Part shown: positions 1 to 64,000 of the stretch, one piece after another
Layout of the letters: the number at the start of each line of letters is the position of its first letter
Numbering within the stretch: position 1 is the stretch's first letter
Assembly: GCA_003136395.1 (NCBI GenBank)
Contig: PLEH01000283.1
Location: 5,208 to 69,207, forward strand
Direction: 5' to 3'
DNA from: Phenylobacterium sp.
Lineage (GTDB): Bacteria; Pseudomonadota; Alphaproteobacteria; Caulobacterales; Caulobacteraceae
DNA length: 64,000 nt
The notes under the pieces: model-generated
Seen by the model: only the letters and a program-made list of their open reading frames with translations
What the model was told of the DNA's origin: nothing
The model's database searches: none
Program-made: the position numbers and the translations under genes

Positions 1-2643
1 GATCTCGAGCCCGGCGCCCTCTACGAGGCCCTGGCCATCGCCGATATCCAGGCTGCGGCCGACCAGTTCCGCCCGGTCTATGACCGGCTGGGCGGCGCGG
101 ACGGCTATGTCAGCCTGGAGGTCTCGCCCTACCTGGCGATGGACACCGAGGCCACGATCGCCGAGGCCCGACGGCTCTGGCGCGCCGTGGACCGGCCGAA
201 CCTGATGATCAAGGTCCCGGGGACCGACGCCGGGACGCCCGCCATTCGCCAGCTGATCGGCGAAGGCCTCAACATCAACGTCACCCTGCTGTTCGGCCTG
301 GACGCCTACCTGGCGGTGGCCGACGCTCATATGGCGGGCCTGGAGACCCTGATGGCCGCCGGCGGCGATTTCTCCCGCGTCCGCGGCGTGGCCAGCTTCT
401 TCGTCAGCCGCATCGACACCCAGATCGACCAGGCGATCGACCGACGCCTCGCAGCGGGCGCGGGCGTGCAGGCGGGCCATCTGAAAGCCCTCCGCGGCAA
501 GGTCGCCATCGCCAACGCGAAGGTCGCCTATCAGCGCTATCTGGAGATGCTCGAGACGCCACGCTGGCAAGCGCTGGCCGCGGCCGGAGCCGCGCCACAA
601 CGGCTGCTGTGGGCCTCTACCGGGACCAAGGATCCGGCCTATTCGGACATCCTCTACGTCGAGACCCTGGTCGGCCCCGACACCATCAACACCATGCCGG
701 TCAAGACCCTGGACGCGTTCCGCGACCATGGGACGGTGCGGCCGAGCCTCACCGAAGGACTAGATGCTGCGAACGCCGTCCTGGCCGACGCCGAGCGGCA
801 GGGCCTGGACCTGGACGGCGTGACCGATCGCCTGGTGGTCGACGGCGTGCGGCAATTCGCCGAGGCCTTCGACAAGCTGCTGGCCGCCGTGGCGTTCAAA
901 CGCGCCGAGATTCTGGGCGCTCGCCAGAACCGACAGGCGATCACCCTGCCGTCCGGCCTGCAGGGGTCGGTGGATGAGGCGTCGGAGCGGGCGCGGGCGG
1001 AGGGGTGGGGTCGGCGCCTGTGGGCCGAGGATCCGACCCTGTGGACTGGCTCCAATGAGGCCGAAGGGCTGGGTTGGCTCGCGGCCGCGCGGGGCGCGAC
1101 GGTCGACCTCGGGGCGCTGGAGGCTTTCCAGGCCGAGGTGAAGGCCGACCATTTCGCCCATGCGGTGCTATTGGGCATGGGCGGGTCGAGCCTGGGCCCC
1201 GAAGTCCTGGCCGAGACGTTTGGGGCGCAGCCCGGGTTTCCGACGCTGCTGGTGCTCGACTCCACCGATCCCGCCCAGATCCGCCGCCTCGAAGCCCAGA
1301 TCGATCCAGCCACAACCCTGTTCATCGTCGCCAGCAAGTCCGGTTCGACGCTGGAGCCCGACCTGCTGCATCGGTATTTCTTCGAGGTCGCCACCGCAGC
1401 GCTGGGCGAGGCCGAGGCGTCCCGCCATTTCATCGCCATCACCGACGCCGGCTCCCCCCTTGAGGAGACCGCCAGGCGCCAGCGCTTTCGCCGGATCTTC
1501 CCGGGCCTGCCCAAGGTCGGCGGCCGATATTCCGTGCTCACCAATTTCGGCATGGTCCCCGCCGCGGTCATCGGCCTCGACCTGGGCGGCTTCCTGAGCG
1601 CGAGCCAGGTCATGGCGCGCGCGTGCGGACCCAGCGCCCCGCCAGCCGCCAACCCCGGCGTCCAGCTGGGTCTCGTGCTGGGCGCCGCGGCCAAGGCAGG
1701 TCGCGACAAGGTCACCATCCTGGCGTCCGAAGGGATCGCTGGCCTAGGGGCCTGGCTGGAGCAATTGCTCGCCGAGTCCACCGGCAAGGGCGGCCGGGGT
1801 CTCATCCCCGTCGATGCCGAGCCCTGCGGCGCGTGGGAGGTCTATGGTCCGGACCGCCTCTTCATCGACATCCGGCTCGCCGGCGACCCCGCGCCGGAGC
1901 GCGACACGCTCGTCCAGGCCCTCGTGGACCGCGGCCACCCCGTCGTGCGCATCACCTTGGCCAGCGGTGACACGCTCGGACAGGAGTTCTTCCGCTGGGA
2001 GATGGCCACGGCGATCGCCGGGGCGGTGATCGGCCTCAATCCGTTCGACCAGCCCGACGTGGAGGCCAGCAAGGCCAGGACCCGCGACCTGACCGATGCC
2101 TACGAGCAGACCGGAGACCCGCCGCCCGTCGAGCCGATCGCGCGCGGCGACGGGCTCGCCCTCTTCGCCGATGCGCGCAACGCCGACGCCCTTCGCCAGT
2201 CCGCCTCGCGCGCCGCCGTCGAGGCCATTCTCGCGGCGCATTTCTGCCGCGCCCATGACGGCGACTACATCGGATTGCTGGCCTATCTGGATCGCAGCCC
2301 CGAGCACATCGCCGCGCTGCAGGAGGTGCGAAGCTTCATTCGAGATCGCAAGCAGCTGGCCACGGTTCTGGGCTTCGGCCCGCGTTACCTGCATTCCACC
2401 GGCCAGGCCTACAAAGGCGGGCCCAACGCCGGCGTATTCCTGGAAATCACCGCCCAGCCTACCGACGACATCGCCGTCCCGGACCGCCACTTGAGCTTCG
2501 GCGTCGTCGAGGCGACGCAGGCGGCTGGCGACCTGGAGGTCCTGGCGGAGCGCGGCCGGCGCGTCCTGCGGCTCGATCTGGGCCGCGACATCGAAGGCGG
2601 CTTGCAGCGGATGGCGCGCGTCGTCGAGCGCGCCTTGAGTTGA
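1..2643 (+). CDS. Bifunctional transaldolase / glucose-6-phosphate isomerase (5'-partial)
   Basis: Frame open from base 1 ([13 protein letters not shown]); transaldolase motifs [28 protein letters not shown]; PGI half [29 protein letters not shown]. Confidence 0.92.
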
Positions 2644-2662
2644 TGGATCGAGGATAGAAGCC

Positions 2663-3646
2663 ATGCAGGTAGGCGTCATCGGACTGGGCCGCATGGGCGG
2701 CAACATCACCCGACGGCTGATGGCGGGAGGCCACCGGTGCGTGGTCTACGACCGCGACCCGGCGGCGGTCGCCAAGCTCGCGCAGGACGGCGCGGCCGGC
2801 GCCCGAGACCTCCCCGACCTGGTGAGCCAACTCCACACGCCCCGCGCCGTCTGGGTGATGCTGCCGGCCGGCGAGCCAACCGACGCCACCGTCACCACGC
2901 TCGGTGAGCTTATGGGCTCTGCCGACACCGTGATCGACGGCGGCAACACCTTTTACCGCGACGATATCCGCCGGGCGAAGGCGCTGTGGCCCAGGGGTGT
3001 CACCTATATCGACGTCGGCACCTCCGGCGGCGTCTGGGGGCTGGAGCGCGGCTACTGCATGATGGTCGGCGGAGATCCGGCCGCGGTCGCGCGGATCGAT
3101 CCGATTCTCGCCACCCTGGCCCCCGGCGTCGGCCAGATCTCGCGCACCCGCCGGCCGGTCGGCTCGGACCCGCGGACCGAGCAGGGCTACATCCACGCCG
3201 GGCCCGTGGGCGCCGGCCACTTCGTCAAGATGGTCCACAACGGCATCGAGTACGGTCTCATGCAGGCCTATGCCGAAGGCTTCGACATCCTGCAGAACAA
3301 GGCCTCCGAAGCCTTGCCTGAGGATGAGCGCTATGACCTCAACCTCACTGATATCGCTGAGGTCTGGCGCCGCGGCAGCGTGATCTCGTCGTGGCTGCTC
3401 GACCTCACCGCCCAGGCGCTCGCCGGCGACGAGCGGCTGGCGGGATACACCGGCGCGGTCGACGACAGCGGCGAAGGCCGCTGGACCATCGATGCGGCGA
3501 TCGAGGAAGCCGTCCCCGTCAACGTCCTCTCCGCGGCGCTCTTCGCCCGGTTCCGCTCCCGAGAGGCGCATACCTTCGGCGAGAAACTGCTCTCGGCCAT
3601 GCGCTTTGGCTTCGGCGGCCACGTGGAACCGGCGGCCGAGGGATGA
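2663..3646 (+). CDS. gnd: 6-phosphogluconate dehydrogenase, decarboxylating (short YqeC type)
   Basis: IGLGRMG Rossmann, [29 protein letters not shown]. Confidence 0.93.
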
Positions 3647-5181
3647 CCCCTAAGCGTCAGGCGGCCAGGGCGCGGCGCGTCCCGCCAGCCCCGCCGTGCG
3701 TGATGGTGATCTTCGGCGCGGGCGGCGACCTGGCCAAGCGCCTGCTGGCGCCGGCGCTCTGCAACCTGGCGCAGGCCGGGCGCCTCGACGGCGGCTTCAA
3801 GGTGCTTGGGGTCGATCACAACGCCAAGGACGATGCCGCCTTCGCCGCCGGCCTTGGCGCCTTCCTGCGCGAGCTCGCCGCCGAGGGCGACGGGGCGTCC
3901 GGCCCCACCAAGGTCGCGGCCACGGCCTGGAAATGGCTGGAGGAGAGGCTGTTCTACCAGGCCGGGGATTTCGAGGACCCGGCGACCTATTCGGCGCTCG
4001 CCGCCCGCCTCGCGGCGCTTGGCGGCCAGGGCGGCGGCAATGCGCTGTCCTACCTGGCCGTGGCGCCGCGGTTCTTCGGCGACATCGTCGAGCGCCTCGC
4101 CGGGGCGGGCCTGACCCGCGAGCCCAGGCGCGGCTTCCGGCGCGTGGTGATCGAGAAGCCGTTCGGGACCGATCTCGCCTCCGCCCAGGCGCTCAACGCC
4201 CGCCTCGGCAAATGCCTGGAGGAGCGTCAGATCTATCGGATCGACCACTTCCTGGGCAAAGAGACCGTCCGCAATATCCTGGTGACCCGGTTCGCCAACG
4301 GCGTGTTCGAACCCCTGTGGAACCGGCTGCACATCGACCACGTGCAGATCACCGCCGCGGAGACAGTCGGGGTGGAGGGGCGCGGCGGCTACTACGACCG
4401 CGCCGGCGCCTTGCGCGACATGGTCCCCAACCACCTGTTCCAGCTGCTGGCGATGACGGCGATGGAGACGCCGAACGCCTTCGAGGCCGAGGCCGTGCGG
4501 GCGGAAAAAGCCCGGGTGGTCGAGGCGGTGCAACTCCAGTCTTCGAGCGAGGCGCTGGCCAATTCCGTGCGCGGGCAATACCGCGCCGGCCAGGTGCAGG
4601 GCCACGAGGTCGCAGACTACCGACGCGAACCCCGGGTGGCGGCTCACAGCCGCACTGAGACCTACGTGGCGCTGAAGGTCACGATCGACAACTGGCGCTG
4701 GGCGGGCGTGCCGTTCTATCTGCGCACCGGCAAGGCCCTGGCGGCGCGGGACACGAGTGTCGCGATCCGGTTCAAGCGGGCGCCGGGGCGCCTGTTCGGC
4801 GCGTTCACGGGCTCGCCCGCCGCCAACACCCTGATCCTGCAGATCCAGCCGCATGAAGGCGTCTCGCTGGCCTTCGAGGCCAAGCGGCCTGGCCCCGAGG
4901 TCGAGCTCGCGCCGGTCCGCATGGACTTCCGCTACGCCGACTATTTTGCAGCCGCGCCGGCCACGGGCTACGAGACGCTGCTCTATGACGCGATGATCGG
5001 CGACGCCACCCAGTTCGCCGGCGCCCGGGAGATCGAGTTCGCCTGGCGCGCGGTGGAACCGTTCCTGCAGGCCTGGGAAGATGGCGGCAGAGTCCACGGA
5101 TACGCCGCCGGCGCGGCGGGTCCGCGACAGGCCGACGATCTCATGGCCCGCGACGGCCGGGCTTGGCGGTCGATCGGATGA
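3643..5181 (+). CDS. zwf: Glucose-6-phosphate 1-dehydrogenase
   Basis: ATGA overlap with gnd; [33 protein letters not shown]. Confidence 0.93.
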
Positions 5182-6041
5182 CGACCCTCACGGAGCCCAG
5201 ACCCAAGGCCCGCGGCCCGATCGCGCTGCTGATCGCCGATGTGGATGGAACCCTGGTGACGTCGGACAAACTCCTGACGCCGGCTGCGATCGACGCAGCT
5301 CGCCGTCTGGGCGAGGCGGGGGTGGGCTTCACCATCGTCTCCAGCCGCCCGCCCAGGGGCATGGCGCCGATCGTCGAACAACTCGACATCACCCTGCCGT
5401 TCGCCGCCTTCAATGGCGGCAGCCTGGTGACGTCCAACTTGGAACTGATCAAGGCGCATCGCCTGCCGCAGGATGTGGCGCGCGCGGCGCTGGCTCTGTT
5501 GACGGCGCGAGGTGTGGACGCCTGGGTCTACGCCGACGGCGATTGGCGGGTGCGTGACCCGGCCGGGATCCGGGTTCCGCACGAGCGGGTCACGCTCGGA
5601 CACGGCCCGATGCAGGTCCAGGGTTTCGAAGACGTGATGGGACGTATCGACAAGCTGGTCGGCGTCTCGGACGACCCTGTGCTGTTGGCGTCGGTCGAGG
5701 CCGCAGCGCGACAGCTGCTGAACGCGAGGGCGACGATCAACCGCTCGCAGACCTACTATCTCGATTTCACCCATCCCAAGGCCAACAAGGGCGAGGCCGT
5801 CAGGAGCCTCTGCCAACGGATCGGCGTGGACCTTCGTCGGACCGCGGTGATTGGAGACATGATCAACGACGTGGCGATGTTCGCCCAGGCGGGCTTTTCC
5901 ATCGCCATGGGCAATGCCACGGCCGAGGTGAAGGCCCAGGCGACCGTGGTCGCCGAGACCAATGAAAACGACGGCTTCGCCAAGGCGGTGCACCGGTTCG
6001 TTCTGCGCCCAGCCGCCGCGGCCATGGGAGGACAGACGTGA
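5178..6041 (+). CDS. Cof-type HAD-IIB hydrolase
   Basis: DVDGTL motif I, NKG, GDMINDVAMF; ATGA overlap with zwf. Confidence 0.88.
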   Translation: MTTLTEPRPKARGPIALLIADVDGTLVTSDKLLTPAAIDAARRLGEAGVGFTIVSSRPPRGMAPIVEQLDITLPFAAFNGGSLVTSNLELIKAHRLPQDVARAALALLTARGVDAWVYADGDWRVRDPAGIRVPHERVTLGHGPMQVQGFEDVMGRIDKLVGVSDDPVLLASVEAAARQLLNARATINRSQTYYLDFTHPKANKGEAVRSLCQRIGVDLRRTAVIGDMINDVAMFAQAGFSIAMGNATAEVKAQATVVAETNENDGFAKAVHRFVLRPAAAAMGGQT

Positions 6042-6979
6042 CCCCGCGCATACAAGAGATCTTAAGTTGGTACGGCGCCGACAACCCAGGCACGCTGAGC
6101 AATCTGGCCCGTCTGTTGAACCATGGCCGGTTGGGCGGCGCCGGCAAGCTGGTGATCCTGCCGGTCGACCAGGGCTTCGAACACGGGCCAGCGCGGTCAT
6201 TCGCCCCAAATCCACCGGCTTACGACCCGCGCTATCATTTCGACCTGGCGATTGAAGCCGGCTGCAGCGCCTACGCCGCGCCTTTGGGGTTCCTGGAGGC
6301 CGGGGCCCGCGATTTCGCCGGCGAGATTCCGCTGATCCTGAAACTCAGCGCCGCCGACACCCTGCGCGGCGACAAGGACCCGAGCCAGGCCCAGATCGCG
6401 AGCGTGCAAGACGCCCTTCGATTGGGGTGCTGCGCCATCGGCATGACCATCTACCCCGGCTCCGCTCACGAACTGGAGATGTATGAACACCTGCGCGCTC
6501 AGGCAGAGGAGGCCAAACGCCAGGGGCTGGCGGTCGTCGTCTGGTCCTATCCCCGCGGCTCGTCCTTGAGCAAGGAAGGTGAGACCGCGCTCGATGTCGT
6601 CGGCTACGGTGTCCAGATCGCGGCCCAGCTTGGAGCCCACGTCATCAAGGTCAAGCTGCCGACCGCCCACCTCGAAGAGGCCGCCGCGCGCAAGGTCTAT
6701 GAGGACCTGCATATTCCGATCGCCACCCAGGCCGAACGGGTCCGCCATATCGTCGATTGCGCCTTCGCCGGCCGCCGCATCGTCATCTTCTCGGGCGGCG
6801 CGGCGGAGTTCGATGAGGACAAGCTGCTGGACGAAATTCGTTCGATCCATGCGGGCGGCGGCTTCGGCTCGATCCTTGGCCGCAACTCCTTCCAGCGGCC
6901 GAGAGCCGAGGCGTTGCATATGCTGGGCGCGGTGATGGATATCTATGCGGCGGCGCCGACCGCGGCCCGGACGCCATGA
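6038..6979 (+). CDS. fbaB: Class I fructose-bisphosphate aldolase (FbaB/DhnA family)
   Basis: [35 protein letters not shown]. Confidence 0.88.
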
Positions 6980-7143
6980 GCGCCGCCAAGTCGATCATCG
7001 TCGCGCCGTCGAACCTCTCGGCGGACTTTGGACGGCTGTCCGACGAGGTTCGGGCCGTGGATGCGGCCGACGCAGACTGGACCTATGTCGACGTCATGGA
7101 TGACCGCTTCGCGCCAAACATCACCATCGGGCCGGCACCCTAG
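6976..7143 (+). pseudogene. rpe: Ribulose-phosphate 3-epimerase N-terminal fragment (55 aa)
   Basis: Own translation: [55 protein letters not shown]; matches Rpe start (APSILSADF..HVDVMDGHFVPNITIGP) but truncated and both His replaced. Confidence 0.85.
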
Positions 7144-8492
7144 AAACGCCAGTTCAGGCCCGCGCCGAGCACGAAGGCGTCGCCGCTGACCGTGCCGCGC
7201 AGGGAAACGGGCGTGGCCACCGGCGTTCCGGCGAAGGCCACGTCGTTGCGGTTCACCCGGCTCTTGGCGAACGCAATGTAGTCGGCATTTATCTCGACCG
7301 TCGCGCCGCCCGAGAGCGTGTGGCTTGCCCCGAGTCCGAACAGCCACCGGTCGCCGTCGGGGACCCGCGTGCTGCGGCTGGCGTCAGGCGTCGGGGTCGG
7401 GTCGCGCTGCACGCCGCCGCGCAGGGTCCAGTCTGGCGCGAGCGCGTAGTCCGCGCCGAGCGCGACAGTCGTCGTGGACCGGTAGTCCTGCGGCGTGACC
7501 TGCGTGGCGCCGGCGAGTTTGACGGTGATGGCCCTAAACTGGCTCCAGTCGACCCGTTGGACCTGGGCGTTGAGCCACAGCCGGTCGGTCGCCTTCCAAC
7601 GGGCGCCGAGCGTCGCCATGGCGGGCGTGTTGAACGTCGCCGCACCGGCGGCCGCAAGGTCGGAGCCGGCCAGCGGACCGAGCAGCCCTGCGACCGATAC
7701 ATCACCGCGCAAGGTGTGGCCGATCTTCGAGCGGTAGCTGGCCGCAAGCGTCAGCCGGTCGCTCGGATGATATTGCGCGCCGGCGTCCCAGCCGTAGTCC
7801 CAGCCATGGCCGGACAGCCGCTGCAGCGCGTCGGGCGCGAGGGGCAAAAGGTTGGGCAGCGCCTGGGTCAGGGTCGCGCTCGCATATTGCGCGTCCAGGC
7901 CCAGGCCCAGATCGAGGTGATCGGACACACGCGCCGCGCCGAGGACTTCGACGTTGGCGTCGGTCACGCGTGACTTCAGCGCGTCGTAGCGCGTCCAACT
8001 CGCGCCGCCGTACTTGTTGGTGAAGTTGAACGGCGCGGTGACCGAAAATCCGATCGCAAAGCGGTCGCCCAGGGGATAGGCGACCCCGGCGCTGGGCGCG
8101 ACGCCCGGCTGCAGGGTCTTCGATTGCCGGGGCTGGCCGCCGACCGAGGCGGGTGACTGGCCCGGACGCTGAAGCGTCGATCCGGCGTCATCCACCCGAG
8201 CGTCAACCAGGATAGCCTGGCCTCCGACATAGGCCTGCGGGGTCCGAAGTTGCGCGATCGCCGCCGGGTTCCACCAGATGGACTCGACGCCAGTATCCGC
8301 CGTCTCTCCGGAATAGGCGCGACCGGCGCCGCGGGCGGACTGCTCTTGAATGTAGAAGCCCGCCGCGCTGGCCGGTGTGGCGGTCAGGCCGCCCAACCCG
8401 AGGCCGGCGCCGAAGAGCGCCGCCCAACCGACGGTCACCCAAGCCTTGGATCTTTGGCCGTCCGCGCGGCGTGTCGTTTCGGGGTAGTCCAT
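7140..8492 (-). CDS. OmpP1/FadL family outer-membrane transporter
   Basis: [32 protein letters not shown]-terminal LNWRF; ATG at 8492 has AGGA RBS. Confidence 0.88.
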
Positions 8493-8763
8493 GTGATCGT
8501 TCCTTTGGACTTGGAAGAGTCGTCTGTGACAGTCCTCACTCGCCACGCGTCGGCGGCGTCGGCGGCGCGGGCGAGACGGTGGTGCGTCGGCCAGCCTCGA
8601 TGTCGCGGAGGTGACGCGCCCGCGCGATCGCGGAACGTCGCCTCACCCGGCGCCGCACCGAACGACGCTCTGGAAGCGTGAGCGCCGGCCGCCCTTCACG
8701 TCGGTGAGCTTCGGAGGCGCCGCCGACGCACCGCACCTGATGAATTCCTTGTCCCACCTCATA

Positions 8764-8782
8764 TATATCGTGAGGCGATATA
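8764..8782. promoter_or_regulatory. AT-rich inverted repeat TATATCG-N5-CGATATA upstream of fadL; candidate operator
   Basis: Perfect 7-bp arms in an AT-rich patch. Confidence 0.3.
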
Positions 8783-9039
8783 ATTCAATGCAAAGGATAG
8801 AATGAGGCGCGGTTGGCCCGGGGAGGAGGCGCCGCGCGACTGTCAAACGGCGTCCAATCGGGACCCCCGATCGCCGCCTGAGAGCGACCCCCTTGGCGCT
8901 GATGTTTGCAGTCGCCCGGCGGCGTAGCGTGGAGCATTTGCGTAGTGCAGCGCCTCGCCGTCGGGCGCACCCGTCACGTTTGTTTCAGGAGCGGTTCTTG
9001 ACCCGCCAGCTATTGTTGTTTGTCTCGAAAATGTCGCAG

Positions 9040-9200
9040 TGGTGCGTGAGCCCAGCGACCACCTCGAAGGTGGCGTCCAGCTTGGAGGACCTCCGGTAGT
9101 TCGCCCCGCCTTTGCCAGCGTGGTGGACGAGGATGGTCGCGACCCCGGCGGATTTCATTCGCAGGAGGACGTGCAGCGCGGCCCGCGCGACCCTGAACAA
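9040..9200 (-). pseudogene. Remnant of AAA_25/RepA-like helicase-ATPase
   Basis: ATILVHHAGKGGANYRRSSKLDATF resembles the HHxxK..RGSS motif; no Walker A or start context. Confidence 0.5.
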
Positions 9201-9272
9201 GGCGTGGTCTGGATGCTCTCGAACACCCTTTCTGGCCCGCCGTCGGCGCGGCCGCGCCTCGGCTTTGCAGGG

Positions 9273-11549
9273 TCAAGGCGCCGGGCGGACGGGCACTGGC
9301 TGAGACAGTGTCTCGCGCGGCTTGGTCCAGAGCGAAAGATAGCCCAAAGCCACCGCGATGGTCAGCGGCGCGGCGCCGGCGAAGATGAAGACCAGGTCGC
9401 CGGGCATCCGTAGCCACTCCAGGGTGCGCGCCAGGGGCGTTGCGGTATAGGCGAGGCTGCGGGCATGCCAGTAGCCGTGTTCCACCACGTCCAGCACCTG
9501 CATGACGCCGCCCGGAAACAGGCTCAGCAGCACCATCAGCGCCAGGCCCGCATTGAGGCCGACGAAGGCGACACGGATGAGCTTCTCCAGCCTGGGCCAG
9601 ACCGCCTCTGACGCGGTCTCGCGCAGGACGAACACCATCAGTCCCGCGCCCAGCATGCCGAACACGCCCATCATCGCCGCGTGGCCGTGGTTGGGCGTGA
9701 GGATGGTGCCCACCTCGTAGTAGCTGACGATGGGGGTGTTGATCAGGAAACCGAACACCCCGGCGCCGAGGAAATTCCAGAAGCCGACCGCCATCAGGAA
9801 GAAGAAGGTCCAGCGATGGCGCTGAACGATGCCGTCGTCGCCACGCGTGACCTTGACGAAATCCCACGCGTCCAGGGTGATCAGAGTCAGGGGCACGACC
9901 TCCAGGGCCGAGAACACCGCCGAGATCGCCAGGTTGAGCTCGGTCTGGCCGGTCCAGTACCAGTGATGGCCGGTGCCGATCAGGCCGCCGCCGAAGTAGA
10001 GGATCGCATCCAGATAGATGGTGCGAAGCGCGCTGATCCGCTTCACCAGGCCCATTTCATAGAAGATCACCGCCACGATCACTGTGACGAAGAACTCAAA
10101 GAACCCCTCGACCCACAGGTGGATGATCCAGAACCGCCAAGCATCGACGATCGTGTAGTTGGTCTCGGCCCCAAAGAAGAGCGCCGGCAGGTAGAACAGC
10201 GGAATGGCGAAGGCGGCGATCAGGAAGAAGTTGGCGAACCCGCGCCGCTCGGGATCCTTCCGCGCCGGCGCAACGGCCCGCCAGATCAGGAAGAACCAGA
10301 ACAGCAGGCCCACGGCCAGCAGCACCTGCCAGAACCTGCCGATCTCGAGATACTCCCAGCCCTGGTCGCCCAGCCAGAACCACGACTTGGGCAACCATCC
10401 GGCCAGGGACGCCCATTCGCCCAGCAGGCTGCCCACGGCGACGACGGCGATCGCGACGAACAGGATGTTGATGCCCAGGGTCTGGCGGCGGGGGCTGTGC
10501 CGCCCGAGCAGCTCCGCGACGAACAGGGCGCCGCCCACATAGGAGGTGGCGATCCAGAAGATGGCGGTCTGCAAGTGCCAGGCGCGCAGCAGATTGCTGG
10601 GAAAGATCACCGTCAGATCAAGCCCGTAAAACGAACCTGGCTCCGCGCGGTAGTGCGCCACGCCCGCGCCGATCAGCGTCTGCCCCAGGAACAACAGGAC
10701 GGCCACCAGCATGAACTTCAAGGTGGCGCTCTGCGACCGGCTGAGGCGCCAGGCCGGCGGGGGCGAAGGCTCGCCATGCCAGCCCAGATAGTCGAACTTG
10801 CCGAAAGCCAGCAGCACAATGGCGGTGCCGCCCAGCAGGAAGATGAAGCTGGCCGCGCTCCACAGCAGCGCCGCGCCCACCGGATGATTGCCGGCCAGCG
10901 GGTCGTAGGGAAAGTTGTTGGTGTAGGAGTGCGTCGTGCCTGGCCTCTGGGTCACCGCGCTCCAGGCCGCCCAGGTGAAGAACGCCGTCAGATCGTGCAG
11001 TTCCTTCGGGTCGCTGACCGCCCGGACCGGCAGGCCGCCGTTTCCGGCCGGGACCTCGAAATACCGCTTCCAGAGAGCGATCTCGTTCTGAAAGGTCTCC
11101 GCGCCCGCGGGCAGCAGGGTCAGGGTGTCGGTGGCGGCGTCATAGCGGTTGACCTTGAGAAGGGCGGCGACCTCGCCGTCCACCGCGCCGCGCTGCACCA
11201 CATCCAGCGCCGCGTAGTCCTTCGAAAACCGGGTGCGCGCCGTGCGGGCCGCCAGGTCGACGGCCCAATCGTGCAGCACCGTCGCGCTGAAGTCAGGCCC
11301 CAGATAGCCGCCGTGGCCCCAGATGGTGCCGTTGTCCATCAGGCCATGCTTGAGGAAGACGGCCTGACCGTGCCGGACATCGTCGCCGGTGAACAGCACC
11401 GCGCCGGCCGGATCGGCCGTGCGCCCGGCCACCGGCGGCGCGTTCCTGTAGGCCGTGAAGGTCAGCAGGATCAGCACGCCGAAACCCAGGACGAACGTCA
11501 GGGCGACCGCGCGGCCCCACCAGGGCGACAGCTGCTGCGTCTCGGACAT
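9273..11549 (-). CDS. norB: Quinol-dependent nitric oxide reductase (qNor)
   Basis: RAWHLQ, HLWVEGFFE, GTGHHWYW, SALEVVPL, HGHAAMMG; N-terminal periplasmic domain with GTIWGHGGYLGPD. Confidence 0.93.
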   Translation of the reverse strand: MSETQQLSPWWGRAVALTFVLGFGVLILLTFTAYRNAPPVAGRTADPAGAVLFTGDDVRHGQAVFLKHGLMDNGTIWGHGGYLGPDFSATVLHDWAVDLAARTARTRFSKDYAALDVVQRGAVDGEVAALLKVNRYDAATDTLTLLPAGAETFQNEIALWKRYFEVPAGNGGLPVRAVSDPKELHDLTAFFTWAAWSAVTQRPGTTHSYTNNFPYDPLAGNHPVGAALLWSAASFIFLLGGTAIVLLAFGKFDYLGWHGEPSPPPAWRLSRSQSATLKFMLVAVLLFLGQTLIGAGVAHYRAEPGSFYGLDLTVIFPSNLLRAWHLQTAIFWIATSYVGGALFVAELLGRHSPRRQTLGINILFVAIAVVAVGSLLGEWASLAGWLPKSWFWLGDQGWEYLEIGRFWQVLLAVGLLFWFFLIWRAVAPARKDPERRGFANFFLIAAFAIPLFYLPALFFGAETNYTIVDAWRFWIIHLWVEGFFEFFVTVIVAVIFYEMGLVKRISALRTIYLDAILYFGGGLIGTGHHWYWTGQTELNLAISAVFSALEVVPLTLITLDAWDFVKVTRGDDGIVQRHRWTFFFLMAVGFWNFLGAGVFGFLINTPIVSYYEVGTILTPNHGHAAMMGVFGMLGAGLMVFVLRETASEAVWPRLEKLIRVAFVGLNAGLALMVLLSLFPGGVMQVLDVVEHGYWHARSLAYTATPLARTLEWLRMPGDLVFIFAGAAPLTIAVALGYLSLWTKPRETLSQPVPVRPAP

Positions 11550-11897
11550 GCGACTGCCTTCCTGAAGGTCAATGTTCGTCAAGGCCTGACAGCCACGCCC
11601 GCATAGCTTTCCCCGTTTGAAAGCACCGCCTCATCCTTGGACCAGAAAGGGCGCGGTCAATACGAACAGGAAGCGGATGACAACTCTGTTTGCGCCCTGC
11701 ACTTGGCGCGCGAAAACGGCCGAGTGCAACCAAAAGAGGCCGTGACTTCCAGTGACGGCGCCAAAGACCGTGACGAGGCTCACAGCGAGCATGATCTGAT
11801 GGAAGCGCTCCATCCGATCGAATGGAGCGCCTGTTGGCCAGCCCTGTGCGGAAGGCGAAGAAAAGCCGTTAGACTTCAATCCTAAGCCTTCCTCCCC

Positions 11898-12284
11898 TCA
11901 CGGGCTGAAAGCGATGCGCAGGGTGGCTACGATGCCGGCGGATGCGAGGGCGAGGCAGCCCAGGCGAACCGCAATCACCGCCGCGAACTTCACGTTCGAA
12001 TGGAGGTAGTCCTCGACCACCACCTGCAGGCCCAAGGCCGTGTGGTGGAAGAGGGCGAGCAGAAGCACGATCATCGCGAGGCTGGCGAGTGGTGTCTTCA
12101 GCCACCCGATGACGGTGGCGTAGTCGCCGCCGGCGTGGGCGATGATCGCGCCCAGGAACCACAGCGTCAGCGGCACAAGGGCGACGGCGGAAACGCGTTG
12201 CGCCCACCAGTGTTTAGCGCCGACCTTGGCCGATCCGAGCCCCTGAGCCCGCGCCAGGGGCGAACGCATGTCGCTGCCGTCCAC
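11898..12284 (-). CDS. sdhD: Succinate dehydrogenase membrane anchor subunit
   Basis: GLGSAKVGAKHWWAQRVSA, HTALGLQVVVEDYLH. Confidence 0.9.
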   Translation of the reverse strand: MDGSDMRSPLARAQGLGSAKVGAKHWWAQRVSAVALVPLTLWFLGAIIAHAGGDYATVIGWLKTPLASLAMIVLLLALFHHTALGLQVVVEDYLHSNVKFAAVIAVRLGCLALASAGIVATLRIAFSP

Positions 12285-12288
12285 GGTT

Positions 12289-12708
12289 CTATCTCACCCA
12301 GAGCAAGCTGACGGCCCATGCCGCAAGGGTGAGGCTCACGCTGCCCGCGACAACCGCCCATCCAGAGATGTAGATCGACCGCAGCTCGAAGCCGTGGACG
12401 GTGTCCCAGACCAGGTGGCGGATGCCGCCGCACAGGTGCATGAAGAACGCGAAGGTGAAGCCGAACAGCACGATCCGGCCACTCCAGGAAGCGACGACGC
12501 CGTGAACCTCGCCGTAGGCTCGCGGCCCCATGGCCGCCGCGGTCAGCCAGATGACCAAGCCAACGGCTCCGAGGCTCAAGGCCACGCCGGTGATCCGGTT
12601 GGCGATCGAGAGGACCGACGTCAATTGCGGTCGATAGATCTGGATATTGGGCGAGAGCGGCCGGGGCCGCCCGGTCGTCACGTCCGAAAGAGTTGGTCTT
12701 GAATCCAC
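12289..12708 (-). CDS. sdhC: Succinate dehydrogenase cytochrome b556 subunit
   Basis: RPLSPNIQIYRPQLTSVLSIANRITG, HLCGGIRHLVWD. Confidence 0.92.
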   Translation of the reverse strand: MDSRPTLSDVTTGRPRPLSPNIQIYRPQLTSVLSIANRITGVALSLGAVGLVIWLTAAAMGPRAYGEVHGVVASWSGRIVLFGFTFAFFMHLCGGIRHLVWDTVHGFELRSIYISGWAVVAGSVSLTLAAWAVSLLWVR

Positions 12709-12711
12709 GGG

Positions 12712-13551
12712 TCAGCCTTCCCGCTCGATGACCATCTTCTTGATCTCGGCGATCGCCTTGCCGGGATTCAAGCCCTTGGGACAGGTCCGGGTGCAGTTGA
12801 GGATGGTGTGGCACCGATAGAGGCGAAACGGGTCTTCGAGGATGTCGAGGCGTTCTTCCTTGGCTTCGTCCCGGCTGTCGGCCAGCCAGCGCCAAGCCTG
12901 CAGCAGGACGGCCGGACCCAGGAAGCGATCGCCATTCCACCAGTGGCTCGGGCAGCCTGACGTGCAGCAGAAGCAGAGGATGCACTCGTAGTAGCCGTCG
13001 ACCTGGCTTCGCTCCTGCGGCGACTGGAAACGCTCCTTCTCCGGCGTCGGTGTCGTGGCGTGGAGCCAGGGTTCGATCATCTCGTACTGGGCGAAGAGAT
13101 GGGTCGTGTCCGGCACCAGGTCCTTGATGACCGGCAGGTTCGCCAGCGGATAGATCGTCGCCGGCTTGCCCATGTCGGAGATGAACCGGGTGCAGGCCAG
13201 CCAATTGGTCCCGTCCAGGGTCATGGCGCACGATCCGCAGACGCCCTCGCGACAGGAGCGGCGAAAGGCCAGCGTCGAGTCCACCTTGTTCTTGATCCAG
13301 ATGAGCGCGTCGAGGACCATGGGCCCGCAGTCGTCGAGGTCCACCTCGAAGGTATCGATACGCGGATTGCCATCGAGCTCCGGGTTGTAGCGGTAGACCT
13401 CGAACGCCTTGATCCGCGATGCGCCCGCCGGCGCCGGCCAGGTCCGGCCCTTCTCGATGCGGGACTCCGGCGTCACCTTGAAGTCTCGCGGCACGGGAAA
13501 GCGCTTGAGCAGCGTGACGCGGGGGACCTGGTCCGAGGATTCGATGATCAT
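12712..13551 (-). CDS. sdhB: Succinate dehydrogenase iron-sulfur subunit
   Basis: [14 protein letters not shown] (2Fe-2S), [31 protein letters not shown]. Confidence 0.93.
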
Positions 13552-13653
13552 TGTCGCTACGCCCGAACTCAGCCGTCGCCCCCGAGCTACGAACTGGAGC
13601 GGAGAGCGGCGCCAGCCGAACGCCGTCTCCGTGCGTCGACGTTCAAGGAAGGT

Positions 13654-13680
13654 GGAACGGCGGCTCGCGCCGGCTGTTCC
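13654..13680. promoter_or_regulatory. Overlapping divergent sigma-T/EcfG-type promoters
   Basis: Minus strand GGAAC(13680-13676)-N16-CGTT(13659-13656) toward sdhB; plus strand GGAAC(13654-58)-N16-TGTT toward 13743. Confidence 0.6.
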
Positions 13681-13742
13681 GTTGTTGGCGTGTTATACCG
13701 CTTCCGAACCCATCGGCTCACGATATTTCTAAGGGGATCGTC

Positions 13743-14159
13743 ATGCCTGACGAAAAGCCCAGTTTCCCAGACTCTTTGCGGTTACGCGAAAGGGCGTTGT
13801 CGAGAGGGGACAACGAAGCCGGCGCGAGCCGCCAGGGACCGCAAGACGGCTCGATCTGCAGCACGGTCGAACCCCCGGACGTACCCCCGTTGAACAACGC
13901 CGAATTGGTGCAGCTACGGGTCCGGGTGATTGCGCTGGAGAACCTGGTGATCTCTTTGCTCGCCGTGGCCGGTGATCGCCAGATCGCTCTTGCCCGCGAG
14001 ATGGCGACCTACGTGGCGCCAAGGCCAGGCTTCACCCATCATCCGCTGACGATCCATGCGGCATCCCACATGATCGATCTCGTTGAACGCGCCGGGCCGT
14101 TTCGGTCTGCAAGCGGTGGCGAGCGGTCGCCGATCCGCGAGGCGCAGACCGATGGCTAA
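13743..14159 (+). CDS. Conserved hypothetical protein
   Basis: ATG after GGGG RBS; ELVQLRVRVIALENL..PRPGFTHHPLTIHAA; stop overlaps next gene. Confidence 0.65.
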   Translation: MPDEKPSFPDSLRLRERALSRGDNEAGASRQGPQDGSICSTVEPPDVPPLNNAELVQLRVRVIALENLVISLLAVAGDRQIALAREMATYVAPRPGFTHHPLTIHAASHMIDLVERAGPFRSASGGERSPIREAQTDG

Positions 14160-14367
14160 GCGACTGAAGGTGGGGGATCGGGTCAGTTGGAATTCGGAGG
14201 CCGGCCGCGTCAGCGGCACGATCATCCGGGTCCACGATCGCGACGTCGACTACAAGGGCCATACCCATCACGCGAGCCGCGAGACGCCACAGTACGAGAT
14301 CAAGAGCAGCAAGACCGATCACATCGCCATGCATCTGGGCGCTGCGCTGACGAAGCTGGGCGACTGA
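14152..14367 (+). CDS. DUF2945 / Hva1 TUDOR-like small protein
   Basis: KVGDRVSWNSEAGRVSGTI..PQYEIKSSKTDHIAMH. Confidence 0.82.
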   Translation: MAKRLKVGDRVSWNSEAGRVSGTIIRVHDRDVDYKGHTHHASRETPQYEIKSSKTDHIAMHLGAALTKLGD

Positions 14368-14418
14368 AACGACGCGAGGCGTCGAGGCTGCAACCGAGGT
14401 CAGATGAGGACATCGAGC

Positions 14419-14443
14419 GGAACATTCCTCCGTCAGCGGCGCT
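14419..14443 (+). promoter_or_regulatory. Candidate sigma-T/EcfG promoter for ferritin-like gene
   Basis: GGAAC-N16-CGCT, one mismatch to GGAAC-N16-CGTT. Confidence 0.35.
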
Positions 14444-14518
14444 TCGCGTTGAGGGATTGTCGCCGCGATGAACTCAACCTCCGTCAAGCGCCTTCCCAAC
14501 ATTCGCCCCGGAGGGATC

Positions 14519-15112
14519 ATGCCCGTAACCACCTCAAAGACAGTCGCGGCCTCAAAGACCGCCAAGCCGTTCCTCACCGATGTGAAAACCCTCAGGGATC
14601 GGGCGCGAAAGAACATCGCCGAAGGGGCCATGACCTGGACCTACAGAGGCGACCCCAAGCAGTCGATCGAGATCCTCCAATCGGTGCTGGCGACTGAAAT
14701 CGTCTGTGTCCTGCGCTACACAATGCACGCCGTCAGCGCTGCGGGGCTCTCCAGCGACAGCGTCAAGGCGGAGTTCGCCGAGCACGCCAAGGAGGAGCAG
14801 GAGCACATGATGGCCGTGGCGGAGCGCATCACCCAACTCGGTGGCGAGCCCAACTTCGATCCCAAGGGTCTGGCGAGCCGCTCGGTCTCGCAATATTCCA
14901 CCGGACCGAGCCTGGTCGATATGATCAAGGAAAACCTGATCGCCGAACGAATCGCCGTGGACCACTACCGCGAGCTGATCCGGTTCTTCGGCGACGACGA
15001 TCCGAGCACCAAACGCATGCTGGAATGGATCCTGTCCGTGGAGGAGGAGCACGCCGACGACATGCACGACCTGCTGGTCGCGCACGAGGGGCGACCCATG
15101 TTGCCCAAATAG
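14519..15112 (+). CDS. Ferritin-like (bacterioferritin-related) di-iron protein
   Basis: ATEIVCVLRY, EEQEH, AERIAVDHY, EEEH ferroxidase pattern; GGAGG RBS. Confidence 0.82.
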   Translation: MPVTTSKTVAASKTAKPFLTDVKTLRDRARKNIAEGAMTWTYRGDPKQSIEILQSVLATEIVCVLRYTMHAVSAAGLSSDSVKAEFAEHAKEEQEHMMAVAERITQLGGEPNFDPKGLASRSVSQYSTGPSLVDMIKENLIAERIAVDHYRELIRFFGDDDPSTKRMLEWILSVEEEHADDMHDLLVAHEGRPMLPK

Positions 15113-15139
15113 GCATCAGGTATCGCTGAGAGCTGTTCC

Positions 15140-16858
15140 ATGCCCGTGACTCCCGACCACCTGGAGGCCCTCCTAAGCCGCGCCGACGACCGCCTGCTCC
15201 TCAACCGCTGGCTGCCGCCGCAAGAAGGCATCGTCCCGCGCGTGCGCATCGGCCGGCGCTGGGTCAGCGTGCTGTGGGCGCTCCCAATCGGGGCCGCATT
15301 CCTGGTCGCCTTGATCGCCATCGCCCAGAGCCTGCGTGAACTTCCCGGCGTGCAGGCGTTCATCAAGGCCTATCCGGGCATCGCCCAGGGCGCTCCATCC
15401 ATCGATTCCGGTTTCCCCTGGTGGCTGCAGGTTCAGCACTTCGCCAACATGGTCTTCATGCTGTTCATCATCCGGGCGGGCGTGCAAATCCTGGCGGACC
15501 ATCCGAGACTCTACTGGAGGCGCGATTCCACGCCAGGGACCGACTGGTTCCGCTTCCAGAAGCCGGTCCCGAAGGGGCGGGTGTGGACGTCCAGGGACGA
15601 TTCCGTGACCATTCCGGCCTGGCTGGGCATTCCCGGCGTGCGCCATTCAATCGGCCTCGCCCGCTGGTGGCATTTCTCGATCAACCTGCTGTGGGTGATC
15701 AACGGTGTGCTCTTTTACGTCCTGCTGTTTTCCACCGATCAGTGGCGGCGTCTCGTACCGCTGACGTGGGGGGTGTTTCCGGCGGCGCTATCAACCACTC
15801 TCCAGTATGCGTCTCTGAACTTCCCCGTCGACCACAGTTGGACCCGCTACAACGGCCTCCAGCAGCTCAGCTATTTCGTCACCGTCTTCATCGCCGCGCC
15901 GGTCTCGATCGTCACGGGCCTGCTGCAGAGCCCGGCGATCTCGAACAGGCTGGGCGGGTTGGGCCGGCTGCTCAACCGGCAAGCGATGCGGTCGGTCCAT
16001 TTCATCTCCTTCGCGTGGTTCGTGTTCTTCATCCTCGGGCACGGGGTGATGGTGTTCGTCACCGGCCTGCGGGAGAACACCAACCACATGTTCGCCGGCG
16101 TCGAGAACGACACCTGGGCCGGGTTCCCGCTGTTCCTGTTGGCGATGGTCATCCTGGCGGCGGCGTGGCTCTTCGCATCGCCGCTCACGCTCAGGCACGC
16201 CCGCCTGGTGCAGCGCACCGGAGGCTTCATGATCGGCTGGCTGAAGGCGTTGGCCGAACACGGAGACCCCCGGTCCCAACTCAGCGATAAGGACATCTCG
16301 CCGTTCCTTTGGCCGAACGGCACGATGCCAGACTCAGCGGAGTATGACGCTCTGCTGGCGAACGATTTCGCCGCCTACCGGCTCCGCATCAGCGGGCTGG
16401 TCGAGGCTCCGCGGGCGTTTTCGCTGGCCGAACTCAAGGCCATGGCGAAGCAGGAACAGATCACCTGCCATTTCTGCATCCAAGGCTGGTCGGGCGTGGC
16501 CAAATGGGGCGGCGTTCCGATGCGCGAAATCCTGGAACTCGTGCGGCCGACGCCGGCGGCGCGCTATGTAGTCTTCTATTCACTGGCGGATGGCGCAGAC
16601 GGAGGCCGCTATTACGACGTCCACCAGCTGTTCAACATGCGTCACGATCTCACCATCCTGGCCTACGAGATGAACGGCGCGCCGCTCAACGTGCTCCATG
16701 GGGCGCCGCTCAGACTGCGCTGCGAGAACGAGCTGGGTTTCAAGATGGTCAAGTGGATCGCGGCGATCGAATTCGTCGACGACTTTGCCCACCTGGGCGC
16801 CGGCCAAGGCGGCTACAACGAGGATCATGAGTTCTACGGCTATCGAATGCCGATCTGA
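15140..16858 (+). CDS. Molybdopterin-dependent oxidoreductase fused to cytochrome b-like membrane domain (sulfite oxidase/MsrP family)
   Basis: Transmembrane N-half with ARWWHF, YNGLQQLSYF; Moco half HFCIQGWSG, LAYEMNG, HGAPLRL, GFKMVKWI. Confidence 0.82.
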   Translation: MPVTPDHLEALLSRADDRLLLNRWLPPQEGIVPRVRIGRRWVSVLWALPIGAAFLVALIAIAQSLRELPGVQAFIKAYPGIAQGAPSIDSGFPWWLQVQHFANMVFMLFIIRAGVQILADHPRLYWRRDSTPGTDWFRFQKPVPKGRVWTSRDDSVTIPAWLGIPGVRHSIGLARWWHFSINLLWVINGVLFYVLLFSTDQWRRLVPLTWGVFPAALSTTLQYASLNFPVDHSWTRYNGLQQLSYFVTVFIAAPVSIVTGLLQSPAISNRLGGLGRLLNRQAMRSVHFISFAWFVFFILGHGVMVFVTGLRENTNHMFAGVENDTWAGFPLFLLAMVILAAAWLFASPLTLRHARLVQRTGGFMIGWLKALAEHGDPRSQLSDKDISPFLWPNGTMPDSAEYDALLANDFAAYRLRISGLVEAPRAFSLAELKAMAKQEQITCHFCIQGWSGVAKWGGVPMREILELVRPTPAARYVVFYSLADGADGGRYYDVHQLFNMRHDLTILAYEMNGAPLNVLHGAPLRLRCENELGFKMVKWIAAIEFVDDFAHLGAGQGGYNEDHEFYGYRMPI

Positions 16859-17099
16859 GCGGAGGCGGTCCCGATGCGATTCAATAGCGCCCGCCGATTT
16901 GAGCCTGGCCGGTGTGTCGGGGAACTTGCCGTCTGGTTTGAAAGACTGTCGCGCAGGCTGCGTCGAACACGTCGCGCAACACCTCGGAAGACGGCCACGT
17001 CACTCTGACGAGCAGGGATATTGCTGAGCCGGGTCACCCCGTCAGATTGACTCTCGGGCGTCTGCTGTCCTGGAACCAAATCGCATAGCAGCCGTTGCG

Positions 17100-17134
17100 A
17101 GGGAGAAAGGATCGTAACACGATCCTTTCTCCCT
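17100..17134. repeat. Perfect 16-bp inverted repeat, 3-nt loop
   Basis: AGGGAGAAAGGATCGT-AAC-ACGATCCTTTCTCCCT; no U-tract on either side. Confidence 0.85.
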
Positions 17135-17363
17135 GGAGCTGGCGCGAGATGGGACGAGGCTGGACAATCCTGCGAAGTCTCTCCGACTCCGTCCCATTGA
17201 ACGCCGCAGAACACCTCTCGTCAGGCGGGGTTAGCTCAGGGACTCTCTCCGACCGGAAGGTATCCGGGAGGCAAGGTGGTGCGTTCCGGCTTCCTCGGAA
17301 TGCGGAGGGTGCTCCCGTTTTGGCCATCGACCTCAGCTATGCGGGCGGATGGCGGCCGCGGTC

Positions 17364-19163
17364 ATGAAGAACAAGCTTCTCCTCCTGGGCGGCGCACTGG
17401 CCCTGGCCGTCGTGGCGGGCTCCGGCGCACTCTATGTCTACTGGGACAAGGCGGTCCCGCTCGGGGGGCTGGCGGTAAACTATTTCCTGTCCCTGTCAGC
17501 GCCGGCCGGCACGACAACAACGGAACTGGCGGCGGCGTCGGCGGATGTTGGCCGGGGCGTCCAATCTGCTTCGTCCGCAGCGCGACTGCCAAGCTCAGCC
17601 GCTGGTGATTGGCCGAGCTACAACAAAACCCTCACGTCGGAGCGCTACTCGCAGCTCAGTCAGATAAACACAAAGAATGCCTCGAACCTAAGGATCATAT
17701 GTAGTTACGACACCAAACAATATACCAGTTTCGAGACCGGCTTGATCATGGTCAATGGCGCACTGATCGGCACAACCGAACATGATATATTCTCACTCGA
17801 TCCTGAGACCTGTCATCAGAATTGGCGGACCAGCGAAAATTATAAGCCCGCCAGCGTGCTCGCGGTCAATCGCGGCGCGGCCTACATGGACGGGTTGTTG
17901 TTTCGCGGCACCGAGGACGGGCGGGTGCTGGCTTATGACTTCAAGACCGGCAAGCGAGTCTGGGCCACGACGGTCGCGGACCCCAAGATCGGCGAATCGA
18001 CGCCCGCAGCTCCGATCGCCTGGAACGGTCTCGTGTTCATCGGCAATGCCGGTGGCGACAACAAGGGTGTGAAGGGGCGCATGTATGCGCTCGACGCAAA
18101 GACCGGCAAGATCGTGTGGGAGTTCTACCTGGTCCCCCGGACGGCCGGCGACCCCATCCGCGGGCCGCAGGGTAAGACGCCGCTCGACGGTTCAACATGG
18201 AACAACACTTCGAGCACACCGATTACCGGCGGGGCGACCTGGACGTCCTACACCCTCGACCCGAGCACGGGGTTTTTGTACGTACCCGGCGGCAATCCGG
18301 CGCCCGACTTCGCCACCGGCCCGCGCGAGGGCGGGAATCTCTATTCCGGATCCATTGTCGTGCTCGATGCGATGACCGGCGCCTACCGAAACCATTTCAA
18401 GCTTGTGCCCAAGGACTGGCACGACTGGGACGTCTCGACCGCGCCCTCGTTGATCCAGACGAAGGGCGGCAGGAAGCTCCTGTCGGTCGCGCCCAAGGAC
18501 GGACACCTCTATGGGTTCGATCTCGCCACCAACTCGATGCTCTATCGCACGCCGGTCACCCGGGTCGAGAATGTCGCCGAGCCTTTCGCCGTCGGCAAGG
18601 CTGTCCATTTCTGTCCAGGCACGGTGGGCGGCGCCGAGTGGAACGGCCCGGCCTACGACCCGCAGACCAACCTCATCCTCATCGGCGAGGTCGACTGGTG
18701 CGCCACGGTGAAGCTCCAGAACGACAAACAGATTCAGGCGGTGAAACCGGGCAAGCCGTGGTCCGCAATGGCGACGATCAACCCATACGCCACCTACGGC
18801 ACACCCGACTCGTTCGGACACTGGGCCGGTTGGGTCTACGCGGTCGATGCCGACACCGGCGCTTGGAAATGGCGGCTGAAGTCCAACTACCCGATCCAGA
18901 GCGGCATGACCCCGACAGCCGGCGGCATCGTGTTCTTCGGCGATATGGGCGGCAACTTCTACGTGGTCGACTCCCTCAACGGCCAGCGGCTCTGGGGAAA
19001 GAAGATCGGCGGAGCCATCGGTGGCGGCGTAATTACCTACACCGCGAACGGTGCGCAAAGGGTGGCTGTAGCGACGGGGTTCACCTCGATCCTTTGGCCG
19101 ACTGCGGTCGTACCCGGGAAGGTTGTTGTCCTCGGTCTCAGCGAGGCCGCCGCTCGCCAATGA
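17364..19163 (+). CDS. PQQ-dependent dehydrogenase (alcohol-dehydrogenase-like beta-propeller)
   Basis: DWPSYNKTLTSERYSQLSQIN, VNRG, tryptophan-docking repeats (AYDFKTGKRVW, ALDAKTGKIVW, AVDADTGAWKW), N-terminal anchor. Confidence 0.85.
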   Translation: MKNKLLLLGGALALAVVAGSGALYVYWDKAVPLGGLAVNYFLSLSAPAGTTTTELAAASADVGRGVQSASSAARLPSSAAGDWPSYNKTLTSERYSQLSQINTKNASNLRIICSYDTKQYTSFETGLIMVNGALIGTTEHDIFSLDPETCHQNWRTSENYKPASVLAVNRGAAYMDGLLFRGTEDGRVLAYDFKTGKRVWATTVADPKIGESTPAAPIAWNGLVFIGNAGGDNKGVKGRMYALDAKTGKIVWEFYLVPRTAGDPIRGPQGKTPLDGSTWNNTSSTPITGGATWTSYTLDPSTGFLYVPGGNPAPDFATGPREGGNLYSGSIVVLDAMTGAYRNHFKLVPKDWHDWDVSTAPSLIQTKGGRKLLSVAPKDGHLYGFDLATNSMLYRTPVTRVENVAEPFAVGKAVHFCPGTVGGAEWNGPAYDPQTNLILIGEVDWCATVKLQNDKQIQAVKPGKPWSAMATINPYATYGTPDSFGHWAGWVYAVDADTGAWKWRLKSNYPIQSGMTPTAGGIVFFGDMGGNFYVVDSLNGQRLWGKKIGGAIGGGVITYTANGAQRVAVATGFTSILWPTAVVPGKVVVLGLSEAAARQ

Positions 19164-19185
19164 CCGCTCAGACCGCGATAGCGCC

Positions 19186-19445
19186 ATGACCAAGCGGCCC
19201 CAGCCAGCGGTCGCTGTCTCGCAAGGCGGCTTCCTCTGGTGGCTGGAACTTCAGCACTTCGCCAGCATGGTCGTCATGCTGTTCATAATCCGGGCGGGTG
19301 TGCAGATCCTGGCGGGCCATCCGAGGCTCTACTGGAGGCGAAATTCCACGCCAGGGACGACTGGTTCCGGTTTCAGAAGCCGGTCCCGAAGGGCGCGACT
19401 GGACGTCCAGGGACGATTCCGCGGGTTGCCGCCGTCACGCTGAGA
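19186..19445 (+). pseudogene. Degenerate partial duplicate of the 15140 molybdoenzyme gene
   Basis: 19237-19420 is a near copy of ~15419-15605 (WWLELQHFASMVVMLFIIRAGVQILAGHPRLYWRR) with a 1-nt deletion after CCAGGGAC. Confidence 0.85.
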
Positions 19446-19665
19446 ACGCGTCAAGCTCAGGCGTCGCCGCAAACAGCGCGTGGCCTCTACGTCGGGTCGC
19501 GACCGTGACCTCACCTCGTGCAACCGAGACGTAGTCGGCGGTCGGATGCTGAGCCAGAACCTTCTGCGCCCAATCCGACGCCACGTCGTCCGAGGCGAGC
19601 GAATGCACCTCCAAAGAGATGGAGATGCCATCGCCTTTGCAGACATAGAAGATGTAGGTGTACAT
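19435..19665 (-). CDS. Small hypothetical protein
   Basis: 76-aa ORF with GGAGG RBS, protein-like composition. Confidence 0.55.
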   Translation of the reverse strand: MYTYIFYVCKGDGISISLEVHSLASDDVASDWAQKVLAQHPTADYVSVARGEVTVATRRRGHALFAATPELDAFSA

Positions 19666-19833
19666 CGAAATCCTCCCAGCCGCTTGAGCGGGAGCGTGGG
19701 GCTTGCCGGGCCGAGGCTCTCAGCCGCTGGCGCCCGAGGGCGTTTGCCAGCGATGTCGAAGCTTAACACACAATGGCGGGTGAGTCAGGAAACGGACTGG
19801 GCTAGCAGGGGCCGCGGTGGCGCAAGCGACCGC

Positions 19834-19941
19834 TGCCGACTGTCGGCTTACACCCTCGTCGAGAAGCTGCAGACCATCTCGACCAAATACCGCCGCCAGC
19901 GGGCGGACGGGTCGATGCCGCAGAATTTCCTGCGTCACTAG
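19834..19941 (+). pseudogene. Internal fragment of an AbiEii-like nucleotidyltransferase
   Basis: YTLVEKLQTISTKYRRQRADGSMPQNFLRH* resembles the EKL..RHxYD core, stop where YYD is expected. Confidence 0.6.
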
Positions 19942-20030
19942 GGGTGGTTTGACGTCGAGCCGATATGTCAAGGGAGGCTTGACGTTTTGGGGATAATCCA
20001 AACTGGACGCAGGTTTGAAATTCAGTCAAT

Positions 20031-20885
20031 ATGTCAAGTGTGGCTATACAAAACGACAGTAAGTTAAACCAGCTCCAAACCCTCCTTCCGGAGGGGATGG
20101 TGGTGGACGCTGCCTGGATGGAGCGTCACGGCTACTCGCGCCAGCTGCGCGGCCAGTACGTCTCCGCCGGCTGGCTGGAGCAGCCGGCCGGCCGCGTCTA
20201 CTGGCGTCCGCGTGGCGTCCTGGGCTGGGAAGCCGTCGTCGTCTCCCTGCAGACCCTCCTGGATCTGCCGCTGGTGGTGGGGGGCCGCACCGCCCTGCAG
20301 GTCCAGGGGGCGAGCCACTACCTCGCCCAGGAGATGCGCGAGGTTCACCTCTACGGTCCCGTGGCCCTTCCGACCTGGCTCGCCAAGCTCCCGCTCGGCG
20401 TGACCTTCCGACACCACAACAGCGACCGGCTGTTCAGGCCGGGGGCCTCTCCAAGCAGCCCCCTCAGCGCCGACTTCGAGGTCCACCGCCAAGCGGGCTG
20501 GAGCGCTGAGTCCGTCAAGGCCGTCCGCCAGGTTACCTGGGGCAGCTGGGACCTGCCGATGACGCTCTCCACACCGGAGCGGGCGTTCCTGGAGCTGTTG
20601 GACGAGCTGCCCGACCGGGACACGTTCCACGACGCCGACAAGCTGATGGAGGGCCTGTCCAACCTCAGCCCCCGACGCCTCACCCATCTGCTGACCGAGT
20701 GCCGCAGCGTGAAGGTGAAGCGGCTGTTCTTCTTTTTCGCCGACCGGCACCAGCACGCCTGGGCGAAGCACCTGCGCGCCGCCGACTTCGACCTGGGCGC
20801 TGGAAAGCGCGTGCTGGTCCGGGGCGGCAAGCTCGACCGGCGCTACCAGATCACCGTCCCAGAGGATCTCGATGGCCTATCGTGA
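20031..20885 (+). CDS. Type IV TA antitoxin, AbiEi family
   Basis: KLNQLQTLLPEGMVVDAAWM, GGRTALQVQGASHYL, STPERAFLELL, VKVKRLF, GKLDRRYQITVP. Confidence 0.87.
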   Translation: MSSVAIQNDSKLNQLQTLLPEGMVVDAAWMERHGYSRQLRGQYVSAGWLEQPAGRVYWRPRGVLGWEAVVVSLQTLLDLPLVVGGRTALQVQGASHYLAQEMREVHLYGPVALPTWLAKLPLGVTFRHHNSDRLFRPGASPSSPLSADFEVHRQAGWSAESVKAVRQVTWGSWDLPMTLSTPERAFLELLDELPDRDTFHDADKLMEGLSNLSPRRLTHLLTECRSVKVKRLFFFFADRHQHAWAKHLRAADFDLGAGKRVLVRGGKLDRRYQITVPEDLDGLS

Positions 20886-21807
20886 CCTCTATCAGCGGCA
20901 GGTCGCGCTGCTGATCCGCGTGCTGCCCTATGTGGCCGAAGAGACGGTCTTCGCCCTGAAGGGCGGCACCGCGATCAACCTCTTCGTCCGCGACCTCCCG
21001 CGGCTGTCCGTCGACATCGACCTGACCTACCTGCCGGTGGAACCACGCGACGTATCCCTGGCGGCCATCGAGGCGGCGCTGCTGCGGCTGGCTGACCGGA
21101 TCCGGGCCGCTATCGCCGGCGTGCAGGTCAGCCTCCACCGCCTGCAGCCGGACAACAGCGTCGACAAGCTGCTGATCCAGCTCGGCGTGACCCGCGTGAC
21201 CATCGAGGTGACTCCAGTCCTCCGAGGCTGTGTCTTCGACCCGGTGATGATGACGGTGACCGAACGGGTCGAGGCTGCGTTCGGATTTGCGGAAGCGCAG
21301 GTGGTGTCTTTCGCGGACCTCTATGCGGGCAAGATCGTGGCCGCCCTCGACCGGCAACACCCGCGCGATCTCTTCGACGTCCGGGACCTGCTCGCCCACG
21401 AGGGCCTGACGGGCGACCTGCGCGCAGCCTTCCTGATCTACCTGGTGAGCCACACGCGCCCGATGTCGGAGGTCCTGGCCCCGCACCCGAAAGACATCGC
21501 CCAGGCCTACGAGCGCAGCTTCGAAGGGATGACCGAGACGCCCGTCGCCCTCGACGACCTCATCGCCGCGCGGGCGGCGATCGTGGACGCGGCCGTCGGC
21601 GGGATGCCGGACGCCCATCGCCGGCTCCTGCTGTCCTTCGAGACGGGGGCGCCAGACTGGTCGCTGATCAACTTGCCGCAGGCCGCAGACCTGCCGGCCA
21701 TCGCCTGGCGGCTGCAGAACCTTGCGACCCTGACGCCGAAGCGCCGCGCGGAGCAGGTCGCGCGCCTGCAGGCGGTCCTCTATCCCGCCGGTTCCAGTTC
21801 CGGCTGA
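20872..21807 (+). CDS. Type IV TA toxin, AbiEii nucleotidyltransferase
   Basis: FALKGGTAINLF, PRLSVDIDL, GKIVAALDRQHPRDLFD; overlaps antitoxin. Confidence 0.9.
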   Translation: MAYRDLYQRQVALLIRVLPYVAEETVFALKGGTAINLFVRDLPRLSVDIDLTYLPVEPRDVSLAAIEAALLRLADRIRAAIAGVQVSLHRLQPDNSVDKLLIQLGVTRVTIEVTPVLRGCVFDPVMMTVTERVEAAFGFAEAQVVSFADLYAGKIVAALDRQHPRDLFDVRDLLAHEGLTGDLRAAFLIYLVSHTRPMSEVLAPHPKDIAQAYERSFEGMTETPVALDDLIAARAAIVDAAVGGMPDAHRRLLLSFETGAPDWSLINLPQAADLPAIAWRLQNLATLTPKRRAEQVARLQAVLYPAGSSSG

Positions 21808-21901
21808 GCCGGGACGTCCGCCTCGGCGCTGTCGTCCCCCGCGTGGCGCTTCACCGCGCAAATGATCTGAAACGTGAAGTCGGTCAGGCTTTCGTCTCAA
21901 A

Positions 21902-21979
21902 AACGGCCCCCGCTACTACTCGGCATTCGTTGTGGACCATGACGGTCACAGGCTGGAGGTGGTTTGTGAGCAGGCTTGA
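21902..21979 (+). pseudogene. C-terminal remnant of VOC/glyoxalase protein
   Basis: Own translation NGPRYYSAFVVDHDGHRLEVVCEQA*; typical YYxAFVxDPDGxxxE ending. Confidence 0.6.
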
Positions 21980-22184
21980 AGTAGCGCGAGACGAAGCTCC
22001 GCCACCCCATCAACCTTCAGCTTGCGGATGAACGAGACGCGCACCTCCGGCGCGTGGTTCGCCCGCAATAGAGGGGCCGTCGCGAATTTGGTTCAAGTCC
22101 TGCCGGGATTGTGCATGAAAATTAAATGAGAAAACTTGCATAATCAGCCAGAATTTCCTAACTTTGCGGGGAAGGAATTTGACG

Positions 22185-22859
22185 ATGACGGCGCTCAACG
22201 AGCTCAAGAAGCATCTGCGGCCCGGCCAGGTGTATCGGCGCAAGGACCTGGCGCGCTGGTCGACGGCCGTGGATCGGCATCTGCGGCAGTTGGTGGAGGA
22301 GGGACGGCTCGAGAAGGTGTCGGGCGGCCTCTATATGACGCCGCGCCAGACGCGGTTCGGTCCGGCGGCGGCGGAGCAGGAAGACCTGGTGGCCGCGTTC
22401 CTGGGTGACGACCGGTTTCTGATGGTCTCGCCCAACGCCTACAACGGGCTGGGGGTCGGGACGACCCAGCTTTACAACGTACCGGTGGTCTACAATCGCA
22501 AACGTCACGGGCGGTTCGAATTGGACGGCCGGCCCTATGATTTCCGGCAGCGGGCTTCGTTTCCCCGGCGGCTCAGTCGAGAATTCCTGCTGGTCGACCT
22601 GCTGCACAATGCGGACCGCCTGGCCGAAGAGCCCGGTCTCGTCCGCCGCCGGGCCTTGGAACAGGCGGGTACGCTGGATCCCAAGCGGCTGGCGAAGGCA
22701 GTGGACGACTTCGACTCCGCGCGGGTCCGCAGACTGTTGTCGCCGATCCTCGCCGGCGAGGATCGCCGCGGCGGCGGCATGAGCGTGATGCATGACCGAG
22801 GCGACTTTCGCGATCTGACCGCGGCGACGGCACGCGCAGCAGGGATCGACCCTGGCTAG
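22185..22859 (+). CDS. AbiEi-like antitoxin (winged helix) running in-frame into the start of a broken toxin
   Basis: LRPGQVYRR..VDRHLRQLV..KVSGGLY, SPNAYNGLGVGTTQLYN; last 26 aa from ATG 22779 (MSVMHDRGDFRDL..GIDPG*) resemble AbiEii N-terminus. Confidence 0.7.
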   Translation: MTALNELKKHLRPGQVYRRKDLARWSTAVDRHLRQLVEEGRLEKVSGGLYMTPRQTRFGPAAAEQEDLVAAFLGDDRFLMVSPNAYNGLGVGTTQLYNVPVVYNRKRHGRFELDGRPYDFRQRASFPRRLSREFLLVDLLHNADRLAEEPGLVRRRALEQAGTLDPKRLAKAVDDFDSARVRRLLSPILAGEDRRGGGMSVMHDRGDFRDLTAATARAAGIDPG

Positions 22860-22946
22860 CGAAAGACACGAGAAGGCATGGACGAATCGGGAATGGCACT
22901 GGCCGCGGAGCGGCGGAGGCTCAGTTTCGACATCAATCGCTGGTGG

Positions 22947-22966
22947 TGCTTCCCATAAGCTTCCCA
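22947..22966 (+). repeat. Tandem TGCTTCCCA-type repeats (11-bp period), left of att
   Basis: tgcttccca-taa-gcttccca; same motif at 23303-23321. Confidence 0.6.
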
Positions 22967-23111
22967 AATCGTCTTTGGCCCACTCCAGTTTCTCGACAAG
23001 AATGGCCATAACTAGAGGAAATATCATGAGAAGTGGCTTGGTTTAGGGTGGCTAGATCGAAGAAGGGACCTCAGCCGTCGCTAGGAGCGGGGTTTCACGA
23101 GGGGAAACTGG

Positions 23112-23147
23112 TGGTTCCCCAAGTGCTTGATTTCACTTGGGGAACCA
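23112..23147. terminator. 14-bp perfect hairpin abutting the tRNA-fragment 3' end
   Basis: TGGTTCCCCAAGTG-N8-CACTTGGGGAACCA. Confidence 0.6.
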
Positions 23148-23193
23148 TGGTGCCACGACAGGGATTCGAACCCTAGACCTCAGCCTTATCAAG
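23148..23193 (-). mobile_element. att site: 3' half of a tRNA
   Basis: Minus strand C-TTGATAA-GGCTG-AGGTC-TAGGG-TTCGAAT-CCCTG-TCGTGGC-A-CCA; T-arm and CCA intact, no matching 5' half; 180 bp from an integrase. Confidence 0.82.
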
Positions 23194-23302
23194 CCGGGTT
23201 GGAGCCTTTCTGATTTCACGATATTGTACGAAAAATCACTATAAATACATTGTGTTACCCACTTCATTTTTGCGATATTGTTCGCTAGAGTTTTCTCCAA
23301 TC

Positions 23303-23321
23303 TGCTTCCCATGTGCTTCCT
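23303..23321 (+). repeat. Tandem TGCTTCCCA-type repeats (11-bp period), right of att
   Basis: tgcttccca-tg-tgcttcct. Confidence 0.6.
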
Positions 23322-23372
23322 AACCTCGGTGAAATGCAGAGCAAGAAAACGCGGCCCACAGGATATTCGGCC

Positions 23373-24869
23373 ATGCTGGAGAAACGCGCGAAGTTGACCC
23401 GCAGGATCGTGGAGGGCGCCGAGCTGGGCGCCGGCGAACGGTTCATCTGGGACAGCGAGGTTTCGGGATTTGGGGTACGAATCCGCCCCAGCGGCCGCCG
23501 CGGCTATGTCTTGCAGTACCGCTTCGCCGGCCGGACACGTCGCTTTCAGATTGGAACCCACGGGTCCCCCTGGACGGTGGAGACCGCGCGAGACCGCGCC
23601 CGCATTCTGATGGGTCAGATCGCCGGCGGCGAGGACCCGCAAGATGCTAAGAATGGCTCCCGCAAGGAGCTCAATGTCGCTCAACTCTGCGACCTCTATC
23701 TGGCCGAAGGCCTGGCTACCTGCAAAGAGACCTCCGTGGCCTCGGCCCGGTCCGATATCGAAAACCACATCAAGCCCTTCCTCGGGACCAAGCGCGCCAG
23801 CCTGGTCAATCGCCAGGACGTGGACCAGCTCCTGGCCGCCGTCGCGGCCGGCAAGACCCGGCGCACAGTGAAGACCGGCAAGAAGCGCGGGCTCTCACGG
23901 GTGAAGGGCGGCAAGGGCGCCGCCAACTCCGCGGTGGTGACGCTGTCGGCGGCCATGGGCTTCGCGGTGGCCCGCGGCATCCGCCATGACAACCCGGCCT
24001 TCCGGGTGCGGCGGTTCCCGGAGAAGAAGCTCGAGCGCTTCCTGTCGCCCGCCGAGATCGCGCGATTGGGCGAGGCTCTCGCGGCGGCCGAGGCGATCGG
24101 GGTCGAGCTGCCGGCCGCCATCGCGGCCATCCGGCTCCTGATCCTCACCGGCTGCCGCAAGAACGAAATCCTCACTCTGCAGCGGGCGCACGTCGATGCG
24201 CACCACCGCTGCCTGCGGTTGCCCGACAGCAAGACCGGGGCGAAGATCGTCCATATCGGCCTACCGGCGCTCAAGGTGATCGAGGCCATCCCGGAGGTTC
24301 CTGGCAACCCCTACCTCCTGGTGGGCGCCTGGGACGTCGGCCACTTCGTGAACCTGCAGCGGCCGTGGGAGCGGATCCGCGCGGCGGCGGGCCTGGGGGA
24401 CGTGCGGCTGCACGATCTGCGCCACGCGTTTGCGAGCCTCGGCGCCGCGACCGGCGACAGCCTGCTGGTGATTGGGGCGCTGCTCGGCCACCGGAGCGCC
24501 AAGACCACCCACCGTTACGCGCACCTGGCCGAGCACCCGGTCAAGGATGCCGCTGACCGCATTTCAGCCGAGATGTCCCGGCTCCTGGGCGAAAAGGGGG
24601 AGGGCGAGGAGGTCGTGCACGACCCGTTTACGGCGACATCAACGCCAATCGACGATCCGCAAATGCAATCTCTGCTCGGAAGGGTGAGCCACACCCGGTG
24701 GCTCGATACCCAGGCCGCGGCGAACTACGTCGGGCTGTCGATCCCGACGCTTCACACGTACCGGTGGGCGGGCACGGGTCCGCCGAGCCGGAAGATCGGG
24801 CGCCGGATCGTCTATGCGCAGCCGGATTTGGACTCGTGGGTGGCTGGACGAGCTGAGGCCTCCACCTAG
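23373..24869 (+). CDS. int: Tyrosine integrase with N-terminal arm-binding domain and C-terminal excisionase-like HTH
   Basis: IWDSEVSGFGVRI arm domain; catalytic TGCRKNE, DSKTG, LHDLRH, LLGH, RYAH; tail WLDTQAAANYVGLSIPTLHTYRWAGTGPPSRKIGRRIVY. Confidence 0.92.
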   Translation: MLEKRAKLTRRIVEGAELGAGERFIWDSEVSGFGVRIRPSGRRGYVLQYRFAGRTRRFQIGTHGSPWTVETARDRARILMGQIAGGEDPQDAKNGSRKELNVAQLCDLYLAEGLATCKETSVASARSDIENHIKPFLGTKRASLVNRQDVDQLLAAVAAGKTRRTVKTGKKRGLSRVKGGKGAANSAVVTLSAAMGFAVARGIRHDNPAFRVRRFPEKKLERFLSPAEIARLGEALAAAEAIGVELPAAIAAIRLLILTGCRKNEILTLQRAHVDAHHRCLRLPDSKTGAKIVHIGLPALKVIEAIPEVPGNPYLLVGAWDVGHFVNLQRPWERIRAAAGLGDVRLHDLRHAFASLGAATGDSLLVIGALLGHRSAKTTHRYAHLAEHPVKDAADRISAEMSRLLGEKGEGEEVVHDPFTATSTPIDDPQMQSLLGRVSHTRWLDTQAAANYVGLSIPTLHTYRWAGTGPPSRKIGRRIVYAQPDLDSWVAGRAEAST

Positions 24870-25053
24870 AGGCCCGCAGCCGCCGCCTCCGTGATGGACC
24901 AGACGTCCGCTTCTGGCGCATGGCGGAACTTCGTTGGTAGCTCTGCTGGTAGTTCTCCGCCTGCACAGGTTGCCCCCAGGCGGTAGAGTGGGTCCTGCTA
25001 CCGCAGCCAAATCGGCTTGGAAGCCGCTGCAAAAAGATCAGCGGCTCGGATCG

Positions 25054-25299
25054 CTAGACGCCAACTCTGCGCGCTCGAACCCGCTGGAACTGCGGCGGGT
25101 CGCTTCTGAACTGTTCGGCGCGACCCAGCGAGGCGTTGCAGGACGGGCAGCGAACCTCATCCTGATCGGCGAGAGTTGCGCCAACTTCGACTTTCGCCCC
25201 ACACGGCTTGCACTTCCAGCTGGCGTCTGGAGACGAGGTCTGCGGCCGCGGCGGCGGATTCTTGAGATGCAGGACTGGTCGGCGAGGTGGCTCGGTCAT
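25054..25299 (-). CDS. Small zinc-ribbon protein
   Basis: WKCKPCG..VRCPSCN. Confidence 0.65.
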   Translation of the reverse strand: MTEPPRRPVLHLKNPPPRPQTSSPDASWKCKPCGAKVEVGATLADQDEVRCPSCNASLGRAEQFRSDPPQFQRVRARRVGV

Positions 25300-25492
25300 G
25301 TTGCTTCGTGATCGCGTCAGATGGGATCCGGCTCAAGATTCAAATCCGTAGCACTCAAGTCTGCCAAATCTGTTGATCGGCGGCGAGAGCCTGCGCGTGA
25401 TCGTGCGCGATCCATCTCGCCTCCCGTCGAACCTGGGCGGCCCCGGCGTCACTTGGACGCTGGTGGCGCCATCTACGCTGTCCACAAGCCTG

Positions 25493-25879
25493 TCAGTAAC
25501 GTCGCGTATCCTTCCTCGCGCGCAGCCCGATGCCGAGCGCTGCAAGGGCCAGCGCCGAAACACCGAGACCGACAAGCACAGGTGCGCCGTGGCCGCGGCG
25601 ATCCGCCGTCACAAGGAACCGGTGGAAAAGACCTCCATCCGCTGCCCACCAGGCGCCGCTCGGCTTATGAAATCCGTGGGATGGGAAGGTGGCGGCCGCA
25701 TCTCGGGCGAGGTTCGCCGCGTCGGACGCCGTGCGACTGGTGACGAGCGCCAGCGTTTTGGGCCTGGTCTTCCTAGGATCGTCCGAGATCTTCCACGTCT
25801 GCCGTATGACACTGAAGACGCGGCCGAGCGGCGCGCCGGAGGGGGTTCGCGAGCGCGAGCTCAGGAATCGATCGTGCAA
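25493..25879 (-). CDS. Hypothetical protein with C-terminal membrane anchor
   Basis: Hydrophobic tail VLVGLGVSALALAALGIGL followed by basic residues. Confidence 0.5.
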   Translation of the reverse strand: MHDRFLSSRSRTPSGAPLGRVFSVIRQTWKISDDPRKTRPKTLALVTSRTASDAANLARDAAATFPSHGFHKPSGAWWAADGGLFHRFLVTADRRGHGAPVLVGLGVSALALAALGIGLRARKDTRRY

Positions 25880-26001
25880 GGGTGCTGCCTGAACGGTTAT
25901 CGGAATGCCGCTGTGGGGGCTTCAACGCGCGAGCCATAGTCTCGACGCAGGAGGTGGCGGTATTTAGACAGCGCCACTTGGCGCTGTTGGGAGTTGGTTT
26001 C

Positions 26002-26316
26002 GTGCGGGCCTTTGTGGATCTCCAAGGCGCGTCCGGCGTCAGTTATCGTTTTCGCCTGGCTCCGGACGGAGTGGTGAGTTCGCCCATGGCCGGCAACTAT
26101 GCCTGCCTCCGCGAGGAGCAGGAGGGGTTCACGGTCCTGTCGGTGGAAGCGACCAATGACCTGTCGGCCGCCACCGCCGACTGGCGGCGAGTGGTCGCGA
26201 AACATCCGGCCACGCATCTCTACACACGCCTCAACGTCTCAGTCTCGGTTCGGGAGTCGGAGCAGCGCGACATCGCCGCCTACTACGAACTGCGGCATGC
26301 TCGGCGGACGGAGTAG
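26002..26316 (+). CDS. Conserved hypothetical protein
   Basis: GTG after GGGAG; FVDLQGASGVSYRF..AGNYA..THLYTRLNVS. Confidence 0.55.
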   Translation: MRAFVDLQGASGVSYRFRLAPDGVVSSPMAGNYACLREEQEGFTVLSVEATNDLSAATADWRRVVAKHPATHLYTRLNVSVSVRESEQRDIAAYYELRHARRTE

Positions 26317-26422
26317 CTGGAACTGGCCATTCGACCGGCGGGACGGGAGTTCCCATCCGGGAATGGGACGATGGATGTGACTTGGCATCGGCTGTAACGC
26401 CCTGCCCACCGGCTCTCGAACC

Positions 26423-27286
26423 TCAGGCCGCTCGGTCGAAGGGATAGCCCTCCTCGATCGGCAACAGAGGATCGCGCGACCACTCGTTCCAGGAACCGAA
26501 GTAGATTCGGACATCGGTCAGGCCCGCCTCTTCCAGGGCCACGAACGTGTTCGAGGCCCTCGCGCCCTTGAAACAATAGATGACGACCGGCGTGTCGCCG
26601 GTGAGGCCAACGGTGGCGCACTCGGCGAGGATCTCCTCGCGGGACTTGAACATCTGCCCCTGCGCAGTCGGCTTCATCATTCGATACCATTCAAGCCACA
26701 CGGCGCCAGGAATACGGCCTTTGCGGGGGCAGTAGTCCTTCCCATAGGGCGAGGAGCTTTCGCCGATCCATTCGTCCACGTCGCGGACGTCGAGCTTGAC
26801 GACCTTGGGGTCGGCGACGGCGGCCTTCATGCCGCTTAGGTCAACGATGATATGCCCGGTATCCTCACGGACTGGGAACGTTCTGGGTTGAGGTTGTGCC
26901 GGTTCCGTGGCGATCGGCAGGCCAGCCGCGCGCCAAGCCGCGAATCCGCCGTGGAGGACCTTGATCTTCGGATAGCCGAGGTGGCGGAGCAGCACATAGC
27001 CGCGACAGGACTGGCCGAAGCCGGTGGTCATGGACTGCTCATAGACCACTGCGGTCTCGGCGCCGCTCAAGCCGGCGTTTCCGAACGCCGTGGCGAAGGT
27101 GTCCCGGAGCGCCGACAGCCCCTCGGGCGTTGAAGTCGCCAGGTAGGTGAAAACCTCGTGCAGGTTCACGGCGCCCGAGATGTGGGCTTCGGCATGGGCG
27201 GAGGCGTCGCGCGTATCAATAATCACGACCGGTTCGCGGCCCATCATCTGAAAGAGCTCCTGGGGTGACACGAGAACCTGACCCAC
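26423..27286 (-). CDS. Two-domain sulfurtransferase (rhodanese)
   Basis: IDTR..HISGAV, LHGGFAAW, DVR..GRIPGAV, active loop YCFKGAR, GSWNEWS; GTG after GAGGAGG. Confidence 0.9.
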   Translation of the reverse strand: MGQVLVSPQELFQMMGREPVVIIDTRDASAHAEAHISGAVNLHEVFTYLATSTPEGLSALRDTFATAFGNAGLSGAETAVVYEQSMTTGFGQSCRGYVLLRHLGYPKIKVLHGGFAAWRAAGLPIATEPAQPQPRTFPVREDTGHIIVDLSGMKAAVADPKVVKLDVRDVDEWIGESSSPYGKDYCPRKGRIPGAVWLEWYRMMKPTAQGQMFKSREEILAECATVGLTGDTPVVIYCFKGARASNTFVALEEAGLTDVRIYFGSWNEWSRDPLLPIEEGYPFDRAA

Positions 27287-27691
27287 GGGCTTCCTCCTCG
27301 GCAATTGACGCGACAGGATGCGGCGGCGGTCGGTGCGCGCTTTGATCGGCGTCAAAATGCGCATGACAACTCACTGCCCGAGCCACATGGGTCTGCCAGC
27401 GCTCCCTATTGAACGGCTGCGGAGTGTCCCCGATCAGCCGCTGCGCCTCTTCGCGGGTCGTCGTGGTGCGAAGGCAGATGGGCGAGCTATTGCCGCGGTT
27501 GAACGGTACGAGCAGCCCATCCTGCTTGATCCCGAGCCGCGCGGCGGTCCCCCGCCGATCTTGAGCGCACGCGGCTTTGCTTTCGCCTCCGACATCTGTG
27601 GCCAGGAACCCCCGCCAACGCGGCACGTTAATGGAAATTGGGTGAGGCGAGATTTCGGCGAGTGGCCGGCCTTTATTCGAAAGTACAAATC

Positions 27692-28966
27692 ATGACCGCT
27701 TCAAAGCCCAACGTGCTCATCTTGGGTGGAAACTTCGCTGGGCTCGGCGCCGCGCAAAAGATTCGGCAATACGCAAAGGACAAGGTCGACATCACGCTCG
27801 TCGACCAGAAAGCCTATCTCGACTACATCCCCAACATCCCCCTGGAAATATTCGAAGGGCGCGATCCGGCGGTCACCATGCACATGGATCTGGTGGACGC
27901 GCTGGCGCGCGACGACATCACCTTCCGGCAGGCCGAAGTCGAAGCCATCGACGTGAAGGCCCAGAAGGTGACCGTGCGCCCGAGCGAACGGCCCGGCGCG
28001 CCAAGCTATGTGATGACCTACGATTATCTGGTGATCGCGCTGGGCGCGCGGCTGGCCTACGACGAGATCGAAGGGTTCGCGGAATACGGCCATACGGTCT
28101 CCGACGCCTTCCACGCCAATCGGTTGATCGAATTTCTCGAGAATGACTACAAGGGCGGGCCCATTGCGGTGGGCTCAGCGCGGTTCAAGCAGGGCTTAAA
28201 GGGAAAGCCCGACTGGCTGCCGATCGCACTGGCCGCCTGCGAGGGGCCGCCTGTGGAGGTGTCCCTCGCCCTGGCGCACTGGTTGCAAGAACATGACAAG
28301 GGCGGCCCCAAGAACATCACCCTCTTCACGCCCGGTGCGTTGATCGCAGAGGACGCCGGCGAAAAAGTCGTCAAACAGCTGCTCGACGCCGCCTCGTCCA
28401 TGGGCTTCAGCTATATCAACAACACCGAAGACATCACCCGGCTGACCGCGGAGGGGATCGAGTTCGCGAACGGTCAGAAGATCAAGTCCGAGCTCAAAAT
28501 CATCCTCCCGAACTGGGCGCCGCATGCGTTCCTGAAGGGCCTGCCGGTCAGCGACGAGGTTGGCTTCATCATTACCGACATGAAGATGCGTAACCCAGAC
28601 TATCCCAATGTCTTCGCCTGCGGCGACGCCGCGGCCATCACCGTACCGAAACTGGGCGCCATCGGTCACCAGGAGGCCGAAGTCGTCGGCCGTCAGATCG
28701 CCAAGGAGGTGGGCATGATGGAAGCCGAAAAGGCTGACGCGCCCTGGATGCCAGAGGTCATCTGCATCGGCGACATGGGCGGCGGCAAGGCCTTCTACAT
28801 CCACTCAAATTCTTGGTTTGGCGGGGATATCCAGGATCTGGAAATGGGCCGGCTGCCCTATGCTCAGAAGATGATCTACAAGGAGATGTTCTTCCGCAGT
28901 CACGGCAAGATCCCGAACTGGGGCCTGCCTCTGGCGAAGTGGTCCGCCGAAACGCTCAAGGCTTAG
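27692..28966 (+). CDS. Sulfide:quinone oxidoreductase-like flavoprotein resembling type V (Acidianus-like)
   Basis: ILGGNFAG, YDYLVIALGA, GSARFKQG, ACEGPPVE, VFACGD, TVPKLG, PEVICIGD. Confidence 0.75.
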   Translation: MTASKPNVLILGGNFAGLGAAQKIRQYAKDKVDITLVDQKAYLDYIPNIPLEIFEGRDPAVTMHMDLVDALARDDITFRQAEVEAIDVKAQKVTVRPSERPGAPSYVMTYDYLVIALGARLAYDEIEGFAEYGHTVSDAFHANRLIEFLENDYKGGPIAVGSARFKQGLKGKPDWLPIALAACEGPPVEVSLALAHWLQEHDKGGPKNITLFTPGALIAEDAGEKVVKQLLDAASSMGFSYINNTEDITRLTAEGIEFANGQKIKSELKIILPNWAPHAFLKGLPVSDEVGFIITDMKMRNPDYPNVFACGDAAAITVPKLGAIGHQEAEVVGRQIAKEVGMMEAEKADAPWMPEVICIGDMGGGKAFYIHSNSWFGGDIQDLEMGRLPYAQKMIYKEMFFRSHGKIPNWGLPLAKWSAETLKA

Positions 28967-29167
28967 CCTGCAGGCGTGGTGGCTCGCTGAAGGACGTCCG
29001 GCTGATCGAGGCCGAAGCTGGCGGCTGGACCAGATGGGTCCGCCTGGCCGACGGAGCCGCGACAGGCCACATTATAGAGTCGTCGCATATCCGGTCTGGA
29101 GCATTTTGCTGACTGCGTGGGGTAACGCTACCTAGTCTCGACTTTGGGCCTAGTGGCCGGCGCGGCC

Positions 29168-29320
29168 CGGATCAAGCGGGCCTACTCGACCACGCCGCCA
29201 AGTCGGTCGCCTGGTATCGCAAGGCCGCCCTGCAGCTTCTGGGACGGAGGCCATCTTTCGTCTTCCTGCTCCACGCGACGCGGGTGAATGCGGACAGCAT
29301 CGACCAACTGACCGACATTC
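29168..29320 (+). pseudogene. C-terminal fragment of polysaccharide deacetylase
   Basis: Own translation LDHAAKSVAWYRKAALQLLGRRPSFVFLLHATRVNADSIDQL; LLH motif. Confidence 0.55.
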
Positions 29321-29339
29321 CTCATGACCCACGCCTTGT

Positions 29340-29490
29340 CGCCTTCCAGCTTCTCCCCGATGACGAAACCCGTGGCCGGCAGATGGTGGCGTCGCAGTCC
29401 GGCCAACAGCTCTCTGGTGGTGACAGCCGCGAAGGGGGCCGCGTCACTTAGCAACATCGTCGGGATGTCGTCGAACGTGAGCGCGACGCC
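29340..29490 (-). pseudogene. N-terminal fragment of polysaccharide deacetylase
   Basis: VALTFDDIP..ELLAGLRRHHLPATGFVIGEKLEGD (TFDD motif). Confidence 0.65.
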
Positions 29491-29687
29491 TTCCCTCCCG
29501 GCTGTGCGCGCCGAGCATAGCGCAGCCGGTTGGCTGCAGAACGACCTCGAGATGACATAAAAGCCTAAGGAAGCGTACGATGCCGAGGTCTCGGAAGGCT
29601 GGTCGGGCGCGCGGCCCGCCCGAATGCCCCCGCCCTTAACCAGCAGCCGGTTTTGGCCTAGCCTTCCGACAATCTTTGGGGAGCGCC

Positions 29688-30572
29688 ATGGCGGACTGGG
29701 ACGGACGGGGCCTCGTAACGACGGCCTGGTTGGAGGAGAACCTCGCCGACCCCGACTTGCGGGTGTTCGACACGACGGTGCACCTGCGCCCAGCAACGCC
29801 GGGCCCGTACAGAATCGAAAGCGGCCGCGCCGACTACGAAGCCTCCCACGTGCGAGGCGCAGCCTTCCTGGACCTGGCCGTCGACCTGTCGAATCCCGAG
29901 GCTGCCCTGCCGTTCACCAGGCCGTCGCTGGACCGGCTCGCTCACGCGCTCGGCGATGCAGGCGTCAAACGTGGCTCGCGAGTTGTGGTCTACAGCACGA
30001 CGACGCCTATGTGGGCGACCCGGGTGTGGTGGATGCTGCGAGCCTCGGGCTTCGACGATGTCGCGGTGCTTGATGGCGGCTTTCCCAAGTGGATAGCCGA
30101 AGGGCGTCCCGTTGAAGCCGGCGCGCTGCGCTATGCGGCCGCCGATCTGTCGCTGGTCGCCCAGCCGGGCGCCTGGGCCGACAAGCACGCAGTTCTGGCG
30201 GCCATCGACGATGGCGCGGTGTGTACGATCAACGCCCTTTCGCCGAGCGTACACAGCGGCGAGTCGCCGACGAACTACGGCCGCAAGGGCCACATCAAGG
30301 GCAGCCGCAACGTGCCCTACGCCGCCCTGCTGAAGGCCGACGGCACGTACCAAGACGACGCGGAACTGCGCGCGCTTTTCGCGGGCGTCGGAGCGCTCGA
30401 GCGGCCGCGGGTCATCTGTTACTGCGGCGGCGGAATCTCCGCGACCATGGATGCGCTCGCACTGACACGGCTCGGCCACCCGTCCGTGGCAGTCTACGAT
30501 GGCTCGATGTCGGAATGGAGCCGTGACCCCGACCTCCCAATGGAAACCGGTTCCCAGACTTCTGCAGCCTGA
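29688..30572 (+). CDS. Two-domain sulfurtransferase (SseA/MST-like)
   Basis: LVTTAWL, HVRGAAFLD, LDGGFPKW, GHIKGS, active loop YCGGGISA, YDGSMSEWS. Confidence 0.9.
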   Translation: MADWDGRGLVTTAWLEENLADPDLRVFDTTVHLRPATPGPYRIESGRADYEASHVRGAAFLDLAVDLSNPEAALPFTRPSLDRLAHALGDAGVKRGSRVVVYSTTTPMWATRVWWMLRASGFDDVAVLDGGFPKWIAEGRPVEAGALRYAAADLSLVAQPGAWADKHAVLAAIDDGAVCTINALSPSVHSGESPTNYGRKGHIKGSRNVPYAALLKADGTYQDDAELRALFAGVGALERPRVICYCGGGISATMDALALTRLGHPSVAVYDGSMSEWSRDPDLPMETGSQTSAA

Positions 30573-30619
30573 GGTCGGGAAATTCAGATGGCGGACGGAG
30601 CACGTCCGCAATGGGTCGA

Positions 30620-30774
30620 GGCTGTGTAAAAACTCAGCCGACGCGATTTCCGGCGCAACAGCTTGCCCGCAGGTGCTCGCTTGGAGCTCTTTGCCGCAAT
30701 AGATCGCGGCGCAATGCGATTTGAGCGGCGGGACGTTGCGTGAGATTCTCGCCAAGGCGAGTTTCTACACAGCC
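30620..30774. mobile_element. 155-bp MITE with IS1182-type ends
   Basis: TIRs GGCTGTGTAAAAACTC / GAGTTTCTACACAGCC (15/16); TCGA direct repeats at 30616-19 and 30775-78; no transposase. Confidence 0.8.
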
Positions 30775-30932
30775 TCGACCCTGAGCGGTCGTTAGCCTAC
30801 TCGAATGGCCGACAGGTCCTGCGCCGACGATCGCCAACGGCAAATGTCAAACAACGGCTAAGGTCGGTAGCATCCGTTCAGACTGACAGCGACCGGCCGA
30901 CTCGGCCGCCGGCGCCATTGTCACCCCGGAAT

Positions 30933-31682
30933 TCAGCGGGCCCGAGGAATCCGAACGTCCTGTTCCACCATGCCGGCATTGGGTGTCTTGGCATCGGTGG
31001 CCACGATCCGCAGCTTGTAGCGGCCGGGCGCGGTCGCGGGCAGCGCGGCCTCGTACTCGCTGGTCCGACCGGTGAACCGCATGGGCGCGTGGGCCAGGAT
31101 CCGGGGTCCTTTCATGAGCGTCGCCTCGATACGGTAGTTCGCAGCGTCCCAAAGGCCGCCGGCCTCGATCGGACAACCGCACATCGGGGTGACCTTCGCC
31201 GTGACCTGCAAGGTCCCGTCGGCGGCTGGCGCGGCGGCCGGTTCGATCACTAGACCCGGAAAGCTCAGCACCAGGCCGTCGCCGGTGACGTCGCGGCCCG
31301 GGATGACCCACAGGGTGGACGAGACGTGGATCGCGGCTCCCGGCTTGCCCATGGGTCCTACGCCGTCGGCGCGGACCAAGGTCGGCTGCCGAAGATCGAG
31401 GACCGCGTCGAAGCCGGCGGCGTCCTTGTCAGACAGCGCCTCGCCGCGCTGCCGCGGGGCGCGCATGATCCGCGGCGTATCGCCGGCGCCGCCCCGCGTA
31501 AGGCCCTTCGCGAGCAGGGCTCCGGTTCGCGCATCGGTCAGCGTGATCTCGACCCCGCCCATGTGATCTCCGATGAACTTGGCGTCCAACGCTTGGGCGC
31601 GGACCATCACGTGGGTCGGCTCCGCGAGGGCGGCGGGCGCCAGCAGGGCGAGGGCCGCAGCGAAGGTGAGAGACTTGATCAT
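30933..31682 (-). CDS. Secreted conserved hypothetical protein with MCGCP motif
   Basis: Signal peptide MIKSLTFAAALALLAPAALA; VRAQALDAKFIG; 8 nt downstream of pdo. Confidence 0.75.
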   Translation of the reverse strand: MIKSLTFAAALALLAPAALAEPTHVMVRAQALDAKFIGDHMGGVEITLTDARTGALLAKGLTRGGAGDTPRIMRAPRQRGEALSDKDAAGFDAVLDLRQPTLVRADGVGPMGKPGAAIHVSSTLWVIPGRDVTGDGLVLSFPGLVIEPAAAPAADGTLQVTAKVTPMCGCPIEAGGLWDAANYRIEATLMKGPRILAHAPMRFTGRTSEYEAALPATAPGRYKLRIVATDAKTPNAGMVEQDVRIPRAR

Positions 31683-31690
31683 GACGCTTA

Positions 31691-32656
31691 TCAGACGGTG
31701 TTGAGGGGAATCTTCAGGTAGCGGACGCCGTTGTCTTCCGGCTCGGGAAGATGGCCGCCGCGCATGTTCACCTGCACAGAGGGCAGGATCAGCCTTGGCA
31801 TGTCCAGGGTCCGGTCGCGCGCCTGGCGCAGGGCGACAAAGTCGGCCTCGCTGACGCCCTCATGCACATGAAGGTTTTCGCGCCGCTCGGCGCCAATGGT
31901 GGTCTCCCAGGCATAGGTGTCGCGGCCGGGCGCCTTGTAGTCGTGGCAGAGGAAAACGCGGGTCTTGTCGGGGAGCGCCAGCAGTCGCTGGATCGAGGTG
32001 TAGAGTGTCGCGGCGTCGCCGCCGGGGAAGTCGCAGCGGGCCGTGCCGTAGTCCGGCATGAACAGGGTGTCGCCGACGAACGCCGCGTCGCCGATGACAT
32101 AGGCCAGACAGGCCGGCGTGTGGCCCGGGACATGAAGGGCTATCGCCTGCAGGCCACCGATCGCGAAGCGCTCGCCGTCCTGGAAGAGGTGGTCGAACTG
32201 GCGCCCGTCACGGGCGAAGTCCGGGCCGGCGTTGAACAGCTTTCCGAAGGTGTCCTGCACCCGCACGATCTTCTCGCCGATCGCCAGGCGACCGCCCAGA
32301 GTAGCCTGAAGATAGGGCGCGGCCGACAGGTGGTCGGCGTGGGCGTGGGTCTCCAGCTGCCAGACCACGTCCAGCCCCTCGGCCTGGACATAGGCGAGGA
32401 CCGCGTCGGCCGACCCGTGCGCCGTGCGGCCCGAGGCCGGATCATAGTCGAGCACGCTGTCGATGATGGCGCAGGCCTTCGACGCCGGGTCGCGCACCAC
32501 ATAGGTTACGGTGAAGGTCGCCTCGTCGAAGAAGGCCTTGACCTGCGGGCGTTGGGCCGGGGCGGCGACTCCGGCGTCAACGATCGCCACGGCGCTTGCC
32601 ACGGCCGCATCGGATAGGGAGGTCGGATCGCACATCGGAGAACTCGCAGGTTGCAT
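31691..32656 (-). CDS. Persulfide dioxygenase (ETHE1/Blh-like metallo-beta-lactamase fold)
   Basis: LETHAHADHLSA, PGHTPAC, GDTLFMPDYGTARCDFPGG, LCHDY, PSVQVNMRGG. Confidence 0.9.
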   Translation of the reverse strand: MQPASSPMCDPTSLSDAAVASAVAIVDAGVAAPAQRPQVKAFFDEATFTVTYVVRDPASKACAIIDSVLDYDPASGRTAHGSADAVLAYVQAEGLDVVWQLETHAHADHLSAAPYLQATLGGRLAIGEKIVRVQDTFGKLFNAGPDFARDGRQFDHLFQDGERFAIGGLQAIALHVPGHTPACLAYVIGDAAFVGDTLFMPDYGTARCDFPGGDAATLYTSIQRLLALPDKTRVFLCHDYKAPGRDTYAWETTIGAERRENLHVHEGVSEADFVALRQARDRTLDMPRLILPSVQVNMRGGHLPEPEDNGVRYLKIPLNTV

Positions 32657-32671
32657 CGGCGATAAATAACT

Positions 32672-32693
32672 TATATGCGAATATACGCAGATA
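32672..32693. promoter_or_regulatory. Palindromic operator copy 1 (pdo / tauE)
   Basis: TATATGC-gaatatac-GCAGATA. Confidence 0.7.
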
Positions 32694-32717
32694 CAAGTCG
32701 GATTGACGTTCGCCCTC

Positions 32718-33491
32718 ATGTCCACGTTCACGATCGTCTCAGCCCTGATGAGCGGCGCCCTCGTCGGCGCGCTGCTCGGCCTGTTCGGCGGCGGCGGCTC
32801 TGTGCTGGCGACGCCGCTGCTGCTGTATGTCGTGGGCATTCGCGACCCTCACGTGGCGATCGGCACCTCCGCCGCCGCCGTGGCCGTGAACGCCGCGATG
32901 AATCTGGTCGGTCACGGCCGGGGCGGACGGGTGAAGTGGCCGTGCGCGACAGTGTTTGCGGGCGCGGGCCTACTCGGGTCCTTCCTGGGTTCAAGCCTCG
33001 CCAAGGCCGTCGACGGCCAGAGGCTGCTGCTGTTCTTCGCCTTCGCCATGGCGGCTATCGCGGTCTCCATGCTTCGCCGGCCCAAGTCGGAAGGCGATCC
33101 CGAAGTCCGCATCACCTGGCCCCTGATCCTGAAGCTGGCGCCGGTCGGCGTGCTCACGGGCCTCGCCGCCGGCTTCTTCGGCATCGGCGGCGGGTTCCTG
33201 ATCGTTCCCGGGCTGATGGCGGCCACGGGCATGACGCTGGCCAATGCCGCCGCCTCGTCGCTGCTCTCGGTGGCGTTGTTCGGCGCGGCGACCTCGCTGA
33301 ACTACGCGATCTCGGGTCTCGTCGATTGGCCGATCGCCGGGCTGTTCATTCTCGGAGGTCTTGCCGGCGGCGCCTTAGGTGTACGCGGCGCCGGCGCGCT
33401 CGCCGCCCGCGCGCTCCTGGCGCGGCGGCTCTTCGCGTCGCTGGTCCTCGCCGTGGCCGTCTATGTGGCGTGGAGGGCGACCCACGGATGA
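32718..33491 (+). CDS. TauE/SafE sulfite exporter family
   Basis: GLFGGGGSVLATP, AIGTS, GFFGIGGGFLIVP. Confidence 0.9.
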   Translation: MSTFTIVSALMSGALVGALLGLFGGGGSVLATPLLLYVVGIRDPHVAIGTSAAAVAVNAAMNLVGHGRGGRVKWPCATVFAGAGLLGSFLGSSLAKAVDGQRLLLFFAFAMAAIAVSMLRRPKSEGDPEVRITWPLILKLAPVGVLTGLAAGFFGIGGGFLIVPGLMAATGMTLANAAASSLLSVALFGAATSLNYAISGLVDWPIAGLFILGGLAGGALGVRGAGALAARALLARRLFASLVLAVAVYVAWRATHG

Positions 33492-34102
33492 CCGGCTCCG
33501 AAAACAGCTGGGACAGGCGCTACGCGCAGCCGGACTACCTTTTCGGTCTCGAGCCGAATGCGTTCCTCGTCCGACAGTCCGCCCATCTGAAGCCTGGATC
33601 GAAGGCCCTGGCTGTCGCCGATGGCGAAGGCCGCAATGGGGTCTGGCTGGCTCAGCAGGGCCTGTCCGTCCTGTCGATCGACAACTCCCCGGTCGGCCAA
33701 GCCAAGGCTCGGCGATTGGCTGAGTCGCGCGGCGTGACGATGGCGTTCGAAGAGGCGAATCTCGAAACCTGGTCCTGGCCCGAGGCCGCCTTCGATCTCG
33801 TGGCGGCGATCTTCATCCAGTTCGCGCCGCCCGCCCTGCGGGCGCGGATCTTCGATGGCCTGCAGGCCGCGCTCAAGCCGGGCGGCGTTCTTCTGCTGCA
33901 AGGCTACCGGCCCGAGCAGATCGCCTACGGCACGGGTGGGCCCGCGGCGCCGCAGAACCTCTACACGGAGCCCATGCTGAGGGCGGCTTTCGCCGGCATG
34001 GATATCCTCGAACTCCGGTCACATGACTCGCCCATCCACGAGGGCAAGGGCCACGACGGGGTCTCGGCGTTGATCGACCTGGTCGCCCGGAAGCATGCCT
34101 GA
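33488..34102 (+). CDS. Class I SAM-dependent methyltransferase
   Basis: WDRRY..FGLEPN, LAVADGEGRNGVWLA, LKPGG; ATGA overlap. Confidence 0.88.
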   Translation: MTGSENSWDRRYAQPDYLFGLEPNAFLVRQSAHLKPGSKALAVADGEGRNGVWLAQQGLSVLSIDNSPVGQAKARRLAESRGVTMAFEEANLETWSWPEAAFDLVAAIFIQFAPPALRARIFDGLQAALKPGGVLLLQGYRPEQIAYGTGGPAAPQNLYTEPMLRAAFAGMDILELRSHDSPIHEGKGHDGVSALIDLVARKHA

Positions 34103-34793
34103 TCCGAAAACGCCCCGGAAGAACCTGCTGCAGCCGCGCCGAGAGGCCGGCGCCTCGTTGATCGCGCGCCATCCGAAGGCCTCCCTGGCGATCGCGGCGG
34201 CCGTGGGGCTCCTCGCATCCTATCTGATACGCGGCGGCTCGGACCGCCAGATCCTGCCGCTGACACCTGTCGTGGAGGCGGTTCTCAACGATCCGGAAAC
34301 GCCCCGGGTGGGATCGCCCGCCAGCCCGGTCACAATCGTCGTCTTCACGGATTACCAGTGTCCGATCTGCCGAGGGACCGACCCGGCGCTGGAACGGCTG
34401 CTGCGGCGTGACGGCCGGGTGCGTGTGATGTTCAAGGATTGGCCGATCCTGGGACCAGGGTCGCGCCTGGCGGCGCGCACGGCCCTGGCGGCGGATCGCC
34501 AGGGGCGTTACCTCGCCATGCACCGGGCGCTGATGGCGACCCGCCTGCCGCTGACGGAAGCCAACATGCCGACGATCGGCCGCGCCGCCGGCGTCGATTG
34601 GCCCCGGCTGACCGTCGATCTTGCGCGCGATGGCGTCGCGATCGACAGGTTGCTCGCCCGCCAATCCCAGCAGGCCTGGTCACTCGGCCTCGAGGGGACG
34701 CCGGCCTATCTCGTAGGTCCCCTCCTTGTGCGCGGCGGACTGGATGACCGGGCCCTTGCGCGCGCCATCGCCGAGGCTCGCCGTCGGGAGTGA
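34095..34793 (+). CDS. DsbA-family thioredoxin-fold protein
   Basis: FTDYQCPICR, KDWPILG, GTPAY. Confidence 0.85.
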   Translation: MPDPKTPRKNLLQPRREAGASLIARHPKASLAIAAAVGLLASYLIRGGSDRQILPLTPVVEAVLNDPETPRVGSPASPVTIVVFTDYQCPICRGTDPALERLLRRDGRVRVMFKDWPILGPGSRLAARTALAADRQGRYLAMHRALMATRLPLTEANMPTIGRAAGVDWPRLTVDLARDGVAIDRLLARQSQQAWSLGLEGTPAYLVGPLLVRGGLDDRALARAIAEARRRE

Positions 34794-34797
34794 GCGG

Positions 34798-36399
34798 CTA
34801 GGTCACGCTGCCGCTCGCCAGCGACAGGACGTTCGGGCAAAGCCTGAGGGGCGCGGGCCGATGGCTGACCATCACGACGCCCTGGCGGGTGCGGCCCAGC
34901 CGGCGGTCGAGCGCGGCCAGCAGCGCCGCTTCGGTCCCACGATCGAGGCCCTCCGTCGGTTCGTCGAGGAGCAGCCAGGGTGCGGGCCGCAAGTAAGCCC
35001 GCGCCAGCGAAAGCCTGCGCCGCTCGCCGCCCGAGAGCACTTCGCCGCCGTCGCCAATCCAGGTCTGCAGGCCTCGGGGCAGCCGCCGGACCCGGGCATC
35101 GAGCTGCGCGTCGGCCAAGGCGTCCCATAAGGCCGCGTCGTCAAGGTCCGGCGCCGCCAGCCGCAGGTTGTCCGCCACGGTTCCGGTCAGGAGACGCGCG
35201 TCCTGCGGCGCATAGGCGAATAGCGGACGCGCCCAACCTGTAGGGGCCTCCTCCAGGGGTCTGAGGCCGATGCGTACGCGGCCCGGGGGCGCGGCGCGCA
35301 GCCCTACAAGGGCCTCCAAGGTTCGCGTCTTGCCGACGCCCGATGGCCCGATGATGGCAAGCCGCGCGCCGGCCGCCAGTCGGTGGCCATCGATCTCAAG
35401 CGAAGCATCGGTCGGCGGTTCCGAAGGGACAGCGCCCGGATCGACCAGGACCCCGTCGAGGCGAGCGACCGCCTCCGTGTAGGCGCCCTTCTCCTGGCCC
35501 GCGCGCAGCAGGCCGGTGACCCCGTCCACGCCGGCGAGTGCTGCTAGCACCGAGAGGGCGGCGAAGGGCAGTGGCGCCCGCATCGACAGCGCCGCCACCA
35601 CGGCGATCGTCATGGCCGCGAGTCCGGCTTGCAGGAGGCCTAGCACCGCCTCGGCGTCGCGACGCCGCAAGCTGGCCCGCCCCAAGGCCTCATCGTGGAT
35701 CATGAGCGCCTCGACAGCCCGATGCGTCAGGTCGAAGCAACGCAGTTCCGGCGCGGCCAACAGGTAGGCGCCAAGGCCGTCCTTCAGCCGCCCGCCGGCG
35801 CGAAGCTGATCGCGTCCCGGGTCGCGGGTCAGATGACCGGCCAGGGTGTGACCTGCGGCGACCTGCAGGCCAAGGCCGGCGAGATAGGCGATCGCCGCCC
35901 AGATGGAGGCCAGGGCGATCGCCGCGACGGCGACGCCGGCGGCCGCCGTGGCCACCCAGGGCGCGGAGCGGCGGACGAACAGAGTTTCGATCGCGCCCAC
36001 GTCCTGCACCAGCCGCGCGGAGGCCTCGCCGGAGGACAGGCCCAGCGCCTGTTGCGGCGGCGCGGCCGCCAGGCCCGCGAAGAGAGCGGGGCGCAAGGCC
36101 GCCAGGGCGCGGAACGCCGCGCGATGCCCAAACAGGCGCTCGCCGTAGCGCCCGGCGGTTCGCACGATAGCCAGTCCTCGGAGCCCCGCGCTGGGCAGGA
36201 GGTAGTTGAAGGCCTGCACGGCCGCCGGCCCCGCCGCGCCCGCCAAGGCGGCGCCGGCGAGGAACCAGCCCGAAAGACCGAGCAGCAGGGTGGTCGCCGC
36301 CGCGGTGGCCGCGCCCGCCAGGCCGGCGATCAGCAGATCGCCTCGGCGCAGGCGCACCTGTCGCGCAAGGAACTCGCCGACCGGCGAGGGCGCGCTCAT
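34798..36399 (-). CDS. cydC: Thiol-reductant ABC exporter CydC
   Basis: LLGLSGWFL, RTAGRYGERL, GPSGVGKT, LSGGERRRL, LLDEP. Confidence 0.87.
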   Translation of the reverse strand: MSAPSPVGEFLARQVRLRRGDLLIAGLAGAATAAATTLLLGLSGWFLAGAALAGAAGPAAVQAFNYLLPSAGLRGLAIVRTAGRYGERLFGHRAAFRALAALRPALFAGLAAAPPQQALGLSSGEASARLVQDVGAIETLFVRRSAPWVATAAAGVAVAAIALASIWAAIAYLAGLGLQVAAGHTLAGHLTRDPGRDQLRAGGRLKDGLGAYLLAAPELRCFDLTHRAVEALMIHDEALGRASLRRRDAEAVLGLLQAGLAAMTIAVVAALSMRAPLPFAALSVLAALAGVDGVTGLLRAGQEKGAYTEAVARLDGVLVDPGAVPSEPPTDASLEIDGHRLAAGARLAIIGPSGVGKTRTLEALVGLRAAPPGRVRIGLRPLEEAPTGWARPLFAYAPQDARLLTGTVADNLRLAAPDLDDAALWDALADAQLDARVRRLPRGLQTWIGDGGEVLSGGERRRLSLARAYLRPAPWLLLDEPTEGLDRGTEAALLAALDRRLGRTRQGVVMVSHRPAPLRLCPNVLSLASGSVT

Positions 36400-38018
36400 G
36401 GAAGCCTCACGACGTGATCGGCGGCGGCGGCGAGCGTCTCGGAATGGGTCGCCACGATGATGGTCCTGTCCGGTGTGGCGGCGCGGAGGAGCGCGATGAT
36501 CTCAGCTTCCGCCGCCCGGTCGAGGTCGGCGGTCGGCTCGTCAAGCAGGAGGAGCGGTGCGGGCTTGAGCAGGGCCCGCGCCAGGGCAAGACGCCGCCGC
36601 TCCCCGCCGGACAGGCCCGATCCGCGTTCGTCGAGTTGGGTGTCCCCGGCCTGGCCGCGTCGCGCCAGGGCCGGCCCGAGGCCGACACGGTCGGCCATGG
36701 CGAGCGCGCGGTCGCGGGTAACGTCCTGTCCGGCCGCCATCAGGTTGTCAGTGATCGTGCCCGGCAGGAAGGCGGGCGCCTGGCCGGCCCATGCGGCGAG
36801 GCCGGCGAAGCCGCCGGTGTCGGCCAACCGAAGGGTGGCGACCTCAACGGACCCTGTCTCCAACGGGGTGAGGCCAAGGATCGCGGCCAGGAGGGAGGAC
36901 TTGCCGGATCCGGTCGGCCCAACGATGGCGGTCAGGGCGCCGGCCGGCGCCACCTCATCCAGCGGACCGATGACGAGGTCCCCGAACCGCAAGGTGAGAT
37001 TGCGCAGCCGCACCTCGGGGGCGACGTCCATGTTTATCGGCGCCAGGGCCGCCGGCGGCCCCGCGTCAAGCAAGGGGCGCAGCCGGGCCGCGGCGGCTTC
37101 GCCCAGGTGCTTTTCATGATAGGCGGCGGCGAGCTTGCGCAGCGGTGCGTAGAATTCCGGGGCCAGCGCCAGGGCAAAGAGGGCGCGCCGAAAATCCAGC
37201 GTCTCCGGGACCTTGAACGGCAGCAGTCCCAGCAGCGAGAAGCCGCAATAGACCGCGACCATGGCCACGGCCACAGCGGCGAAAAACTCCAACGCCGCCG
37301 TCGAGATGAAGGCGATGCGCAAGACGCCGAGGGTGCGGTTGCTGACGTCCTGGGCGGCCGCGGCGACCTTGGCGGTCTCGGAGGCTTCGGCCTGGAACGC
37401 CAGAATGACCGGCAGGGCCCGGACCCGGTCGACGAAATGACCGGAAAGTCTGGCCAGCGCGTCGAACTGGCGGGTCGCCTCGGCGCCGGCCGCGCCGCCG
37501 GCCAGGGACATGATCGCCGCCAAGGGGATCAGGGTCGCCAGCAGGATGGCGGCCGAGATCGGACTGGCCAGGGCGACGGCGGCGGCGATCAGCAGTGGCC
37601 CGATGCGGGCGTCGAGCGCGGCGGGCTGGAACTGACTGAAATAACCGTCGACCGCCTCGATCTCGTCGATGACGGCGCCGGTCGCCTCTCCGACCGAGGC
37701 CGGATCGCCGCGGCCGCGGCCAAGCACGACGGCCAGGGCCTCACGACGCATCCGCGCTTTGACCCGCAGCGCATGCCGGGCCGCGACCCTGGTGGCGGCC
37801 CATCCGGCCAGGGCGCGCGCGGTCAGGGCAGCGGCGAGGGCCACGAGCGCCGGCAAGGCGGCCCTATCGGTCAGCACCAAGGTCAGGCTCAGCGCGAAGG
37901 CCGCCGCGCTCGCGGCGTTGATCAGCATCAAGGCGAAGAGGGGCGTGGAAGGCGCATGAGCCGCGCGCCCACACACCTTGAGGAAGGCTCGGTTGGCGAC
38001 GGTGTCCACGACGGTCAT
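36396..38018 (-). CDS. cydD: Thiol-reductant ABC exporter CydD
   Basis: DGYFSQFQP, LRIAFISTAALE, APEFYAPLRKLAAAYH, GPTGSGKS, LSGGE. Confidence 0.87.
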   Translation of the reverse strand: MTVVDTVANRAFLKVCGRAAHAPSTPLFALMLINAASAAAFALSLTLVLTDRAALPALVALAAALTARALAGWAATRVAARHALRVKARMRREALAVVLGRGRGDPASVGEATGAVIDEIEAVDGYFSQFQPAALDARIGPLLIAAAVALASPISAAILLATLIPLAAIMSLAGGAAGAEATRQFDALARLSGHFVDRVRALPVILAFQAEASETAKVAAAAQDVSNRTLGVLRIAFISTAALEFFAAVAVAMVAVYCGFSLLGLLPFKVPETLDFRRALFALALAPEFYAPLRKLAAAYHEKHLGEAAAARLRPLLDAGPPAALAPINMDVAPEVRLRNLTLRFGDLVIGPLDEVAPAGALTAIVGPTGSGKSSLLAAILGLTPLETGSVEVATLRLADTGGFAGLAAWAGQAPAFLPGTITDNLMAAGQDVTRDRALAMADRVGLGPALARRGQAGDTQLDERGSGLSGGERRRLALARALLKPAPLLLLDEPTADLDRAAEAEIIALLRAATPDRTIIVATHSETLAAAADHVVRLP

Positions 38019-38033
38019 CGGGCTAGGAACACA

Positions 38034-38055
38034 TATTTGCGTATCTTAGCATATA
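38034..38055. promoter_or_regulatory. Palindromic operator copy 2 (cydDC / cydABX)
   Basis: TATTTGC-gtatctta-GCATATA. Confidence 0.7.
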
Positions 38056-38113
38056 TCGATATTGCGACGCGGTCGTCCCGGGTGTTGAGTGCTGCGAACT
38101 GAAGGACTGAGTC

Positions 38114-39682
38114 ATGTCTATGGATGTCGTCGAGCTCTCTCGGCTGCAGTTCGCCCTGACGGCCATGTACCACTTTCTGTTCGTGCCGCTGACGCTGGGA
38201 CTGTCGTTCCTGCTGGTCATCATGGAGAGCATCTATGTCATGACCGGTCGGCCGATCTGGCGGACCATCACCCGTTTCTGGGCGACGATCTTCGGCATCA
38301 ACTTCGTGCTCGGCGTCGCCACAGGCCTGACCATGGAGTTCGAGTTCGGGACCAACTGGTCCTACTACTCCCACTACGTCGGCGACATCTTCGGCGCCCC
38401 GCTGGCCATCGAGGGCCTGATGGCCTTCTTCCTGGAAGCCACCTTCGTCGGCCTGATGTTCTTCGGCTGGGAAAAACTCTCCCGGCGCGGCCACCTGTTC
38501 GTGACCTTCATGGTCGCCCTGGGTTCAAATCTCTCGGCGCTCTGGATCCTCATCGCCAACGGCTGGATGCAGAATCCGGTCGGCGCGGCCTTCAATCCCG
38601 ACACCATGCGGATGGAGGTCACCAACTTCCAGGAGGTGCTGTTCAATCCCGTCGCCCAGGCCAAGTTCGTCCATACGGTCAGCGCCGGCTATGTCACCGG
38701 CTCGGCGTTCGTCCTCGGCGTCTCGGCGATCATGCTGTTGAGCGGCAAGTGGCCGCGTGTCGCCAAGCGCTCCTTCGCGGTCGCCGCGGCATTCGGCCTG
38801 GCTTCGGCCCTCTCGGTCGTCGTGCTCGGCGATGAGAGCGGCTACACGCTCACAGACAATCAGAAAATGAAGCTCGCGGCCCTGGAGGCCATGTGGGAGA
38901 CCGAGCCCGCGCCAGCCGGCCTCACCGCCTTCGGCATCCCCAGCCTGAAGGATCGAAAGACCCACGCCGAGATCAAGATCCCCTATGTCCTGGGGCTGAT
39001 CTCGACCCGCAGTATCGACAAGCCGGTCGCCGGCATCTTCGAGCTGGTGGCCATCGCCGAGACCCGTGTCGAAGGCGGGGTGAAAGCCTATGACGCCCTT
39101 GAGCGACTGAAGGCCGCGCCGCTGGACCAGCTCGCGCGCGCCGACTTCGAGACCCATCGCCGCGACCTGGGCTACGGCCTGCTGCTCAAGCGTTATGTCG
39201 CCGATCCCCGCACCGCCGACGCTGCGACGATCCAGAAGGCCGCCTGGGACACCGTCCCCGACGTGCCGGTGATGTTCTGGCTGTTCCGGATCATGGCCGG
39301 GATCGGCTTCCTCCAGATCGCCGTCTTCGCCGCCGCCTTCGTGCTGGTGACGATGCGCAAGTGCGACACCAAGTGGATCCTGTGGACCGCCATGGCGATC
39401 ATGCCCTTGCCGTGGATCGCCATCGAATCCGGCTGGATGCTCTCCGAGCTTGGCCGCCAGCCCTGGGCCGTCGAGGGCGTGCTGCCGACCTTCCTGGGCG
39501 CGTCGAGCCTGACGGTGGCCCAGATCTGGACCACGATCGTCGGTTTCACCCTGCTCTACGGCGCCCTGGCCGTTGTCGAGGTCGGCCTGATCGTCCGGAC
39601 CATCAGGCGCGGCCCCTACGCACACCACGACCAGCCGGACGACTCTGCGGTGAACGTGATCCGCCTGGCGCCGGCCGAATAA
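38114..39682 (+). CDS. cydA: Cytochrome bd ubiquinol oxidase subunit I (long Q-loop)
   Basis: SRLQFALTAMYHFLFVP, FEFGTNWS, FFLEATF, QKMKLAALE, ELGRQPW. Confidence 0.95.
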   Translation: MSMDVVELSRLQFALTAMYHFLFVPLTLGLSFLLVIMESIYVMTGRPIWRTITRFWATIFGINFVLGVATGLTMEFEFGTNWSYYSHYVGDIFGAPLAIEGLMAFFLEATFVGLMFFGWEKLSRRGHLFVTFMVALGSNLSALWILIANGWMQNPVGAAFNPDTMRMEVTNFQEVLFNPVAQAKFVHTVSAGYVTGSAFVLGVSAIMLLSGKWPRVAKRSFAVAAAFGLASALSVVVLGDESGYTLTDNQKMKLAALEAMWETEPAPAGLTAFGIPSLKDRKTHAEIKIPYVLGLISTRSIDKPVAGIFELVAIAETRVEGGVKAYDALERLKAAPLDQLARADFETHRRDLGYGLLLKRYVADPRTADAATIQKAAWDTVPDVPVMFWLFRIMAGIGFLQIAVFAAAFVLVTMRKCDTKWILWTAMAIMPLPWIAIESGWMLSELGRQPWAVEGVLPTFLGASSLTVAQIWTTIVGFTLLYGALAVVEVGLIVRTIRRGPYAHHDQPDDSAVNVIRLAPAE

Positions 39683-39690
39683 GGACCCTG

Positions 39691-40842
39691 ATGATGCACA
39701 TCCCCCTCGACTACGAGACGCTGCGGGTCATCTGGTGGGGCCTGATGGGCGTGCTGCTGATCGGCTTTGCGCTCACCGACGGCTTCGACCTCGGCGTCGC
39801 CGCCCTGCTGCCCTTCGTCGCCCGCACGGACGGCGAACGGCGGATGGTGATCAACACCATCGGCGCGACCTGGGAAGGCAACCAGGTGTGGTTCATTCTT
39901 GGCGGCGGCGCGATCTTCGCCGCCTGGCCGTTCGTCTATGCGGTCAGCTTCTCCGGCTTCTACCTGGCGATGTTCGCGGTCCTCGCCTCGCTGATCCTGC
40001 GGCCTGTCGGCTTCAAGTATCGCTCCAAGCGGCCATCGAAGGCCTGGCGCACCACCTGGGACTGGGCGCTGTTCGCAGGCGGCTTCGTCCCGGCCCTGGT
40101 GTTCGGCGTGGCGGTCGGCAATGTCCTGCAAGGCATTCCCTTCCATCTCGATGACGATCTGCGCGCCACCTATACCGGGTCCTTCTTCGGCCTCTTCACC
40201 CCCTTCACCCTGGTCTGCGGCCTGCTCTCGGTCGCCATGCTGGTGACCCACGGCGCGGCCTGGCTGACCATCAAGGCCGAGCATGGCGCGGTGCGCGACC
40301 GGGCGCGCACCTTCGGCCAGATCGCGGCCTTGGCGGCCATCGTCCTGTTTGCGGCCGGTTACGCCTTCGTGGCCTTCGGCGGCCTGGGCTTCCGGATCGA
40401 CGGCGCCATCGATCCGGCCGGTCCCTCCAATCCGCTCCGCGCGGCGAGCCTCGCCGCGCCGGGCGGCTGGCTGACCAACTTCGCCACCTATCCGTGGATG
40501 TGGGTCGCGCCGGTCCTGGGCTTCGCCGGCGCGGCCGTCGCCCTGGTCGGCATCCGCGCCGGCAAGGAAGTGCCGGCCTTCGCCGGCTCGTCGCTCTCGG
40601 CGCTTGGCATCATCTCGACCGTCGGCCTGTCGATGTTCCCGTTCATCCTGCCCAGCAGCATCGATCCCAAGTCGAGCCTGACGGTCTGGAACGCGTCTTC
40701 CAGCCACATGACCCTCTTCATCATGCTCGTAGTCACCGTGGTTTTCCTGCCGATCGTGTTGGCCTACACCGCCTGGGCCTACAAGGTGATGTTCGGCCGC
40801 TCCTCGGTCGGCGCGCTCACCACCAACCCCGACCTCTACTAA
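39691..40842 (+). CDS. cydB: Cytochrome bd ubiquinol oxidase subunit II
   Basis: DGFDLGV, WEGNQVWF, LTVWNASSS. Confidence 0.95.
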   Translation: MMHIPLDYETLRVIWWGLMGVLLIGFALTDGFDLGVAALLPFVARTDGERRMVINTIGATWEGNQVWFILGGGAIFAAWPFVYAVSFSGFYLAMFAVLASLILRPVGFKYRSKRPSKAWRTTWDWALFAGGFVPALVFGVAVGNVLQGIPFHLDDDLRATYTGSFFGLFTPFTLVCGLLSVAMLVTHGAAWLTIKAEHGAVRDRARTFGQIAALAAIVLFAAGYAFVAFGGLGFRIDGAIDPAGPSNPLRAASLAAPGGWLTNFATYPWMWVAPVLGFAGAAVALVGIRAGKEVPAFAGSSLSALGIISTVGLSMFPFILPSSIDPKSSLTVWNASSSHMTLFIMLVVTVVFLPIVLAYTAWAYKVMFGRSSVGALTTNPDLY

Positions 40843-40854
40843 GGAGCGACACGC

Positions 40855-40974
40855 ATGTGGTACTTCACCTGGGTGCTGGGCTTGGGCCTTGCGGTCGCCT
40901 TCGGCATCCTCAACGGCATGTGGCACGAGTTCCATCTGGTCGATTCCGGCGATGACGGATCGGACGACGAATAG
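40855..40974 (+). CDS. cydX: Cytochrome bd subunit X (39 aa, absent from ORF track)
   Basis: Own translation MWYFTWVLGLGLAVAFGILNGMWHE..; AAGGAG RBS. Confidence 0.92.
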   Translation: MWYFTWVLGLGLAVAFGILNGMWHEFHLVDSGDDGSDDE

Positions 40975-41015
40975 CGCCCCTGCGCTTGTCGCAAGGTCTC
41001 GGCGAAGGGACAGAG

Positions 41016-41450
41016 ATGAGCTTCCATCGCATCCTCGTCGCCGTTGATAGCAGCCCGCTTTCAATCACTGCGGCCAGGACAGGCCTGGAGCTGGCGCGAG
41101 CGCTCGGCGCGGAGGCGGCGATCGTTCATGCGGTTGAGCCGCCCGTGGACCTTTCCGGTGAGATCGGAATTCCGGACGAGGTTCTCCTTGAAGTCGCGGG
41201 GCCAGAAACCGGGAAAATCATCGCCAGTCTCGAACGGAGCGCTGATCTCCCACCAAACACCTTACAGTTCATTCGGGTGGGTCATGCCCAGGAGGTCATC
41301 GGGCGCGTCGCGGCGGAATGGTCTGCCGACCTCATCGTGATCGGCAGCCATGGCCGCGGAGGGCTGGGACGGGTTCTGCTTGGCAGCGTCGCGGAAGCGG
41401 TCGTACGTCACGCGGCATGCCCCGTGCTCATCACCCGAAAGGTCGAATGA
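41016..41450 (+). CDS. Universal stress protein
   Basis: ILVAVDSS, ADLIVIGSHGRGG, LGSVAEAVVRHAACPVL. Confidence 0.92.
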   Translation: MSFHRILVAVDSSPLSITAARTGLELARALGAEAAIVHAVEPPVDLSGEIGIPDEVLLEVAGPETGKIIASLERSADLPPNTLQFIRVGHAQEVIGRVAAEWSADLIVIGSHGRGGLGRVLLGSVAEAVVRHAACPVLITRKVE

Positions 41451-43936
41451 CGCCGATACCGGCCGCCGCCAAGGAGCCGGTGGCCGCTTCGAGAAGCGCA
41501 TCTGCGATTCTGGCGGCTCTTGGCTCTGACCCCGGCGAGGGGTTGACGACGGCGGAGGCCGCCGCCCGGCTGGCCAGGGACGGCCCCAACGAGGTCGCGG
41601 AGCGAAAATCCCATCCCCTGATCGCCTTCGCGCGCAAGTTCTGGGGCTTGTCGGCCTGGATGATCGAGCTGATCGCGCTGATTTCGGGGTTCCTGCACAA
41701 GACCGCGGACCTCGGCGTCGCCCTGGGGCTGCTGGTCGTGAATGCGGTCCTGAGCTTCCTGCAGGAACAGCGTGCGTCGGCCGCCGTGACCGCCTTGCGA
41801 AGCCGGTTGCAGGTTACGGCGCGGGTGCTGCGCAACGGGGAATGGGCGGCGAGGCCAGCGCGCGACCTGGTCTGTGGGGACATCGTGCGCGTGCGATCCG
41901 GCGACTTCGTGCCGGCGGATCTTCAGCTTCTGGATGCGCGGCTCCGGGTGGACCAGTCGGCGCTGACCGGCGAGTCGCGGGAGGTCGAGAAGCAGGCCAC
42001 CGACGTCCTCCTTTCGGGCTCCATCGTCCGCGACGGCGAGGCCACAGCCGTTGTCACCGCCACGGGCGCTCGGACCCTCTACGGCCGGACGACCGAACTC
42101 GTCGAGAGCGCCCACCCCAAACTGCATGTGGAGGAGGTCGTCAGCCGCCTGGTGCGGTGGCTGCTGTTGATCGTCGGTGGCGCGGTCGCCGTCACCGTCG
42201 CTGTCTCGCTGATGCGGGGCGAACAGCTGCTCGAGATCCTGCCCCTCGCGCTGGTCCTTCTCATGAGCGCCATACCGGTGGCCCTGCCGGTGATGTTCAC
42301 GGTGAGCATGGCCTTCGGCTCGATGCAGCTCGCCCGCGTCGGCGTCCTGGTCACGCGCCTGAGCGCCGCCGAGGACGCCGCGACCATGGACGTGCTGTGC
42401 GCCGACAAAACCGGCACCCTGACCCTGAACCGCCTGAGCTTCGCCGGCGCCCGGCCGCAACCCGGGTTTTCGGTCGAGGACGTTGTGCGGTACGGAGCTT
42501 GGGCCTCCAACGCGGCGAACGCCGACCCCATAGACTTGGCCTTCATCGGTGCGGCCAAGGATCGGAAGCTGGTGATTGACCCGGCCAAGGTCCGGTCGTT
42601 CTCGCCGTTTTCCGCCAAGACCCGGCGGACCGAGGCGGTGATCGATGACAAGGGCCGGCAGGTGCGCGTGATCAAGGGCGCCCTGCGGACGGTCGCCAAG
42701 CTCGCGGGCCGCAAGCCGTCCGCCATCCAGGCCTTGGAGGCGGCGGCCGAAGCGGAAGCCCAGAAGGGGCGGCGCGCCCTGGCCATCGCGCGCGCGGACG
42801 CGGCGGGGAACCTGCGCCTGGTCGGACTGGCCTTCCTGTACGACGCGCCACGTCCCGACTCCCGGCAGCTCATCGATGAACTGCGCGCGCTGGGCGTGAC
42901 CGTGAAAATGTTGACCGGCGACGCCCTGCCCGTGGCGCGGGAGATCGCCACTGAACTCGGACTGGGCGCCATTGCGCGGGCTCCCGACCTGCGCGCCGCC
43001 CTGGGCGCGGGACCGGCCGGCGCGACCTCGATCGCGGCCGACCCCAGTGGGTTCGCCGAGGTGTTTCCCGAGGACAAGCACCTGATCGTCAAGAGCCTCC
43101 AGGATGAGGGACGCATCGTCGGCATGACCGGGGATGGGGTCAACGATGCGCCGGCGCTGCGGCAGGCGGAGGTGGGGATCGCGGTCAGCGGCGCGACCGA
43201 CGTGGCCAAGGGCGCCGCCAGCGTGGTGCTGACCACCGAGGGCCTCGGCGGAATCGTCGAGCTGGTGAAGAACGGCCGGGCGATCTACCAGCGTGTGCTC
43301 ACCTGGATCGTCAACAAGGTGAGTCGGACGATCCTCAAGGCGGGCTTCGTCGTGGTCGCCTACCTGGTCACCGGCCAGTTCGTCATCTCCGCCCTGGGGA
43401 TGGTGCTGATCGTGTTCATGACCGACTTCGTCAAGATCGCCCTCTCGACGGATCGAGTCCGACCCTCTCAGCAGCCGGAAACCTGGAACATCGGCCCCTT
43501 GGTCCGCGTCGCCGTGCTGATCGGCGGGCTGATGCTGGCCGAGGCGCTGGGACTGCTCGCGCTCGGCTGGCGGCTCTTCGATCTCGGCGCCAACGCCGGC
43601 CAGCTGCAGACCTTCACATTCCAGACGCTGCTGTTCTTCGCGTTATTCTCGATCGTGTCGATCCGCGAGCGGCGGGCCTTCTGGGCCTCCTGGCCGAGCA
43701 AGATCCTGGCCATCGCCTTGACCCTGGACGGCGCGGTCGGCTTGCTGATCGGCGTGACCGGCCTGGCGGAGCTGCGTCCGCTGCCGCTGGCGGCCACCGG
43801 TCTGATCGTCGCCTTCGCGCTGGTGTTCTCGCTGGGACTGAACGATCTGGCGAAGACCGCCATGATCGCGCGGGCTCTGCGCGCCGCGCCCTTGGCTCAG
43901 GCGCCCGCCAAACGTGGCGCCGGGCGCCGCCGCTGA
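41447..43936 (+). CDS. P-type ATPase, P3A plasma-membrane H+-pump-like
   Basis: DQSALTGES, IPVALP, DVLCADKTGTLTLN, MLTGD, GDGVNDAPAL; short fungal/plant PMA-like architecture. Confidence 0.82.
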   Translation: MTPIPAAAKEPVAASRSASAILAALGSDPGEGLTTAEAAARLARDGPNEVAERKSHPLIAFARKFWGLSAWMIELIALISGFLHKTADLGVALGLLVVNAVLSFLQEQRASAAVTALRSRLQVTARVLRNGEWAARPARDLVCGDIVRVRSGDFVPADLQLLDARLRVDQSALTGESREVEKQATDVLLSGSIVRDGEATAVVTATGARTLYGRTTELVESAHPKLHVEEVVSRLVRWLLLIVGGAVAVTVAVSLMRGEQLLEILPLALVLLMSAIPVALPVMFTVSMAFGSMQLARVGVLVTRLSAAEDAATMDVLCADKTGTLTLNRLSFAGARPQPGFSVEDVVRYGAWASNAANADPIDLAFIGAAKDRKLVIDPAKVRSFSPFSAKTRRTEAVIDDKGRQVRVIKGALRTVAKLAGRKPSAIQALEAAAEAEAQKGRRALAIARADAAGNLRLVGLAFLYDAPRPDSRQLIDELRALGVTVKMLTGDALPVAREIATELGLGAIARAPDLRAALGAGPAGATSIAADPSGFAEVFPEDKHLIVKSLQDEGRIVGMTGDGVNDAPALRQAEVGIAVSGATDVAKGAASVVLTTEGLGGIVELVKNGRAIYQRVLTWIVNKVSRTILKAGFVVVAYLVTGQFVISALGMVLIVFMTDFVKIALSTDRVRPSQQPETWNIGPLVRVAVLIGGLMLAEALGLLALGWRLFDLGANAGQLQTFTFQTLLFFALFSIVSIRERRAFWASWPSKILAIALTLDGAVGLLIGVTGLAELRPLPLAATGLIVAFALVFSLGLNDLAKTAMIARALRAAPLAQAPAKRGAGRRR

Positions 43937-43982
43937 TAGCATGGCCGGAATCGATCCGCCGCCACTTTGGAAGGTCTTGAAC

Positions 43983-44456
43983 ATGATGCGCCTGCTTGCC
44001 TTGGTCCTCGCGCTCAGCCTCGCGCCCGTCGTGGCCTTCGCCGCCCCGGCGGCGGACCCCATGACCGCACCGGTTCCACCGGGCTACTTCGCCTTCCAGG
44101 AGGTGGTCTACCAGAACGACGGCGGCGGGCCGGATGACCACGCCTATTTCGAGCGGCTGCTGCGACATGTCGCGGCGCACATCGAGGCGACCAACGGCCA
44201 GGTGGAGATCCGCGTCGTCAGCTTCGCGAGCGGCGTGAAGCTCTTCCAGATGGCCAAGACCGACGCCGCGCTCGCCGCCAGCCTCGACAAGCTGCGCGCC
44301 AAGGGTGTCCGGTTCATGCTCTGCCGCAACACCATGAAGGGCATGGGGCTGCGGCCGGAGGACCTCTACGGCGTCAAGGGCGAGGATGTGGTTCCCAGCG
44401 GGGTGGCCGAACTGGCCCGTCTGCAGGGGCTCGGCTACGTCTATATCCACCCCTGA
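43983..44456 (+). CDS. Exported DsrE/F-like protein
   Basis: Signal peptide MMRLLALVLALSLAPVVAFA; FMLCRNTM, VPSGVAELARLQ, GYVYIHP. Confidence 0.78.
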   Translation: MMRLLALVLALSLAPVVAFAAPAADPMTAPVPPGYFAFQEVVYQNDGGGPDDHAYFERLLRHVAAHIEATNGQVEIRVVSFASGVKLFQMAKTDAALAASLDKLRAKGVRFMLCRNTMKGMGLRPEDLYGVKGEDVVPSGVAELARLQGLGYVYIHP

Positions 44457-44462
44457 TCGGCG

Positions 44463-45410
44463 ATGACCAAGCCGCGGTTCGTCTTCGTCGCCATCGTCCT
44501 CTGCGCGATTGGGTTCGGCGCGGGGTTCGGCGTCCGCGCGCTCATGCAAGGGGCGGCGAAGCCTCGGCCGCTCGCGCCCCGGGCGTTTTCGCCGCCACCC
44601 GATACGGCGATCCCTGCGGGGCCCTTGGGTGAGGAGGTGGCCCTCGGCCGCCGGATCTTCACCGACACCGCCAAGGCCGCGCCGGGGTTCGTCGGCAACG
44701 ACCTCAAGTGCTCGAACTGCCATCTGGATGGCGGGCGGCGCGCCAACGCCGCGCCCCTATGGGCGGCCTACGGGCTCTACCCGCAGTACCGGACCAAGAA
44801 CGGCCACGTGAACACCTTCGCCGAGCGGGTGCAGGAGTGCTTCAAGTACAGCATGAACGGCAAGGCTCCGCCGGCGGGTGATCCGGTGCTGGTGGCGGTC
44901 GAAAGCTATGCCGCGTTCCTGGCCACCGGCGCGCCCCATGGCGCCAGGCTGCCCGGTCAGGGCTACCTGAAGCTGCCCAAGCCCGCCCTTCCGGCGGGCT
45001 ATGCGCGCGGTCAGGCGGTTTTCGCGGCGACCTGTGCGCGGTGCCACGGCGCCGACGGCGGCGGACAGCGCGCCGATGGCCAAGTGCTGTTTCCGCCGCT
45101 ATGGGGCGAGCGGTCGTACAACTGGGGCGCCGGCATGGCGGACATGCAGAACGCGGCCGGGTTCATCGCCGCGAACATGCCGCAGGATCATCCCGGAGCG
45201 CTCACCACCCAGCAGGCCTGGGACGTCGCGGCCTATATCGACGGAAAGCCTCGCCCGCAGGATCCGCGCTTCACCGGGTCGCTCGCCGAGACGCGGACGC
45301 GGTATCACGACACCCAGCAATCCGCCTACGGCAAGACCGTCGATGGCGTGCTGCTGGGTGGCGACAGGAGGGGAGGGCGGGCCTCGCGATCCGCCGCGTC
45401 CAAACTGTAG
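44463..45410 (+). CDS. tsdA: Diheme thiosulfate dehydrogenase TsdA-like cytochrome c
   Basis: CSNCH and CARCH; ERVQECFKYSMNG (catalytic Cys), PPLWGERSYNWGAGM, NMP. Confidence 0.8.
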   Translation: MTKPRFVFVAIVLCAIGFGAGFGVRALMQGAAKPRPLAPRAFSPPPDTAIPAGPLGEEVALGRRIFTDTAKAAPGFVGNDLKCSNCHLDGGRRANAAPLWAAYGLYPQYRTKNGHVNTFAERVQECFKYSMNGKAPPAGDPVLVAVESYAAFLATGAPHGARLPGQGYLKLPKPALPAGYARGQAVFAATCARCHGADGGGQRADGQVLFPPLWGERSYNWGAGMADMQNAAGFIAANMPQDHPGALTTQQAWDVAAYIDGKPRPQDPRFTGSLAETRTRYHDTQQSAYGKTVDGVLLGGDRRGGRASRSAASKL

Positions 45411-45426
45411 CGCGACCCGGTCGCGC

Positions 45427-45753
45427 CTACCTCGCGCGGTAGATGCCGCTGAGCGTCTCCAGCACCTGCACAGCAGCGGGATCGTCCAGGCGATAGTAGA
45501 TGGTCTGGCCTTCGCGGCGGGTGGCGACCACGCCCTCGGCGCGCATCTTGGCCAGATGCTGCGAGGCGGCCGACTGGGCCAGCTTGGCGTGGTCGGCGAG
45601 GTCTCCGACCGAGGTTTCGCCCTCAACCAGGCGGCACAGCAGCAGCAGTCTCTGTTCGCTCGCCAGGAGCTTGAGAAGGCGCGCTGCGGGACTAACGCAG
45701 CCTGCCAGGTCGGAGACGTCCTCGGTGACGACTTGGCTTGAGGTGGCGGTCAT
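45427..45753 (-). CDS. ArsR/SmtB regulator, BigR/SqrR-like, lacking the C-terminal Cys
   Basis: LKLLASEQRLLLLCRLVEGE, SQHLAKMR, TRREGQTIYY; ends GIYRAR. Confidence 0.85.
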   Translation of the reverse strand: MTATSSQVVTEDVSDLAGCVSPAARLLKLLASEQRLLLLCRLVEGETSVGDLADHAKLAQSAASQHLAKMRAEGVVATRREGQTIYYRLDDPAAVQVLETLSGIYRAR

Positions 45754-45819
45754 CTGCTTAATGTAGAAGATACGCATGCAAGATCAAGAACGGGCGCCGT
45801 CGCACGCGCGAGGCAGTGG

Positions 45820-48800
45820 TCATGCCGGCTTCCTTGGCAGCGGCACGCCATCATCGCGCAGGACCACATAGATCGCCGGGATCACCAGCACGGTGAGCAG
45901 GGTCGACGAGGCCAGTCCGAACAGCAGCGAGATCGCCAGGCCCTGGAAGATCGGGTCGGTCAGGATCACGGCCGCCCCGATCATGGCCGCCGCCGCCGTC
46001 AAGACGATCGGTTTGAAGCGGATCGCGCCGGCCTCCAGCAGGACTTCCCGCAATGAGCGCCCGGCGGTCTGGCTGTGACGGATGAAGTCCACGAGCAGGA
46101 TCGAGTTTCGGACGATAATGCCGGCGAGCGCGATGAAGCCGATCATCGAGGTGGCGGTGAACGGCGCCCGGAACAGGATGTGCCCGATGACGATGCCGAC
46201 CAGGGTCAGCGGAATCGGGGTCAGGATCACCAGCGGCAGGCGGAAGCTTTTGAACTGGGCGACGACCAGGACGTAGATGCCCAGGATGGCGACGCCGAAG
46301 GCGGCGCCCATATCGCGGAAGGTCACCCAGGTGATCTCCCATTCGCCGTCCCACAGCACGGTCGGCCGGCTCTCGTCGGTCGGCTGGCCGTGCATGCGGA
46401 TGTCAGGTTTGGGGACATCCTTCCAGTCGCCCTGACGGATGGCCTTGTCGACCGCCATCATGCCGTAGATCGGGGCTTCATAGGCGCCGGCGAGCTCGCC
46501 CATGATCATGTCCACGTCACGGCCGTCGCGGCGGAAGATATGGGTCGAGCCGGGCTCGTTCGAGGCCGTGGCGACCTCGCCCAGCGACACCAGCCGCCCC
46601 CCGGCCGGGCCTTGTGAGACCGCCACCGGCATAGCGGCCAGGCCCTCGCCCCAGCTGCGGGCCGATTGCGGCAGGCGCACGGAAATCTCCAGCGGATCGC
46701 GGCCCTCGCCGCGATGGGCGTAGCCGACCACCTGCCCACCCAAGGCCGCGGCGATCGAGTCATAGACGTCGCGGTCGCTGACCTTCAGCGCCTCCAGCCG
46801 GTCGCGGTCGGGAACCAGGCGTAGGCCGGGGCGGGGCTGGCCGTAGCTGTCGTCGATGTCGACGATGTAGGGCACCGAATGGAACGTGGCCTTGACCCGC
46901 TCGGCCACGGCCCGGCGGGTCTTGGCGTCAGGCCCGTAGACCTCCGCCAGCAGGGTCGCCATCACCGGCGGCCCGGGCGGCGCCTCGACCACCTTGATCG
47001 CCGCGCCGGCGGGCAGGGCGATCTTGGCGAGCTTCTGGCGCAGGTCGAGCGCGATGGCGTGGCTCGAGCGATGACGCTTGCCCTTGTCGGCCAGGGCGAC
47101 GGAGAGGTCGCCCATCTCCGGCCTGTTGCGCAGGTAGTAGTGGCGCACCAGGCCATTGAAGTTGAACGGCGAGGCCGTGCCGGCATAGGCGTCGATGGCG
47201 ACGACTTCCGGCAGGCCGCGGGTGACGATCGCCGCGTCGGCCAGGGCGCGCTGCGTGGCTTCCAGCGACGTGCCTTCCGGCATGTCGAGCACCACCTGCA
47301 GCTCCGACTTGTTGTCGAAGGGCAGCAGCTTCACGGTCACGGTCTTGGTGGCGAACATGGCGCAGGCCACGATGGTGGCGAGGCCAACCCCGATCAGGAA
47401 GGTCCAGGCGGACTTGCGCGTCCCGATCACCCGGGTGGCGACCTTGCGGTAGAGCGCGCCGAGCTTCCCTTCGTCGTGATGCCCGCCGCCCGCCGTCAGG
47501 GTCTTGCGGGCGAAGCGGACCATCAGCCAGGGCGCGATGACCACGGCCACGAAGAAGGAGAAGACCATCGCCGCCGAGGCGTTGACCGGGATCGGGGCCA
47601 TGTAGGGGCCCATGAGGCCGGAGACGAACAGCATCGGCAGCAGGGCCGTAACCACGGTCAGGGTGGCGACCACAGTCGGATTGCCAACCTCGGCCACGGC
47701 GTCGATGGCGGCGTCGACTCGGCTTCGACCGTCGGCCATGCCCCAATGCCGGGCGATGTTCTCGATCATAACGATGGCGTCGTCGACCAGGATGCCGATC
47801 GAGAAGATCAGGGCGAACAAGCTGACCCGATTGATCGTGTAGCCCAGGAGATTGGAGGCGAAGAGGGTCAGGAGAATGGTCGTCGGGATAACCACCGCGG
47901 TGACGCCCGCCTCGCGCCAGCCGATGGCGAAGCCGATCAGGACGACGATGGAGAGTGTCGCCAGCCCGAGGTGGAACAGAAGCTCGTTGGCCTTCTCGTT
48001 GGCGGTCGCGCCATAGTCGCGTGTCACCACCACGCTCAAACTGTCCGGCAACAGGGAGCCCTTTAGCGCCTCAACCCGCGCCAGCACGGCCTGAGATACG
48101 ACCACGGCGTTGGCGCCCTTGCGCTTGGCGATCGCCAGGCTGACGGCCGGCGCCTCGCTCCAGCCCTGGCCGGCGCGCGCGTAGCGCCAGGCCCGGGCCT
48201 GGTCCTCGCGCGGGCCCTCGATCACTTGAGCGACGTCGCGGACATAGACGCTCTCGCCCTTGGTGGAGGGTAGGGCGAGCAGGCCGATCTGGGTGGCGTT
48301 GGCCAGCGTCCGCCCGGCGGTGACATCGACGGCCTGGCCGCCGTTGCGCACCTGGCCCGCCGGGAACGCGCGATTGGCCTGGCGGATGGTGTCCATCAGG
48401 GCGCCGAGCGACACGCCGTGCTGCGCCAGCCGCGCGGGATCGGGCTCGACGCGGATCTCCTGGGGCCGGCCGCCGACGATGAAGGTCAGGCCGACATTGT
48501 CGACCTTGGCGACCTCGGTCCGGAGCTTGCCCGCCAGCTCGAAGAGCGCCTGGTCCGTCCACTGGCCCGTCGCGCCCGGCTTGGGCGACAGGGTCAGGAC
48601 AAGGCTGGGCACATCGTTGATGCCGCGCGTCTGGATCAGCGGCTCGGCGATCCCCGCCGGGATCCGGTCATAGTTGGCGCGGATCTTCTCATGGATGCGC
48701 ACGGCCGCGGCGTCCGGATCGGTCCCGACGTTGAAGCGGGCGGTGACCATGACCTGGTTGTCGTCGGCGAAGGTATAGACGTGCTCGACGCCGGCCACGC

Positions 48801-49032
48801 TCTTGACGATCGTCTCCAGCGGCTTGCCGACCAGTTCGACCGCGTCCGGCGCCCGCAGGCCAGGCGCGCCGACCATGATGTCGACCATGGGCACGCTGAT
48901 CTGCGGTTCCTCCTCGCGCGGGATCGAGACCAGCGCCAGCAGGCCCACGGCGATGGCCGCCAGCAGGAAGAGCGGCGTCAGCGGCGAGCGGATGGTCGCC
49001 CTGGTCAGCCGGCCGGAGAGACCGAGGTTCAT
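45820..49032 (-). CDS. RND efflux permease
   Basis: PREEEPQI, GILVDDAIV, GIIVRNSILL, RFKPIVLT. Confidence 0.92.
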   Translation of the reverse strand: MNLGLSGRLTRATIRSPLTPLFLLAAIAVGLLALVSIPREEEPQISVPMVDIMVGAPGLRAPDAVELVGKPLETIVKSVAGVEHVYTFADDNQVMVTARFNVGTDPDAAAVRIHEKIRANYDRIPAGIAEPLIQTRGINDVPSLVLTLSPKPGATGQWTDQALFELAGKLRTEVAKVDNVGLTFIVGGRPQEIRVEPDPARLAQHGVSLGALMDTIRQANRAFPAGQVRNGGQAVDVTAGRTLANATQIGLLALPSTKGESVYVRDVAQVIEGPREDQARAWRYARAGQGWSEAPAVSLAIAKRKGANAVVVSQAVLARVEALKGSLLPDSLSVVVTRDYGATANEKANELLFHLGLATLSIVVLIGFAIGWREAGVTAVVIPTTILLTLFASNLLGYTINRVSLFALIFSIGILVDDAIVMIENIARHWGMADGRSRVDAAIDAVAEVGNPTVVATLTVVTALLPMLFVSGLMGPYMAPIPVNASAAMVFSFFVAVVIAPWLMVRFARKTLTAGGGHHDEGKLGALYRKVATRVIGTRKSAWTFLIGVGLATIVACAMFATKTVTVKLLPFDNKSELQVVLDMPEGTSLEATQRALADAAIVTRGLPEVVAIDAYAGTASPFNFNGLVRHYYLRNRPEMGDLSVALADKGKRHRSSHAIALDLRQKLAKIALPAGAAIKVVEAPPGPPVMATLLAEVYGPDAKTRRAVAERVKATFHSVPYIVDIDDSYGQPRPGLRLVPDRDRLEALKVSDRDVYDSIAAALGGQVVGYAHRGEGRDPLEISVRLPQSARSWGEGLAAMPVAVSQGPAGGRLVSLGEVATASNEPGSTHIFRRDGRDVDMIMGELAGAYEAPIYGMMAVDKAIRQGDWKDVPKPDIRMHGQPTDESRPTVLWDGEWEITWVTFRDMGAAFGVAILGIYVLVVAQFKSFRLPLVILTPIPLTLVGIVIGHILFRAPFTATSMIGFIALAGIIVRNSILLVDFIRHSQTAGRSLREVLLEAGAIRFKPIVLTAAAAMIGAAVILTDPIFQGLAISLLFGLASSTLLTVLVIPAIYVVLRDDGVPLPRKPA

Positions 49033-50060
49033 TTCGCGGCCCCGGCCGGGGTCAGGACGTCGCCGGCCCGAAGTCCGGACAGGACCTCGACCGTGTTGGC
49101 GGACGGGCCGGCCGTGGTCTGGATGGGCGTCTCGGAAACCGTGTTGTCGGTGCGGACCAGGCGGACGTAGTCGATCCCAAAACGGGTGACGACATAGGTG
49201 CGGGGCACGACCAGCGCCTGGCGCTCGCCGACCTTGATCTGGGCGCGGACGCGCTGGCCGATCAGGTCCTGCGGCAGGCCCGCCGCGCTGACATCGGCGG
49301 TGACCTGGCCGCCGGTGACCGACGGATAGACCTGGGTGATCGTGCCTCGCGTGGCGACGCCGCGCAGGTCCTCGGCCGCCAGCTGGACGACATCGCCGAC
49401 CTTCAGGGCGCGGGCCTGGCCTTCGGGCAGTTCGATGCGCACCACCATCGGCCCGGCGGTGATCTTGGCGACCGTCTGGCCGGGCATGACGACGGAGCCG
49501 ATCGGGACGTCGGCGACCAGCACTCGGCCGGCGGCCGGCGCCAGGATCGCGCCCTGGGCGCCGAGTTCGGCGCTGGCGCCGCGCTGGGCGCGGGCCGCGG
49601 CAAGGTTGGCGTTGGCCGCCTTCGTCTGCGCCTCGACCTGGTCGAGCCGGGCCTGGGCGTAGACGCCGTGGGAGAAGAGATCGCGGGTGCGGGCGAGGTC
49701 AGCCTGGGCGCGGGCGGCTTCGGCCGCGGCGGCTGTGACCTGGGCGTCGAAAGCGCCGGTCTGCAGGGCGAGGCGGTCGTCTTTCACCCGGCCAATCACC
49801 TGGCCCTGGCGGACCGTGTCGCCTTCCTTGACACTCAAACTGACAAGCACGCCGGAGATCCGCGCGCGGGCCTCGGCCATGTCGCGAGTCGTGAGCGTCG
49901 CCGGGACCGGTTTCAGGTCGGCGACGGTCTGGGCCTGGACGGTCAGGCGGCCCGGGGCCGGCGCGGTCTGCGCGGCGGGGACGATGGGCTTGGAGTCCCC
50001 GCAGGCGCCCAGCAGCAAGGCCGCCCCTAAGGCGCTGATCAGATACGGCCGTGACGCCAT
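49029..50060 (-). CDS. RND periplasmic adaptor (lipoprotein)
   Basis: Lipobox LLGAC; VKEGDTVRQGQ lipoyl-like motif; APAAGRV. Confidence 0.88.
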   Translation of the reverse strand: MASRPYLISALGAALLLGACGDSKPIVPAAQTAPAPGRLTVQAQTVADLKPVPATLTTRDMAEARARISGVLVSLSVKEGDTVRQGQVIGRVKDDRLALQTGAFDAQVTAAAAEAARAQADLARTRDLFSHGVYAQARLDQVEAQTKAANANLAAARAQRGASAELGAQGAILAPAAGRVLVADVPIGSVVMPGQTVAKITAGPMVVRIELPEGQARALKVGDVVQLAAEDLRGVATRGTITQVYPSVTGGQVTADVSAAGLPQDLIGQRVRAQIKVGERQALVVPRTYVVTRFGIDYVRLVRTDNTVSETPIQTTAGPSANTVEVLSGLRAGDVLTPAGAAK

Positions 50061-50095
50061 GGTTCGCCCTCCCGAGCTGGTCTTGTGACTGACGG

Positions 50096-50425
50096 TTAGC
50101 CGGTAACCGTGGGCAGGCCGGCGGCCTTCCAGGCCGCGAGCCCGCCCGCGAGATGCGTTTCGACGGCCTGGTTTGCCTTGCGGCAATGGTCCACCGCCAT
50201 CGCCGAGCGCTTGCCGCCGGCGCACTGCAGGACAACGGTCTTGCCGCCGGCGTCGGGCAGGGCGGCCGGGTTGAAGGTCGAGAGCGGGACGTTCAGCGCG
50301 CCGTCGATCTTCTCGGCGGCGAACTCGTCCGGTTCGCGCACGTCGATCAACAGGATCTGATGGGCGTCGAGGGCGGCCTTCACCTGCTGCGGGGTGGGGT
50401 CCTTGGTCTTGGGGGCGCCGAACAT
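50096..50425 (-). CDS. Single-domain rhodanese
   Basis: LIDVREPDEF..KIDGA, QCAGGKRS, LAGGLAAW. Confidence 0.9.
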   Translation of the reverse strand: MFGAPKTKDPTPQQVKAALDAHQILLIDVREPDEFAAEKIDGALNVPLSTFNPAALPDAGGKTVVLQCAGGKRSAMAVDHCRKANQAVETHLAGGLAAWKAAGLPTVTG

Positions 50426-50453
50426 GCGGAGGACTCCTTGAGGGGGCGCGCGG

Positions 50454-50759
50454 TCAGGGGACCGCGCAGAACAGGCGGGACAGGGTCTCGACAACGGCGC
50501 GAGCCTGGCCGCCTTGCAGGCCGTAGTAGATGGTTTGGCCGTCGCGGCGGGCGGCGACCACGCCGTCCCGGCGCAGCAGACCCAGGTGCTGGGACGCCAG
50601 GCTTTCGCGCACGCCCAGCATCTCGGCGAGCGCGCCCACCGACTGCTCGCCGTCGAGCAGCGCGCAGACGATCATCAGCCGATGCGGGTTCGCCAGCGAC
50701 TTCAGCAAAGCGCAGGCGTCGTCGGCCGAGGCCTTCAGGGCGTGGGCTTGTAAATTCAT
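50454..50759 (-). CDS. BigR/SqrR-type persulfide-sensing ArsR repressor
   Basis: KSLANPHRLMIVCAL and C-terminal LFC (two-Cys signature); SQHL, RRDGQTIYY. Confidence 0.85.
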   Translation of the reverse strand: MNLQAHALKASADDACALLKSLANPHRLMIVCALLDGEQSVGALAEMLGVRESLASQHLGLLRRDGVVAARRDGQTIYYGLQGGQARAVVETLSRLFCAVP

Positions 50760-50766
50760 AGTTGCG

Positions 50767-50788
50767 TATATGCAGCTATTCACATATA
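50767..50788. promoter_or_regulatory. Palindromic operator copy 3 (repressor-rhodanese-RND / sqr operon)
   Basis: TATATGC-agctattc-ACATATA, 8 nt upstream of the repressor ATG. Confidence 0.7.
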
Positions 50789-50837
50789 TAGTCAAGCGAT
50801 CGAGACGATCACCCTAGGGACCAGGTCGGGACCCGCC

Positions 50838-50851
50838 GTGATCGATATCAA
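50838..50851 (+). promoter_or_regulatory. Candidate FNR/FixK box upstream of sqr
   Basis: GTGAT-CGAT-ATCAA versus TTGAT-N4-ATCAA, one mismatch. Confidence 0.45.
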
Positions 50852-50918
50852 AGTCAGCCTGTTGGAATTGGCGGAACGTCCCGTCGCAAACCGCAGGTGT
50901 CCGGAGGAGACAAACCAC

Positions 50919-52199
50919 ATGGCCAAGCCGCGCATAGTCATCCTGGGCGCCGGACTGGGCGGCGCGATCGCCGCCTTCGAGGTCAAGGACGCCGTCGGCG
51001 ACAAGGCCGAGGTCAGCGTCGTCTCCCAGGGCGACACCTTCCACTTCGTCCCGTCCAACCCGTGGGTCGCCGTCCATTGGCGCAAGCGCGAGGCCATCGA
51101 GGTCAAGCTGCCGCCGGTCTTCAAGAAGCGCGGCGTCGGCTTCTCGCCTGCCGGCGCCAAGCGGGTGCTTCCGGGCGAAAATCGCCTCGAACTCAATGAC
51201 GGGACGACGCTCGACTACGACTATCTGGTCATCGCCACCGGTCCGGACCTGGCCTTCGACGAGGTCCCCGGGCTTGGACCGCACGGCGGCTTCACCCAGT
51301 CGGTCTGCCATGTCGATCACGCCGAGATGGCCGCCGCAGCCTTCGACCGCTTTGTCGAAAACCCCGGCCCGATCGTGGTCGGGGCCGTGCAAGGCGCCTC
51401 CTGCTTCGGCCCGGCCTACGAATTCGCCATGCTGCTGGATACCGAGCTGAAGCGCCGCAAAATCCGCGACAAGGTGCCGATGACCTTCGTCACCTCCGAA
51501 CCCTACATCGGCCACCTGGGCCTGGACGGGGTCGGCGACACCAAGGGGCTGCTCGAGAGCGAGATGCGCGAGCGGCACATCAAGTGGGTCACCAACGCCA
51601 AGGTCGCCTCGGTCGAGGCCGGCATGATGCATGTCGAGGAAATCGCCGACGACGGTTCGGTGAAGGCCACCCATGACCTGCCGTTCGCCTTTTCGATGAT
51701 GCTGCCGGCCTTCCGGGGCGTCGCCGCCATGCGCGGGATCGAAGGCCTGACCAATCCGCGCGGCTTCATCGTCGTCGACAAGCACCAGCGCAATCCGACC
51801 TTTCCGAACGTCTTCGCACTTGGCGTCTGCGTGGCCATCGCGCCGACCGGCAAGACCCCGGTGCCCGTCGGCGTGCCCAAGACCGGCTTCATGATCGAGA
51901 GCATGGTCACCGCCATCGCCAAGAACCTGGGCCAGATCATCGGGGGTCAGCCGACCACCAACGAGGCGACCTGGAACGCCTTCTGCCTGGCGGACTTCGG
52001 GGACGGCGGCGTGGCCTTTGTCGCCCAGCCGCAGATCCCGCCGCGCAACGTCAACTGGTCGGCCGAGGGCAAGTGGGTCCATCTCGCCAAGGTCGCCTTC
52101 GAGAAATACTTCCTCGGCAAGATCAAGCGCGGCGAGAGCGAGCCCTTCTACGAAAAGCTGGTCCTGGACGTCATGGGCCTGCGCAAGATCAAGGGCTGA
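50919..52199 (+). CDS. sqr: Sulfide:quinone oxidoreductase, type I
   Basis: FVPSNPWVAV, QSVCH, GASCFGPAYEF, GVPKTGFMIE, CLADFGD, PQIPPRN; GGAGG RBS. Confidence 0.93.
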   Translation: MAKPRIVILGAGLGGAIAAFEVKDAVGDKAEVSVVSQGDTFHFVPSNPWVAVHWRKREAIEVKLPPVFKKRGVGFSPAGAKRVLPGENRLELNDGTTLDYDYLVIATGPDLAFDEVPGLGPHGGFTQSVCHVDHAEMAAAAFDRFVENPGPIVVGAVQGASCFGPAYEFAMLLDTELKRRKIRDKVPMTFVTSEPYIGHLGLDGVGDTKGLLESEMRERHIKWVTNAKVASVEAGMMHVEEIADDGSVKATHDLPFAFSMMLPAFRGVAAMRGIEGLTNPRGFIVVDKHQRNPTFPNVFALGVCVAIAPTGKTPVPVGVPKTGFMIESMVTAIAKNLGQIIGGQPTTNEATWNAFCLADFGDGGVAFVAQPQIPPRNVNWSAEGKWVHLAKVAFEKYFLGKIKRGESEPFYEKLVLDVMGLRKIKG

Positions 52200-52202
52200 C
52201 CC

Positions 52203-52664
52203 ATGCGCCAGTTCGTCTGCTCGGCCTGTGGCGCGGCCAATCGCGCGCCGGACGGCAAGGATCCCCTGGCGGCCAAGTGCGGTCGCTGCGGTGTGGCCTT
52301 GTTCACCGCCCATCCAACCGAGGTGGACGCCAAGGCCCTCAGCGCCCACCGCGCCTCCACCAAGGGCGCGGCGGTGCTGGTTGATGTCTGGGCGCCTTGG
52401 TGTGGCCCCTGCCGGGCGATGGCCCCGAACTACGCCGCCGCCGCCAAGAAGCTGGAGCCAGACGTCCGCCTCCTGAAGCTCAACTCGGAAGCCGAACCGC
52501 GGGCGTCCGCCGAGCTGGGCGTCTCCGGCATCCCGACGCTGCTGCTCTTCAAGGACGGCCAGGCCATCGCCCGTACGTCCGGACTGATGAGCGCCGATCA
52601 GATCGTCGCCTGGACGCGCCAGGCCTTGGCTCAGGCACAAGCACGAGCCCCCACAGGACGTTGA
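52203..52664 (+). CDS. trxC: Thioredoxin with N-terminal zinc finger (TrxC-like)
   Basis: CSACG..CGRC plus WAPWCGPC. Confidence 0.88.
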   Translation: MRQFVCSACGAANRAPDGKDPLAAKCGRCGVALFTAHPTEVDAKALSAHRASTKGAAVLVDVWAPWCGPCRAMAPNYAAAAKKLEPDVRLLKLNSEAEPRASAELGVSGIPTLLLFKDGQAIARTSGLMSADQIVAWTRQALAQAQARAPTGR

Positions 52665-52666
52665 AC

Positions 52667-52870
52667 ATGACTGTCGACCGTATGGTTTTCGCATTCGCCG
52701 GCCTGGTCATCCTTGCCGGCGTCGCGCTCGCGCACTTCGTCAATCCCTGGTGGATTCTCCTTTCCGCTTTCGCGGGCCTCAACATGTTCCAGTCGGCGTT
52801 CACCGGCTTCTGCCCCGCGGCGATGGTCTTCAAGAAGCTGGGGTTCAAACCCGGCCCCGCCTTCCGTTGA
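52667..52870 (+). CDS. DUF2892 / YgaP-like membrane protein
   Basis: GLNMFQSAFTGFCPA. Confidence 0.87.
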   Translation: MTVDRMVFAFAGLVILAGVALAHFVNPWWILLSAFAGLNMFQSAFTGFCPAAMVFKKLGFKPGPAFR

Positions 52871-52875
52871 TCCCG

Positions 52876-54132
52876 ATGCGCGCGCTCCTGGTCCTGGGGT
52901 TTGCGGCGGGCTTGGCCGCGCCGCAGAGCGCATTCGCCCTGTCGCTACAGGACGCGATCACGCTCGCCCAGCGCGCCAATCCCGCGGTCGCCCAATCCAA
53001 GGCGCAGACGGACGCGGCCGATGCGCGGTTGGCTGAGGCCCGGGCGGGACGCCTGCCCTCCCTCACGCTCTCCGGCGAAGCCGGGCAGGGGACCACGGAC
53101 TTGGGCGGGTTCTTCGGCTTCGGCCGCGCCGACGTGTCGCCGCGCGGCGCGGCCCTCGAACTGCGCCAGCCCTTGTTCACGGGTGGCGCGGTGAGCGCCG
53201 CGATCGAACGCTCCCGGCAGGGGCGTGACGCCGCCCTGGCCCAGGCCGGGGGCGCCAAGGCGCTGCTCGCGACCCAGGCGGCGGAGGCCTATGTCGCGGT
53301 CCTCGCGGCGCGGGAAATCCTGGCGCTAAACGTGGCGCAGGTCCGCCAGATGGGCGAGATCGCCGGGCAGGCGGAGTTGCGGTTCAAGGGCGGCGAGACC
53401 CCGCGCACCGACCTTGCCCAGGCGCAGGCCAGGCTGGCCGAAGCGCAGGCCGGCCTTGCGCGGGCCAGCGGCGACGTCGCCCGCACTCGCGCGCATTTCA
53501 TCTCCGTCGTGGGGGAGGAGCCGGAGAACCTGGAACCGCTGCCCGCGCCGCCCCCCATTCCGCCGTCGTTGGACGAGGCCATGGCCATGGCGTTGCAGAG
53601 CAGTCCGGCCCTTGTCGCCGCCCAGGCCCAGGCGCGCGCCGCCGACGCCGGGGTGCGCTACGCCCAGGCCGAGCGGTTTCCGAGCCTCGCCCTCACCGCC
53701 ACGGCCAGCAGCGCGCGCGACCAGTTCTTTCCGGGCTACCGGGCGGACGGTGTCACCGTTGGCGTGCAAGGGCGCTGGACGCTGTTTGCAGGCGGCTTGA
53801 TCAATGGCCGGGTCGACGAGGCCCGGGCCGGCGCGCGCGGCGCGCAATCGGCGGCGGATAGCGCGCGCGCCCAAGTCCGCGAGGCGGTCATCAGCGCCTG
53901 GGAGGATGTGCAGACGTCCCGGGCCCTGGTCGCGGCGGCCGCCGATCAGGCGAGCGCGGCGGCGAGCGCACTCGACAGTGTCCGCAACGAGGTCCGGGTC
54001 GGACAAAAGCCGACCCTCGATCTGCTCGACGCCGAACGCGAAGCGCTGGCGGCGCAATCTGCTGGGGTCGCCGCCCGAGGCGGCGCGGTCGCCGCGGCCT
54101 ATCGCCTGAACGCATTGCTCCATGCCGACTGA
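52876..54132 (+). CDS. TolC-family outer-membrane protein
   Basis: Signal peptide, LSLQDAITLA, PRTDLAQA, RVGQKPTLDLLDAE. Confidence 0.87.
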   Translation: MRALLVLGFAAGLAAPQSAFALSLQDAITLAQRANPAVAQSKAQTDAADARLAEARAGRLPSLTLSGEAGQGTTDLGGFFGFGRADVSPRGAALELRQPLFTGGAVSAAIERSRQGRDAALAQAGGAKALLATQAAEAYVAVLAAREILALNVAQVRQMGEIAGQAELRFKGGETPRTDLAQAQARLAEAQAGLARASGDVARTRAHFISVVGEEPENLEPLPAPPPIPPSLDEAMAMALQSSPALVAAQAQARAADAGVRYAQAERFPSLALTATASSARDQFFPGYRADGVTVGVQGRWTLFAGGLINGRVDEARAGARGAQSAADSARAQVREAVISAWEDVQTSRALVAAAADQASAAASALDSVRNEVRVGQKPTLDLLDAEREALAAQSAGVAARGGAVAAAYRLNALLHAD

Positions 54133-54237
54133 CCCCCCGTCGGTCCGGCACGATCAACGCGGTCAGCCGATCGGCTTGCCGTCCCTGCCAATAGCCTTGG
54201 GCCTGCCGTCAGGGTTGAGGAACGGCAGCAGGTACTT

Positions 54238-54319
54238 CTAGAGCGTTCGGCGCTCAAGTTGACGCGTAGCCATCGTGGCGGAAGTAGTTGGCGCATTCCT
54301 GTGGAGTGAAGGCGTCGAG
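54238..54319 (-). mobile_element. IS630-family remnant (transposase C-terminus and right end)
   Basis: Own translation LDAFTPQECANYFRHDGYAST*; followed by GAACGCTCTAG end. Confidence 0.7.
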
Positions 54320-54334
54320 GAAGGGCGGTCGCCT

Positions 54335-54757
54335 TCAGGCGGTTGAAGCGGTGTCTTGGGCGCGTCGGCGGATCGCGCCTTCCAAGGTCGTGGCGGCAGC
54401 CACCGTGTTGGAGATCGTCCCGTATTTGCGGACGTTGCGGTGCAGGAGATCAAGGCGCGCATCGTCCTCTTCGGTGTCCACGATCAGCTCATAGTCCACG
54501 CGCAGGATGAGGGGCGGCGCGTCCTGCCGGACGGCCGAGAGACGGACCTCCACCCCGCGAAGCTCGAATTTCAGCAAGGGCGTCACCCGCTCAATGCCCT
54601 TGATCATGCAGGCGGCGATCGAGGCCAGGAAGAGTTCGGCGGGATTGAACGCATCGCGGCGGCCGGCGACGTCGGTGTCCAGGACGACCGACGCATCCTT
54701 TGTTTTCGCAAGGCTCCCATGGGCGTCGATGCGCTCGGCGGTGACATTGTATTCCAT
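54335..54757 (-). CDS. OsmC-family protein with a single Cys
   Basis: FNPAELFLASIAACM; second Cys site reads KYGTIS. Confidence 0.82.
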   Translation of the reverse strand: MEYNVTAERIDAHGSLAKTKDASVVLDTDVAGRRDAFNPAELFLASIAACMIKGIERVTPLLKFELRGVEVRLSAVRQDAPPLILRVDYELIVDTEEDDARLDLLHRNVRKYGTISNTVAAATTLEGAIRRRAQDTASTA

Positions 54758-55377
54758 CTTCAATCCCAAAGGCCTTGAGCGCGCGATGGGGCCAAAGCCG
54801 CCAGGGCTGTATTCTCGCGCCGCTCGCCTAAATTGGTGACAGGGTCCAGAGACGCCATGACTGGCAAGGTCCTTGAGAACGGCGCAGAGAGCCCGGCCAA
54901 GGAAGCCAAGGAAGCCGTTCAGGGACGCGCAGAAGTCAAACCCAAACGCTGACGTGACCCTGACAGTCACCGACGATCCCGCCCGGGTCGTCGGTGATGT
55001 CGGCCATGGGGCGAGAGCGAACAGCGAACAGTGGGCGAGGGCCGACAAGCGGACGTTTCGATCCGATGGCCGCGCAAGCGGACCTTCTGAACGTCGGCTA
55101 GGGGTGGATATTCGCACCGGAGTCGTCGACTAGCCGTTCGAGCGCTATCTGACGGACCACGCCGATGGTCGAGGCTACAAGACGTGGATCGAAATCCCAG
55201 CAGCGTACGATCCCGCGGCAATCAAAGCGGCCTGTCAGGCGCGTCGCAAGCGCTCAGTCCTGGCCGAGCTGGTGCCGAAAGAATGATTTCGGCATCGTCC
55301 TCAGCGGGGCAAACTGCGCCTGGGCCTCGTCGGCACAGAGGCATGTGAACCCCGGTCAGAAAAGGGTTGAAGGCTGC

Positions 55378-55569
55378 TCAAGGCGGGGGCTCATTTGCAA
55401 TCCGCTCGCCGGTTGCGACCAGTCGCCGGCCACACCAGAGCTTATAGGCCCTGCCATTGGCGGCCGTCTTAGCGCGTGCTTCTCCCTCTTCATCGCTTGC
55501 GGCGACGAAAGCATCGCCTCCCTCCAGGTGACCATCAGCCCCGAAGCGATCAATCCGATAGTCAAACAT
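55378..55569 (-). CDS. Small hypothetical protein
   Basis: MFDYRI..AASDEE..LWCGRRLV. Confidence 0.5.
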   Translation of the reverse strand: MFDYRIDRFGADGHLEGGDAFVAASDEEGEARAKTAANGRAYKLWCGRRLVATGERIANEPPP

Positions 55570-55847
55570 GCAACCCCAAACGTTTAGCTCCCACGGAACC
55601 GCTGCGTGCGACGCGGTTCAGGATCAACCCGAACGACGCCGCGAGGTGAACTATGCCTCATCCATTTCTGTGCCTGCCTCTTTCCGACCTGGGACAGCGG
55701 CTATTCTTCGCGTCGCCAGCCACGGCACGGTTCAGTGAATGGTCGCCTCCGGGTATCGATAGACCTCGGTCCCTGCGTCCTGCAGAATTTGATACCCACA
55801 AGGACGACCCGAGCGGAATTCGAGCGTTGCATAGGGGAGCGCGCGGC

Positions 55848-56756
55848 ATGGACGACCTCCGGCATGAGTTCTTCGCCATGGGCTCGGACTGCATCATCTG
55901 CTTGCAGGGGTGCTCGTCGTCAGCCGCCCAAGCGACCGCTCGAAGCGCCGAGGCCGAGGTTCGCCGGATCGAATTGAAATTCTCGCGCTACCGGACCGAC
56001 AGTGAGCTCTCACGGATAAACGCTGTGGCCGCAGTCGGGGGAGAAACGACTGTCGATGCCGAGACTAGAGGGTTGATCGATTTCGCCCAGGCCTGTCACC
56101 GTAGGAGTGACGGCGCTTTCGACATCACCTCGGGATTGTTGCGAGCGGCCTGGGATTTCAAGGGCGCGTCCCTACCAACCCAGTCCGTGCTTGATGGGCT
56201 GCTCCCGCGCATCGGCATGGGCAAGGTGAAGCTGTCCGACCAGGGCGTCGCTTTTGCGCACGCCGGCATGGAGCTGGACCTCGGTGGGTTGGGCAAGGAA
56301 TACGCCGCCGACCGCGCCGCCGAGATCTGTGCGGATCTCGGCGCGGAGCACGGCTTTGTCGACCTCGGCGGAGACATCCGAGTGGTCGGTCCGCAGCTGG
56401 ACGGTCAACCCTGGCGGATCGGCATTCGCGACCCGCTCGATCCGGCGTTGCTGGTGGCTGAGGTAGAACTTCACAGTGGCGCGCTGGCGACCAGCGGAGA
56501 CTATGAGCGCTTTATCGAGGTCGATGGCCGGCGGTATTGCCACATCCTGGACCCGCGGACCGGGTGGCCGCGCGCCGGACTGTCCTCGGTTACTGTGATC
56601 ACCGACCGCTGCCTAGTGGCGGGAAGCCTTGCGACCTCCGCCATGGTCATGGGAGCCGACGGCCCGGCCTGGCTTCAGAACCTGGGTGTGCGCCACATCC
56701 TGGTCGATGATCACGGCGTGCGCACAGGGACCGAGCCCCTCATCCTCAGGCCTTGA
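55848..56756 (+). CDS. apbE: FAD:protein FMN transferase (ApbE) copy 1
   Basis: AMGS, FDIT, LDLGGLGKEYAAD, ATSGDYER, HILDPRTG; no lipoprotein signal. Confidence 0.9.
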   Translation: MDDLRHEFFAMGSDCIICLQGCSSSAAQATARSAEAEVRRIELKFSRYRTDSELSRINAVAAVGGETTVDAETRGLIDFAQACHRRSDGAFDITSGLLRAAWDFKGASLPTQSVLDGLLPRIGMGKVKLSDQGVAFAHAGMELDLGGLGKEYAADRAAEICADLGAEHGFVDLGGDIRVVGPQLDGQPWRIGIRDPLDPALLVAEVELHSGALATSGDYERFIEVDGRRYCHILDPRTGWPRAGLSSVTVITDRCLVAGSLATSAMVMGADGPAWLQNLGVRHILVDDHGVRTGTEPLILRP

Positions 56757-57153
56757 TATCGATCGTCGGCCCAAACGGGGGGCCAAGGGCATTGAGCGCC
56801 TGGGTGCTCGCATCGACGCTGCCTGCTGGCGCCGCCGGAGCGGCGGGGTCGGCGCGAAGCGAGGCCATCAGGCCGGTCATCACCGACACGAAGTCGGATT
56901 TCGAGACCGTCCCGGATCCCGTAGGATCGAGCTGAGAGAAGAGCGCATCGACGCCCTGGTTCTGGAAGACCGCGGGCGGGTTCTTGGTCGCGAAGGCGTT
57001 GGCGAACTGGGACTTGTCGATGCTTCCGGTTCCGGCAGCGTCCATCGAATCAAATAGGTTCGACATCTTCTGCTGGGGCGGCGCGCCATAGCTGGCGCCG
57101 GACACGGCGTGCGGCATGCTGGAGCCGCCGAGGCTCGAAATGTCCATGCTCAT
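56746..57153 (-). CDS. EF-hand domain protein
   Basis: DAAGTGSIDKSQF and DPTGSGTVSKSDF loops. Confidence 0.78.
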   Translation of the reverse strand: MSMDISSLGGSSMPHAVSGASYGAPPQQKMSNLFDSMDAAGTGSIDKSQFANAFATKNPPAVFQNQGVDALFSQLDPTGSGTVSKSDFVSVMTGLMASLRADPAAPAAPAGSVDASTQALNALGPPFGPTIDIKA

Positions 57154-57321
57154 CGGGGTCTTCCCTTTCGGAGATTGATGAGGGATCCGAATCCGATCCC
57201 GAATAAGTCATTCAAAGTAAATCAATGACTAAGTTTTGGGTGATTCATGAGAATTCAAACCGACACAATTCTGAATTGAAGCCGGAATGCTTGGACCGGC
57301 TCCGCATCGGAGTCACGGATA

Positions 57322-58266
57322 CTATCGCTGCCACCACGCCACGACGCCTTCTGCTTCAAGGAAAGCTTCCGCGTCCGCGCCATGCAGCATGGCCAGTGTT
57401 GAGATCAGACCGGCCTCCATGCAGGTTGGCGCAGCCACAGTGACCGAGCGCGGCGGATCGCGAACAGGCCAGCCCGTCCTGGGATCGAGAATGTGCCCGA
57501 AGCGGACGCCGTCACGGAGCAGATAACGCCGGGCGTCGCCGCTGGTGGTCAGTGCGCCGCTGGCGAGATCCAGCATGGCCTCGGCGGTGTTTGCGGTCTC
57601 GACGGACTCAATCGCGACGCGCCAGCGTGCGCCGTTCGCCCTGGGCCCAGACACCCGCAGGTCGCCGCCAAAATTCACCAGGAACGGTGCGGGGCTGGCT
57701 GCCTGGAGTTTCAGCACCGTCGTGTCGACGGCGTATTCTTTTCCCAGGCCCCCGAAGTCGATTTCCATCCCTGACGGCAGGGTGATCTCTGGGCGGTGCC
57801 AAGTGACGCGGTCCCAGCCGACGAACGGCAGAACGGCGGCGACCTCGGTCTCGGCCGGCACGTGATCCGACTGGTCGAAGCGCCAAACGCGCCGCAGGAC
57901 GCCTGACGTAATGTCGAAGCGGCCTTCGCTTAGCGCATGGAACTGCGCCGCGCAGTCCAGTAGCTCGGCCGTTTCCGAGTCCACCGTGACCGGCTGGCCG
58001 TTGGAGGCGTTGATCCTGGAGAGCAGGCTGTCGGCGCGATAGCGGCTATACTTGTATTCAATGCGAAGCGCCTCGGCCTGCGCCATCCCGCCGAGGCGCG
58101 CGGCCAGTGCGCGATCCGTCGTGTCGATGCGCACCTCGCAAGGCGAGCCCATGGCGCGAAAGGCCAGGACAAAGCCCCCGTCCATGGGCTGCAGCCCATC
58201 GGGCGGCGGAGCAGGGAGAGGACGCTGCGCGGAGGCGGACATGATCAGTAGAAGGCCATGGTCCAA
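57322..58266 (-). CDS. apbE: FAD:protein FMN transferase (ApbE) copy 2
   Basis: AMGSPC, FDITSG, IDFGGLGKEYAVD, TTSGDARR, HILDPRTG; no lipoprotein signal. Confidence 0.9.
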   Translation of the reverse strand: MDHGLLLIMSASAQRPLPAPPPDGLQPMDGGFVLAFRAMGSPCEVRIDTTDRALAARLGGMAQAEALRIEYKYSRYRADSLLSRINASNGQPVTVDSETAELLDCAAQFHALSEGRFDITSGVLRRVWRFDQSDHVPAETEVAAVLPFVGWDRVTWHRPEITLPSGMEIDFGGLGKEYAVDTTVLKLQAASPAPFLVNFGGDLRVSGPRANGARWRVAIESVETANTAEAMLDLASGALTTSGDARRYLLRDGVRFGHILDPRTGWPVRDPPRSVTVAAPTCMEAGLISTLAMLHGADAEAFLEAEGVVAWWQR

Positions 58267-59681
58267 CCCGCGAACACGCTCACCGCCTGGACACCGCTGA
58301 AGAAGTTCTCGTGCGCCAATCCTGGCACGACGCCCCCGGGTTGGGCGGAGCCGGTCTGCTTGTAGTCCTGGACCTGGAAATAGACCTCGCTCGACGGAAT
58401 ATCGAACTCGCTATGCCCGGTGATCGGAATTCCGACTTTCAGACCGTAGGTTTGCGCTTGGAACTTTCCCAACCGGCTGTCAGAGCTGGCAAATGCCGGG
58501 AGCGGTTGGCCGGCGATCAGATAGTCACGGAAGAAGTTCGCCGCCGTCTGGCTGTAGTAGCGGGCCAGGGGCTCCACATATAGCCAAGAGACCACTGGTA
58601 CGCGCTCCGACAATTCCGCGGTGACGGAGTTGACGCCCCAGCTGTCATGATAGAATCGGACCGACGCATCCGTGACGGTCGGGCCCCAGGCGACCTTGTT
58701 GCCGAAATAAACGCTCTGCCTCAGGCGCGAGCCCGGCCGGTTCTCATAGAGATATTGCGACGGCGCGCCGGTGACGGAATCCACGACGGACAGCACCCGG
58801 TAGGGGTCGGTCTGGTACCCATTGGACTCGCCGACCGTATAATTCAGTTGCGCCAGCCAGTAGCGGTTGACCACCTGGGTCACACCCAGCACCGCGCTCG
58901 TGACGGTCTTGGTTCGGGCGGGACCCTTGGCGTCGGCGCTCATCACCGTGAAGGGCGTGGGCGTGCCAAAGAACGGATTCGACCGGTCGTATTCGAATTC
59001 AGCAGAGATCGAGGCCGTGGTGTTGTGCTGGTTGAAGTCCTGTGACAGGCCGGCGTTGCCCGAATAGGAGCGATAGTCGCGTTCAGTCGAAGCGCTTCCC
59101 CCGAAGGACAGACGCCCGCCGTCCCAAACAGGCGTGGCGTATCCCAGATCGACGGCCGTTCGGAGGTCCCTGAATCCGGCGTCGACGGGCAGGGTATTAG
59201 CGGGCGTCACATACTGTCGTGCAACGGTTCCTGTTCCAGGGATGGTGACCAGGGTGCTGCCGCCGGAAGAGCCAGTGACGGTCGCTGTGGTTCCCGGCGC
59301 ATGAGCAGGCGTGGTGAAAGTCTGCGGGCCCGTCCACGGTGCGGCGCCGTTAGGCGTGGCGCCGGTCAGGGTGTCGACGGTGAAACGGCCCGTCAGGACG
59401 GCGCCGCTGCTGCCGTTCACGGTCACGCTGACGACCGGTTCAGTCGCTTTCACCCGTCCGCCGGATTCGCTGTAGAAAAGGACCGCGGCATTGAGGCGGG
59501 TCAGACCCACATCGCTTTGGGTGTCGTCGTTGACGCCGACCCTCGGCGCGGCGGCGTCCGGCGGCGCGTCCGCCGCCGGGCTCAGCGCCTGCGCTTGCGC
59601 GCAGGTCGCCGCGAGGAGGTTGGCGGTCAGAAGACCGAGAGCCTGGGCGATGCGGCCCCGCCGCGGCGGGGTCAATTGCAT
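58245..59681 (-). CDS. DUF3570 outer-membrane beta-barrel protein
   Basis: Signal peptide, LFYSESGGRVKATEP, DTLTGATPNGA, YENRP, SSDSRLG, terminal F-Y. Confidence 0.8.
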   Translation of the reverse strand: MQLTPPRRGRIAQALGLLTANLLAATCAQAQALSPAADAPPDAAAPRVGVNDDTQSDVGLTRLNAAVLFYSESGGRVKATEPVVSVTVNGSSGAVLTGRFTVDTLTGATPNGAAPWTGPQTFTTPAHAPGTTATVTGSSGGSTLVTIPGTGTVARQYVTPANTLPVDAGFRDLRTAVDLGYATPVWDGGRLSFGGSASTERDYRSYSGNAGLSQDFNQHNTTASISAEFEYDRSNPFFGTPTPFTVMSADAKGPARTKTVTSAVLGVTQVVNRYWLAQLNYTVGESNGYQTDPYRVLSVVDSVTGAPSQYLYENRPGSRLRQSVYFGNKVAWGPTVTDASVRFYHDSWGVNSVTAELSERVPVVSWLYVEPLARYYSQTAANFFRDYLIAGQPLPAFASSDSRLGKFQAQTYGLKVGIPITGHSEFDIPSSEVYFQVQDYKQTGSAQPGGVVPGLAHENFFSGVQAVSVFAGWTMAFY

Positions 59682-59923
59682 CCGCAACCGCCGCCGACGA
59701 AGCTGCGGCCGCCGCTCGCGCCCTCTTTGCTGAAGTAGCTGTGCTCCAGCGCGGCCATCAGGTCGGGGTGGGTGTTCAGCTGCATCGACTTGCGGGCCAT
59801 CAGGTCGTGGTCCCAGGCCGCTGGCCCGACGCTGGCGCAGGCGCTGAGAATCCCGCCGACGCACAACAGGGCAATGCCCAGGCCGGCGCGTGCGCGCGCC
59901 CGGCGGCGGCCGTCATTTTGCAT
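59672..59923 (-). CDS. DUF4266 lipoprotein
   Basis: Lipobox LSAC; YFSKEGASGG..GGGCGCN. Confidence 0.87.
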   Translation of the reverse strand: MQNDGRRRARARAGLGIALLCVGGILSACASVGPAAWDHDLMARKSMQLNTHPDLMAALEHSYFSKEGASGGRSFVGGGCGCN

Positions 59924-60359
59924 TGAGAAGCTCCGAGATATGGGCCTCGTAGAGAGGCATTTGGTCTGGGAAGAAGCCGCTGTGGACGTAGCGGACGCGG
60001 CCATCGGCGCCGATCACCACGGAGGTCGGCATGGCTTTCACATTGAAGGTCCGGGCGATGCCGCCGGTGGTGTCGTAGACGATGGGAAGGTTGCTGCCGG
60101 CCTCACGCAGGAAGGCGTCGGCCTTGGTGCGGTCATGGTCGACGTTGACCGCCAGCAGAACGAAGTTGCGGCCCGCGTAGTAGCTCTGCAGCTTCTCGAG
60201 GAAGGGGAACGAGAGTTTGCAGGGCGCACACCAGGACGCCCAGAAGTCGAGGTAGACGACCTTGCCGTGGTACTGACTCAGGTCGAGAGCGGCCGAAGGC
60301 GCTGCATGTGCGACATGCCCCCCGACGGAAACCATCGCGATCACCGTAACTAAGGCCAT
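59913..60359 (-). CDS. TlpA-family disulfide reductase
   Basis: GKVVYLDFWASWCAPC, MPTSVVI. Confidence 0.9.
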   Translation of the reverse strand: MALVTVIAMVSVGGHVAHAAPSAALDLSQYHGKVVYLDFWASWCAPCKLSFPFLEKLQSYYAGRNFVLLAVNVDHDRTKADAFLREAGSNLPIVYDTTGGIARTFNVKAMPTSVVIGADGRVRYVHSGFFPDQMPLYEAHISELLNAK

Positions 60360-60624
60360 CCCGCGAAAGCTCGGCTTCGGGACTGTCGCGCGGCGACCAT
60401 GAACGGATAGGCCACGCAGCGCGCCGCCCGGAAAGGGCCAAGTTCGGCGACCTAACACTGCCATACTGGAATCCAACTCAGCTTAGGACGCCCCCGCCCA
60501 AGAGCCACTTCCACCCACCGACGACGCGCCCGTCCGGGCGCCTCAAAGAAAAAGCGCAGCCGTAGGCGGAAGGCATTGAACCGGTGCGAGTGTTGGCATC
60601 CCGCGTCGTCTAGGACTGGGCTGA

Positions 60625-61113
60625 TTGCGAAGGAGCCAGAGCTTGAGAGTCGGGAGCCTATGGCGGGTTGGGTTGTTGGCGGCCCTCGCCATCGGAGGAA
60701 GCTCGGGAGCCGTCGCTGCGGACGGGCCGCCGCTCCCGGGGTACTGGGAACTCACCAACACCTGGATCTTCGTTGTGCACTTCAAGACGGTGGACCGAAA
60801 ATGCTTCACCGCCGCCGATGTGGCCGGCGTGCTGCAGGGGCCCAGCAACTCTCACTACGCCTGCACCTATCCGTTTCGAGAGGTCGGCGACGGGCGCCTT
60901 TCGCTCAAGGGGACCTGTGTCGAAAAGCACGGTCAGGTCGCCGAGATCGCGGCCCAGGGAACCTATGAGCCCACCGCCTTCAAGTTGACGGCGCGCCTGC
61001 GCACCCGCATCGCCGGCGTGCCGCTTTCTGGGGTGGGTACGACCGACGCGCATCGCCTGAGCGAGACTTGCCCGCCGACGGAGGCAAAGCCCGCACTTCC
61101 TGCCGCGCGCTGA
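60625..61113 (+). CDS. DUF3617-like exported protein
   Basis: Signal peptide, PGYWELT, paired cysteines. Confidence 0.62.
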   Translation: MRRSQSLRVGSLWRVGLLAALAIGGSSGAVAADGPPLPGYWELTNTWIFVVHFKTVDRKCFTAADVAGVLQGPSNSHYACTYPFREVGDGRLSLKGTCVEKHGQVAEIAAQGTYEPTAFKLTARLRTRIAGVPLSGVGTTDAHRLSETCPPTEAKPALPAAR

Positions 61114-61119
61114 CGCCGC

Positions 61120-62661
61120 TCATCGGCCCTTCAGCCTCGCCCACTGGGATCGGGCGGCGGCGTCGCGCCGGCCGATCTGCGAGCAGGAGCCGGAAAATCC
61201 GCGTCCGGCGAACAGATGGAGCTCCAGTTCCAGCCGGCCCCGCCGGCCAAACCTGGCGACCTGCAAGGGGTCGACGCGCGCGAAACATCTGCCAATGCGC
61301 TGAAGGCCATCCTGGAGGTCTTCCGGCTTCACGATGATGAGGGCATCGTGGCCGACGAGCGACCCGCGGGGATAGGTGTCCGCAAATCCACGCGGATCGT
61401 CGGAAAGCACCACGACAGGCACGCGATCCCCGAGGGCGGAGGTTATCCGGCCCGCCTCGTTCCACTTCATCGAGACCACGAACGCCCCCGGCTGGCGCAG
61501 CAACGTAGTCACCGGCGGCGTGGGCGCCAGTTGGTCCCACGACACCAATTCAAGGGTGGGATCACCCTTCGCGAAGGTCCTCGGCCAGGTCGCGCCGACC
61601 CAACCCGTCGCGGCGCAACTGATCAGGAGCCCCCAAACCGCCAGGAGCAGCGCCAGGGACACGACCGCCCAGGTCCTCGGCCATCGATGAGCGGCGGCGG
61701 CCCGCTCCAGTTGATCGCCCATGACCGGCATGAGGAACAGCCAGGCCGGCATCGACCAGTGCGGAAGGGCGGCCTGCCCCCAGATCGGGGTGACGGCGAA
61801 GACGACAATGCCCGGCAGGCTCAACATGAGGCACAGCCAGCGTCGGCTGTCGCCGGGCCCGGCGCGGACGGCCCTGCCTCCGGCCAGCGCCAGGGGCACG
61901 AAGATCCAGGGCAGGAGCAAGACCATCTGACCCAGGGCCGCGCTGAGCGCCGCGGAAGGGCGCAGGCCATGGGCCGGCGCCGCCCGCGCGCCCTGGAATG
62001 CGAACGACGCCCATGCGTTTTGTGCGTTCCAGATCAGGACCGGGGAAACAGTCGCCGCGGCCACCAGTGCGGCCACATAGGGCGCGGGGCGCCTCAACCA
62101 GGATCGCCCCGGCGGGGTGCTGAGCAGGAAGCCGGCGAGCCCAAGTCCGAAAAGCACCGCTTGATATTTCGACAGGCCAGCCAGCCCGACCCACAAGCCG
62201 ATCCGCAGCCAGGTCCAGGTGCGGGGCGCGCCGAGTTGATCGTCGCCTTGCGCGGGGAACAGCAGGTGGGCGAGATCGCGCCCTGCGGCCAGCAGGCAGA
62301 AGATCAAGGGGCCGTCCGGCAAGACCCACGAGCTTGCAGCCGCCGTGAAGAACCCGGAGAGGTTCAGAGTCAGCAGCGCCCACAGCGCGGCCCTTGGCCC
62401 GAATAACTGGCGCGTCAGATCGAACAGCAGCCATGAGGTTCCGGCGAAAATCAGGATGAACGGAAGGCGGGCCAAACGGCCGTACCCGAGCAGGGGGCCG
62501 AATGCATGGACGATCCAGATGTGCAGCGGCGGATGGTCAAAATAGGAGAGCTGCAGATGATGGGCGATCGCCAGAGTGTAGGCCTCGTCGACCCCCAGTC
62601 CCAGAAGCGCGGCGGACGCCAGGCGCAGGATCGTGAAGGCCGCGATCAGACCAGCGGCCAT
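61120..62661 (-). CDS. GT39 / ArnT-like membrane glycosyltransferase
   Basis: DEAY, YFDHPPL, PDGPL, LAGLSKY, PVLIWNAQNAWASFAFQ; start uncertain. Confidence 0.83.
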   Translation of the reverse strand: MAAGLIAAFTILRLASAALLGLGVDEAYTLAIAHHLQLSYFDHPPLHIWIVHAFGPLLGYGRLARLPFILIFAGTSWLLFDLTRQLFGPRAALWALLTLNLSGFFTAAASSWVLPDGPLIFCLLAAGRDLAHLLFPAQGDDQLGAPRTWTWLRIGLWVGLAGLSKYQAVLFGLGLAGFLLSTPPGRSWLRRPAPYVAALVAAATVSPVLIWNAQNAWASFAFQGARAAPAHGLRPSAALSAALGQMVLLLPWIFVPLALAGGRAVRAGPGDSRRWLCLMLSLPGIVVFAVTPIWGQAALPHWSMPAWLFLMPVMGDQLERAAAAHRWPRTWAVVSLALLLAVWGLLISCAATGWVGATWPRTFAKGDPTLELVSWDQLAPTPPVTTLLRQPGAFVVSMKWNEAGRITSALGDRVPVVVLSDDPRGFADTYPRGSLVGHDALIIVKPEDLQDGLQRIGRCFARVDPLQVARFGRRGRLELELHLFAGRGFSGSCSQIGRRDAAARSQWARLKGR

Positions 62662-62830
62662 CTGCAGCGCGGACAGCGATCCGAGGCCGGATCTGCGCTG
62701 ACCGACATCGAATCCGGTCGCAACGGGAGCGACCACCGTCACTGCGGGAGCTTCGGCATGGCTTTTTGAAATTCCTAATGCACCTGACGGTCGCCAGAAC
62801 ACGACGACAGGCGGTTCGATGCGCCTCACG

Positions 62831-63496
62831 TCATTCGCGCGGCACCATGTCGGCCAGGACTGATCCCCTGCCGCCGGCTTGGTAGTCCGCCTTGATCCCC
62901 GCGGGATCGTAGGTTGGACTCTCGATCCACCCCGTGAAGGTCTGGCCATCGGCGCGGTCTGACAGGTAGCGCTCGAACAGGTAGTCGAGGATGCCGGTGC
63001 GGCTGTGCTTCAGGTGGAGGTACTTCAGATCGAGTTGCCGCATGGCGGTCGGAATGTCCTCCCCCAGACGAAAGTGCACGTAGAGCGCGCTCATCAGGCT
63101 GGCGCGGTCCGCACCGGACTTGCAATGGACAAGCACCGGGTACTCGAGGGTTTCGAACAGGGCCTTGGCCGCTAAGAGTTGCGCGCGGTCGGGCGCGTCG
63201 CGCGACGTCAAGGTGAAGTTGACGAGCTTCAGGCCCAGCATAGCGCAGGCGTCCGTCTCCAGTGCATAGAAACTCGCATCGAAGCCGCCGCGAAGATTGA
63301 CGACGGTGCGGATCCCGCGCCGCTTCCAGGCGCGCAGCTGGTGGGGCCAGGGCTGATTACTGCGGACGAACTCGTTCGACACCCAGTGCGCGTTCTGGAA
63401 TCCCAGGCGCAGATAGGCGTGATCGCGCCACAGAAAGTCGAGATAGGCCGCCAGCCTGTTGCGCCACGTCGTCAGATCAAATTCCCGCACATCCAC
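62831..63496 (-). CDS. Tyrosine/dual-specificity phosphatase family protein
   Basis: VLVHCKSGADRAS (HCX5R), VVNLRG. Confidence 0.85.
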   Translation of the reverse strand: MDVREFDLTTWRNRLAAYLDFLWRDHAYLRLGFQNAHWVSNEFVRSNQPWPHQLRAWKRRGIRTVVNLRGGFDASFYALETDACAMLGLKLVNFTLTSRDAPDRAQLLAAKALFETLEYPVLVHCKSGADRASLMSALYVHFRLGEDIPTAMRQLDLKYLHLKHSRTGILDYLFERYLSDRADGQTFTGWIESPTYDPAGIKADYQAGGRGSVLADMVPRE

Positions 63497-63643
63497 CTCG
63501 TCGCGACCGGCCCGACCACTAGCACAGAGGCTGCGAAACGCGTCTGGGCGCCGCCAGGTCGCACTGATGTTGAGGGGGTCGGTCCGGCGCGTCGTCTTTG
63601 GCGTACGTGGCGCTCAGGGGCGGGTCGCCGCTGGAGCTATCCC

Positions 63644-64000
63644 ATGTCTGGTCTTGACTGGGGCGCGATCGAACGCGCCCGACTTGTTCGCAATCCCTTC
63701 GATCACGTCGCCATAGCCCAGGTGCTGGCGCCGGATTGCGCCGCGGCGATCCCCGGACAGTTTCCGCAGATCCGCAATTCGGGGTCCTACTCCCTTGCTG
63801 ACGCGCCGCCAGGTCGCGCGCTTGAGGCTGTGATCGACGACCTCATGTCGGACCGCTTCAGGTCGAACATGGCGAGGCTGTTCGACATGGACCTGGAGGA
63901 TCGACCGGCCACGGTCACCCTCAGGGGCCAATGCGCGGAACGCGACGGCCGCATCCACGTCGACTCCAAAAGCAAGGTGCTGTCGCTGCTGATCTATCTC
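63644..64000 (+). CDS. 2OG-Fe(II) oxygenase (3'-partial)
   Basis: Own translation MSGLDW..PFDHV..RDGRIHVDSKSKVLSLLIYL; HxD motif; GGAG RBS. Confidence 0.75.
   Translation, partial: MSGLDWGAIERARLVRNPFDHVAIAQVLAPDCAAAIPGQFPQIRNSGSYSLADAPPGRALEAVIDDLMSDRFRSNMARLFDMDLEDRPATVTLRGQCAERDGRIHVDSKSKVLSLLIYL

Follow-up and report, generated by a model that had tools for sequence, protein, structure and literature searches.

Among the closest described systems is the canonical type-C SQR of Alphaproteobacteria, mitochondria and E. coli (sdhCDAB; PDB 1NEK, 1ZOY, 8GS8). The three-gene module that we describe here, sdhB'C'D', lies in a 64-kb stretch of DNA (the window) and resembles that enzyme in its subunit families, its one haem b, its three Fe-S clusters and its quinone-site residues; the best solved-structure matches of its proteins are mitochondrial SDHB and SDHC. 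It differs from the canonical type in its B-C-D order without A, in an extension of SdhB', in clade-fixed changes in the cluster loops, and in that its SdhB' forms a separate clade that is plasmid- or island-borne. Mycobacteria carry complete second SDH operons, Sdh1/Sdh2, which provide two complex II enzymes per cell for different physiological states, much as the module would in the reading that we favour below; however, these operons have their own flavoprotein gene and encode different structural types, whereas the module is without a flavoprotein gene. In Ascaris, the complex II subunits are stage-specific. Yeast SDHC/SDHD paralogues are expressed under differing respiratory conditions (PMC10238741), and a second SDHC gene of Fusarium asiaticum is tied to fungicide sensitivity (PMC13144763). 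Such eukaryotic isoforms are like the module, as we read it, in that alternative subunits are swapped into one enzyme by condition, yet there a single subunit is swapped, from genes that lie on chromosomes and are passed on vertically, while the module brings three non-flavoprotein subunits together in a transferable bacterial operon. Jakobid and red algal mitochondrial genomes, as Burger et al. are said to have described in 1996, reportedly encode sdh2, sdh3 and sdh4 and never sdh1. This arrangement likewise places B, C and D on one replicon and A elsewhere, but it is the outcome of organelle-to-nucleus transfer and concerns a single enzyme, whereas the module is a second, mobile copy.

Table 1. 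Features of the sdhB'C'D' module and its surroundings, with positions counted from the first nucleotide of the window.
Feature	Coordinates	Strand	Description
qNor (quinol-dependent nitric oxide reductase)	9273..11582	-	Pfam NorB_cytochrome_c-like + COX1
13+13 nt palindrome GCGCTCCATCCGA/TCGAATGGAGCGC	11805..11830		between sdhD' and qNor
sdhD'	11898..12284	-	small anchor subunit, 128 aa; TIGR02968 79.4 bits
sdhC'	12289..12708	-	cytochrome b556 anchor subunit, 139 aa from GTG at 12708; TIGR02970 115.1 bits
sdhB'	12712..13551	-	iron-sulfur subunit paralogue, 279 aa; NF004616 348.6 bits
GGAAC-N16-CGTT motif	13656..13680	-	EcfG/SigT general-stress type; 105 nt upstream of sdhB' ATG
orf138	13743..14159	+	conserved hypothetical, divergent from sdhB'; first gene of co-travelling cassette
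Hva1_TUDOR (DUF2945) small protein	14152..14367	+	Pfam PF11160; in 27/85 loci
Ferritin-like / Dps-like protein	14468..15112	+	Pfam Ferritin; local insertion, absent from closest relative L009
cytochrome b561 fused to molybdopterin oxidoreductase domain	15140..16858	+	PF01292 + PF00174; six predicted helices (hydropathy)

The module consists of three consecutive ORFs, all intact (Table 1). The profile scores lie above the curated cut-offs of 228 bits for SdhB' (NCBIfam NF004616), 52.3 for SdhC' and 41.8 for SdhD', and SdhB' also scores 260.5 bits against TIGR00384, where the cut-off is 88; the Pfam domains of the trio are Fer2_3 and Fer4_17 in SdhB', and Sdh_cyt twice. Two of the starts can be placed differently, a gene caller favouring 130 aa from 12681 over the longer sdhC', and the ATG at 12269, giving 123 aa, being the more likely start of sdhD'. 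All 11 cluster cysteines of SdhB' are present (C100/105/108/120 for [2Fe-2S], C190/193/196/257 for [4Fe-4S] and C200/247/253 for [3Fe-4S]) and are invariant across 35 clade members. The quinone-site residues are retained in SdhB' (P201, W205, H248, I250), SdhC' (S34, I35, R38) and SdhD' (D92, Y93), and S34, R38 and the two SdhD' residues are conserved in the clade, as are the haem ligands H91 of SdhC' and H81 of SdhD'. Judged by its sequences, the trio is a canonical type-C SdhB/C/D set with every cofactor and quinone ligand, in agreement with the earlier note on this DNA, which had described all three genes as intact with their Fe-S cysteines and their haem and quinone motifs. SdhB' also bears a clade-specific, strongly conserved N-terminal extension of 22 residues. 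The alignment of the 35 clade members is too shallow for AlphaFold, and the resulting SdhB' model (pLDDT 36) is unusable.

In the 64-kb window, tblastn with S. meliloti SdhA as the query found neither an SdhA homologue nor a remnant of one (best E-value 2.8), and the module is flanked by gaps of just 190 bp and 316 bp. The B-C-D order given in the earlier note holds, the absence of sdhA, noted there for either side of the module, extends to the whole window, and the sdhCDAB order that it had given as usual for Alphaproteobacteria is that of the canonical operons retrieved for comparison (sdhC-D-A-B). We collected 85 non-redundant related loci, 51 of which have enough flank to judge neighbours. 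All loci that have sdhC' and sdhD' show the genes in B-C-D order (sdhC' in 81/85 and sdhD' in 77/85 loci, the remainder being cut by contig ends), and among the 51 loci with enough flank sdhC' is found in all and sdhD' in 50. An sdhA gene lies within 10 kb of the module in just one of these 51, L019, where a complete canonical sdhCDAB operon stands 1 kb upstream, so that one A gene is found beside two B/C/D sets. Unbiased clustering of all ORFs neighbouring the module found no recurrent SdhA-type flavoprotein. The relatives number 398 in 185,579 species-representative genomes, to which thousands of metagenomic proteins are added, and cultured carriers include Methylosinus OB3b and Bradyrhizobium PUT101 (CP197207.1). 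Rhizobiales bacterium YIM 77505 and Paracoccus ferrooxidans are further carriers. The contigs of the source metagenome that align to a housekeeping sdhCDAB reference are many, fragmentary and from many organisms, and are not assignable per genome. Our literature search found no description of an sdhB-C-D unit without sdhA or of DUF6522, a recurrent neighbour of the module, and no link between such a unit and NsrR or the general stress response.

The SdhB' proteins form a distinct, monophyletic clade on a long stem, with 77-95% identity inside the clade and 61-63% to housekeeping alphaproteobacterial SdhB. This phylogeny with neighbourhoods, a check that had been proposed beforehand, returned a separate SdhB' clade in which a flavoprotein gene is consistently not part of the module. 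The dN/dS values of 0.06-0.17 for B' and 0.16-0.31 for C' and D' indicate purifying selection. The module occurs in both alpha- and gammaproteobacteria, where it sits on plasmids, in islands of low GC and between IS copies. Six plasmids carry it, and these do not overlap with the plasmids that bear a canonical SdhA; the copy on pOB3b2 is enclosed by inverted IS66 copies, and Methylobacterium sp. P31 has two 5-kb copies that are 98.7% identical. In the window the module is part of a stretch of lower GC that also contains an integrase and a toxin-antitoxin pair, and synteny with the closest relative (L009) stops exactly at the borders of the module and its cassette. The sdhB'C'D' trio is a self-contained, conserved and horizontally mobile unit that is consistently without a flavoprotein gene.

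To function as soon as it reaches a new host, such a module has to rely on something already present in every host. The reading that we favour, and to which we give about an even chance of being correct, is that sdhB'C'D' is a conditionally expressed, mobile Fe-S/quinone/anchor half of complex II that assembles with the resident SdhA. The trio would contribute three Fe-S clusters, a quinone site and a haem b anchor and, having no dicarboxylate-oxidising subunit of its own, would join the housekeeping SdhA to give a second succinate:ubiquinone oxidoreductase isoform. Electrons would then pass from succinate to the SdhA-FAD, through the [2Fe-2S], [4Fe-4S] and [3Fe-4S] clusters of SdhB', and on to ubiquinone at the B'/C'/D' site. 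Borrowing of SdhA is the most economical reading. It agrees with the position of the L019 module near a full sdhCDAB operon and with the fact that SdhB' keeps 86 of the 101 residues that are invariant across five diverse housekeeping SdhB. Within its N-terminal [2Fe-2S] domain, which faces SdhA in solved complexes, 31 of 37 such residues are kept. In 96% of the clade an acidic residue (Asp or Glu) occupies the position equivalent to the human interface residue Asp48; the SdhB' of the window has Asn there, which counts against an SdhA partnership. The earlier note had proposed a swappable module that borrows SdhA. Of this proposal, the swappable part stands, as the unit is self-contained, transferable and without a flavoprotein gene of its own in the 51 loci, and the borrowing is what we infer on grounds of economy.

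We consider it unlikely that the module instead pairs with another flavoprotein, be it a divergent SdhA' that is dedicated to it and encoded at another locus of the genome, or a related protein such as L-aspartate oxidase (NadB), to form a split-gene second enzyme. Split sdh genes do exist, as in Ruegeria TM1040, where sdhB lies apart from sdhCDA, and the clade-specific extension of SdhB' might serve as an arm for docking to one specific protein. However, no such gene travels with the module in the 51 informative loci or on the six plasmids, and a module that moves between alpha- and gammaproteobacteria would be of no use to a new host if it left its partner behind. The location of the L019 module next to an ordinary sdhCDAB operon also argues against such a partner.

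It is quite improbable, in our judgement, that the trio is a membrane-bound, quinone/quinol-linked Fe-S wire without any SdhA-type flavoprotein, whose exposed [2Fe-2S] end would meet some other partner. The candidate partners would be DUF6522, whose gene overlaps the sdhB' start in 14 of the 85 loci, and a CBS-pair gene that follows sdhD' in 39 of 85, but both are absent from the window, and for this reason they are not obligatory partners. A fusion of a Rieske protein with an FAD/NAD reductase is close by in 7 loci, though inconstant in position and strand. A molybdoenzyme gene stands directly upstream of the module on the same strand in L005, and docking to the nearby molybdo- or PQQ-enzyme was an idea of the earlier note that finds no support in our comparison. 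The cytochrome b561-molybdoenzyme, present in 20/85 loci, has its own six-helix cytochrome b anchor and moves as a cassette of its own, which is also found where the sdh module is absent. As for the PQQ dehydrogenase, it recurs in 2 of the 85 loci, has a single N-terminal hydrophobic segment and is a member of a periplasmic enzyme family, whereas SdhB faces the cytoplasm. The retention of the N-terminal-domain residues of SdhB' would furthermore be unexpected had the contact with SdhA been lost long ago.

That the trio is what remains, redundant or in decay, of an operon that was duplicated or transferred and lost its sdhA is hardly credible even though several copies sit among IS elements and the sdhB' of a Pseudorhizobium flavum plasmid, the sole broken copy, is unannotated and split in two pieces, as the three-gene arrangement is kept in 85 loci from two proteobacterial classes, the cofactor ligands are invariant, and dN/dS, for which elevated values had been named beforehand as the mark of a decaying module, is 0.06-0.31.

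The second isoform would differ from the housekeeping one by changes fixed in the SdhB' clade. These are L146Y, A153F, T157S, S158G, F/Y162H and M210L (E. coli numbering), and they cluster in the [4Fe-4S]/[3Fe-4S] binding loops and beside the quinone site, which suggests that robustness or redox tuning is altered in precisely the part of the enzyme supplied by the other subunits and not by SdhA. Since the quinone-site contact residues are all canonical, the sequence shows no evident difference in function from the housekeeping module. A possible but doubtful extension of the shared-SdhA reading is that the module is a hardened replacement for the part of complex II that is hit by NO, reactive oxygen, or natural or agricultural quinone-site inhibitors, namely the Fe-S clusters, the haem and the quinone pocket formed by B, C and D. 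Soil bacteria would then gain it in the way that they gain drug-insensitive target enzymes, and once the housekeeping half is poisoned the module would take over SdhA. The hardening would come from A153F, T157S, S158G, M210L and F/Y162H in the cluster loops (F194, S198, G199, L251 and H203 in the numbering of the window's SdhB'), and the conserved N-terminal arm would let SdhB' compete for SdhA.

The sdhB'C'D' family has been invisible because annotation labels its genes merely as succinate dehydrogenase subunits. Should SdhA be shared, the module would represent bacterial subunit-level isoform switching in a core respiratory enzyme, spread by horizontal transfer, with complex II split at a natural seam that divides catalysis from the electron wire, the quinone site and the anchor. 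In metagenome-assembled genomes, sdhB copy counts would overestimate the number of complete enzymes in metabolic reconstruction. Several questions would also become directly testable: what sets the limit on complex II during nitrosative or oxidative stress or in the presence of quinone-site inhibitors, how far the SdhA-SdhB interface tolerates foreign partners, and whether respiratory enzymes are 'patched' by the gain of partial operons.

Expression of the module is probably conditional. The candidate driver in the window would be a general-stress (EcfG-type) promoter at the GGAAC-N16-CGTT motif (Table 1), which recurs at equal distance in L010, as a variant in L009, and also in L056 and L090. 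In other lineages the module lies beside putative regulators of NO, anaerobiosis or Fe-S damage. We regard this stress-conditional arrangement as a pattern and not as a demonstrated regulon, because only 4 of 87 modules (about 0.4 expected) have the EcfG-type motif upstream and the regulators differ between lineages. Matches to GGAAC-N16/17-CGTT across the window number 5, against 1.8 expected, and the strict motif is essentially absent upstream of the Hva1, DUF488 and Mo-enzyme genes. A sigma-70-like promoter was not found in the gap upstream of sdhB', a de novo k-mer search across 85 loci returned no general shared upstream motif, and no NsrR/NnrR operator was identified; FNR-like boxes occur in only two loci, both of Steroidobacteraceae. 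The metatranscriptomes of the study that yielded the source metagenome contain nothing from this locus, and one doubtful RNA run contained 90-95%-alike fragments of sdhB' and sdhC' only.

The usual neighbours of the module are stress-type genes (CBS, Hva1, DUF488, orf138, Mo-enzyme), found in 45 of the 51 loci with enough flank. Genes for NO or Fe-S repair (qNor, NnrS, NirK, NsrR-like Rrf2, Ric, DUF2249, DUF59) are less frequent, with at least one in 16 of the 51; in Paracoccus, an NsrR-like Rrf2 gene and ric adjoin the module. The orf138 family comprises 1919 proteins and is represented near the module in 27/85 loci. The protein has no Pfam or NCBIfam match, and its predicted three-helix bundle (pLDDT > 90 over residues 50-125) has no PDB match at E < 2. 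A link to alternative oxidase (AOX) was considered and rejected, since AOX accompanies the orf138 cassette in a single Caulobacter lineage and is never next to the sdh module. On the other side, qNor follows sdhD' on the same strand after the 316-bp gap and is a neighbour of the module in only 4/85 loci. No terminator is predicted between sdhD' and qNor, and the ORF at 11631-11879 in this gap has no family match and is treated as non-coding. The same gap contains the palindrome listed in Table 1, which could possibly serve as an operator or form an RNA hairpin.

By every sequence criterion, SdhB', SdhC' and SdhD' belong to the SdhB, SdhC and SdhD families. Each protein scores above the cut-off of its curated profile, Pfam assignments are consistent with these calls, and mitochondrial SDHB (E = 4e-104) and SDHC are the top solved-structure matches of the module proteins. 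The full set of cluster cysteines in SdhB' is kept and is invariant throughout the SdhB' clade, the family set apart from housekeeping SdhB, as are both haem histidines (SdhC' H91 and SdhD' H81) and the quinone-site residues (SdhB' P201, W205, H248 and I250; SdhC' S34, I35 and R38; SdhD' D92 and Y93). The three genes, separated by gaps of 3 and 4 bp, are thus as intact as the earlier note had taken them to be. Its view that neither sdhA nor a remnant lies beside them also holds: searching all 64 kb by tblastn with a rhizobial SdhA gave no match (best E = 2.8), and the gaps beside the module, only 190 and 316 bp, leave no space for a remnant. Compared with canonical SDH, the module has the same SdhB, SdhC and SdhD families and differs in being without a co-encoded SdhA, the sole family feature that it lacks.

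Coordinates of features in the window and in loci compared with it
Feature	Sequence	Coordinates	Strand	Remarks
sdhB'	window	12712-13551	minus	279 aa; NF004616 348.6 bits, cut-off 228; succinate dehydrogenase iron-sulfur subunit
sdhC'	window	12289-12708	minus	139 aa; TIGR02970 115.1, cut-off 52.3; cytochrome b556 subunit
sdhD'	window	11898-12284	minus	128 aa; TIGR02968 79.4, cut-off 41.8; hydrophobic anchor
palindrome	window	11805-11830		13+13 nt (GCGCTCCATCCGA/TCGAATGGAGCGC); 68 nt past sdhD' stop, upstream of qNor
qNor	window	9273-11582	minus	quinol-dependent nitric oxide reductase
orf138	window	13743-14159	plus	hypothetical protein, divergent from sdhB'
molybdoenzyme cassette	window	13743-16858		orf138, Hva1_TUDOR, cytochrome b561-molybdoenzyme
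GGAAC-N16-CGTT	window	17072-17096		253 nt upstream of PQQ dehydrogenase
GGAAC-N16-CGTT	window	27605-27629		just upstream of Pyr_redox_2 ORF adjoining rhodanese gene
AbiEi/AbiEii and integrase	window	20031-24869		type IV toxin-antitoxin pair; tyrosine integrase with arm-binding domain
834-aa ORF	window	139-2643		transaldolase and phosphoglucose isomerase domains
sdhCDAB to sdhB'C'D'	L019	5582-11651		uncultured alphaproteobacterium
B-C-D unit and DUF488	L090	3318-12321		Methylosinus trichosporium OB3b plasmid pOB3b2
split sdhB' match	L001	12390-13182		Pseudorhizobium flavum plasmid 3

Reference proteins were mapped onto 85 non-redundant loci, and all ORFs within ~8 kb were clustered separately. 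The B-C-D order without a flavoprotein gene, first noted in the window, extends well beyond it. Among the 85 loci this order was found wherever sdhC' and sdhD' are present, and where there was enough flank sdhC' was present at 51 of 51 loci and sdhD' at 50 of 51. No sdhA lies within 10 kb at 50 of these 51 well-flanked loci; the single exception is L019, where it sits inside a complete sdhC-D-A-B operon with a housekeeping-type SdhB, followed by Hva1_TUDOR, DUF488 and sdhB'C'D', giving one flavoprotein gene and two B/C/D sets.

Relatives of SdhB' in the protein search are all near-full-length, with 78-88% identity and nearly all of 279 aa (best 120 clusters). Scanning a single genome for each species returned 398, the best 80 of which align from residue 1 with 77-95% identity, the 95% being that of a Phenylobacterium MAG (Caulobacterales); hosts of these 80 are Caulobacterales, Hyphomicrobiales, Sphingomonadales and Rhodospirillales, together with the gammaproteobacterial Steroidobacterales and Lysobacterales. 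The window protein is only 61-63% identical to the housekeeping SdhB of Sinorhizobium, Methylobacterium and the L019 organism, which share 75-81% among themselves. SdhB phylogeny bears out a separate lineage: neighbour-joining places the clade as a monophyletic group at the end of a long stem, the branching order inside it does not follow taxonomy, and the sister of the clade is the more distant B-C-D unit of the M. trichosporium OB3b plasmid. Clade members share a conserved N-terminal extension of 22 residues (consensus mIi.SSdqvpr.tllKRFP.P). Five diverse housekeeping SdhB agree at 101 positions; at least 90% of the clade retains the shared residue at 86 of these, and within the N-terminal [2Fe-2S] domain at 31 of 37. 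Universal residues that are replaced and fixed lie mostly in cluster-binding loops (L146Y, A153F, T157S, S158G and M210L, E. coli numbering), and a clade-fixed F/Y162H (same numbering) adjoins the quinone-site Trp-Trp.

B, C and D together supply all of complex II except the dicarboxylate site, namely the electron wire, the quinone pocket (formed by all three) and the haem anchor, and SdhA is ubiquitous and highly conserved. As the module replaces exactly B/C/D and retains most universally conserved SdhB residues, it is most simply explained as docking onto the resident SdhA. The transferable unit would then be an alternative lower half of complex II, exchanging exactly the wire, pocket and anchor while SdhA stays resident, and the substitutions clustered round the [4Fe-4S] and [3Fe-4S] centres suggest altered robustness or tuning where the enzyme is most exposed to NO, oxidants or quinone-site inhibitors. 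Judged from sequence, we give this reading an even chance. The main rival, a dedicated or different flavoprotein partner encoded elsewhere, appears unlikely; no recurrent SdhA-type flavoprotein appeared in the unbiased clusters of ORFs within ~8 kb of the module, and none of the six module-bearing plasmids is among plasmids encoding canonical SdhA. An apparent converse case is the conjugative plasmid of Bradyrhizobium sp. Ash2021 (L093), with sdhD and sdhA annotated beside a hydrogenase-4 gene and no sdhB annotated after sdhA in an incomplete PLSDB gene table.

Recurrent neighbours among the 85 loci are a CBS-pair protein encoded immediately downstream of sdhD' (39), Hva1_TUDOR (27), orf138 (27), DUF488 (26), a cytochrome b561-molybdoenzyme fusion (20) and DUF6522, which overlaps the sdhB' start (14). 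DUF6522 and CBS are both absent from the window copy. A flavoprotein-free role of B'C'D' with other partners is more doubtful still, as the window does without those partners.

Docking of the module to the nearby molybdo- or PQQ-enzyme, as had been suggested earlier, did not survive comparison, and neither enzyme is a credible partner. The molybdoenzyme was rejected because it carries its own six-helix cytochrome b anchor and belongs to a separate cassette, which in Caulobacter sp. DWR2-3-1b2 lies beside an alternative oxidase, without the sdh module, on an element that also encodes integrase, ParB and HipA. The PQQ dehydrogenase was rejected as it is near the module in 2 of 85 loci and is a member of a periplasmic enzyme family. 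The cassette, seen in the window and in loci L096-L098 and L099-L100, elsewhere also includes DUF488 and a TehB-like gene, and outside Caulobacter it adjoins NDH-2, a PQQ dehydrogenase and a Rieske-FAD reductase; nearly all its co-travellers feed or drain the quinone pool. The orf138 protein represents an unnamed family of ~1900 proteins with the invariant motif PRPGFTHHPLTxHAAxHM, and its predicted structure, a confident three-helix bundle, had no match among solved structures.

The module is not decaying. Elevated dN/dS, named earlier as a mark of decay, was not seen: pairwise values fall at 0.06-0.17 in sdhB' and at 0.16-0.31 in sdhC' and sdhD', apart from a few outliers caused by wrongly picked shadow ORFs, and this conservation contradicts decay as an explanation. 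One individual copy, in L001 beside nirK and pseudoazurin, is unannotated, its sdhB' match falls into two fragments in different reading frames, and it is probably a pseudogene.

At least one nitric-oxide or Fe-S-damage gene lies near the module in 16 of 51 well-flanked loci, the set including NnrS, qNor (which comes after the module in the window), NirK with pseudoazurin, an NsrR-like Rrf2 regulator divergent from ric, DUF2249, DUF59 and an AhpD-like protein. The motif GGAAC-N16-CGTT, the consensus sequence for the general-stress sigma factor of Alphaproteobacteria, is located 105 nt upstream of sdhB' in the window, at the same position in L010, as a variant in the window's closest relative (L009), and in a Sphingomicrobium MAG and Methylosinus, where an EcfG-type motif on pOB3b2 is 113 nt upstream of the B-C-D unit. 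It precedes 4 of 87 modules, against ~0.4 expected. No sigma-70-like promoter was found in the gap upstream of sdhB', and two Steroidobacteraceae loci have perfect FNR-type boxes instead. Since motifs and neighbours differ between lineages, regulation of the module seems lineage-specific, yet it recurrently falls into the stress, anaerobiosis or NO class, a pattern and not a proof. Two further copies of the motif occur in the window (see table), and the palindrome past sdhD' may act as an operator or form an RNA hairpin.

Several loci point to mobility. On pOB3b2 the B-C-D unit and DUF488 lie between two inverted IS66 copies in a composite-transposon-like arrangement; its SdhB, 62.5% identical to the window SdhB' and without the N-terminal extension, represents a second, more distant B-C-D lineage. 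Methylobacterium sp. P31 carries a 5-kb module segment in two copies (L053 and L055; 98.7% identity) 1 Mb apart on one 5.95-Mb contig. The window and its closest relative are syntenic over the molybdoenzyme, Hva1, orf138 and sdhB'C'D' alone, and the synteny ends at the sdhD' stop codon. GC in the window is 0.63-0.66 from 9 to 30 kb, compared with ~0.70 in the flanks, and this stretch holds the AbiE pair and the integrase; no tRNA genes were found anywhere in the window.

Bacteria with complete second SDH operons are known, and some mitochondrial genomes retain sdh2, sdh3 and sdh4 but are not known to keep sdh1. Eukaryotes have condition-specific subunit variants, namely the yeast SDHC and SDHD paralogues (PMC10238741) and a second fungal SDHC tied to fungicide sensitivity (PMC13144763). 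We found no description in the literature searched of a mobile bacterial B-C-D operon without A, which is of real interest for research on bacterial respiration and is directly testable.

At the other end of the window, the single 834-aa ORF that joins transaldolase and phosphoglucose isomerase domains heads a pentose-phosphate gene row of 6PGD, G6PD, a HAD phosphatase and a DeoC-type aldolase.

Follow-up and report, generated by a model that had tools for sequence, protein, structure and literature searches.

In a stretch of Phenylobacterium sp. DNA (contig PLEH01000283.1, 64,000 nucleotides, referred to below as the window) we identified a gene that encodes a tyrosine integrase with an RdfS-type winged helix fused to its C-terminus, and purifying selection has maintained this fusion in more than 100 protein clusters. 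An earlier note on this DNA had proposed that an integrase is joined here to its own excisionase-like helix-turn-helix (HTH) domain, and the fusion is real, since a single uninterrupted gene of 498 codons, at the coordinates originally assigned, encodes three Pfam domains. Public databases already annotate this architecture, though under generic names only, and it is unstudied; its parts are of known kinds.

Domain organisation of the fused integrase

The gene lies within an unbroken open frame on the forward strand (23313..24869 in the ORF listing of the window). We placed its start at the ATG at 23373, the point where homologues begin to align, which gives a protein of 498 residues terminated by the stop codon at 24867-24869. 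The features of the gene and of the DNA around it are collected in Table 1.

Table 1. Features of the fused integrase gene and of the adjoining attachment site, in window coordinates
Feature	Position	Strand	Basis
int-wHTH gene, 498-residue tyrosine integrase with fused RdfS-type winged helix	23373..24869	+	Continuous ORF, Pfam domains
Arm-DNA-bind_3 (arm-type site binding), residues 25-94	23445..23654	+	Pfam PF13356, E 1.4e-12
Catalytic domain, Phage_integrase, residues 224-387	24042..24533	+	Pfam PF00589, E 2.4e-14
Linker, variable, disordered, about 35 residues, residues 401-433	24573..24671	+	Conservation, pLDDT, dN/dS
HTH_17 winged-helix tail, residues 434-498	24672..24866	+	Pfam, 8DGL match, Foldseek, AF2
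att repeat (attR core side), 90 bp	23104..23193	-	88/90 identical to intact tRNA-Thr plus downstream hairpin
Doublet TGCTTCC-N4-TGCTTCC, 11-bp period, candidate arm-type site and/or operator	23303..23323	+	Repeat family D1
P-arm footprint blocks, candidate wHTH or host-factor sites	23214..23284	+	Repeat family D2, conserved columns
Direct repeat TTTCACGATATTGTACG / TTTTGCGATATTGTTCG	23214-23230 / 23268-23284	+	Repeat family D2
CATTGNNTTA block, conserved, putative -35	~23248-23257	+	Conserved alignment columns
Second TGCTTCC doublet, far side of att core, P'-arm-like	22947..22967	+	Repeat search

All three Pfam domains exceed their cut-offs. The Arm-DNA-bind_3 domain is modelled by AF2 as a beta-sheet plus helix with a pLDDT of about 90, and the PDB profile match for this region is the N-terminal domain of 3ju0, described as 'Phage integrase'. 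The R-K-H-R-H-Y set of the catalytic domain is complete (R262, K287, H347, R350, H373 and Y382), all six residues being invariant in a 93-sequence alignment. The catalytic tyrosine, Y382, is encoded by TAC at 24516-24518 and is followed by 116 residues, close to the 115 or so estimated beforehand. NCBIfam gave only sub-threshold matches, of Xer type and of integron-integrase type, and PHROGs assigned the integrase to phrog_1 and the tail to phrog_66, 'excisionase and transcriptional regulator'. The full-length AF2 model has a pLDDT of 81.6 with the integrase domains predicted confidently, and from its domain content the protein is best described as a tyrosine recombinase of the P4/IntS type with arm-binding, core-binding and catalytic domains.

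The tail is a winged helix related to RdfS

The HTH_17 match covers residues 443-493 and positions 1-50 of the 51 in the profile, with an E value of 2.3e-10 and 41 bits against a cut-off of 27, which is far above chance. PF05930 (Phage_AlpA) gave no match in the integrase among the Pfam results listed up to E 1. The tail has a beta-alpha-alpha-beta-beta-alpha winged-helix topology and forms a compact unit (443-497) in the full-length AF2 model, and when modelled alone it reaches pLDDT values of 89-96 over the fold. Among all PDB chains its only sequence match is 8DGL, the structure of RdfS (E 1.6e-7, about 45% identity over 53 residues). Foldseek likewise ranks 8dgl_B and 8dgl_A first, the latter superposing at 0.8 Å rmsd over 50 columns, followed by a winged helix in 7lwr (from a study of a viral DNA-packaging motor), Pukovnik Xis, BldC and winged-helix domains of MerR type. 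RdfS is a proven recombination directionality factor (RDF), and the excisionase-like character ascribed to the tail is therefore borne out by sequence and fold alike. We nevertheless class the tail as an RDF-type domain and not as an RDF protein, because it is fused in frame to the integrase and has no conserved internal start.

RdfS is the partner of the integrase IntS in ICEMlSymR7A, the symbiosis island of Mesorhizobium japonicum R7A (PMC11963761, PMC9527761). As a tetramer it occupies 40 bp of attP immediately upstream of intS, activates or modulates PintS and is required for excision, and its N-terminal alpha1 helix, which serves in oligomerisation, is needed for activity in vivo (PMC11963761). 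Both systems thus consist of an arm-site-dependent tyrosine integrase, encoded beside the attachment site of an integrated element, that is paired with an HTH_17 winged helix. They differ in that the winged helix here resides inside the integrase polypeptide, whereas RdfS is a free protein of 89 residues whose gene is distant from intS and belongs to a conjugation operon controlled by quorum sensing. Conjugation genes were not found in the scanned part of the present island (more than 43 kb long); the earlier note had remarked that no replication or conjugation genes follow the integrase, and neither kind occurs among the 20 island and flank proteins scanned. The target also differs, being tRNA-Thr(GGU) here, and the alpha1 helix of RdfS is not confidently predicted in the tail. 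A helix at residues 429-439, the position of alpha1, is modelled with a pLDDT below 50 in the full-length protein and does not appear when the tail is modelled alone, and the place of alpha1 is occupied by a (V/L)LGxV motif (434-438).

The fused architecture is conserved and under purifying selection

We searched 5.8 billion protein clusters for homologues and took the best 120, which share 56-91% identity with the query. Nearly all are about 500 residues long, and a tail HMM finds the tail at the C-terminus in 119 of them, the one exception being a truncated sequence of 429 residues. The PF12728, PF13356 and PF00589 domains are already annotated together in 106 of the 120, and the name given by JGI to these clusters is 'integrase/predicted DNA-binding transcriptional regulator AlpA'. 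Where sources are named they include Phenylobacterium, Caulobacter, Brevundimonas, Sphingomonas and Bradyrhizobium. The fused architecture is not unique to the strain and defines a whole clade. A search restricted to the tail returned 13 close relatives, a number that offers no basis for counting as the word index limited recall.

Column conservation over residues 441-480 is 0.77-0.87, equal to that of the catalytic domain, and is 0.36-0.45 over residues 401-440, linker included. Residues of the predicted recognition helix and wing (T459, T462, R464, R473, K474, R477, R478 and Y481) are nearly invariant, and the (V/L)LGxV motif directly before the winged helix is conserved as well. Calculated by region against the two nearest DNA relatives, whose proteins are 91% and 83% identical to this one, dN/dS was 0.06-0.18 for the tail, 0.04-0.07 for the catalytic domain, 0.06-0.18 for the half comprising the arm and core-binding domains and 0.27-0.49 for the linker. 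Purifying selection on the tail is strong, as it is on the catalytic domain. In the full-length AF2 model residues 410-438 are disordered, with a pLDDT below 50.

These data bear on the possibility that the fusion is artefactual and stems from an error of sequencing or assembly, a strain-specific loss of a stop codon or a decaying pseudogene. The genome is a 336-contig assembly, and in one distant relative (locus L056, see below) a stop separates the two parts. The earlier note had taken such a stop in homologues as the sign of a read-through or sequencing error, and no homologue of at least 56% identity has one. Continuity in 119 of the 120 closest clusters, which come from many independent assemblies and isolates, the selection acting on the tail (dN/dS 0.06-0.18) and the intact catalytic residues lead us to reject read-through and sequencing error and leave an artefact with a negligible probability.

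It is also very improbable that this gene yields a free excisionase as well, whether by initiation at M431, by frameshifting in the linker or by cleavage, so as to restore a separate dosage of RDF. The internal start at MQSLL suggested previously was placed correctly, M431 lying at position 24663, just before the conserved (V/L)LGxV motif, and an A-AAG-GGG heptamer is present in the linker (codons 406-408). However, the methionine is found only in this sequence, the other 120 having A, P, T or S at its position, and it lacks a preceding Shine-Dalgarno sequence, so that initiation at M431 was rejected. A programmed frameshift at the heptamer is not supported either, as the linker, heptamer included, is not conserved. 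These sequence arguments do not extend to regulated proteolysis.

Origin of the fusion from a two-gene module

Related loci were gathered from a scan of species-representative genomes (80 loci) and from a family-level genome search (12 loci). Among the loci scanned, fused integrases share at least 60% identity with the query and unfused ones at most 52% (37-52%). In keeping with the view that RDF-type domains are normally encoded on their own, the nearest unfused relatives have the two parts as separate genes. In 36 of 86 unfused loci the tail HMM detected a separate small ORF resembling the tail, located downstream of int and in the orientation of int; many of the other loci are truncated by contig ends. 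This ORF usually lies 0.8-1.3 kb past the integrase core, but in L053 and L056 it comes directly behind int. One or two small genes intervene between int and the winged-helix gene in L006 and L018, and in L053 the winged-helix ORF begins about 140 bp past int and is followed by a 371-residue ORF that we read by eye as primase-like. Alphaproteobacterial modules of this kind (L006, L018, L053 and L056 among them), in which a homologous integrase of 37-52% identity precedes a small winged-helix gene on the same strand, are sister groups of the fused clade and have two genes where the latter has one. In L056 the integrase ends with TAG at 7342-7344 and the winged-helix gene continues in the same frame, its probable start being the ATG at 7420 behind a GGAG, so that this locus is a single in-frame stop away from fusion.

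In a maximum-likelihood tree of the integrase core (FastTree, midpoint rooting) the fused integrases are monophyletic, forming one clade on a long stem that is nested among two-gene clades. This topology is what a single joining of int to the partner gene downstream would leave, and we take the fusion to be derived from the int-then-wHTH gene order and to have arisen once. The free partners all end in STS(E/D/Q), a few residues past the last helix, and this motif is absent from all seven fused tails aligned; conversely, the free partners have no counterpart of the (V/L)LGxV motif found just before the fused domain. The loss of STS(E/D/Q) fits a replacement, by tethering, of some function of that motif. 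The distribution of the fused clade is patchy, with representatives in four of 201 Caulobacteraceae species genomes, the query genome included, and none among 400 other genomes sampled across the class.

The attachment site and the DNA upstream of int

The att repeat lies about 180-190 bp upstream of int and contains the 3' half of a tRNA-Thr(GGU), from the anticodon loop to CCA (23148-23193), together with a hairpin that has a 14-bp stem (23112-23147). The intact tRNA-Thr(GGU) was located on another contig of the same genome (C79, 19172-19246, or 19172-19290 with the hairpin). We recognised the tRNA half by eye and by BLAST against the genome itself; ARAGORN and Rfam found no tRNA in the window because the repeat holds only half of one. 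The same 3' half occurs about 190 bp from int in all eight fused loci for which upstream DNA was read. It stands at this distance in L001 (Phenylobacterium soli), L002 and L004 (both Sphingomonas) and L003 (Caulobacter segnis), and likewise upstream of int in L095 and L096. From this recurrence, islands with fused integrases appear to use the anticodon loop of tRNA-Thr(GGU) as their insertion site. Since the tRNA half is upstream of int, the gene lies at the attR end and is transcribed into the island, which extends to the right over the remainder of the contig. The intact tRNA, which marks attL, belongs to another contig, and the far end of the island likewise lies outside this contig.

Cross-locus footprinting identified the TGCTTCC doublet, 50-70 bp upstream of the int start, as the strongest conserved block between the core and the start codon; it is near-invariant in five loci whose integrases share 62-91% identity. 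Further conserved blocks, which are candidate sites for the winged helix or for host factors, lie between it and the core (Table 1), and a sigma-70 promoter scan of the DNA upstream of int gave no match. A second doublet is present on the far side of the core, and a similar 35-bp block is found at the same offset past the intact tRNA-Thr on C79. Together these suggest that the DNA to the left of the core is an arm of an older, related island, the two insertions being in tandem.

Possible roles of the tail

The reading that we favour, and hold to be probably correct, is that the tail is a tethered accessory of RDF type that acts both in recombination and at Pint. In this reading a formerly separate RdfS-type partner has been joined in frame to the integrase by a flexible tether of about 35 residues, and the winged helix so attached would still bind DNA, probably at the P arm and the int promoter region beside the gene, as RdfS does. 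There it may serve as an accessory DNA-bending factor that shapes the recombination complex and may also take part in the autoregulation of int, one of the two possibilities raised in the earlier note, the other being built-in directionality control. An integrase tetramer would deliver four tails, which is the stoichiometry of free RdfS on its 40-bp site. Because the fusion holds the integrase and the RDF-like module always at 1:1, and the tail is present whenever the integrase is, the tail cannot by itself be a directional switch; direction would instead be set by the level of the integrase, by host factors, by substrate topology or by an undetected processing step, and not by expression of a separate RDF. 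Further points against this reading are the separate HTH_17 gene of locus L085 (see below), the lack of a confidently predicted alpha1 helix and the finding that divergence of the tail does not follow that of the arm domain.

Alternatively, the tail could be a transcription factor only, similar to AlpA or RdfS, that autoregulates the int promoter or switches on genes of the island from outside the recombination complex. Proteins of the HTH_17/AlpA type are often regulators, the name of PHROG 66 includes this function, and RdfS represses its own promoter besides activating PintS (PMC11963761). The conserved doublet and footprint blocks are situated between the att core and the start of int, where the promoter must be. 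Against this, a purely regulatory domain would gain nothing obvious from a 1:1 tie to a recombinase, and the closest characterised relative is needed directly for excision, beyond its effect on int expression (PMC11963761). The promoter region of the P arm is moreover recombination arm DNA, and as the two are the same DNA a regulatory role and a role in recombination are hard to separate. On balance we regard an exclusively regulatory tail as unlikely.

The distribution of other winged-helix genes bears on both readings. The contigs of the present island carry no other HTH_17 or Phage_AlpA gene, the PF05930 genes of the genome being on other contigs, and no second tail-like ORF was detected in ten of 11 fused loci within the DNA scanned, which favours the tethered accessory. 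In L085 (genome G166), however, the fused integrase is accompanied by a separate HTH_17 gene and a weak relaxase match immediately downstream, so the tail is not always the only such protein of its element. The free protein of L085 may be the true RDF, as an exclusively regulatory tail would allow, with the tail doing something else.

A third possibility is that the tail is a non-directional anchor, a second arm-type DNA binder needed equally in both directions, in an element that has no control of RDF type. Its constitutive attachment means that the tail is present in integration and excision alike, TGCTTCC doublets are found on both sides of the core and most fused loci have no separate RDF-like gene. 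Yet Arm-DNA-bind_3 already serves the arm sites, and the homologues of the tail are small free proteins of RDF type. Co-divergence with the arm domain would point to arm DNA as the target of the tail; none was found once catalytic-domain identity had been controlled for (partial r -0.01), the divergence of the tail tracking the catalytic domain rather than the arm domain. We consider such an anchor quite unlikely.

A further reading can be envisaged, in which the fused clade represents a self-sufficient machine for integration and excision made of a single polypeptide. Upon tetramerisation of the integrase on att sites, the four tethered winged helices would form an RdfS-like filament on the P arm, and excision would proceed without a separate directionality factor, the direction of recombination being governed only by integrase concentration, DNA topology or regulated cleavage of the linker. 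We offer this as a speculative proposal that is doubtful as it stands; if true, it would constitute an undescribed way of controlling the directionality of a tyrosine integrase.

Relation to other integrase systems

In islands of the P4 family (CP4-57 with IntA/AlpA, P4 with Int/Vis) the 3' part of a tRNA-type gene is the target of an Arm-DNA-bind_3 integrase, and excision or int expression is promoted by a winged-helix partner (AlpA or Vis), a small protein encoded by a separate gene. The present tail differs from AlpA in matching HTH_17 instead of Phage_AlpA and in being fused rather than separate. A recombinase and a directionality factor have also been joined artificially: Olorunniji et al. 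in 2017 reportedly engineered a serine integrase-RDF fusion, phiC31 Int-gp3, through a flexible linker, and the fusion is said to switch the enzyme to excision, its RDF binding the integrase and not DNA. Both arrangements place the two functions in one polypeptide by way of a flexible linker, but that fusion belongs to the serine recombinase family, whereas the fusion described here is natural and of the tyrosine family.

Today's explanation of directionality in tyrosine integrases is that they integrate or excise according to whether or not an RDF, expressed separately, is present. An RdfS-type domain that is joined to its integrase and under selection, while the free copy is mostly gone, is in effect a natural experiment on this rule. 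Should the tail have a part in recombination, either a single protein suffices in this clade for both excision and integration or the enzymes rely on an undescribed control step, and either outcome would be relevant to research on mobile islands and to the building of recombinase tools. A full-text literature search found no paper describing a natural fusion of a tyrosine integrase with an excisionase (RDF), and in a survey of tyrosine recombinases HTH_17 was used only to find separate Xis genes (PMC8138268).

Cargo of the fused-integrase islands

Among the 20 island and flank proteins scanned, the cargo of the present island comprises rhodanese, redoxin, ApbE and efflux genes. Other loci with a fused integrase carry CBASS (L001), AbiH (L002), AbiEii (L003) and an acyltransferase (L004). 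These islands have ecological relevance as well, since one conserved int-att module at tRNA-Thr moves very different cargo, for sulfide detoxification here and for CBASS or Abi defence elsewhere.

Free-standing and fused winged-helix domains

The free-standing winged-helix (wHTH) partners of unfused integrases (alignment A2, loci L006-L092) all carry a conserved STS(E/D/Q) motif at their ends, approximately 8 residues past the last helix, whereas the fused tails lack it. One possibility is that this motif serves as an integrase contact in the free partners. In an unfused locus from a Hyphomicrobium MAG (L056), a TAG codon closes the integrase and the wHTH gene, preceded by GGAG, follows 75 nt on in the same reading frame. 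As read from the sequence, a single stop codon separates this two-gene arrangement from a fusion.

The tail's nearest relatives, drawn from 1.8 billion representative proteins, include P0121, P0123, P0128 and P0132, which are 130-300 aa in length and carry HTH_17 in 2-4 tandem copies. Such proteins would join into one covalent array a domain whose normal behaviour is head-to-tail oligomerisation on DNA. The host genome itself encodes two unfused integrase paralogues (~42-45% identity) and, on a third contig, one free tail-like wHTH gene.

Neighbourhood of the fused integrases

An AbiEi/AbiEii toxin-antitoxin pair is a recurrent neighbour of the fused integrase family, being present in the window and in L096; AbiEii is the sole AbiE member identified in L003. 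Just 3' of the integrase in the window lies a candidate 81-aa zinc-ribbon ORF with a CxxC...CxxC pattern and a weak match to Zn_ribbon_8. The fused locus L085 (genome G166) includes a separate HTH_17 gene beside the integrase, with a weak match to the MobA/VirD2 relaxase directly after it; from these genes, L085 resembles an integrative mobilisable element in which the order is rdfS-relaxase.

In the window, the DNA left of the att core contains the AbiE genes, a PQQ dehydrogenase and sdhBCD. A TGCTTCC doublet flanks the core on both sides, and a 35-bp look-alike is found on contig C79 at the matching offset after the intact tRNA-Thr. Given the paired doublets and the look-alike, the left-hand DNA may itself be a related, older island, next to which the island of the fused integrase inserted in tandem.

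Locations of integrase-associated features
Feature	Location	Strand or position
AbiEi/AbiEii	window 20031-21807	left of att half
AbiEi/AbiEii	L096:6733-8546	left of att half
AbiEii	L003:7996-8943	right of integrase
Integrase stop and wHTH gene	L056:7342-7440	
Unfused paralogue	C30:16972-18126	
Unfused paralogue	C286:5971-7119	
Free wHTH gene	C223:20509-20877	
Zinc-ribbon ORF	window 25054-25299	minus, opposite to integrase
Separate HTH_17 gene and relaxase match	L085:1-1219	minus
TGCTTCC doublet	window 22947-22967	
TGCTTCC doublet	window 23303-23323	
Doublet look-alike	C79:19411-19445

Follow-up and report, generated by a model that had tools for sequence, protein, structure and literature searches.

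A probable composite sulfide and reactive-sulfur defense island, carried by a tRNA-Ile-integrated element in a Phenylobacterium-related peat bacterium

Positions 26423-54132 of a 64,000-nt stretch of DNA (the window; GCA_003136395.1 PLEH01000283.1:5208-69207) probably constitute a composite sulfide and reactive-sulfur defense island. It would be the cargo of a larger genomic island (more than 40 kb) inserted at tRNA-Ile, and lies in the integrase-proximal part of that element. Both ends of the cluster coincide with the stop codons of its first and last genes. The source is a Phenylobacterium-related peat bacterium whose Zwf is 87% identical to a Phenylobacterium MAG protein, in agreement with the Caulobacteraceae-like host proposed in the preliminary description. 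Its list of two SQR types, three rhodaneses, a persulfide dioxygenase (PDO), TauE, TsdA, cytochrome bd, a universal stress protein (USP) and a P3A ATPase is also confirmed, with defining residues present in the named enzymes; gene identities and catalytic residues were observed directly, the latter being kept in every enzyme checked. Genes missing from that list encode an RND efflux system made up of adaptor, permease and TolC, the two halves of a split YgaP, two SqrR/BigR-type regulators, TrxC, DsbA, a DsrE-like protein and a methyltransferase. Sox genes, said to be lacking, are indeed absent from the called genes of the window, where the sole match is the SoxA-like domain of TsdA. No sulfite dehydrogenase is encoded in the island, and metatranscriptomes from the same study gave no transcript evidence for the cluster genes.

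The integration site was observed directly. The element had been described as integrase-bearing, and the integrase is real, with attL adjoining it and the cluster in the integrase-proximal part:

23104..23193, minus strand: attL, 90 nt, comprising the 3' 46 nt of tRNA-Ile(GAU) (23148-23193, ending ...GTGGCACCA) and a 44-nt downstream hairpin
23214..23284, plus strand: a pair of 17-nt direct repeats (TTTCACGATATTGTACG / TTTTGCGATATTGTTCG) in the interval separating attL from the integrase gene
23313..24869, plus strand: P4-type tyrosine integrase (Pfam Arm-DNA-bind_3, Phage_integrase, C-terminal HTH_17)

By their position, the 17-nt repeats are possible integrase arm-binding sites. ARAGORN detects no complete tRNA in the window. 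In the source run (X1), a 71-nt unitig of the att repeat (23104-23174) has a depth of 27.9, compared with about 10.5-11.3 in its flanks, and two unitigs enter and two leave it in the graph. One exit leads on into the tRNA 5' half, which, joined to the window fragment, is recognized by ARAGORN as tRNA-Ile(gat). The source metagenome also contains, at equal depth, a second att copy and the intact tRNA. Because this copy lies outside the window, the element exceeds 40 kb, starting at 23.1 kb and running past 64 kb. A type IV toxin-antitoxin pair (AbiEi/AbiEii) lies near the integrase, and no conjugation genes were seen in the 41 kb of the element within the window. The earlier suggestion that the trait may be mobile is supported by the tRNA-integrated element and by homologous clusters on conjugative plasmids.

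An assembly artefact, in which a mis-join over short repeats links att and integrase to the sulfide genes, or 26-29 kb to 30-54 kb, is very improbable. The unitig graph does have branch points, one in the 71-90-nt att repeat and one near 29.09-29.12 kb, where a short repeat has alternative joins (29091-29123, X1), and the graph alone does not separate the integrated from the excised form. However, both repeats are shorter than one sequencing read, the source run covers 12-32 kb and 44-64 kb at an even depth of about 8-12, a single unitig (23145-28924) extends from within the att repeat across the integrase to the type V SQR, and another runs continuously from 51867 past 64000.

Within this element, the cluster contains the following sulfide-oxidation genes, together with a gene remnant:

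26423..27364, minus strand: RhdA, tandem-domain rhodanese without signal peptide, active-site loop CFKGARA
27692..28966, plus strand: type V-like SQR, best PDB match Acidianus ambivalens SQR (3h8i, 6e-50)
29182..29796, minus strand: polysaccharide deacetylase gene remnant, partial Pfam match (positions 3-48 of 124), coding frame supported by GC3
29688..30572, plus strand: RhdB, 3-mercaptopyruvate-sulfurtransferase-like tandem rhodanese, loop CGGGISA
31691..32656, minus strand: stand-alone, MxPDO-like PDO (PDB 9g8t, 5e-131; MxPDO 4ysk, 1e-117)
50096..50425, minus strand: RhdC, single-domain rhodanese corresponding to the rhodanese part of a split YgaP
50919..52199, plus strand: type I SQR (Acidithiobacillus ferrooxidans SQR 3sz0, 1e-146), Cys128, Cys160 and Cys356 conserved

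The type V-like SQR conserves Cys178 and Cys350 and carries Ser in place of Cys129. The PDO is 72-73% identical to the enzyme of plasmid pISP1; it matches NF040641 over positions 138-422 only and has no fused rhodanese or DUF442 domain. By homology, the two SQRs would convert H2S to sulfane sulfur and pass electrons to quinone, and the rhodaneses and PDO would convert sulfane sulfur to sulfite and thiosulfate. RhdA copies 72-73% identical adjoin P3A ATPases in two Cupriavidus genomes.

The preliminary description treated the 28 kb as one island. The genes are indeed clustered, but they make up only a thematic section of a larger element, and this section is itself a mosaic in which at least three modules are combined. 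GC content is 0.62-0.65 at 26-31 kb versus 0.67-0.74 at 31-54 kb, and the deacetylase remnant between them is a recombination scar; this step and the remnant suggest separate acquisitions. The clustering is nonetheless not due to chance, since the same gene sets are syntenic on pISP1, pIBU218 and dozens of metagenome loci.

The cluster further encodes predicted export and thiosulfate-converting functions, along with a secreted protein, a methyltransferase, a DsbA-like and a DsrE-like protein:

30933..31682, minus strand: secreted 249-aa protein with two Ig-like beta-sandwich domains and an invariant MCGCPIE motif, coding frame supported by GC3
32703..33491, plus strand: TauE/SafE anion exporter (Pfam PF01925, 5.7e-46)
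33488..34102, plus strand: class I SAM methyltransferase, weakly similar to TPMT/TehB, with a start that overlaps the TauE stop (33488-33491)
34095..34793, plus strand: membrane-anchored DsbA-like thiol:disulfide oxidoreductase (CPIC)
43941..44456, plus strand: secreted DsrE/YchN-like protein with a conserved Cys
44463..45410, plus strand: TsdA-type diheme cytochrome c (thiosulfate dehydrogenase / tetrathionate reductase; PDB 5lo9, 1e-81)

The secreted protein has no Pfam match, and its AlphaFold model (pLDDT 87.7) gives generic fold matches only; it is 40% identical to a hypothetical protein of the pISP1 cluster, and its family is common in Caulobacter, there among core genes. The TauE-methyltransferase pair recurs in a further locus (L109) and in pIBU218. 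Homology suggests that TauE exports sulfite and thiosulfate, and that periplasmic TsdA interconverts thiosulfate and tetrathionate, a reaction that may run either way. In TsdA, the two CxxCH motifs and the axial Cys are retained. Its heme-2 has the Asn-Met arrangement of the M. purpuratum enzyme, also that of the Campylobacter enzyme. Neither TsdB nor another electron acceptor for TsdA was found in the window.

The center of the cluster is occupied by respiratory and ion-transport genes:

34798..38018, minus strand: CydC (34798-36399) and CydD (36396-38018), ABC exporter, by best NCBIfam matches
38114..40974, plus strand: cytochrome bd-I type oxidase, CydA (38114-39682), CydB (39694-40842) and CydX (40855-40974)
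41016..41450, plus strand: USP, directly upstream of the P3A ATPase
41447..43936, plus strand: P3A-type (plasma-membrane H+-ATPase-like) P-type ATPase (TIGR01647, 668.6 bits; cut-off 615.5)

CydD scores just below its cut-off (TIGR02857, 431 versus 435 bits) and CydC below its own (TIGR02868/NF008364, 265-275 versus 329 bits); the pair is 44-48% identical to pISP1 proteins annotated as CydD and ATP-binding cassette protein. The bd-I oxidase is known to be sulfide-resistant in other bacteria, and that of the cluster would reoxidize quinol, with CydDC aiding its assembly. The P3A start overlaps the USP stop (ATGA), and about 13 of 80 related loci likewise have a USP gene immediately before the ATPase. 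Compared with AHA2 (5ksd, 1e-123), the equivalents of Asn106 and Asp684 are conserved and Arg655 is unaligned. Sulfur genes occur within 10 kb of P3A relatives in 8 of the 80 loci (p=0.06 vs controls), and the nearest relative (83% identical) lacks DsrE and TsdA nearby. The idea that this H+ pump counters acidification is speculative. Gaps of 5 nt (P3A-DsrE) and 6 nt (DsrE-TsdA) separate the following genes, and no plus-strand terminator-like site lies between cydX and tsdA, the sole one in 38.1-45.4 kb being inside cydA. USP, P3A ATPase, the DsrE-like gene and tsdA may be co-read from cydX by read-through.

The type I SQR has its best-conserved partners in the RND-TolC pump and the SqrR/BigR-type regulators, listed here with TrxC and a DUF2892 protein:

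45427..45753, minus strand: ArsR1, SqrR/BigR-clade regulator with only the first of two sensing Cys
45820..50061, minus strand: RND permease (45820-49032) of a distinct clade and periplasmic adaptor (49029-50061)
50454..50759, minus strand: ArsR2, two-Cys SqrR/BigR/HlyU/YgaV-type persulfide-sensing repressor with both sensing Cys
52203..52870, plus strand: TrxC (52203-52664) and DUF2892/YgaP-like two-helix membrane protein (52667-52870)
52843..54132, plus strand: TolC-family outer-membrane channel, start approximate

The permease and adaptor are 72% and 48% identical to their pISP1 counterparts. Genomic neighborhood analysis ties this RND clade specifically to type I SQR, DUF2892 and the regulator: module genes occur in 32 of the 48 metagenome loci whose permease is at least 57% identical (SQR 16, DUF2892 24, ArsR 21), compared with 0 of 32 control loci with generic permeases (about 24% identical; Fisher p=1e-10 vs the RND clade). 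Cyd genes also adjoin the RND-SQR module in three loci (L086, L107, L123). The pump, a dedicated one by this reading, would clear the periplasm or membrane of a sulfur-derived product.

That the island instead serves against general stress from thiols, metal sulfides or chalcogens (selenite/tellurite), with sulfide oxidation incidental, is improbable. Here the pump would export metal-sulfide complexes or organic toxicants, and the methyltransferase and rhodaneses would handle Se/Te; the methyltransferase is weakly TehB/TPMT-like and RhdA weakly ExtH-like, the plasmid versions add peroxiredoxins, catalases and Dps, selenite reduction is altered in P. putida sqr and pdo mutants, and metal-sulfide export has been proposed by the Azospira authors for sulfide-induced RND pumps (PMC5358917). 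Against this, the regulators fall in the two-Cys persulfide-sensing clade and not among metal-sensing ArsR/SmtB types, the P-type ATPase is P3A and not heavy-metal P1B, the permease lies below the CzcA family cut-off (259 vs 701 bits), and catalytic residues are intact in the PDO as in both SQRs. A role in sulfide and reactive-sulfur defense is favored.

ArsR2 is nearest to HlyU, BigR and SqrR, and RND pumps have been noted beside two-Cys ArsR regulators (PMC12423496). A conserved operator was observed directly:

50760..50800, unstranded: arsR2 / SQR promoter-operator region, TTGACTATATAT...CATATACGCAACT-ATG, near-identical in 9 metagenome loci
32676..32689, unstranded: operator-like palindrome TGCGAATATACGCA in the PDO/TauE divergent promoter, 13/14 to consensus (1 mismatch)
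38038..38051, unstranded: weaker operator-like site TGCGTATCTTAGCA in the cydDC/cydABX divergent promoter, 11/14 (3 mismatches)

The consensus palindrome TGCGTATATACGCA, built from arsR2 promoters of other loci, is conserved in those of 9 loci; the left half of the window's own arsR2 site is degenerate. At up to 2 mismatches the background is 2 matches in 2.4 Mb. At up to 3, only the PDO/TauE and cyd promoters match in the window, and about 0.7 matches are expected there by chance at the stringency of the cyd site (11/14), which agrees with the PDO/TauE site at 16 of 18 positions. On pISP1, the cyd and SQR promoters also have a common motif, of a sequence different from the island's. ArsR2 would sense persulfide and appears to control three divergent promoters, those of arsR2/SQR-TrxC-DUF2892-TolC, of PDO/TauE-methyltransferase-DsbA and, more tentatively, of cydDC/cydABX. 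CydAB is controlled by YgaV in E. coli (PMC9774250) and sulfide-induced in A. baumannii (PMC7315123).

In another reading, the cluster is a thematic coincidence of modules (RhdA-SQR type V, PDO-TauE, cyd, USP-P3A, TsdA, RND-SQR type I) acquired separately at a tRNA hot spot and independently controlled, not one pathway. We regard this as unlikely. It would fit the GC steps and gene remnant at module borders, the 72 of 80 P3A loci without sulfur genes, the location of the 249-aa protein among core genes in Caulobacter, and the occurrence of each module alone elsewhere, cyd, PDO, P3A and TsdA all being absent from the 10-kb surroundings of most RND-SQR loci. It is opposed by the palindrome common to promoters of different modules, by the stop/start overlaps (TauE-methyltransferase, USP-P3A) and short gaps (P3A-DsrE, DsrE-TsdA), and by the recurrence of PDO-TauE, cydDC-cydABX and RND-SQR-TolC in this order on two conjugative plasmids of another order.

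Every part of the defense island is of a known kind, and earlier publications describe SQR-RND operons induced by sulfide and cydAB under the control of YgaV; the combination found here, with its apparent shared control, is new. As in P4-like tRNA-integrated islands, an Arm-DNA-binding integrase adjoins a direct repeat formed by a tRNA 3' end, with AbiEi/AbiEii nearby. Unlike in those islands, the target is tRNA-Ile(GAU), the integrase has a C-terminal HTH_17 and the far end is outside the window.

Conjugative plasmids of sphingomonads also carry the PDO-TauE / cyd / RND-SQR-TolC core. Sphingomonas sp. MM-1 pISP1 and Rhizorhabdus wittichii pIBU218 share (methyltransferase)-TauE-PDO, TrxC, ArsR, CydCD/CydABX, a secreted-protein homologue and ArsR-RND-adaptor-rhodanese / type I SQR-DUF2892-TolC, with an integrase at the border; identity to pISP1 is 72-75% for PDO, CydA/B, RND permease and SQR. 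Whereas the island is tRNA-integrated, these clusters are plasmid-borne, lack the type V SQR, RhdA/RhdB, USP, P3A ATPase, DsrE-like protein and TsdA, and instead have peroxiredoxins, TlpA, DUF2202, DUF3365, catalases and Dps. They are automatically annotated, and no functional description was found in the literature searched.

Azospira suillum PS Dsui_3440-3443 likewise combines RND permease, adaptor, SQR and a small unknown protein in one sulfide-induced unit, and a DUF2892 protein and UspA are also sulfide-induced there; deletion of the SQR-RND operon left the rate of perchlorate-dependent sulfide oxidation unchanged (PMC5358917). Compared by its description only, this operon has no linked bd oxidase, PDO, TauE, TsdA or P3A ATPase. 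The BigR/SqrR/YgaV regulons (BigR-blh of Xylella and Acinetobacter, SqrR of Rhodobacter capsulatus, ygaVP of E. coli) resemble the island in placing a two-Cys ArsR-family repressor beside PDO, TauE, rhodanese/YgaP and SQR genes. Unlike these systems, the island splits its YgaP equivalent into RhdC and DUF2892, has a PDO free of fused rhodanese or DUF442 domains, and has the bd oxidase physically within the cluster instead of as a regulon member located elsewhere.

The island spans 26423-54132, within a window whose G+C ranges from 62 to 74%, and its genes were called by third-position G+C and named via Pfam, NCBIfam, and comparison with solved structures. Every item in the gene list of the preliminary description was found in this interval, together with several genes that it had overlooked.

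Genes of the island and its integrase (window coordinates; strand where assigned)
23313-24869, plus strand: P4-type tyrosine integrase
26423-27364, minus strand: RhdA, tandem rhodanese
27692-28966: type V-like SQR, closest to the Acidianus ambivalens type V enzyme (6e-50, modest identity)
29688-30572, plus strand: RhdB, tandem rhodanese
30933-31682, minus strand: secreted 249-residue protein with no assigned function, overlooked earlier
31691-32656, minus strand: stand-alone persulfide dioxygenase (PDO), metallo-beta-lactamase fold
32703-33491: TauE; the 475-codon ORF found here resolves into TauE and, after it in a different frame, a distinct methyltransferase
44463-45410: TsdA
about 45427-45777, minus strand: ArsR1, an ArsR-family regulator at the tail of the RND operon
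45820-50061: RND permease and adaptor, overlooked earlier
50096-50425, minus strand: RhdC, third rhodanese, single-domain
50919-52199: type I SQR
about 52843-54132: TolC channel, overlooked earlier

The two SQR types proposed earlier are both present. The protein encoded at 50919-52199 is by sequence a clear type I enzyme, matching the A. ferrooxidans SQR (3sz0) at 1.3e-146 over residues 5-425 and the A. aeolicus enzyme (3hyv) at 2e-101, with its QSVC, GASC, and NAFC motifs corresponding to the essential Cys128, Cys160, and Cys356 of the A. ferrooxidans enzyme. Compared with its A. ambivalens relative, the type V-like SQR keeps the Cys178/Cys350 redox pair and carries a Ser in place of Cys129, the site of covalent FAD attachment; it may be of type III or type V. 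All three expected rhodaneses were recovered, as was the TauE gene, whose stop codon is overlapped by the start of the methyltransferase gene (TPMT/TehB-like, overlooked earlier). The PDO assignment is borne out by matches to MxPDO (4ysk, 1e-117) and to 9g8t (5e-131) and by the metal motif HxHxDH, present as HAHADH; against NF040641 only the PDO part is matched (408 bits, cut-off 625), because the N-terminal domain of Blh is missing. Genes for DsbA and a secreted DsrE-like protein, likewise overlooked, are also present.

A TsdA-type protein had also been reported, and its gene matches solved TsdA structures at 1e-81 and 1e-54. Both heme motifs (CSNCH and CARCH) are present, and the Cys in ERVQECFKYSMN falls at the position of the corresponding Cys in the A. 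vinosum and M. purpuratum TsdA proteins, which is the heme-1 axial ligand (Cys96 in A. vinosum). In alignment with M. purpuratum TsdBA, the ANMP stretch coincides with the heme-2 ligand region and gives Asn-Met at heme 2 as in that enzyme; these features speak to the identity of the gene, not to the direction of the reaction. Among the called genes of the window, neither a TsdB-like diheme cytochrome nor a HiPIP was found as an electron acceptor for TsdA, and sox genes are absent, as first stated.

The respiratory module comprises CydA (PF01654, 1e-166), CydB (PF02322, 1e-102), CydX (PF08173, 8e-16), and two proteins whose best NCBIfam families are CydD and CydC, at scores slightly under the cut-offs (431 bits versus 435 and 265 versus 329). 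With CydA nearest to E. coli bd-I (706 bits), the CydDC, CydA, CydB, and CydX set is by sequence complete and of the bd-I type. The cytochrome bd proposed earlier is thus found as a complete bd-I gene set, its sulfide resistance being putative. Downstream of cydX lie, in order, the genes for the universal stress protein (USP), the P3A ATPase, and the DsrE-like protein, then tsdA. The stop of the USP gene and the start of the P3A gene overlap, 5 to 41 nt separate the other neighbors from cydX to tsdA, and no terminator-like site was found on the plus strand between cydX and tsdA.

The P3A proton pump and USP suggested earlier are both present in gene content, the proton-pump role being putative. 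The P-type ATPase scores 668.6 bits against TIGR01647, the plasma-membrane H+-ATPase family (cut-off 615.5). Of the proton-binding residues of AHA2, equivalents of Asp684 (FMTDFVK) and Asn106 (VVNAV) are kept and the Arg655 column is unmatched; the C-terminal regulatory domain is lacking. USP is the immediate upstream neighbor of the ATPase in about 13 of 80 related loci. Sulfur genes occur within 10 kb of P3A relatives in 8/80 loci, including those of Cupriavidus, Microvirga, and Rhodanobacter aciditrophus, versus 0/32 controls, which is not significant (p=0.06), and no TsdA was found near the closest P3A relative (83% identical); the P3A-sulfide link is therefore treated as a lead. Plasmid-borne P3A relatives (≤52% identity) stand outside any sulfide context; their hosts, Acidiphilium, Methylocella tundrae, and lichen isolates, live in acidic habitats. 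This distribution hints at acid tolerance more than at a sulfide role, and in peat an acid-tolerance role would fit the ATPase equally well.

The RND permease belongs to the ACR_tran superfamily (5e-140) and falls under every curated subfamily cut-off, with 404 bits against RND_permease_2 (cut-off 1250) and 259 bits against CzcA/CusA (cut-off 701). By score, it lies outside the HAE1 multidrug and HME CzcA/CusA subfamilies, and it belongs to a separate clade. A metagenome scan with the permease returned 48 loci at ≥57% identity before an abrupt fall to 32 loci at ~24%, which served as the control group. At least one module gene lies within reach in 32/48 clade loci and in 0/32 controls (p=1e-10). 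Across the 48 clade loci, the neighbors include type I SQR (16), DUF2892 (24), an ArsR regulator (21), RhdC (10), and TrxC (7); among the 23 loci with no less than 2.5 kb of sequence ahead of the adaptor gene, 14 have SQR and 18 have DUF2892. In three loci (L086, L107, and L123), cyd genes also lie next to the RND-SQR module. TrxC and a 67-residue DUF2892/YgaP-like membrane protein, both overlooked earlier, are encoded in the island as well, and the latter together with RhdC amounts to a split YgaP. For the RND-SQR linkage there is partial precedent: sulfide strongly induces an Azospira suillum operon made up of an RND pump, its adaptor, SQR, and a protein of unassigned function, and likewise a DUF2892 protein and UspA (PMC5358917), and a 2025 survey reports RND pumps beside two-Cys ArsR regulators (PMC12423496). 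A metal-resistance reading of the island was also weighed and rejected.

Two ArsR-family regulators are encoded in the island. In persulfide sensing of the SqrR/BigR/YgaV type, two cysteines (SqrR Cys41 and Cys107) form a tetrasulfide bridge. ArsR2 carries an IVC...LFC arrangement that aligns with both sensing cysteines of HlyU, BigR, and SqrR, which marks it as a putative persulfide-sensing repressor of this type. ArsR1, although it falls in the SqrR/BigR/HlyU/YgaV clade, does not qualify: the first sensing Cys is kept, the C-terminal one is absent, and an extra Cys lies near the N-terminus. ArsR1 may sense differently, or not at all.

The promoters of arsR2 orthologues are near-identical across nine metagenome loci and contain a perfect palindrome, TGCGTATATACGCA. 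In the arsR2 promoter of the window (50760-50800), a -10-like box lies 7 nt ahead of the ATG, a layout kept in the nine loci, and its position suggests a leaderless transcript. When the window was searched with the palindrome pattern, derived externally from the arsR2 promoters of other loci, the only matches at ≤3 mismatches were in PDO|TauE (one mismatch) and cydDC|cydABX (three mismatches), both in divergent promoters of the island. The PDO|TauE match lies far beyond chance. The cyd site is weak alone, since ~0.7 such matches are expected by chance in the window; it does, however, fall within a ~100-nt promoter and has 16/18 positions in common with the PDO|TauE site. An 18-nt ‘operator’ built from the window's own two sites was dropped, its statistics being circular, in favor of the palindrome from other loci. 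On the plasmid pISP1 of Sphingomonas sp. MM-1, a different motif is likewise common to the cyd and SQR promoters. The island promoters apparently share an operator. In E. coli, YgaV controls cydAB (PMC9774250), and cydAB is sulfide-induced in several bacteria (A. baumannii: PMC7315123).

The placement of the island inside an integrase-bearing element, as first described, is supported by the integrase gene and by the adjacent 90-nt repeat attL (23104-23193). No complete tRNA was found in the window by ARAGORN; on the minus strand, 23148-23193 carries the last 46 nt of a tRNA, up to a 3'-terminal CCA, and a hairpin with a 14-bp stem comes next. In the source peat metagenome run, X1, a 71-nt unitig covering 23104-23174 stands at ~2.5x the flank depth. 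It has two entrances, one from the left flank of the window and one from a 2376-nt unitig absent from the window that ends in ...ACCAAAATTACAATTTATATGGACGAACGA, and two exits, one toward the integrase and one into a 1626-nt unitig that continues into the tRNA 5' half; all of these branches have a depth of ~10-11. Joined to the window fragment, the 5' half gives tRNA-Ile(GAU). This branching and depth are the signature of an element integrated at the 3' end of a tRNA gene, in a graph that by itself does not separate the integrated from the excised state. Direct-repeat searches of the integrase region against the remainder of the window did not reveal a second att copy; it is visible in the X1 unitig graph alone, outside the window. 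Since attL lies in the window but attR and the intact tRNA do not, the element reaches from ~23.1 kb to past 64 kb (>40 kb).

A related glacier population, X3, matches 12-22.5 kb, mostly at 90-95% identity, with no comparable, even coverage of the integrase region or 54.7-64 kb, a pattern consistent with a strain-specific island. A search for an empty site through relatives of the PQQ dehydrogenase gene was uninformative on the integration site, the nearest (90-91% identical) lying in unrelated contexts. In two of these loci (L083 and L084, 90% identical), the gene adjoins a complete type IV secretion system, and it too seems to travel on mobile elements. In frame with the integrase, the ORF encodes a C-terminal HTH_17 (excisionase/AlpA-like) domain, which makes it a possible integrase-excisionase fusion. 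The chromosomal DNA bordering attL encodes a type IV toxin-antitoxin pair (AbiEi/AbiEii, 20031-21807, plus strand) and, after it, an ORF that faintly matches the AbiEi N-terminus (22164-22859, plus strand). After TolC and still within the element, 54335-60476 encodes an OsmC-domain protein, two ApbE flavin transferases, an EF-hand protein, a DUF3570 protein, and a TlpA-like redoxin, in what looks like another periplasmic redox-maintenance set.

The window, which lies within a 71,965-nt contig, has 99% of its sampled words present in the single run X1, where depth is even (~8-12) over 12-32 kb and 44-64 kb. Its glucose-6-phosphate dehydrogenase shares 87% identity with the enzyme of a Phenylobacterium MAG and 64-68% with the enzymes of other Caulobacteraceae MAGs, so the Caulobacteraceae-like host proposed earlier stands. 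Metatranscriptomes from the same peat study contain no matching transcripts, and public assemblies no exact match to the CydA of the window. At the left end, an ORF combining transaldolase and phosphoglucose isomerase domains (139-2643, plus strand) heads a pentose-phosphate gene row (gnd, zwf, HAD phosphatase, DeoC-type aldolase). Genes for an SdhB-type iron-sulfur subunit and two Sdh_cyt membrane subunits (11898-13551, minus strand) adjoin a quinol-type nitric oxide reductase (9273-11582), with no adjacent SdhA flavoprotein gene. A cytochrome b561/molybdopterin-oxidoreductase fusion gene (15140-16858) belongs to the sulfite-oxidase superfamily and is closest to MsrP. A 168-nt stretch of it (15409-15576) recurs at 19227-19393 with 89-94% identity, right after the PQQ dehydrogenase gene; this second copy is assigned to a ~650-nt insertion, because related glacier-population contigs skip 19203-19846.

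The island is a mosaic. Its G+C steps from 0.62-0.65 at 26-31 kb to 0.67-0.74 at 31-54 kb, and the two blocks are separated by what remains of a polysaccharide deacetylase gene and by a short repeat. The latter, a ~33-nt stretch (29091-29123) next to the gene remnant, has raised X1 depth and three alternative joins on each side; it is probably either a dispersed short repeat or the scar of recombination between two modules. Megablast against plasmids located the cluster core on conjugative sphingomonad plasmids, and synteny comparison confirmed that it recurs in order on pISP1 and on pIBU218 of Rhizorhabdus wittichii. The plasmid order begins with (methyltransferase)-TauE-PDO, TrxC, ArsR, CydCD|CydABX, and a homologue of the secreted 249-residue protein, and continues with ArsR-RND-adaptor-rhodanese | SQR-DUF2892-TolC, with an integrase at the cluster end. 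PDO, CydA/B, RND, and SQR of the island are 72-75% identical to the pISP1 proteins. The papers found on these plasmids deal, by title and abstract, with pollutant degradation.

The 249-residue protein, with a homologue within both plasmid clusters, has a confident predicted fold of two Ig-like beta-sandwich domains and an invariant MCGCPIE motif. Fold searches gave generic matches only (TM ≤0.35), Pfam gave no match, and one UniRef entry names it DUF4198. The family is widespread in Caulobacter and Phenylobacterium and among the core genes in Caulobacter. Because of these generic fold matches and this core-gene setting, it is not counted as a proven part of the pathway.

Overall, the content and mobility of the island hold as first described, whereas we only infer the pathway flux, the direction of TsdA, and the proton-pump role, as well as the substrate of the RND pump, from sequence. 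An integrated model, which we consider unlikely as a whole, would place a self-contained and horizontally transferable ‘sulfide-proof respiration’ kit under the direct control of one persulfide-sensing repressor: SQR with RND-TolC, PDO-TauE, and a long cydABX-usp-P3A-dsrE-tsdA transcript. RND-TolC, as a dedicated pump, would expel SQR-made polysulfide or elemental sulfur from the periplasm, while the transcript would supply a sulfide-insensitive oxidase together with an ATP-driven proton pump, which would hold membrane potential and pH during the poisoning of heme-copper oxidases in acid peat.

Sulfide, a respiratory poison, is common in waterlogged soils, and SQR/PDO detoxification, the cytochrome bd switch, and persulfide-sensing repressors have been studied mostly as separate loci in model bacteria. 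In the island and its plasmid relatives, these defences are packaged together on the mobile DNA of environmental Alphaproteobacteria, probably governed by one sensor. Two leads follow, namely a distinct RND clade as the near-obligate partner of type I SQR, DUF2892, and the sensor, and the possibility that a bacterial P3A-type ATPase is linked to sulfide stress; as the plasmid versions have culturable hosts (Sphingomonas sp. MM-1 and R. wittichii MPO218), the leads are testable there. The modules are individually of known kinds, and there are precedents for sulfide control of both SQR-RND and cyd genes; the novelty lies in the gathering of these modules, along with TsdA and the P3A ATPase, on a tRNA-integrated element, apparently under a shared operator.

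Follow-up and report, generated by a model that had tools for sequence, protein, structure and literature searches.

A horizontally acquired, type V-like sulfide:quinone oxidoreductase of Phenylobacterium sp. with a serine at the site of the FAD-linking cysteine

Analysis of a 64,000 bp stretch of Phenylobacterium sp. contig PLEH01000283.1 (hereafter the window) revealed a real and intact gene, the product of which we have designated P0001, for a horizontally acquired sulfide:quinone oxidoreductase (SQR) of an already known, type V-like kind. P0001 is the third SQR of this genome, beside two type I copies, and belongs to a large, mostly neutrophilic bacterial branch that neighbours the type V enzymes of archaea. 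At the site where the Acidianus ambivalens SQR carries the cysteine that links the FAD, P0001 has a serine, and the lack of the cysteine is shared across its lineage, a bacterial SQR branch that is widespread and poorly annotated. Taken as a whole, the explanation that we regard as very probable is that P0001 is a functional monotopic SQR with non-covalently bound FAD, from a bacterial sister lineage of type V, which reached a sulfide-detoxification island by horizontal gene transfer.

The gene and its product

The open reading frame gave a stop-free translation (Table 1), in which all of the motifs given for it in the preliminary description (GSARFKQG, ACEGPPVE, TVPKLG, PEVICIGD and TVSDAF) were found. 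The corresponding motifs of the A. ambivalens enzyme that were given there (GSGPFYQG, SACEGPVFE, TVPKLG, PTIVCVAD and SVCEPE) proved correct in the sequences of 3H8I and 3H8L. A domain search matched P0001 to Pyr_redox_2 (E 1e-17), and both the Rossmann architecture of two dinucleotide-binding domains and the two redox-active cysteines of the superfamily were present. Residues G12, N14, F15, A16 and G17 were invariant among 69 relatives, and F400 was near-invariant in the same set. Residues 155-162, read directly from the sequence, are GGPIAVGS, which is not the GxGxxG motif of NAD(P)H binding. The two predicted C-terminal helices (residues 390-402 and 411-421) are likely, by analogy, to form the membrane and quinone-site region.

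Comparison with six orthologues gave dN/dS values of 0.07-0.17, so the gene is maintained under purifying selection; these values and the intact conserved residues ruled out a pseudogene or a decaying gene. The relatives of P0001 are labelled only as 'FAD-dependent oxidoreductase' by NCBI, and members of its clade are labelled as sulfide:quinone oxidoreductase by IMG.

Table 1. Features of the type V-like SQR gene and of the surrounding island (positions are those of the window).
Feature	Position	Strand	Basis or remark
Tyrosine integrase, C-terminal HTH_17 domain	23313..24869	+	Left edge of island; 2.8 kb upstream of SQR gene
Two-domain rhodanese (thiosulfate sulfurtransferase family), active-site loop CFKGARA	26423..27364	-	Domain/family match
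Divergent intergenic region, rhodanese/SQR	27365..27691	.	327 bp
Type V-like sulfide:quinone oxidoreductase gene	27692..28966	+	424 aa, P0001; Pyr_redox_2; best PDB match A. ambivalens SQR; AlphaFold2 model
FAD-binding Rossmann motif, N-terminal (G12-G-N-F-A-G17)	27725..27742	+	Inside Pyr_redox_2 match
Ser137 codon (TCC), position of FAD-linking Cys129 of A. ambivalens SQR	28100..28102	+	Alignment
Extended loop, residues 162-182, preceding first catalytic Cys; type V capping loop	28175..28237	+	
Cys183 codon (ACEGPP), catalytic Cys178 of A. ambivalens SQR	28238..28240	+	Conserved in 116/116
Cys358 codon (EVICIGD), catalytic Cys350 of A. ambivalens SQR	28763..28765	+	Conserved in 115/116
Two predicted C-terminal helices, 390-402 and 411-421	28859..28954	+	DSSP on AlphaFold2 model
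Second two-domain rhodanese, 3-mercaptopyruvate sulfurtransferase-like	29676..30572	+	NF008557, 155 bits, below cutoff
Hypothetical protein, downstream of persulfide dioxygenase gene	30933..31682	-	No family hit
Persulfide dioxygenase (MBL fold, Blh-type dioxygenase domain)	31691..32839	-	NF040641, 408 bits, profile positions 138-422
TauE/SafE sulfite exporter	32703..33491	+	157 bits
Type I SQR	50916..52199	+	492 bits to A. ferrooxidans SQR 3SZ0

Assignment to the type V group

The A. ambivalens SQR (3H8I and 3H8L) matched P0001 over its full length (query residues 7-405, chain residues 3-398) with 31-35% identity, an E value of 6e-50 and 174 bits, and the match is therefore far beyond chance. 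The structures of type I SQR, human type II SQOR, NDH-2 and FCSD all scored 47 bits or less against P0001, with 44-47 bits for type I SQR, 28-39 bits for NDH-2 and persulfide reductases and 27 bits for FCSD. An AlphaFold2 model of P0001, which was built from 69 relatives, had a mean pLDDT of 91.8. A Foldseek search with this model ranked 3H8I first (E 1e-30, rmsd 2.5 Å), with type I SQRs, NDH-2 and human SQOR below it; the SQR structures matched the model at E values of about 1e-28 to 1e-30. Full-length neighbours of P0001 were few among the 1.84 billion cluster representatives searched, and the nearest named ones were from Thermoplasma and Sulfobacillus. The enzymes of Thermoplasma acidophilum and T. 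volcanium are type V references (bioRxiv 10.1101/2022.12.07.519552), and Sulfobacillus acidophilus belongs to the type V lineage (PMC4584964).

The placement of P0001 was followed in two trees, both of which leave out the named type II, IV and VI references. In the quick tree of 75 rows, the clade of P0001 had a support of 100 and fell within a 26-row group (SH-aLRT 94) with the Acidianus/Thermoplasma and Sulfobacillus group. The careful tree of 48 rows placed the bacterial clade (100/100) as sister to canonical type V (94/83), and the node uniting the two was weak (UFBoot 82, SH-aLRT 37). Type I and type III were well apart from the P0001 clade in both trees, with type III forming a clade of its own at 100% support. 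Support for the type V link that is independent of the trees came from the loop before the first catalytic cysteine, which is 21 residues long in P0001 and 18-27 residues across its clade. Of ten canonical type V rows, eight have 18-26 residues in this loop and the other two have 6 and 11; types I and III and the majority of the other groups have 6-7.

The sole SQR-specific NCBIfam hit of P0001 was the type III model SQR_III_seleno (NF049943), the cutoff of which is 525 bits. P0001 scored 81 bits with this model, as against 79-92 bits for the type I paralogues of the same genome and 198-304 bits for genuine type III proteins. It lacks the P[YF]KCP active-site motif and type III forms a separate clade, and this assignment was rejected. 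Type I was rejected on the structure scores given above, on an identity of about 24% to the type I copy of the window and on its separate clade. NDH-2 and FCSD were rejected as well, as their structures reached 27-39 bits compared with 174 for the A. ambivalens SQR and the Foldseek order agreed. A clustering with type III SQR or with NDH-2/FCSD, which the preliminary description had named as counting against its reading, was not seen in the NF049943 scores, the PDB scores or the trees.

We conclude that P0001 is type V-like and represents a distinct sister lineage of canonical type V, with a weak node joining the two. The earlier label of an archaeal-like type V enzyme agrees with the sequence, predicted fold and tree, in all of which type V came closest, but has to be narrowed to this sister lineage. 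The protein has the extended capping loop of type V and lacks the cysteine for FAD linkage. The term type V-like, rather than canonical type V, is used because Ser137 stands at the Cys129 site and 91% of the crown clade has Ser or Thr there.

The site of the FAD-linking cysteine

In the alignment, Cys129 of the A. ambivalens SQR (SVCEPE) corresponded to Ser137 of P0001 (TVSDAF). The column was occupied by Ser in 82, Thr in 24, Cys in nine and Ala in one of 116 full-length relatives (60-98% identity). With canonical type V as the root of the tree, just four changes between Cys and non-Cys sufficed at this site: a single loss basal to the crown clade of 117 rows, a regain in a small subclade to which a Roseovarius protein belongs, one more regain and one reversal. 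Cys129 was kept in all canonical type V rows and in the intermediate P0122 (45% identical). The clade with the ancestral loss takes in Rhodobacteraceae, Sphingobium, Paracoccus, Thioclava, Sulfuricaulis and Acidithiobacillus. As Ser or Thr prevails in the clade and the loss maps to its base, the substitution is an old trait of the lineage and not a peculiarity of P0001. The absence of the FAD-anchoring cysteine had been correctly noticed beforehand; what does not hold is that it sets this protein apart, as it is the ancestral state in a clade that numbers over 100 sequences from bacteria.

Human type II SQOR works without a bond between cysteine and flavin, and Cys128 of the A. ferrooxidans type I SQR is not linked to the flavin. 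According to the PDB titles, the A. ferrooxidans enzyme has been crystallised in Cys128Ala and Cys128Ser forms, and together these points suggest that the third cysteine is dispensable in other SQR types. The covalent bond between Cys129 and FAD in the A. ambivalens enzyme is described in PMC8551704, which quotes Sousa 2018. As serine replaces this flavin-linking cysteine in P0001, the most economical reading of the sequence is that its FAD would be held non-covalently. Somewhat short of an even chance, in our estimate, is the broader proposal that the whole clade is an unrecognised subtype of type V with non-covalent FAD, in which the Roseovarius-like subclade regained the cysteine. Ancestral loss of the cysteine followed by regain in a subclade would offer a ready comparison for the role of covalent FAD in SQR stability and redox tuning.

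Origin of the gene

No homologue of P0001 at an E value of 1e-20 or better was found in 60 relatives, 36 of which were of the same genus. The GC content of the gene was 60.7% compared with 68.2% for the genome, which placed it at about the first percentile of long open reading frames, and its GC3 of 0.82 was only mildly low. The absence from the 60 relatives, the adjacent integrase and the difference in GC content show that the gene is foreign, and its horizontal acquisition is well supported.

The closest orthologue, in a Rhizomicrobium metagenome-assembled genome (MAG), was 93% identical to P0001, and nucleotide homology between the two loci ended 42 bp past the stop codon. With 71-93% identity, this protein and those of Rhodobacteraceae, Thioclava and Mesobacterium were the nearest relatives, and further close relatives came from Paracoccus, Gemmobacter, Sphingobium and Thermomonas. 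The Acidithiobacillus members of the clade formed a separate subclade with about 61% identity to P0001. An origin in an acidophile-type gene pool had been suggested; the gene is indeed foreign by GC content, absence from relatives and proximity to the integrase, but its nearest relatives are neutrophilic Alphaproteobacteria, and a source among acidophiles is not supported.

The neighbouring rhodanese and the island

The rhodanese gene upstream of the SQR gene is oriented divergently to it, as had been described. Its product showed two Rhodanese stretches (E 4e-33), with tandem domains and the catalytic cysteine in a six-residue loop of the C-terminal one, and was closest to RhdA of A. vinelandii (1E0C) and a Thermus rhodanese. 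The CFKGAR loop aligned with CQTHHR of RhdA and CRIAER of the Thermus protein and has the usual C-X4-R spacing. With this spacing, and with CFKGARA invariant in 119 of 120 rhodanese homologues, the loop is not the unusual feature it had been taken for. Homologues with 72-85% identity were found in Cupriavidus, Pandoraea, Ralstonia, Microvirga and Hyphomonadaceae, and the protein is a member of a very common family. A CFKGAR rhodanese was found in none of the 60 relative genomes.

Ten close SQR loci from the genome collection were analysed, and synteny was sampled more widely homologue by homologue. At the ten close orthologue loci, homologues of either rhodanese, the persulfide dioxygenase or TauE were absent from flanks of up to 8 kb. 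The SQR orthologue of Thioclava stands alone, that of Stakelama is beside a DUF302 gene and an MBL-fold gene, that of Sulfuricaulis is beside a P-type ATPase gene, and one SQR homologue directly follows a sulfur oxygenase reductase gene; homologues of the rhodanese, persulfide dioxygenase and TauE were likewise absent from these four loci. In total, pairing of SQR and rhodanese was seen at none of 12 distinct SQR-homologue sites and at none of five rhodanese-homologue loci. Persulfide dioxygenase and TauE genes were present at two of these five loci, one of which also had an ArsR regulator, and a type V SQR gene at none. As the pairing is not conserved, the rhodanese belongs to a common persulfide dioxygenase/TauE detoxification set to which the type V-like sqr was an extra arrival. 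The idea of a dedicated SQR-sulfurtransferase pair, put forward in the preliminary description, found no partner gene at either group of loci.

The gene set of the island corresponds to the SQR/persulfide dioxygenase pathway of heterotrophic bacteria (Xia et al. 2017, PMC5702731). Close orthologues elsewhere lie in unrelated contexts, so the neighbourhood backs an SQR function in this genome only. For the persulfide dioxygenase gene, the ATG at 32656 is the probable true start. Operator sites of the ArsR/SqrR type were found at 32674 (before pdo/tauE) and 38038, with a related site near 50765; a pattern search detected none in the 327-bp region between the rhodanese and SQR genes. Regulation of sqr may therefore differ from that of the rest of the island. 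Generic palindrome, promoter and terminator scans of the same intergenic region gave nothing usable. The type I SQR that had been reported alongside was confirmed in the window (Table 1), and the second type I copy of the genome is on another contig (C230). Type I SQR was found in 18 of the 61 genomes searched, this genome included.

Proposed function and alternatives

The most likely role of P0001 is that of a working SQR with non-covalent FAD, which would feed the rhodanese, persulfide dioxygenase and TauE genes of the island. Sulfide would attack the (poly)sulfide bridge between Cys183 and Cys358 and be oxidised there as a chain of sulfane sulfur grows. Two electrons would pass from sulfide to FAD and on to the membrane quinone, presumably ubiquinone, at a site predicted near Ile359, Phe400 and the C-terminal helices; the role of this site is assigned by analogy with work on type I SQR quoted in PMC9666304. 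The two rhodaneses could then hand the sulfane sulfur to a thiol carrier, and the persulfide dioxygenase would convert it to sulfite for export by TauE. The gene itself was acquired horizontally and entered a mosaic sulfide-detoxification island that is bounded by an integrase.

An unlikely alternative is that P0001 does not oxidise sulfide, either because it is another flavoprotein with two dinucleotide-binding domains (NDH-2-like, or a persulfide/polysulfide reductase) or because the loss of the third cysteine has crippled it. The generic NCBI label of its relatives would be compatible with this, no assayed member of the clade was found in the literature, and the type III homologue CT1025 of C. 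tepidum had no detectable activity (PMC4584964), from which it follows that homology to SQR is in itself no guarantee of activity. Against this stand an essentially invariant catalytic cysteine pair (Table 1), the wide gap between the scores of NDH-2 or persulfide-reductase structures and that of the SQR structure, the low dN/dS, the GGPIAVGS sequence in place of GxGxxG, the likely dispensability of the third cysteine in other SQR types and an island context of sulfide oxidation. Only slightly less improbable is a dedicated, co-inherited pair of SQR and sulfurtransferase from an acidophile pool with a rhodanese loop specialised for the SQR, a proposal that is already largely refuted. The two genes are divergent neighbours 327 bp apart, both are absent from all 60 relatives, Acidithiobacillus is found in one subclade of the SQR clade and a sulfur oxygenase reductase gene precedes the SQR gene of one member, all of which would fit such a pair. 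However, the partner was missing at every SQR- and rhodanese-homologue locus examined, the CFKGARA loop is near-universal in its family, the nearest SQR relatives are neutrophilic Alphaproteobacteria, and homology to the 93%-identical orthologue stops just past the stop codon.

It is most improbable, and more so than either of these, that the flavin of P0001 is still bound covalently through another residue or chemistry, that is, by an O-link to Ser/Thr137 or through Cys310 (FACGD). Position 137 is a small nucleophile or near-nucleophile (S, T or C) in 115 of the 116 relatives, and Cys310 is present in 83 of them. However, S, T and C replace one another at position 137 between close relatives, and Ala stands there in one protein. 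In place of Cys310, 33 relatives have Ala, Val or Thr, and the Acidianus enzyme has Val. The specific form of this idea, in which Ser or Thr at the former Cys129 site tethers the flavin by an undescribed 8-alpha-O-seryl/threonyl-FAD bond, is given equally little weight; we know of no 8-alpha-O-seryl flavin. Were it true, the clade would show a novel type of covalent flavinylation instead of a simple loss. Non-covalent binding of FAD by a functional SQR is the reading that we retain for P0001. With two type I enzymes and one type V-like enzyme within or beside a mobile island, this genome offers a reasonable setting in which a possible division of labour between SQR types by sulfide concentration could be explored.

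Comparison with known systems

The island resembles the SQR-persulfide dioxygenase-rhodanese pathway (PMC5702731) in having an SQR, a persulfide dioxygenase, rhodaneses and TauE; the usual SQR of that pathway is of type II (or type I), whereas that of the island is type V-like. A type V-like SQR in a cluster of this composition was found in no other genome examined.

Among bacterial enzymes, the SqrE of Acidithiobacillus is counted as type V/SqrE (PMC5148195), Thiomonas intermedia is a type V reference (bioRxiv 10.1101/2022.12.07.519552), and type V SQR was reported from 8 of 2504 proteobacterial genomes (PMC5702731). The Acidithiobacillus homologue P0120 (61% identity) is within the 100%-supported clade of P0001, but P0001 itself is in the alphaproteobacterial/Rhodobacteraceae subclade, outside that of Acidithiobacillus. 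The published proteobacterial SqrE entries may correspond to proteins of this clade.

Type I SQR (A. ferrooxidans 3T31/3SZ0, A. aeolicus 3HYV) and P0001 share the superfamily, the fold (TM about 0.77), the two catalytic cysteines and the C-terminal helices. Their identity is about 20-24%, the loop before the first catalytic cysteine has 6 residues in type I and 21 in P0001, and type I SQR has the GASCFGPAYE active-site motif and keeps a cysteine at the 129-equivalent position (SVCHVDH), where P0001 has Ser137. Type III SQR of the Caldivirga maquilingensis type is alike in superfamily and similar in length; its P[YF]KCP motif and its loop of 7 residues do not occur in P0001.

The A. ambivalens SQR (type V/SqrE; 3H8I, 3H8L) has the FAD-linking Cys129 where P0001 has Ser137, and its capping loop is 25 residues long as compared with 21. 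It comes from a thermoacidophilic archaeon and P0001 from a mesophilic alphaproteobacterium, and the two proteins are in separate, well-supported clades, the union of which is weakly supported. What P0001 has in common with it is the predicted fold, the catalytic cysteine pair, the long capping loop, the TVPKLG motif and the lack of a signal peptide.

Gene organisation around the two sqr genes, and putative operators

The AT-rich operator-like site next to the type I sqr was related to sites at 32,673–32,692 and 38,035–38,054 of the window (Table). A pattern search of the 327 bp intergenic region upstream of the type V-like sqr found no ArsR/SqrR-type operator-like site. The longest ORF of pdo, the persulfide dioxygenase gene, would overlap tauE, which encodes a TauE/SafE sulfite exporter, and showed dioxygenase homology only from residue 94 onwards. 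An alternative start codon, the ATG at 32,656 (MQPASSPMCDP...), gave a protein of normal length and would leave the operator between pdo and tauE. The minus-strand frame in the gap downstream of the type V-like sqr ran over the start of the second rhodanese gene and is probably a gene remnant. The HTH_17 domain of the integrase was excisionase-like and lay in a single frame with the other two domains.

Table. Features in the window and on other contigs
Feature	Position	Strand	Description
Integrase ORF	23313-24869	plus	Arm-DNA-bind_3, Phage_integrase, C-terminal HTH_17
Gap, type V-like sqr to second rhodanese	28967-29675		710 bp
Open frame	29182-29796	minus	Polysaccharide-deacetylase-like motif VALTFDDIP; within/over the gap
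Longest pdo ORF	31691-32839	minus	Start at 32839
ArsR/SqrR-like regulator gene	50495-50759	minus	Small; divergent from type I sqr
Operator-like site TTGCGTATATGCAGCTATTCACATATAT	50760-50800		AT-rich; between regulator gene and type I sqr
Chimeric open frame	C301:12086-12319		77 codons; same genome, outside the window
Sulfur oxygenase reductase and P0095 SQR genes	L022/L023, 5026-7290		

Relatives of the type V-like SQR

The first ~33 residues of the chimeric frame on contig C301 stemmed from a ferritin-like protein with homology to the ferritin gene located after the SQR in the Rhizomicrobium MAG. Fused to these in frame were the last 43 residues of a type V-like SQR, with 94% nucleotide identity to 28,848 bp–28,966 bp of the window. 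This frame is either the relic of a second, decayed SQR copy or an assembly chimera.

In other genomes, the gene for P0095, a clade member with 64% identity, followed a sulfur oxygenase reductase (SOR) gene (PF07682) at a distance of 25 bp on a gammaproteobacterial contig. This arrangement looks like a possible SOR-SQR operon in which the SQR would re-oxidise SOR-produced sulfide. The clusters of another homologue, P0022, contained proteins of at least 90% identity from the alphaproteobacterial genera Paracoccus, Gemmobacter and Tabrizicola as well as from the gammaproteobacterium Thermomonas hydrothermalis. Such identity across the two classes indicates a recent inter-class transfer of this SQR.
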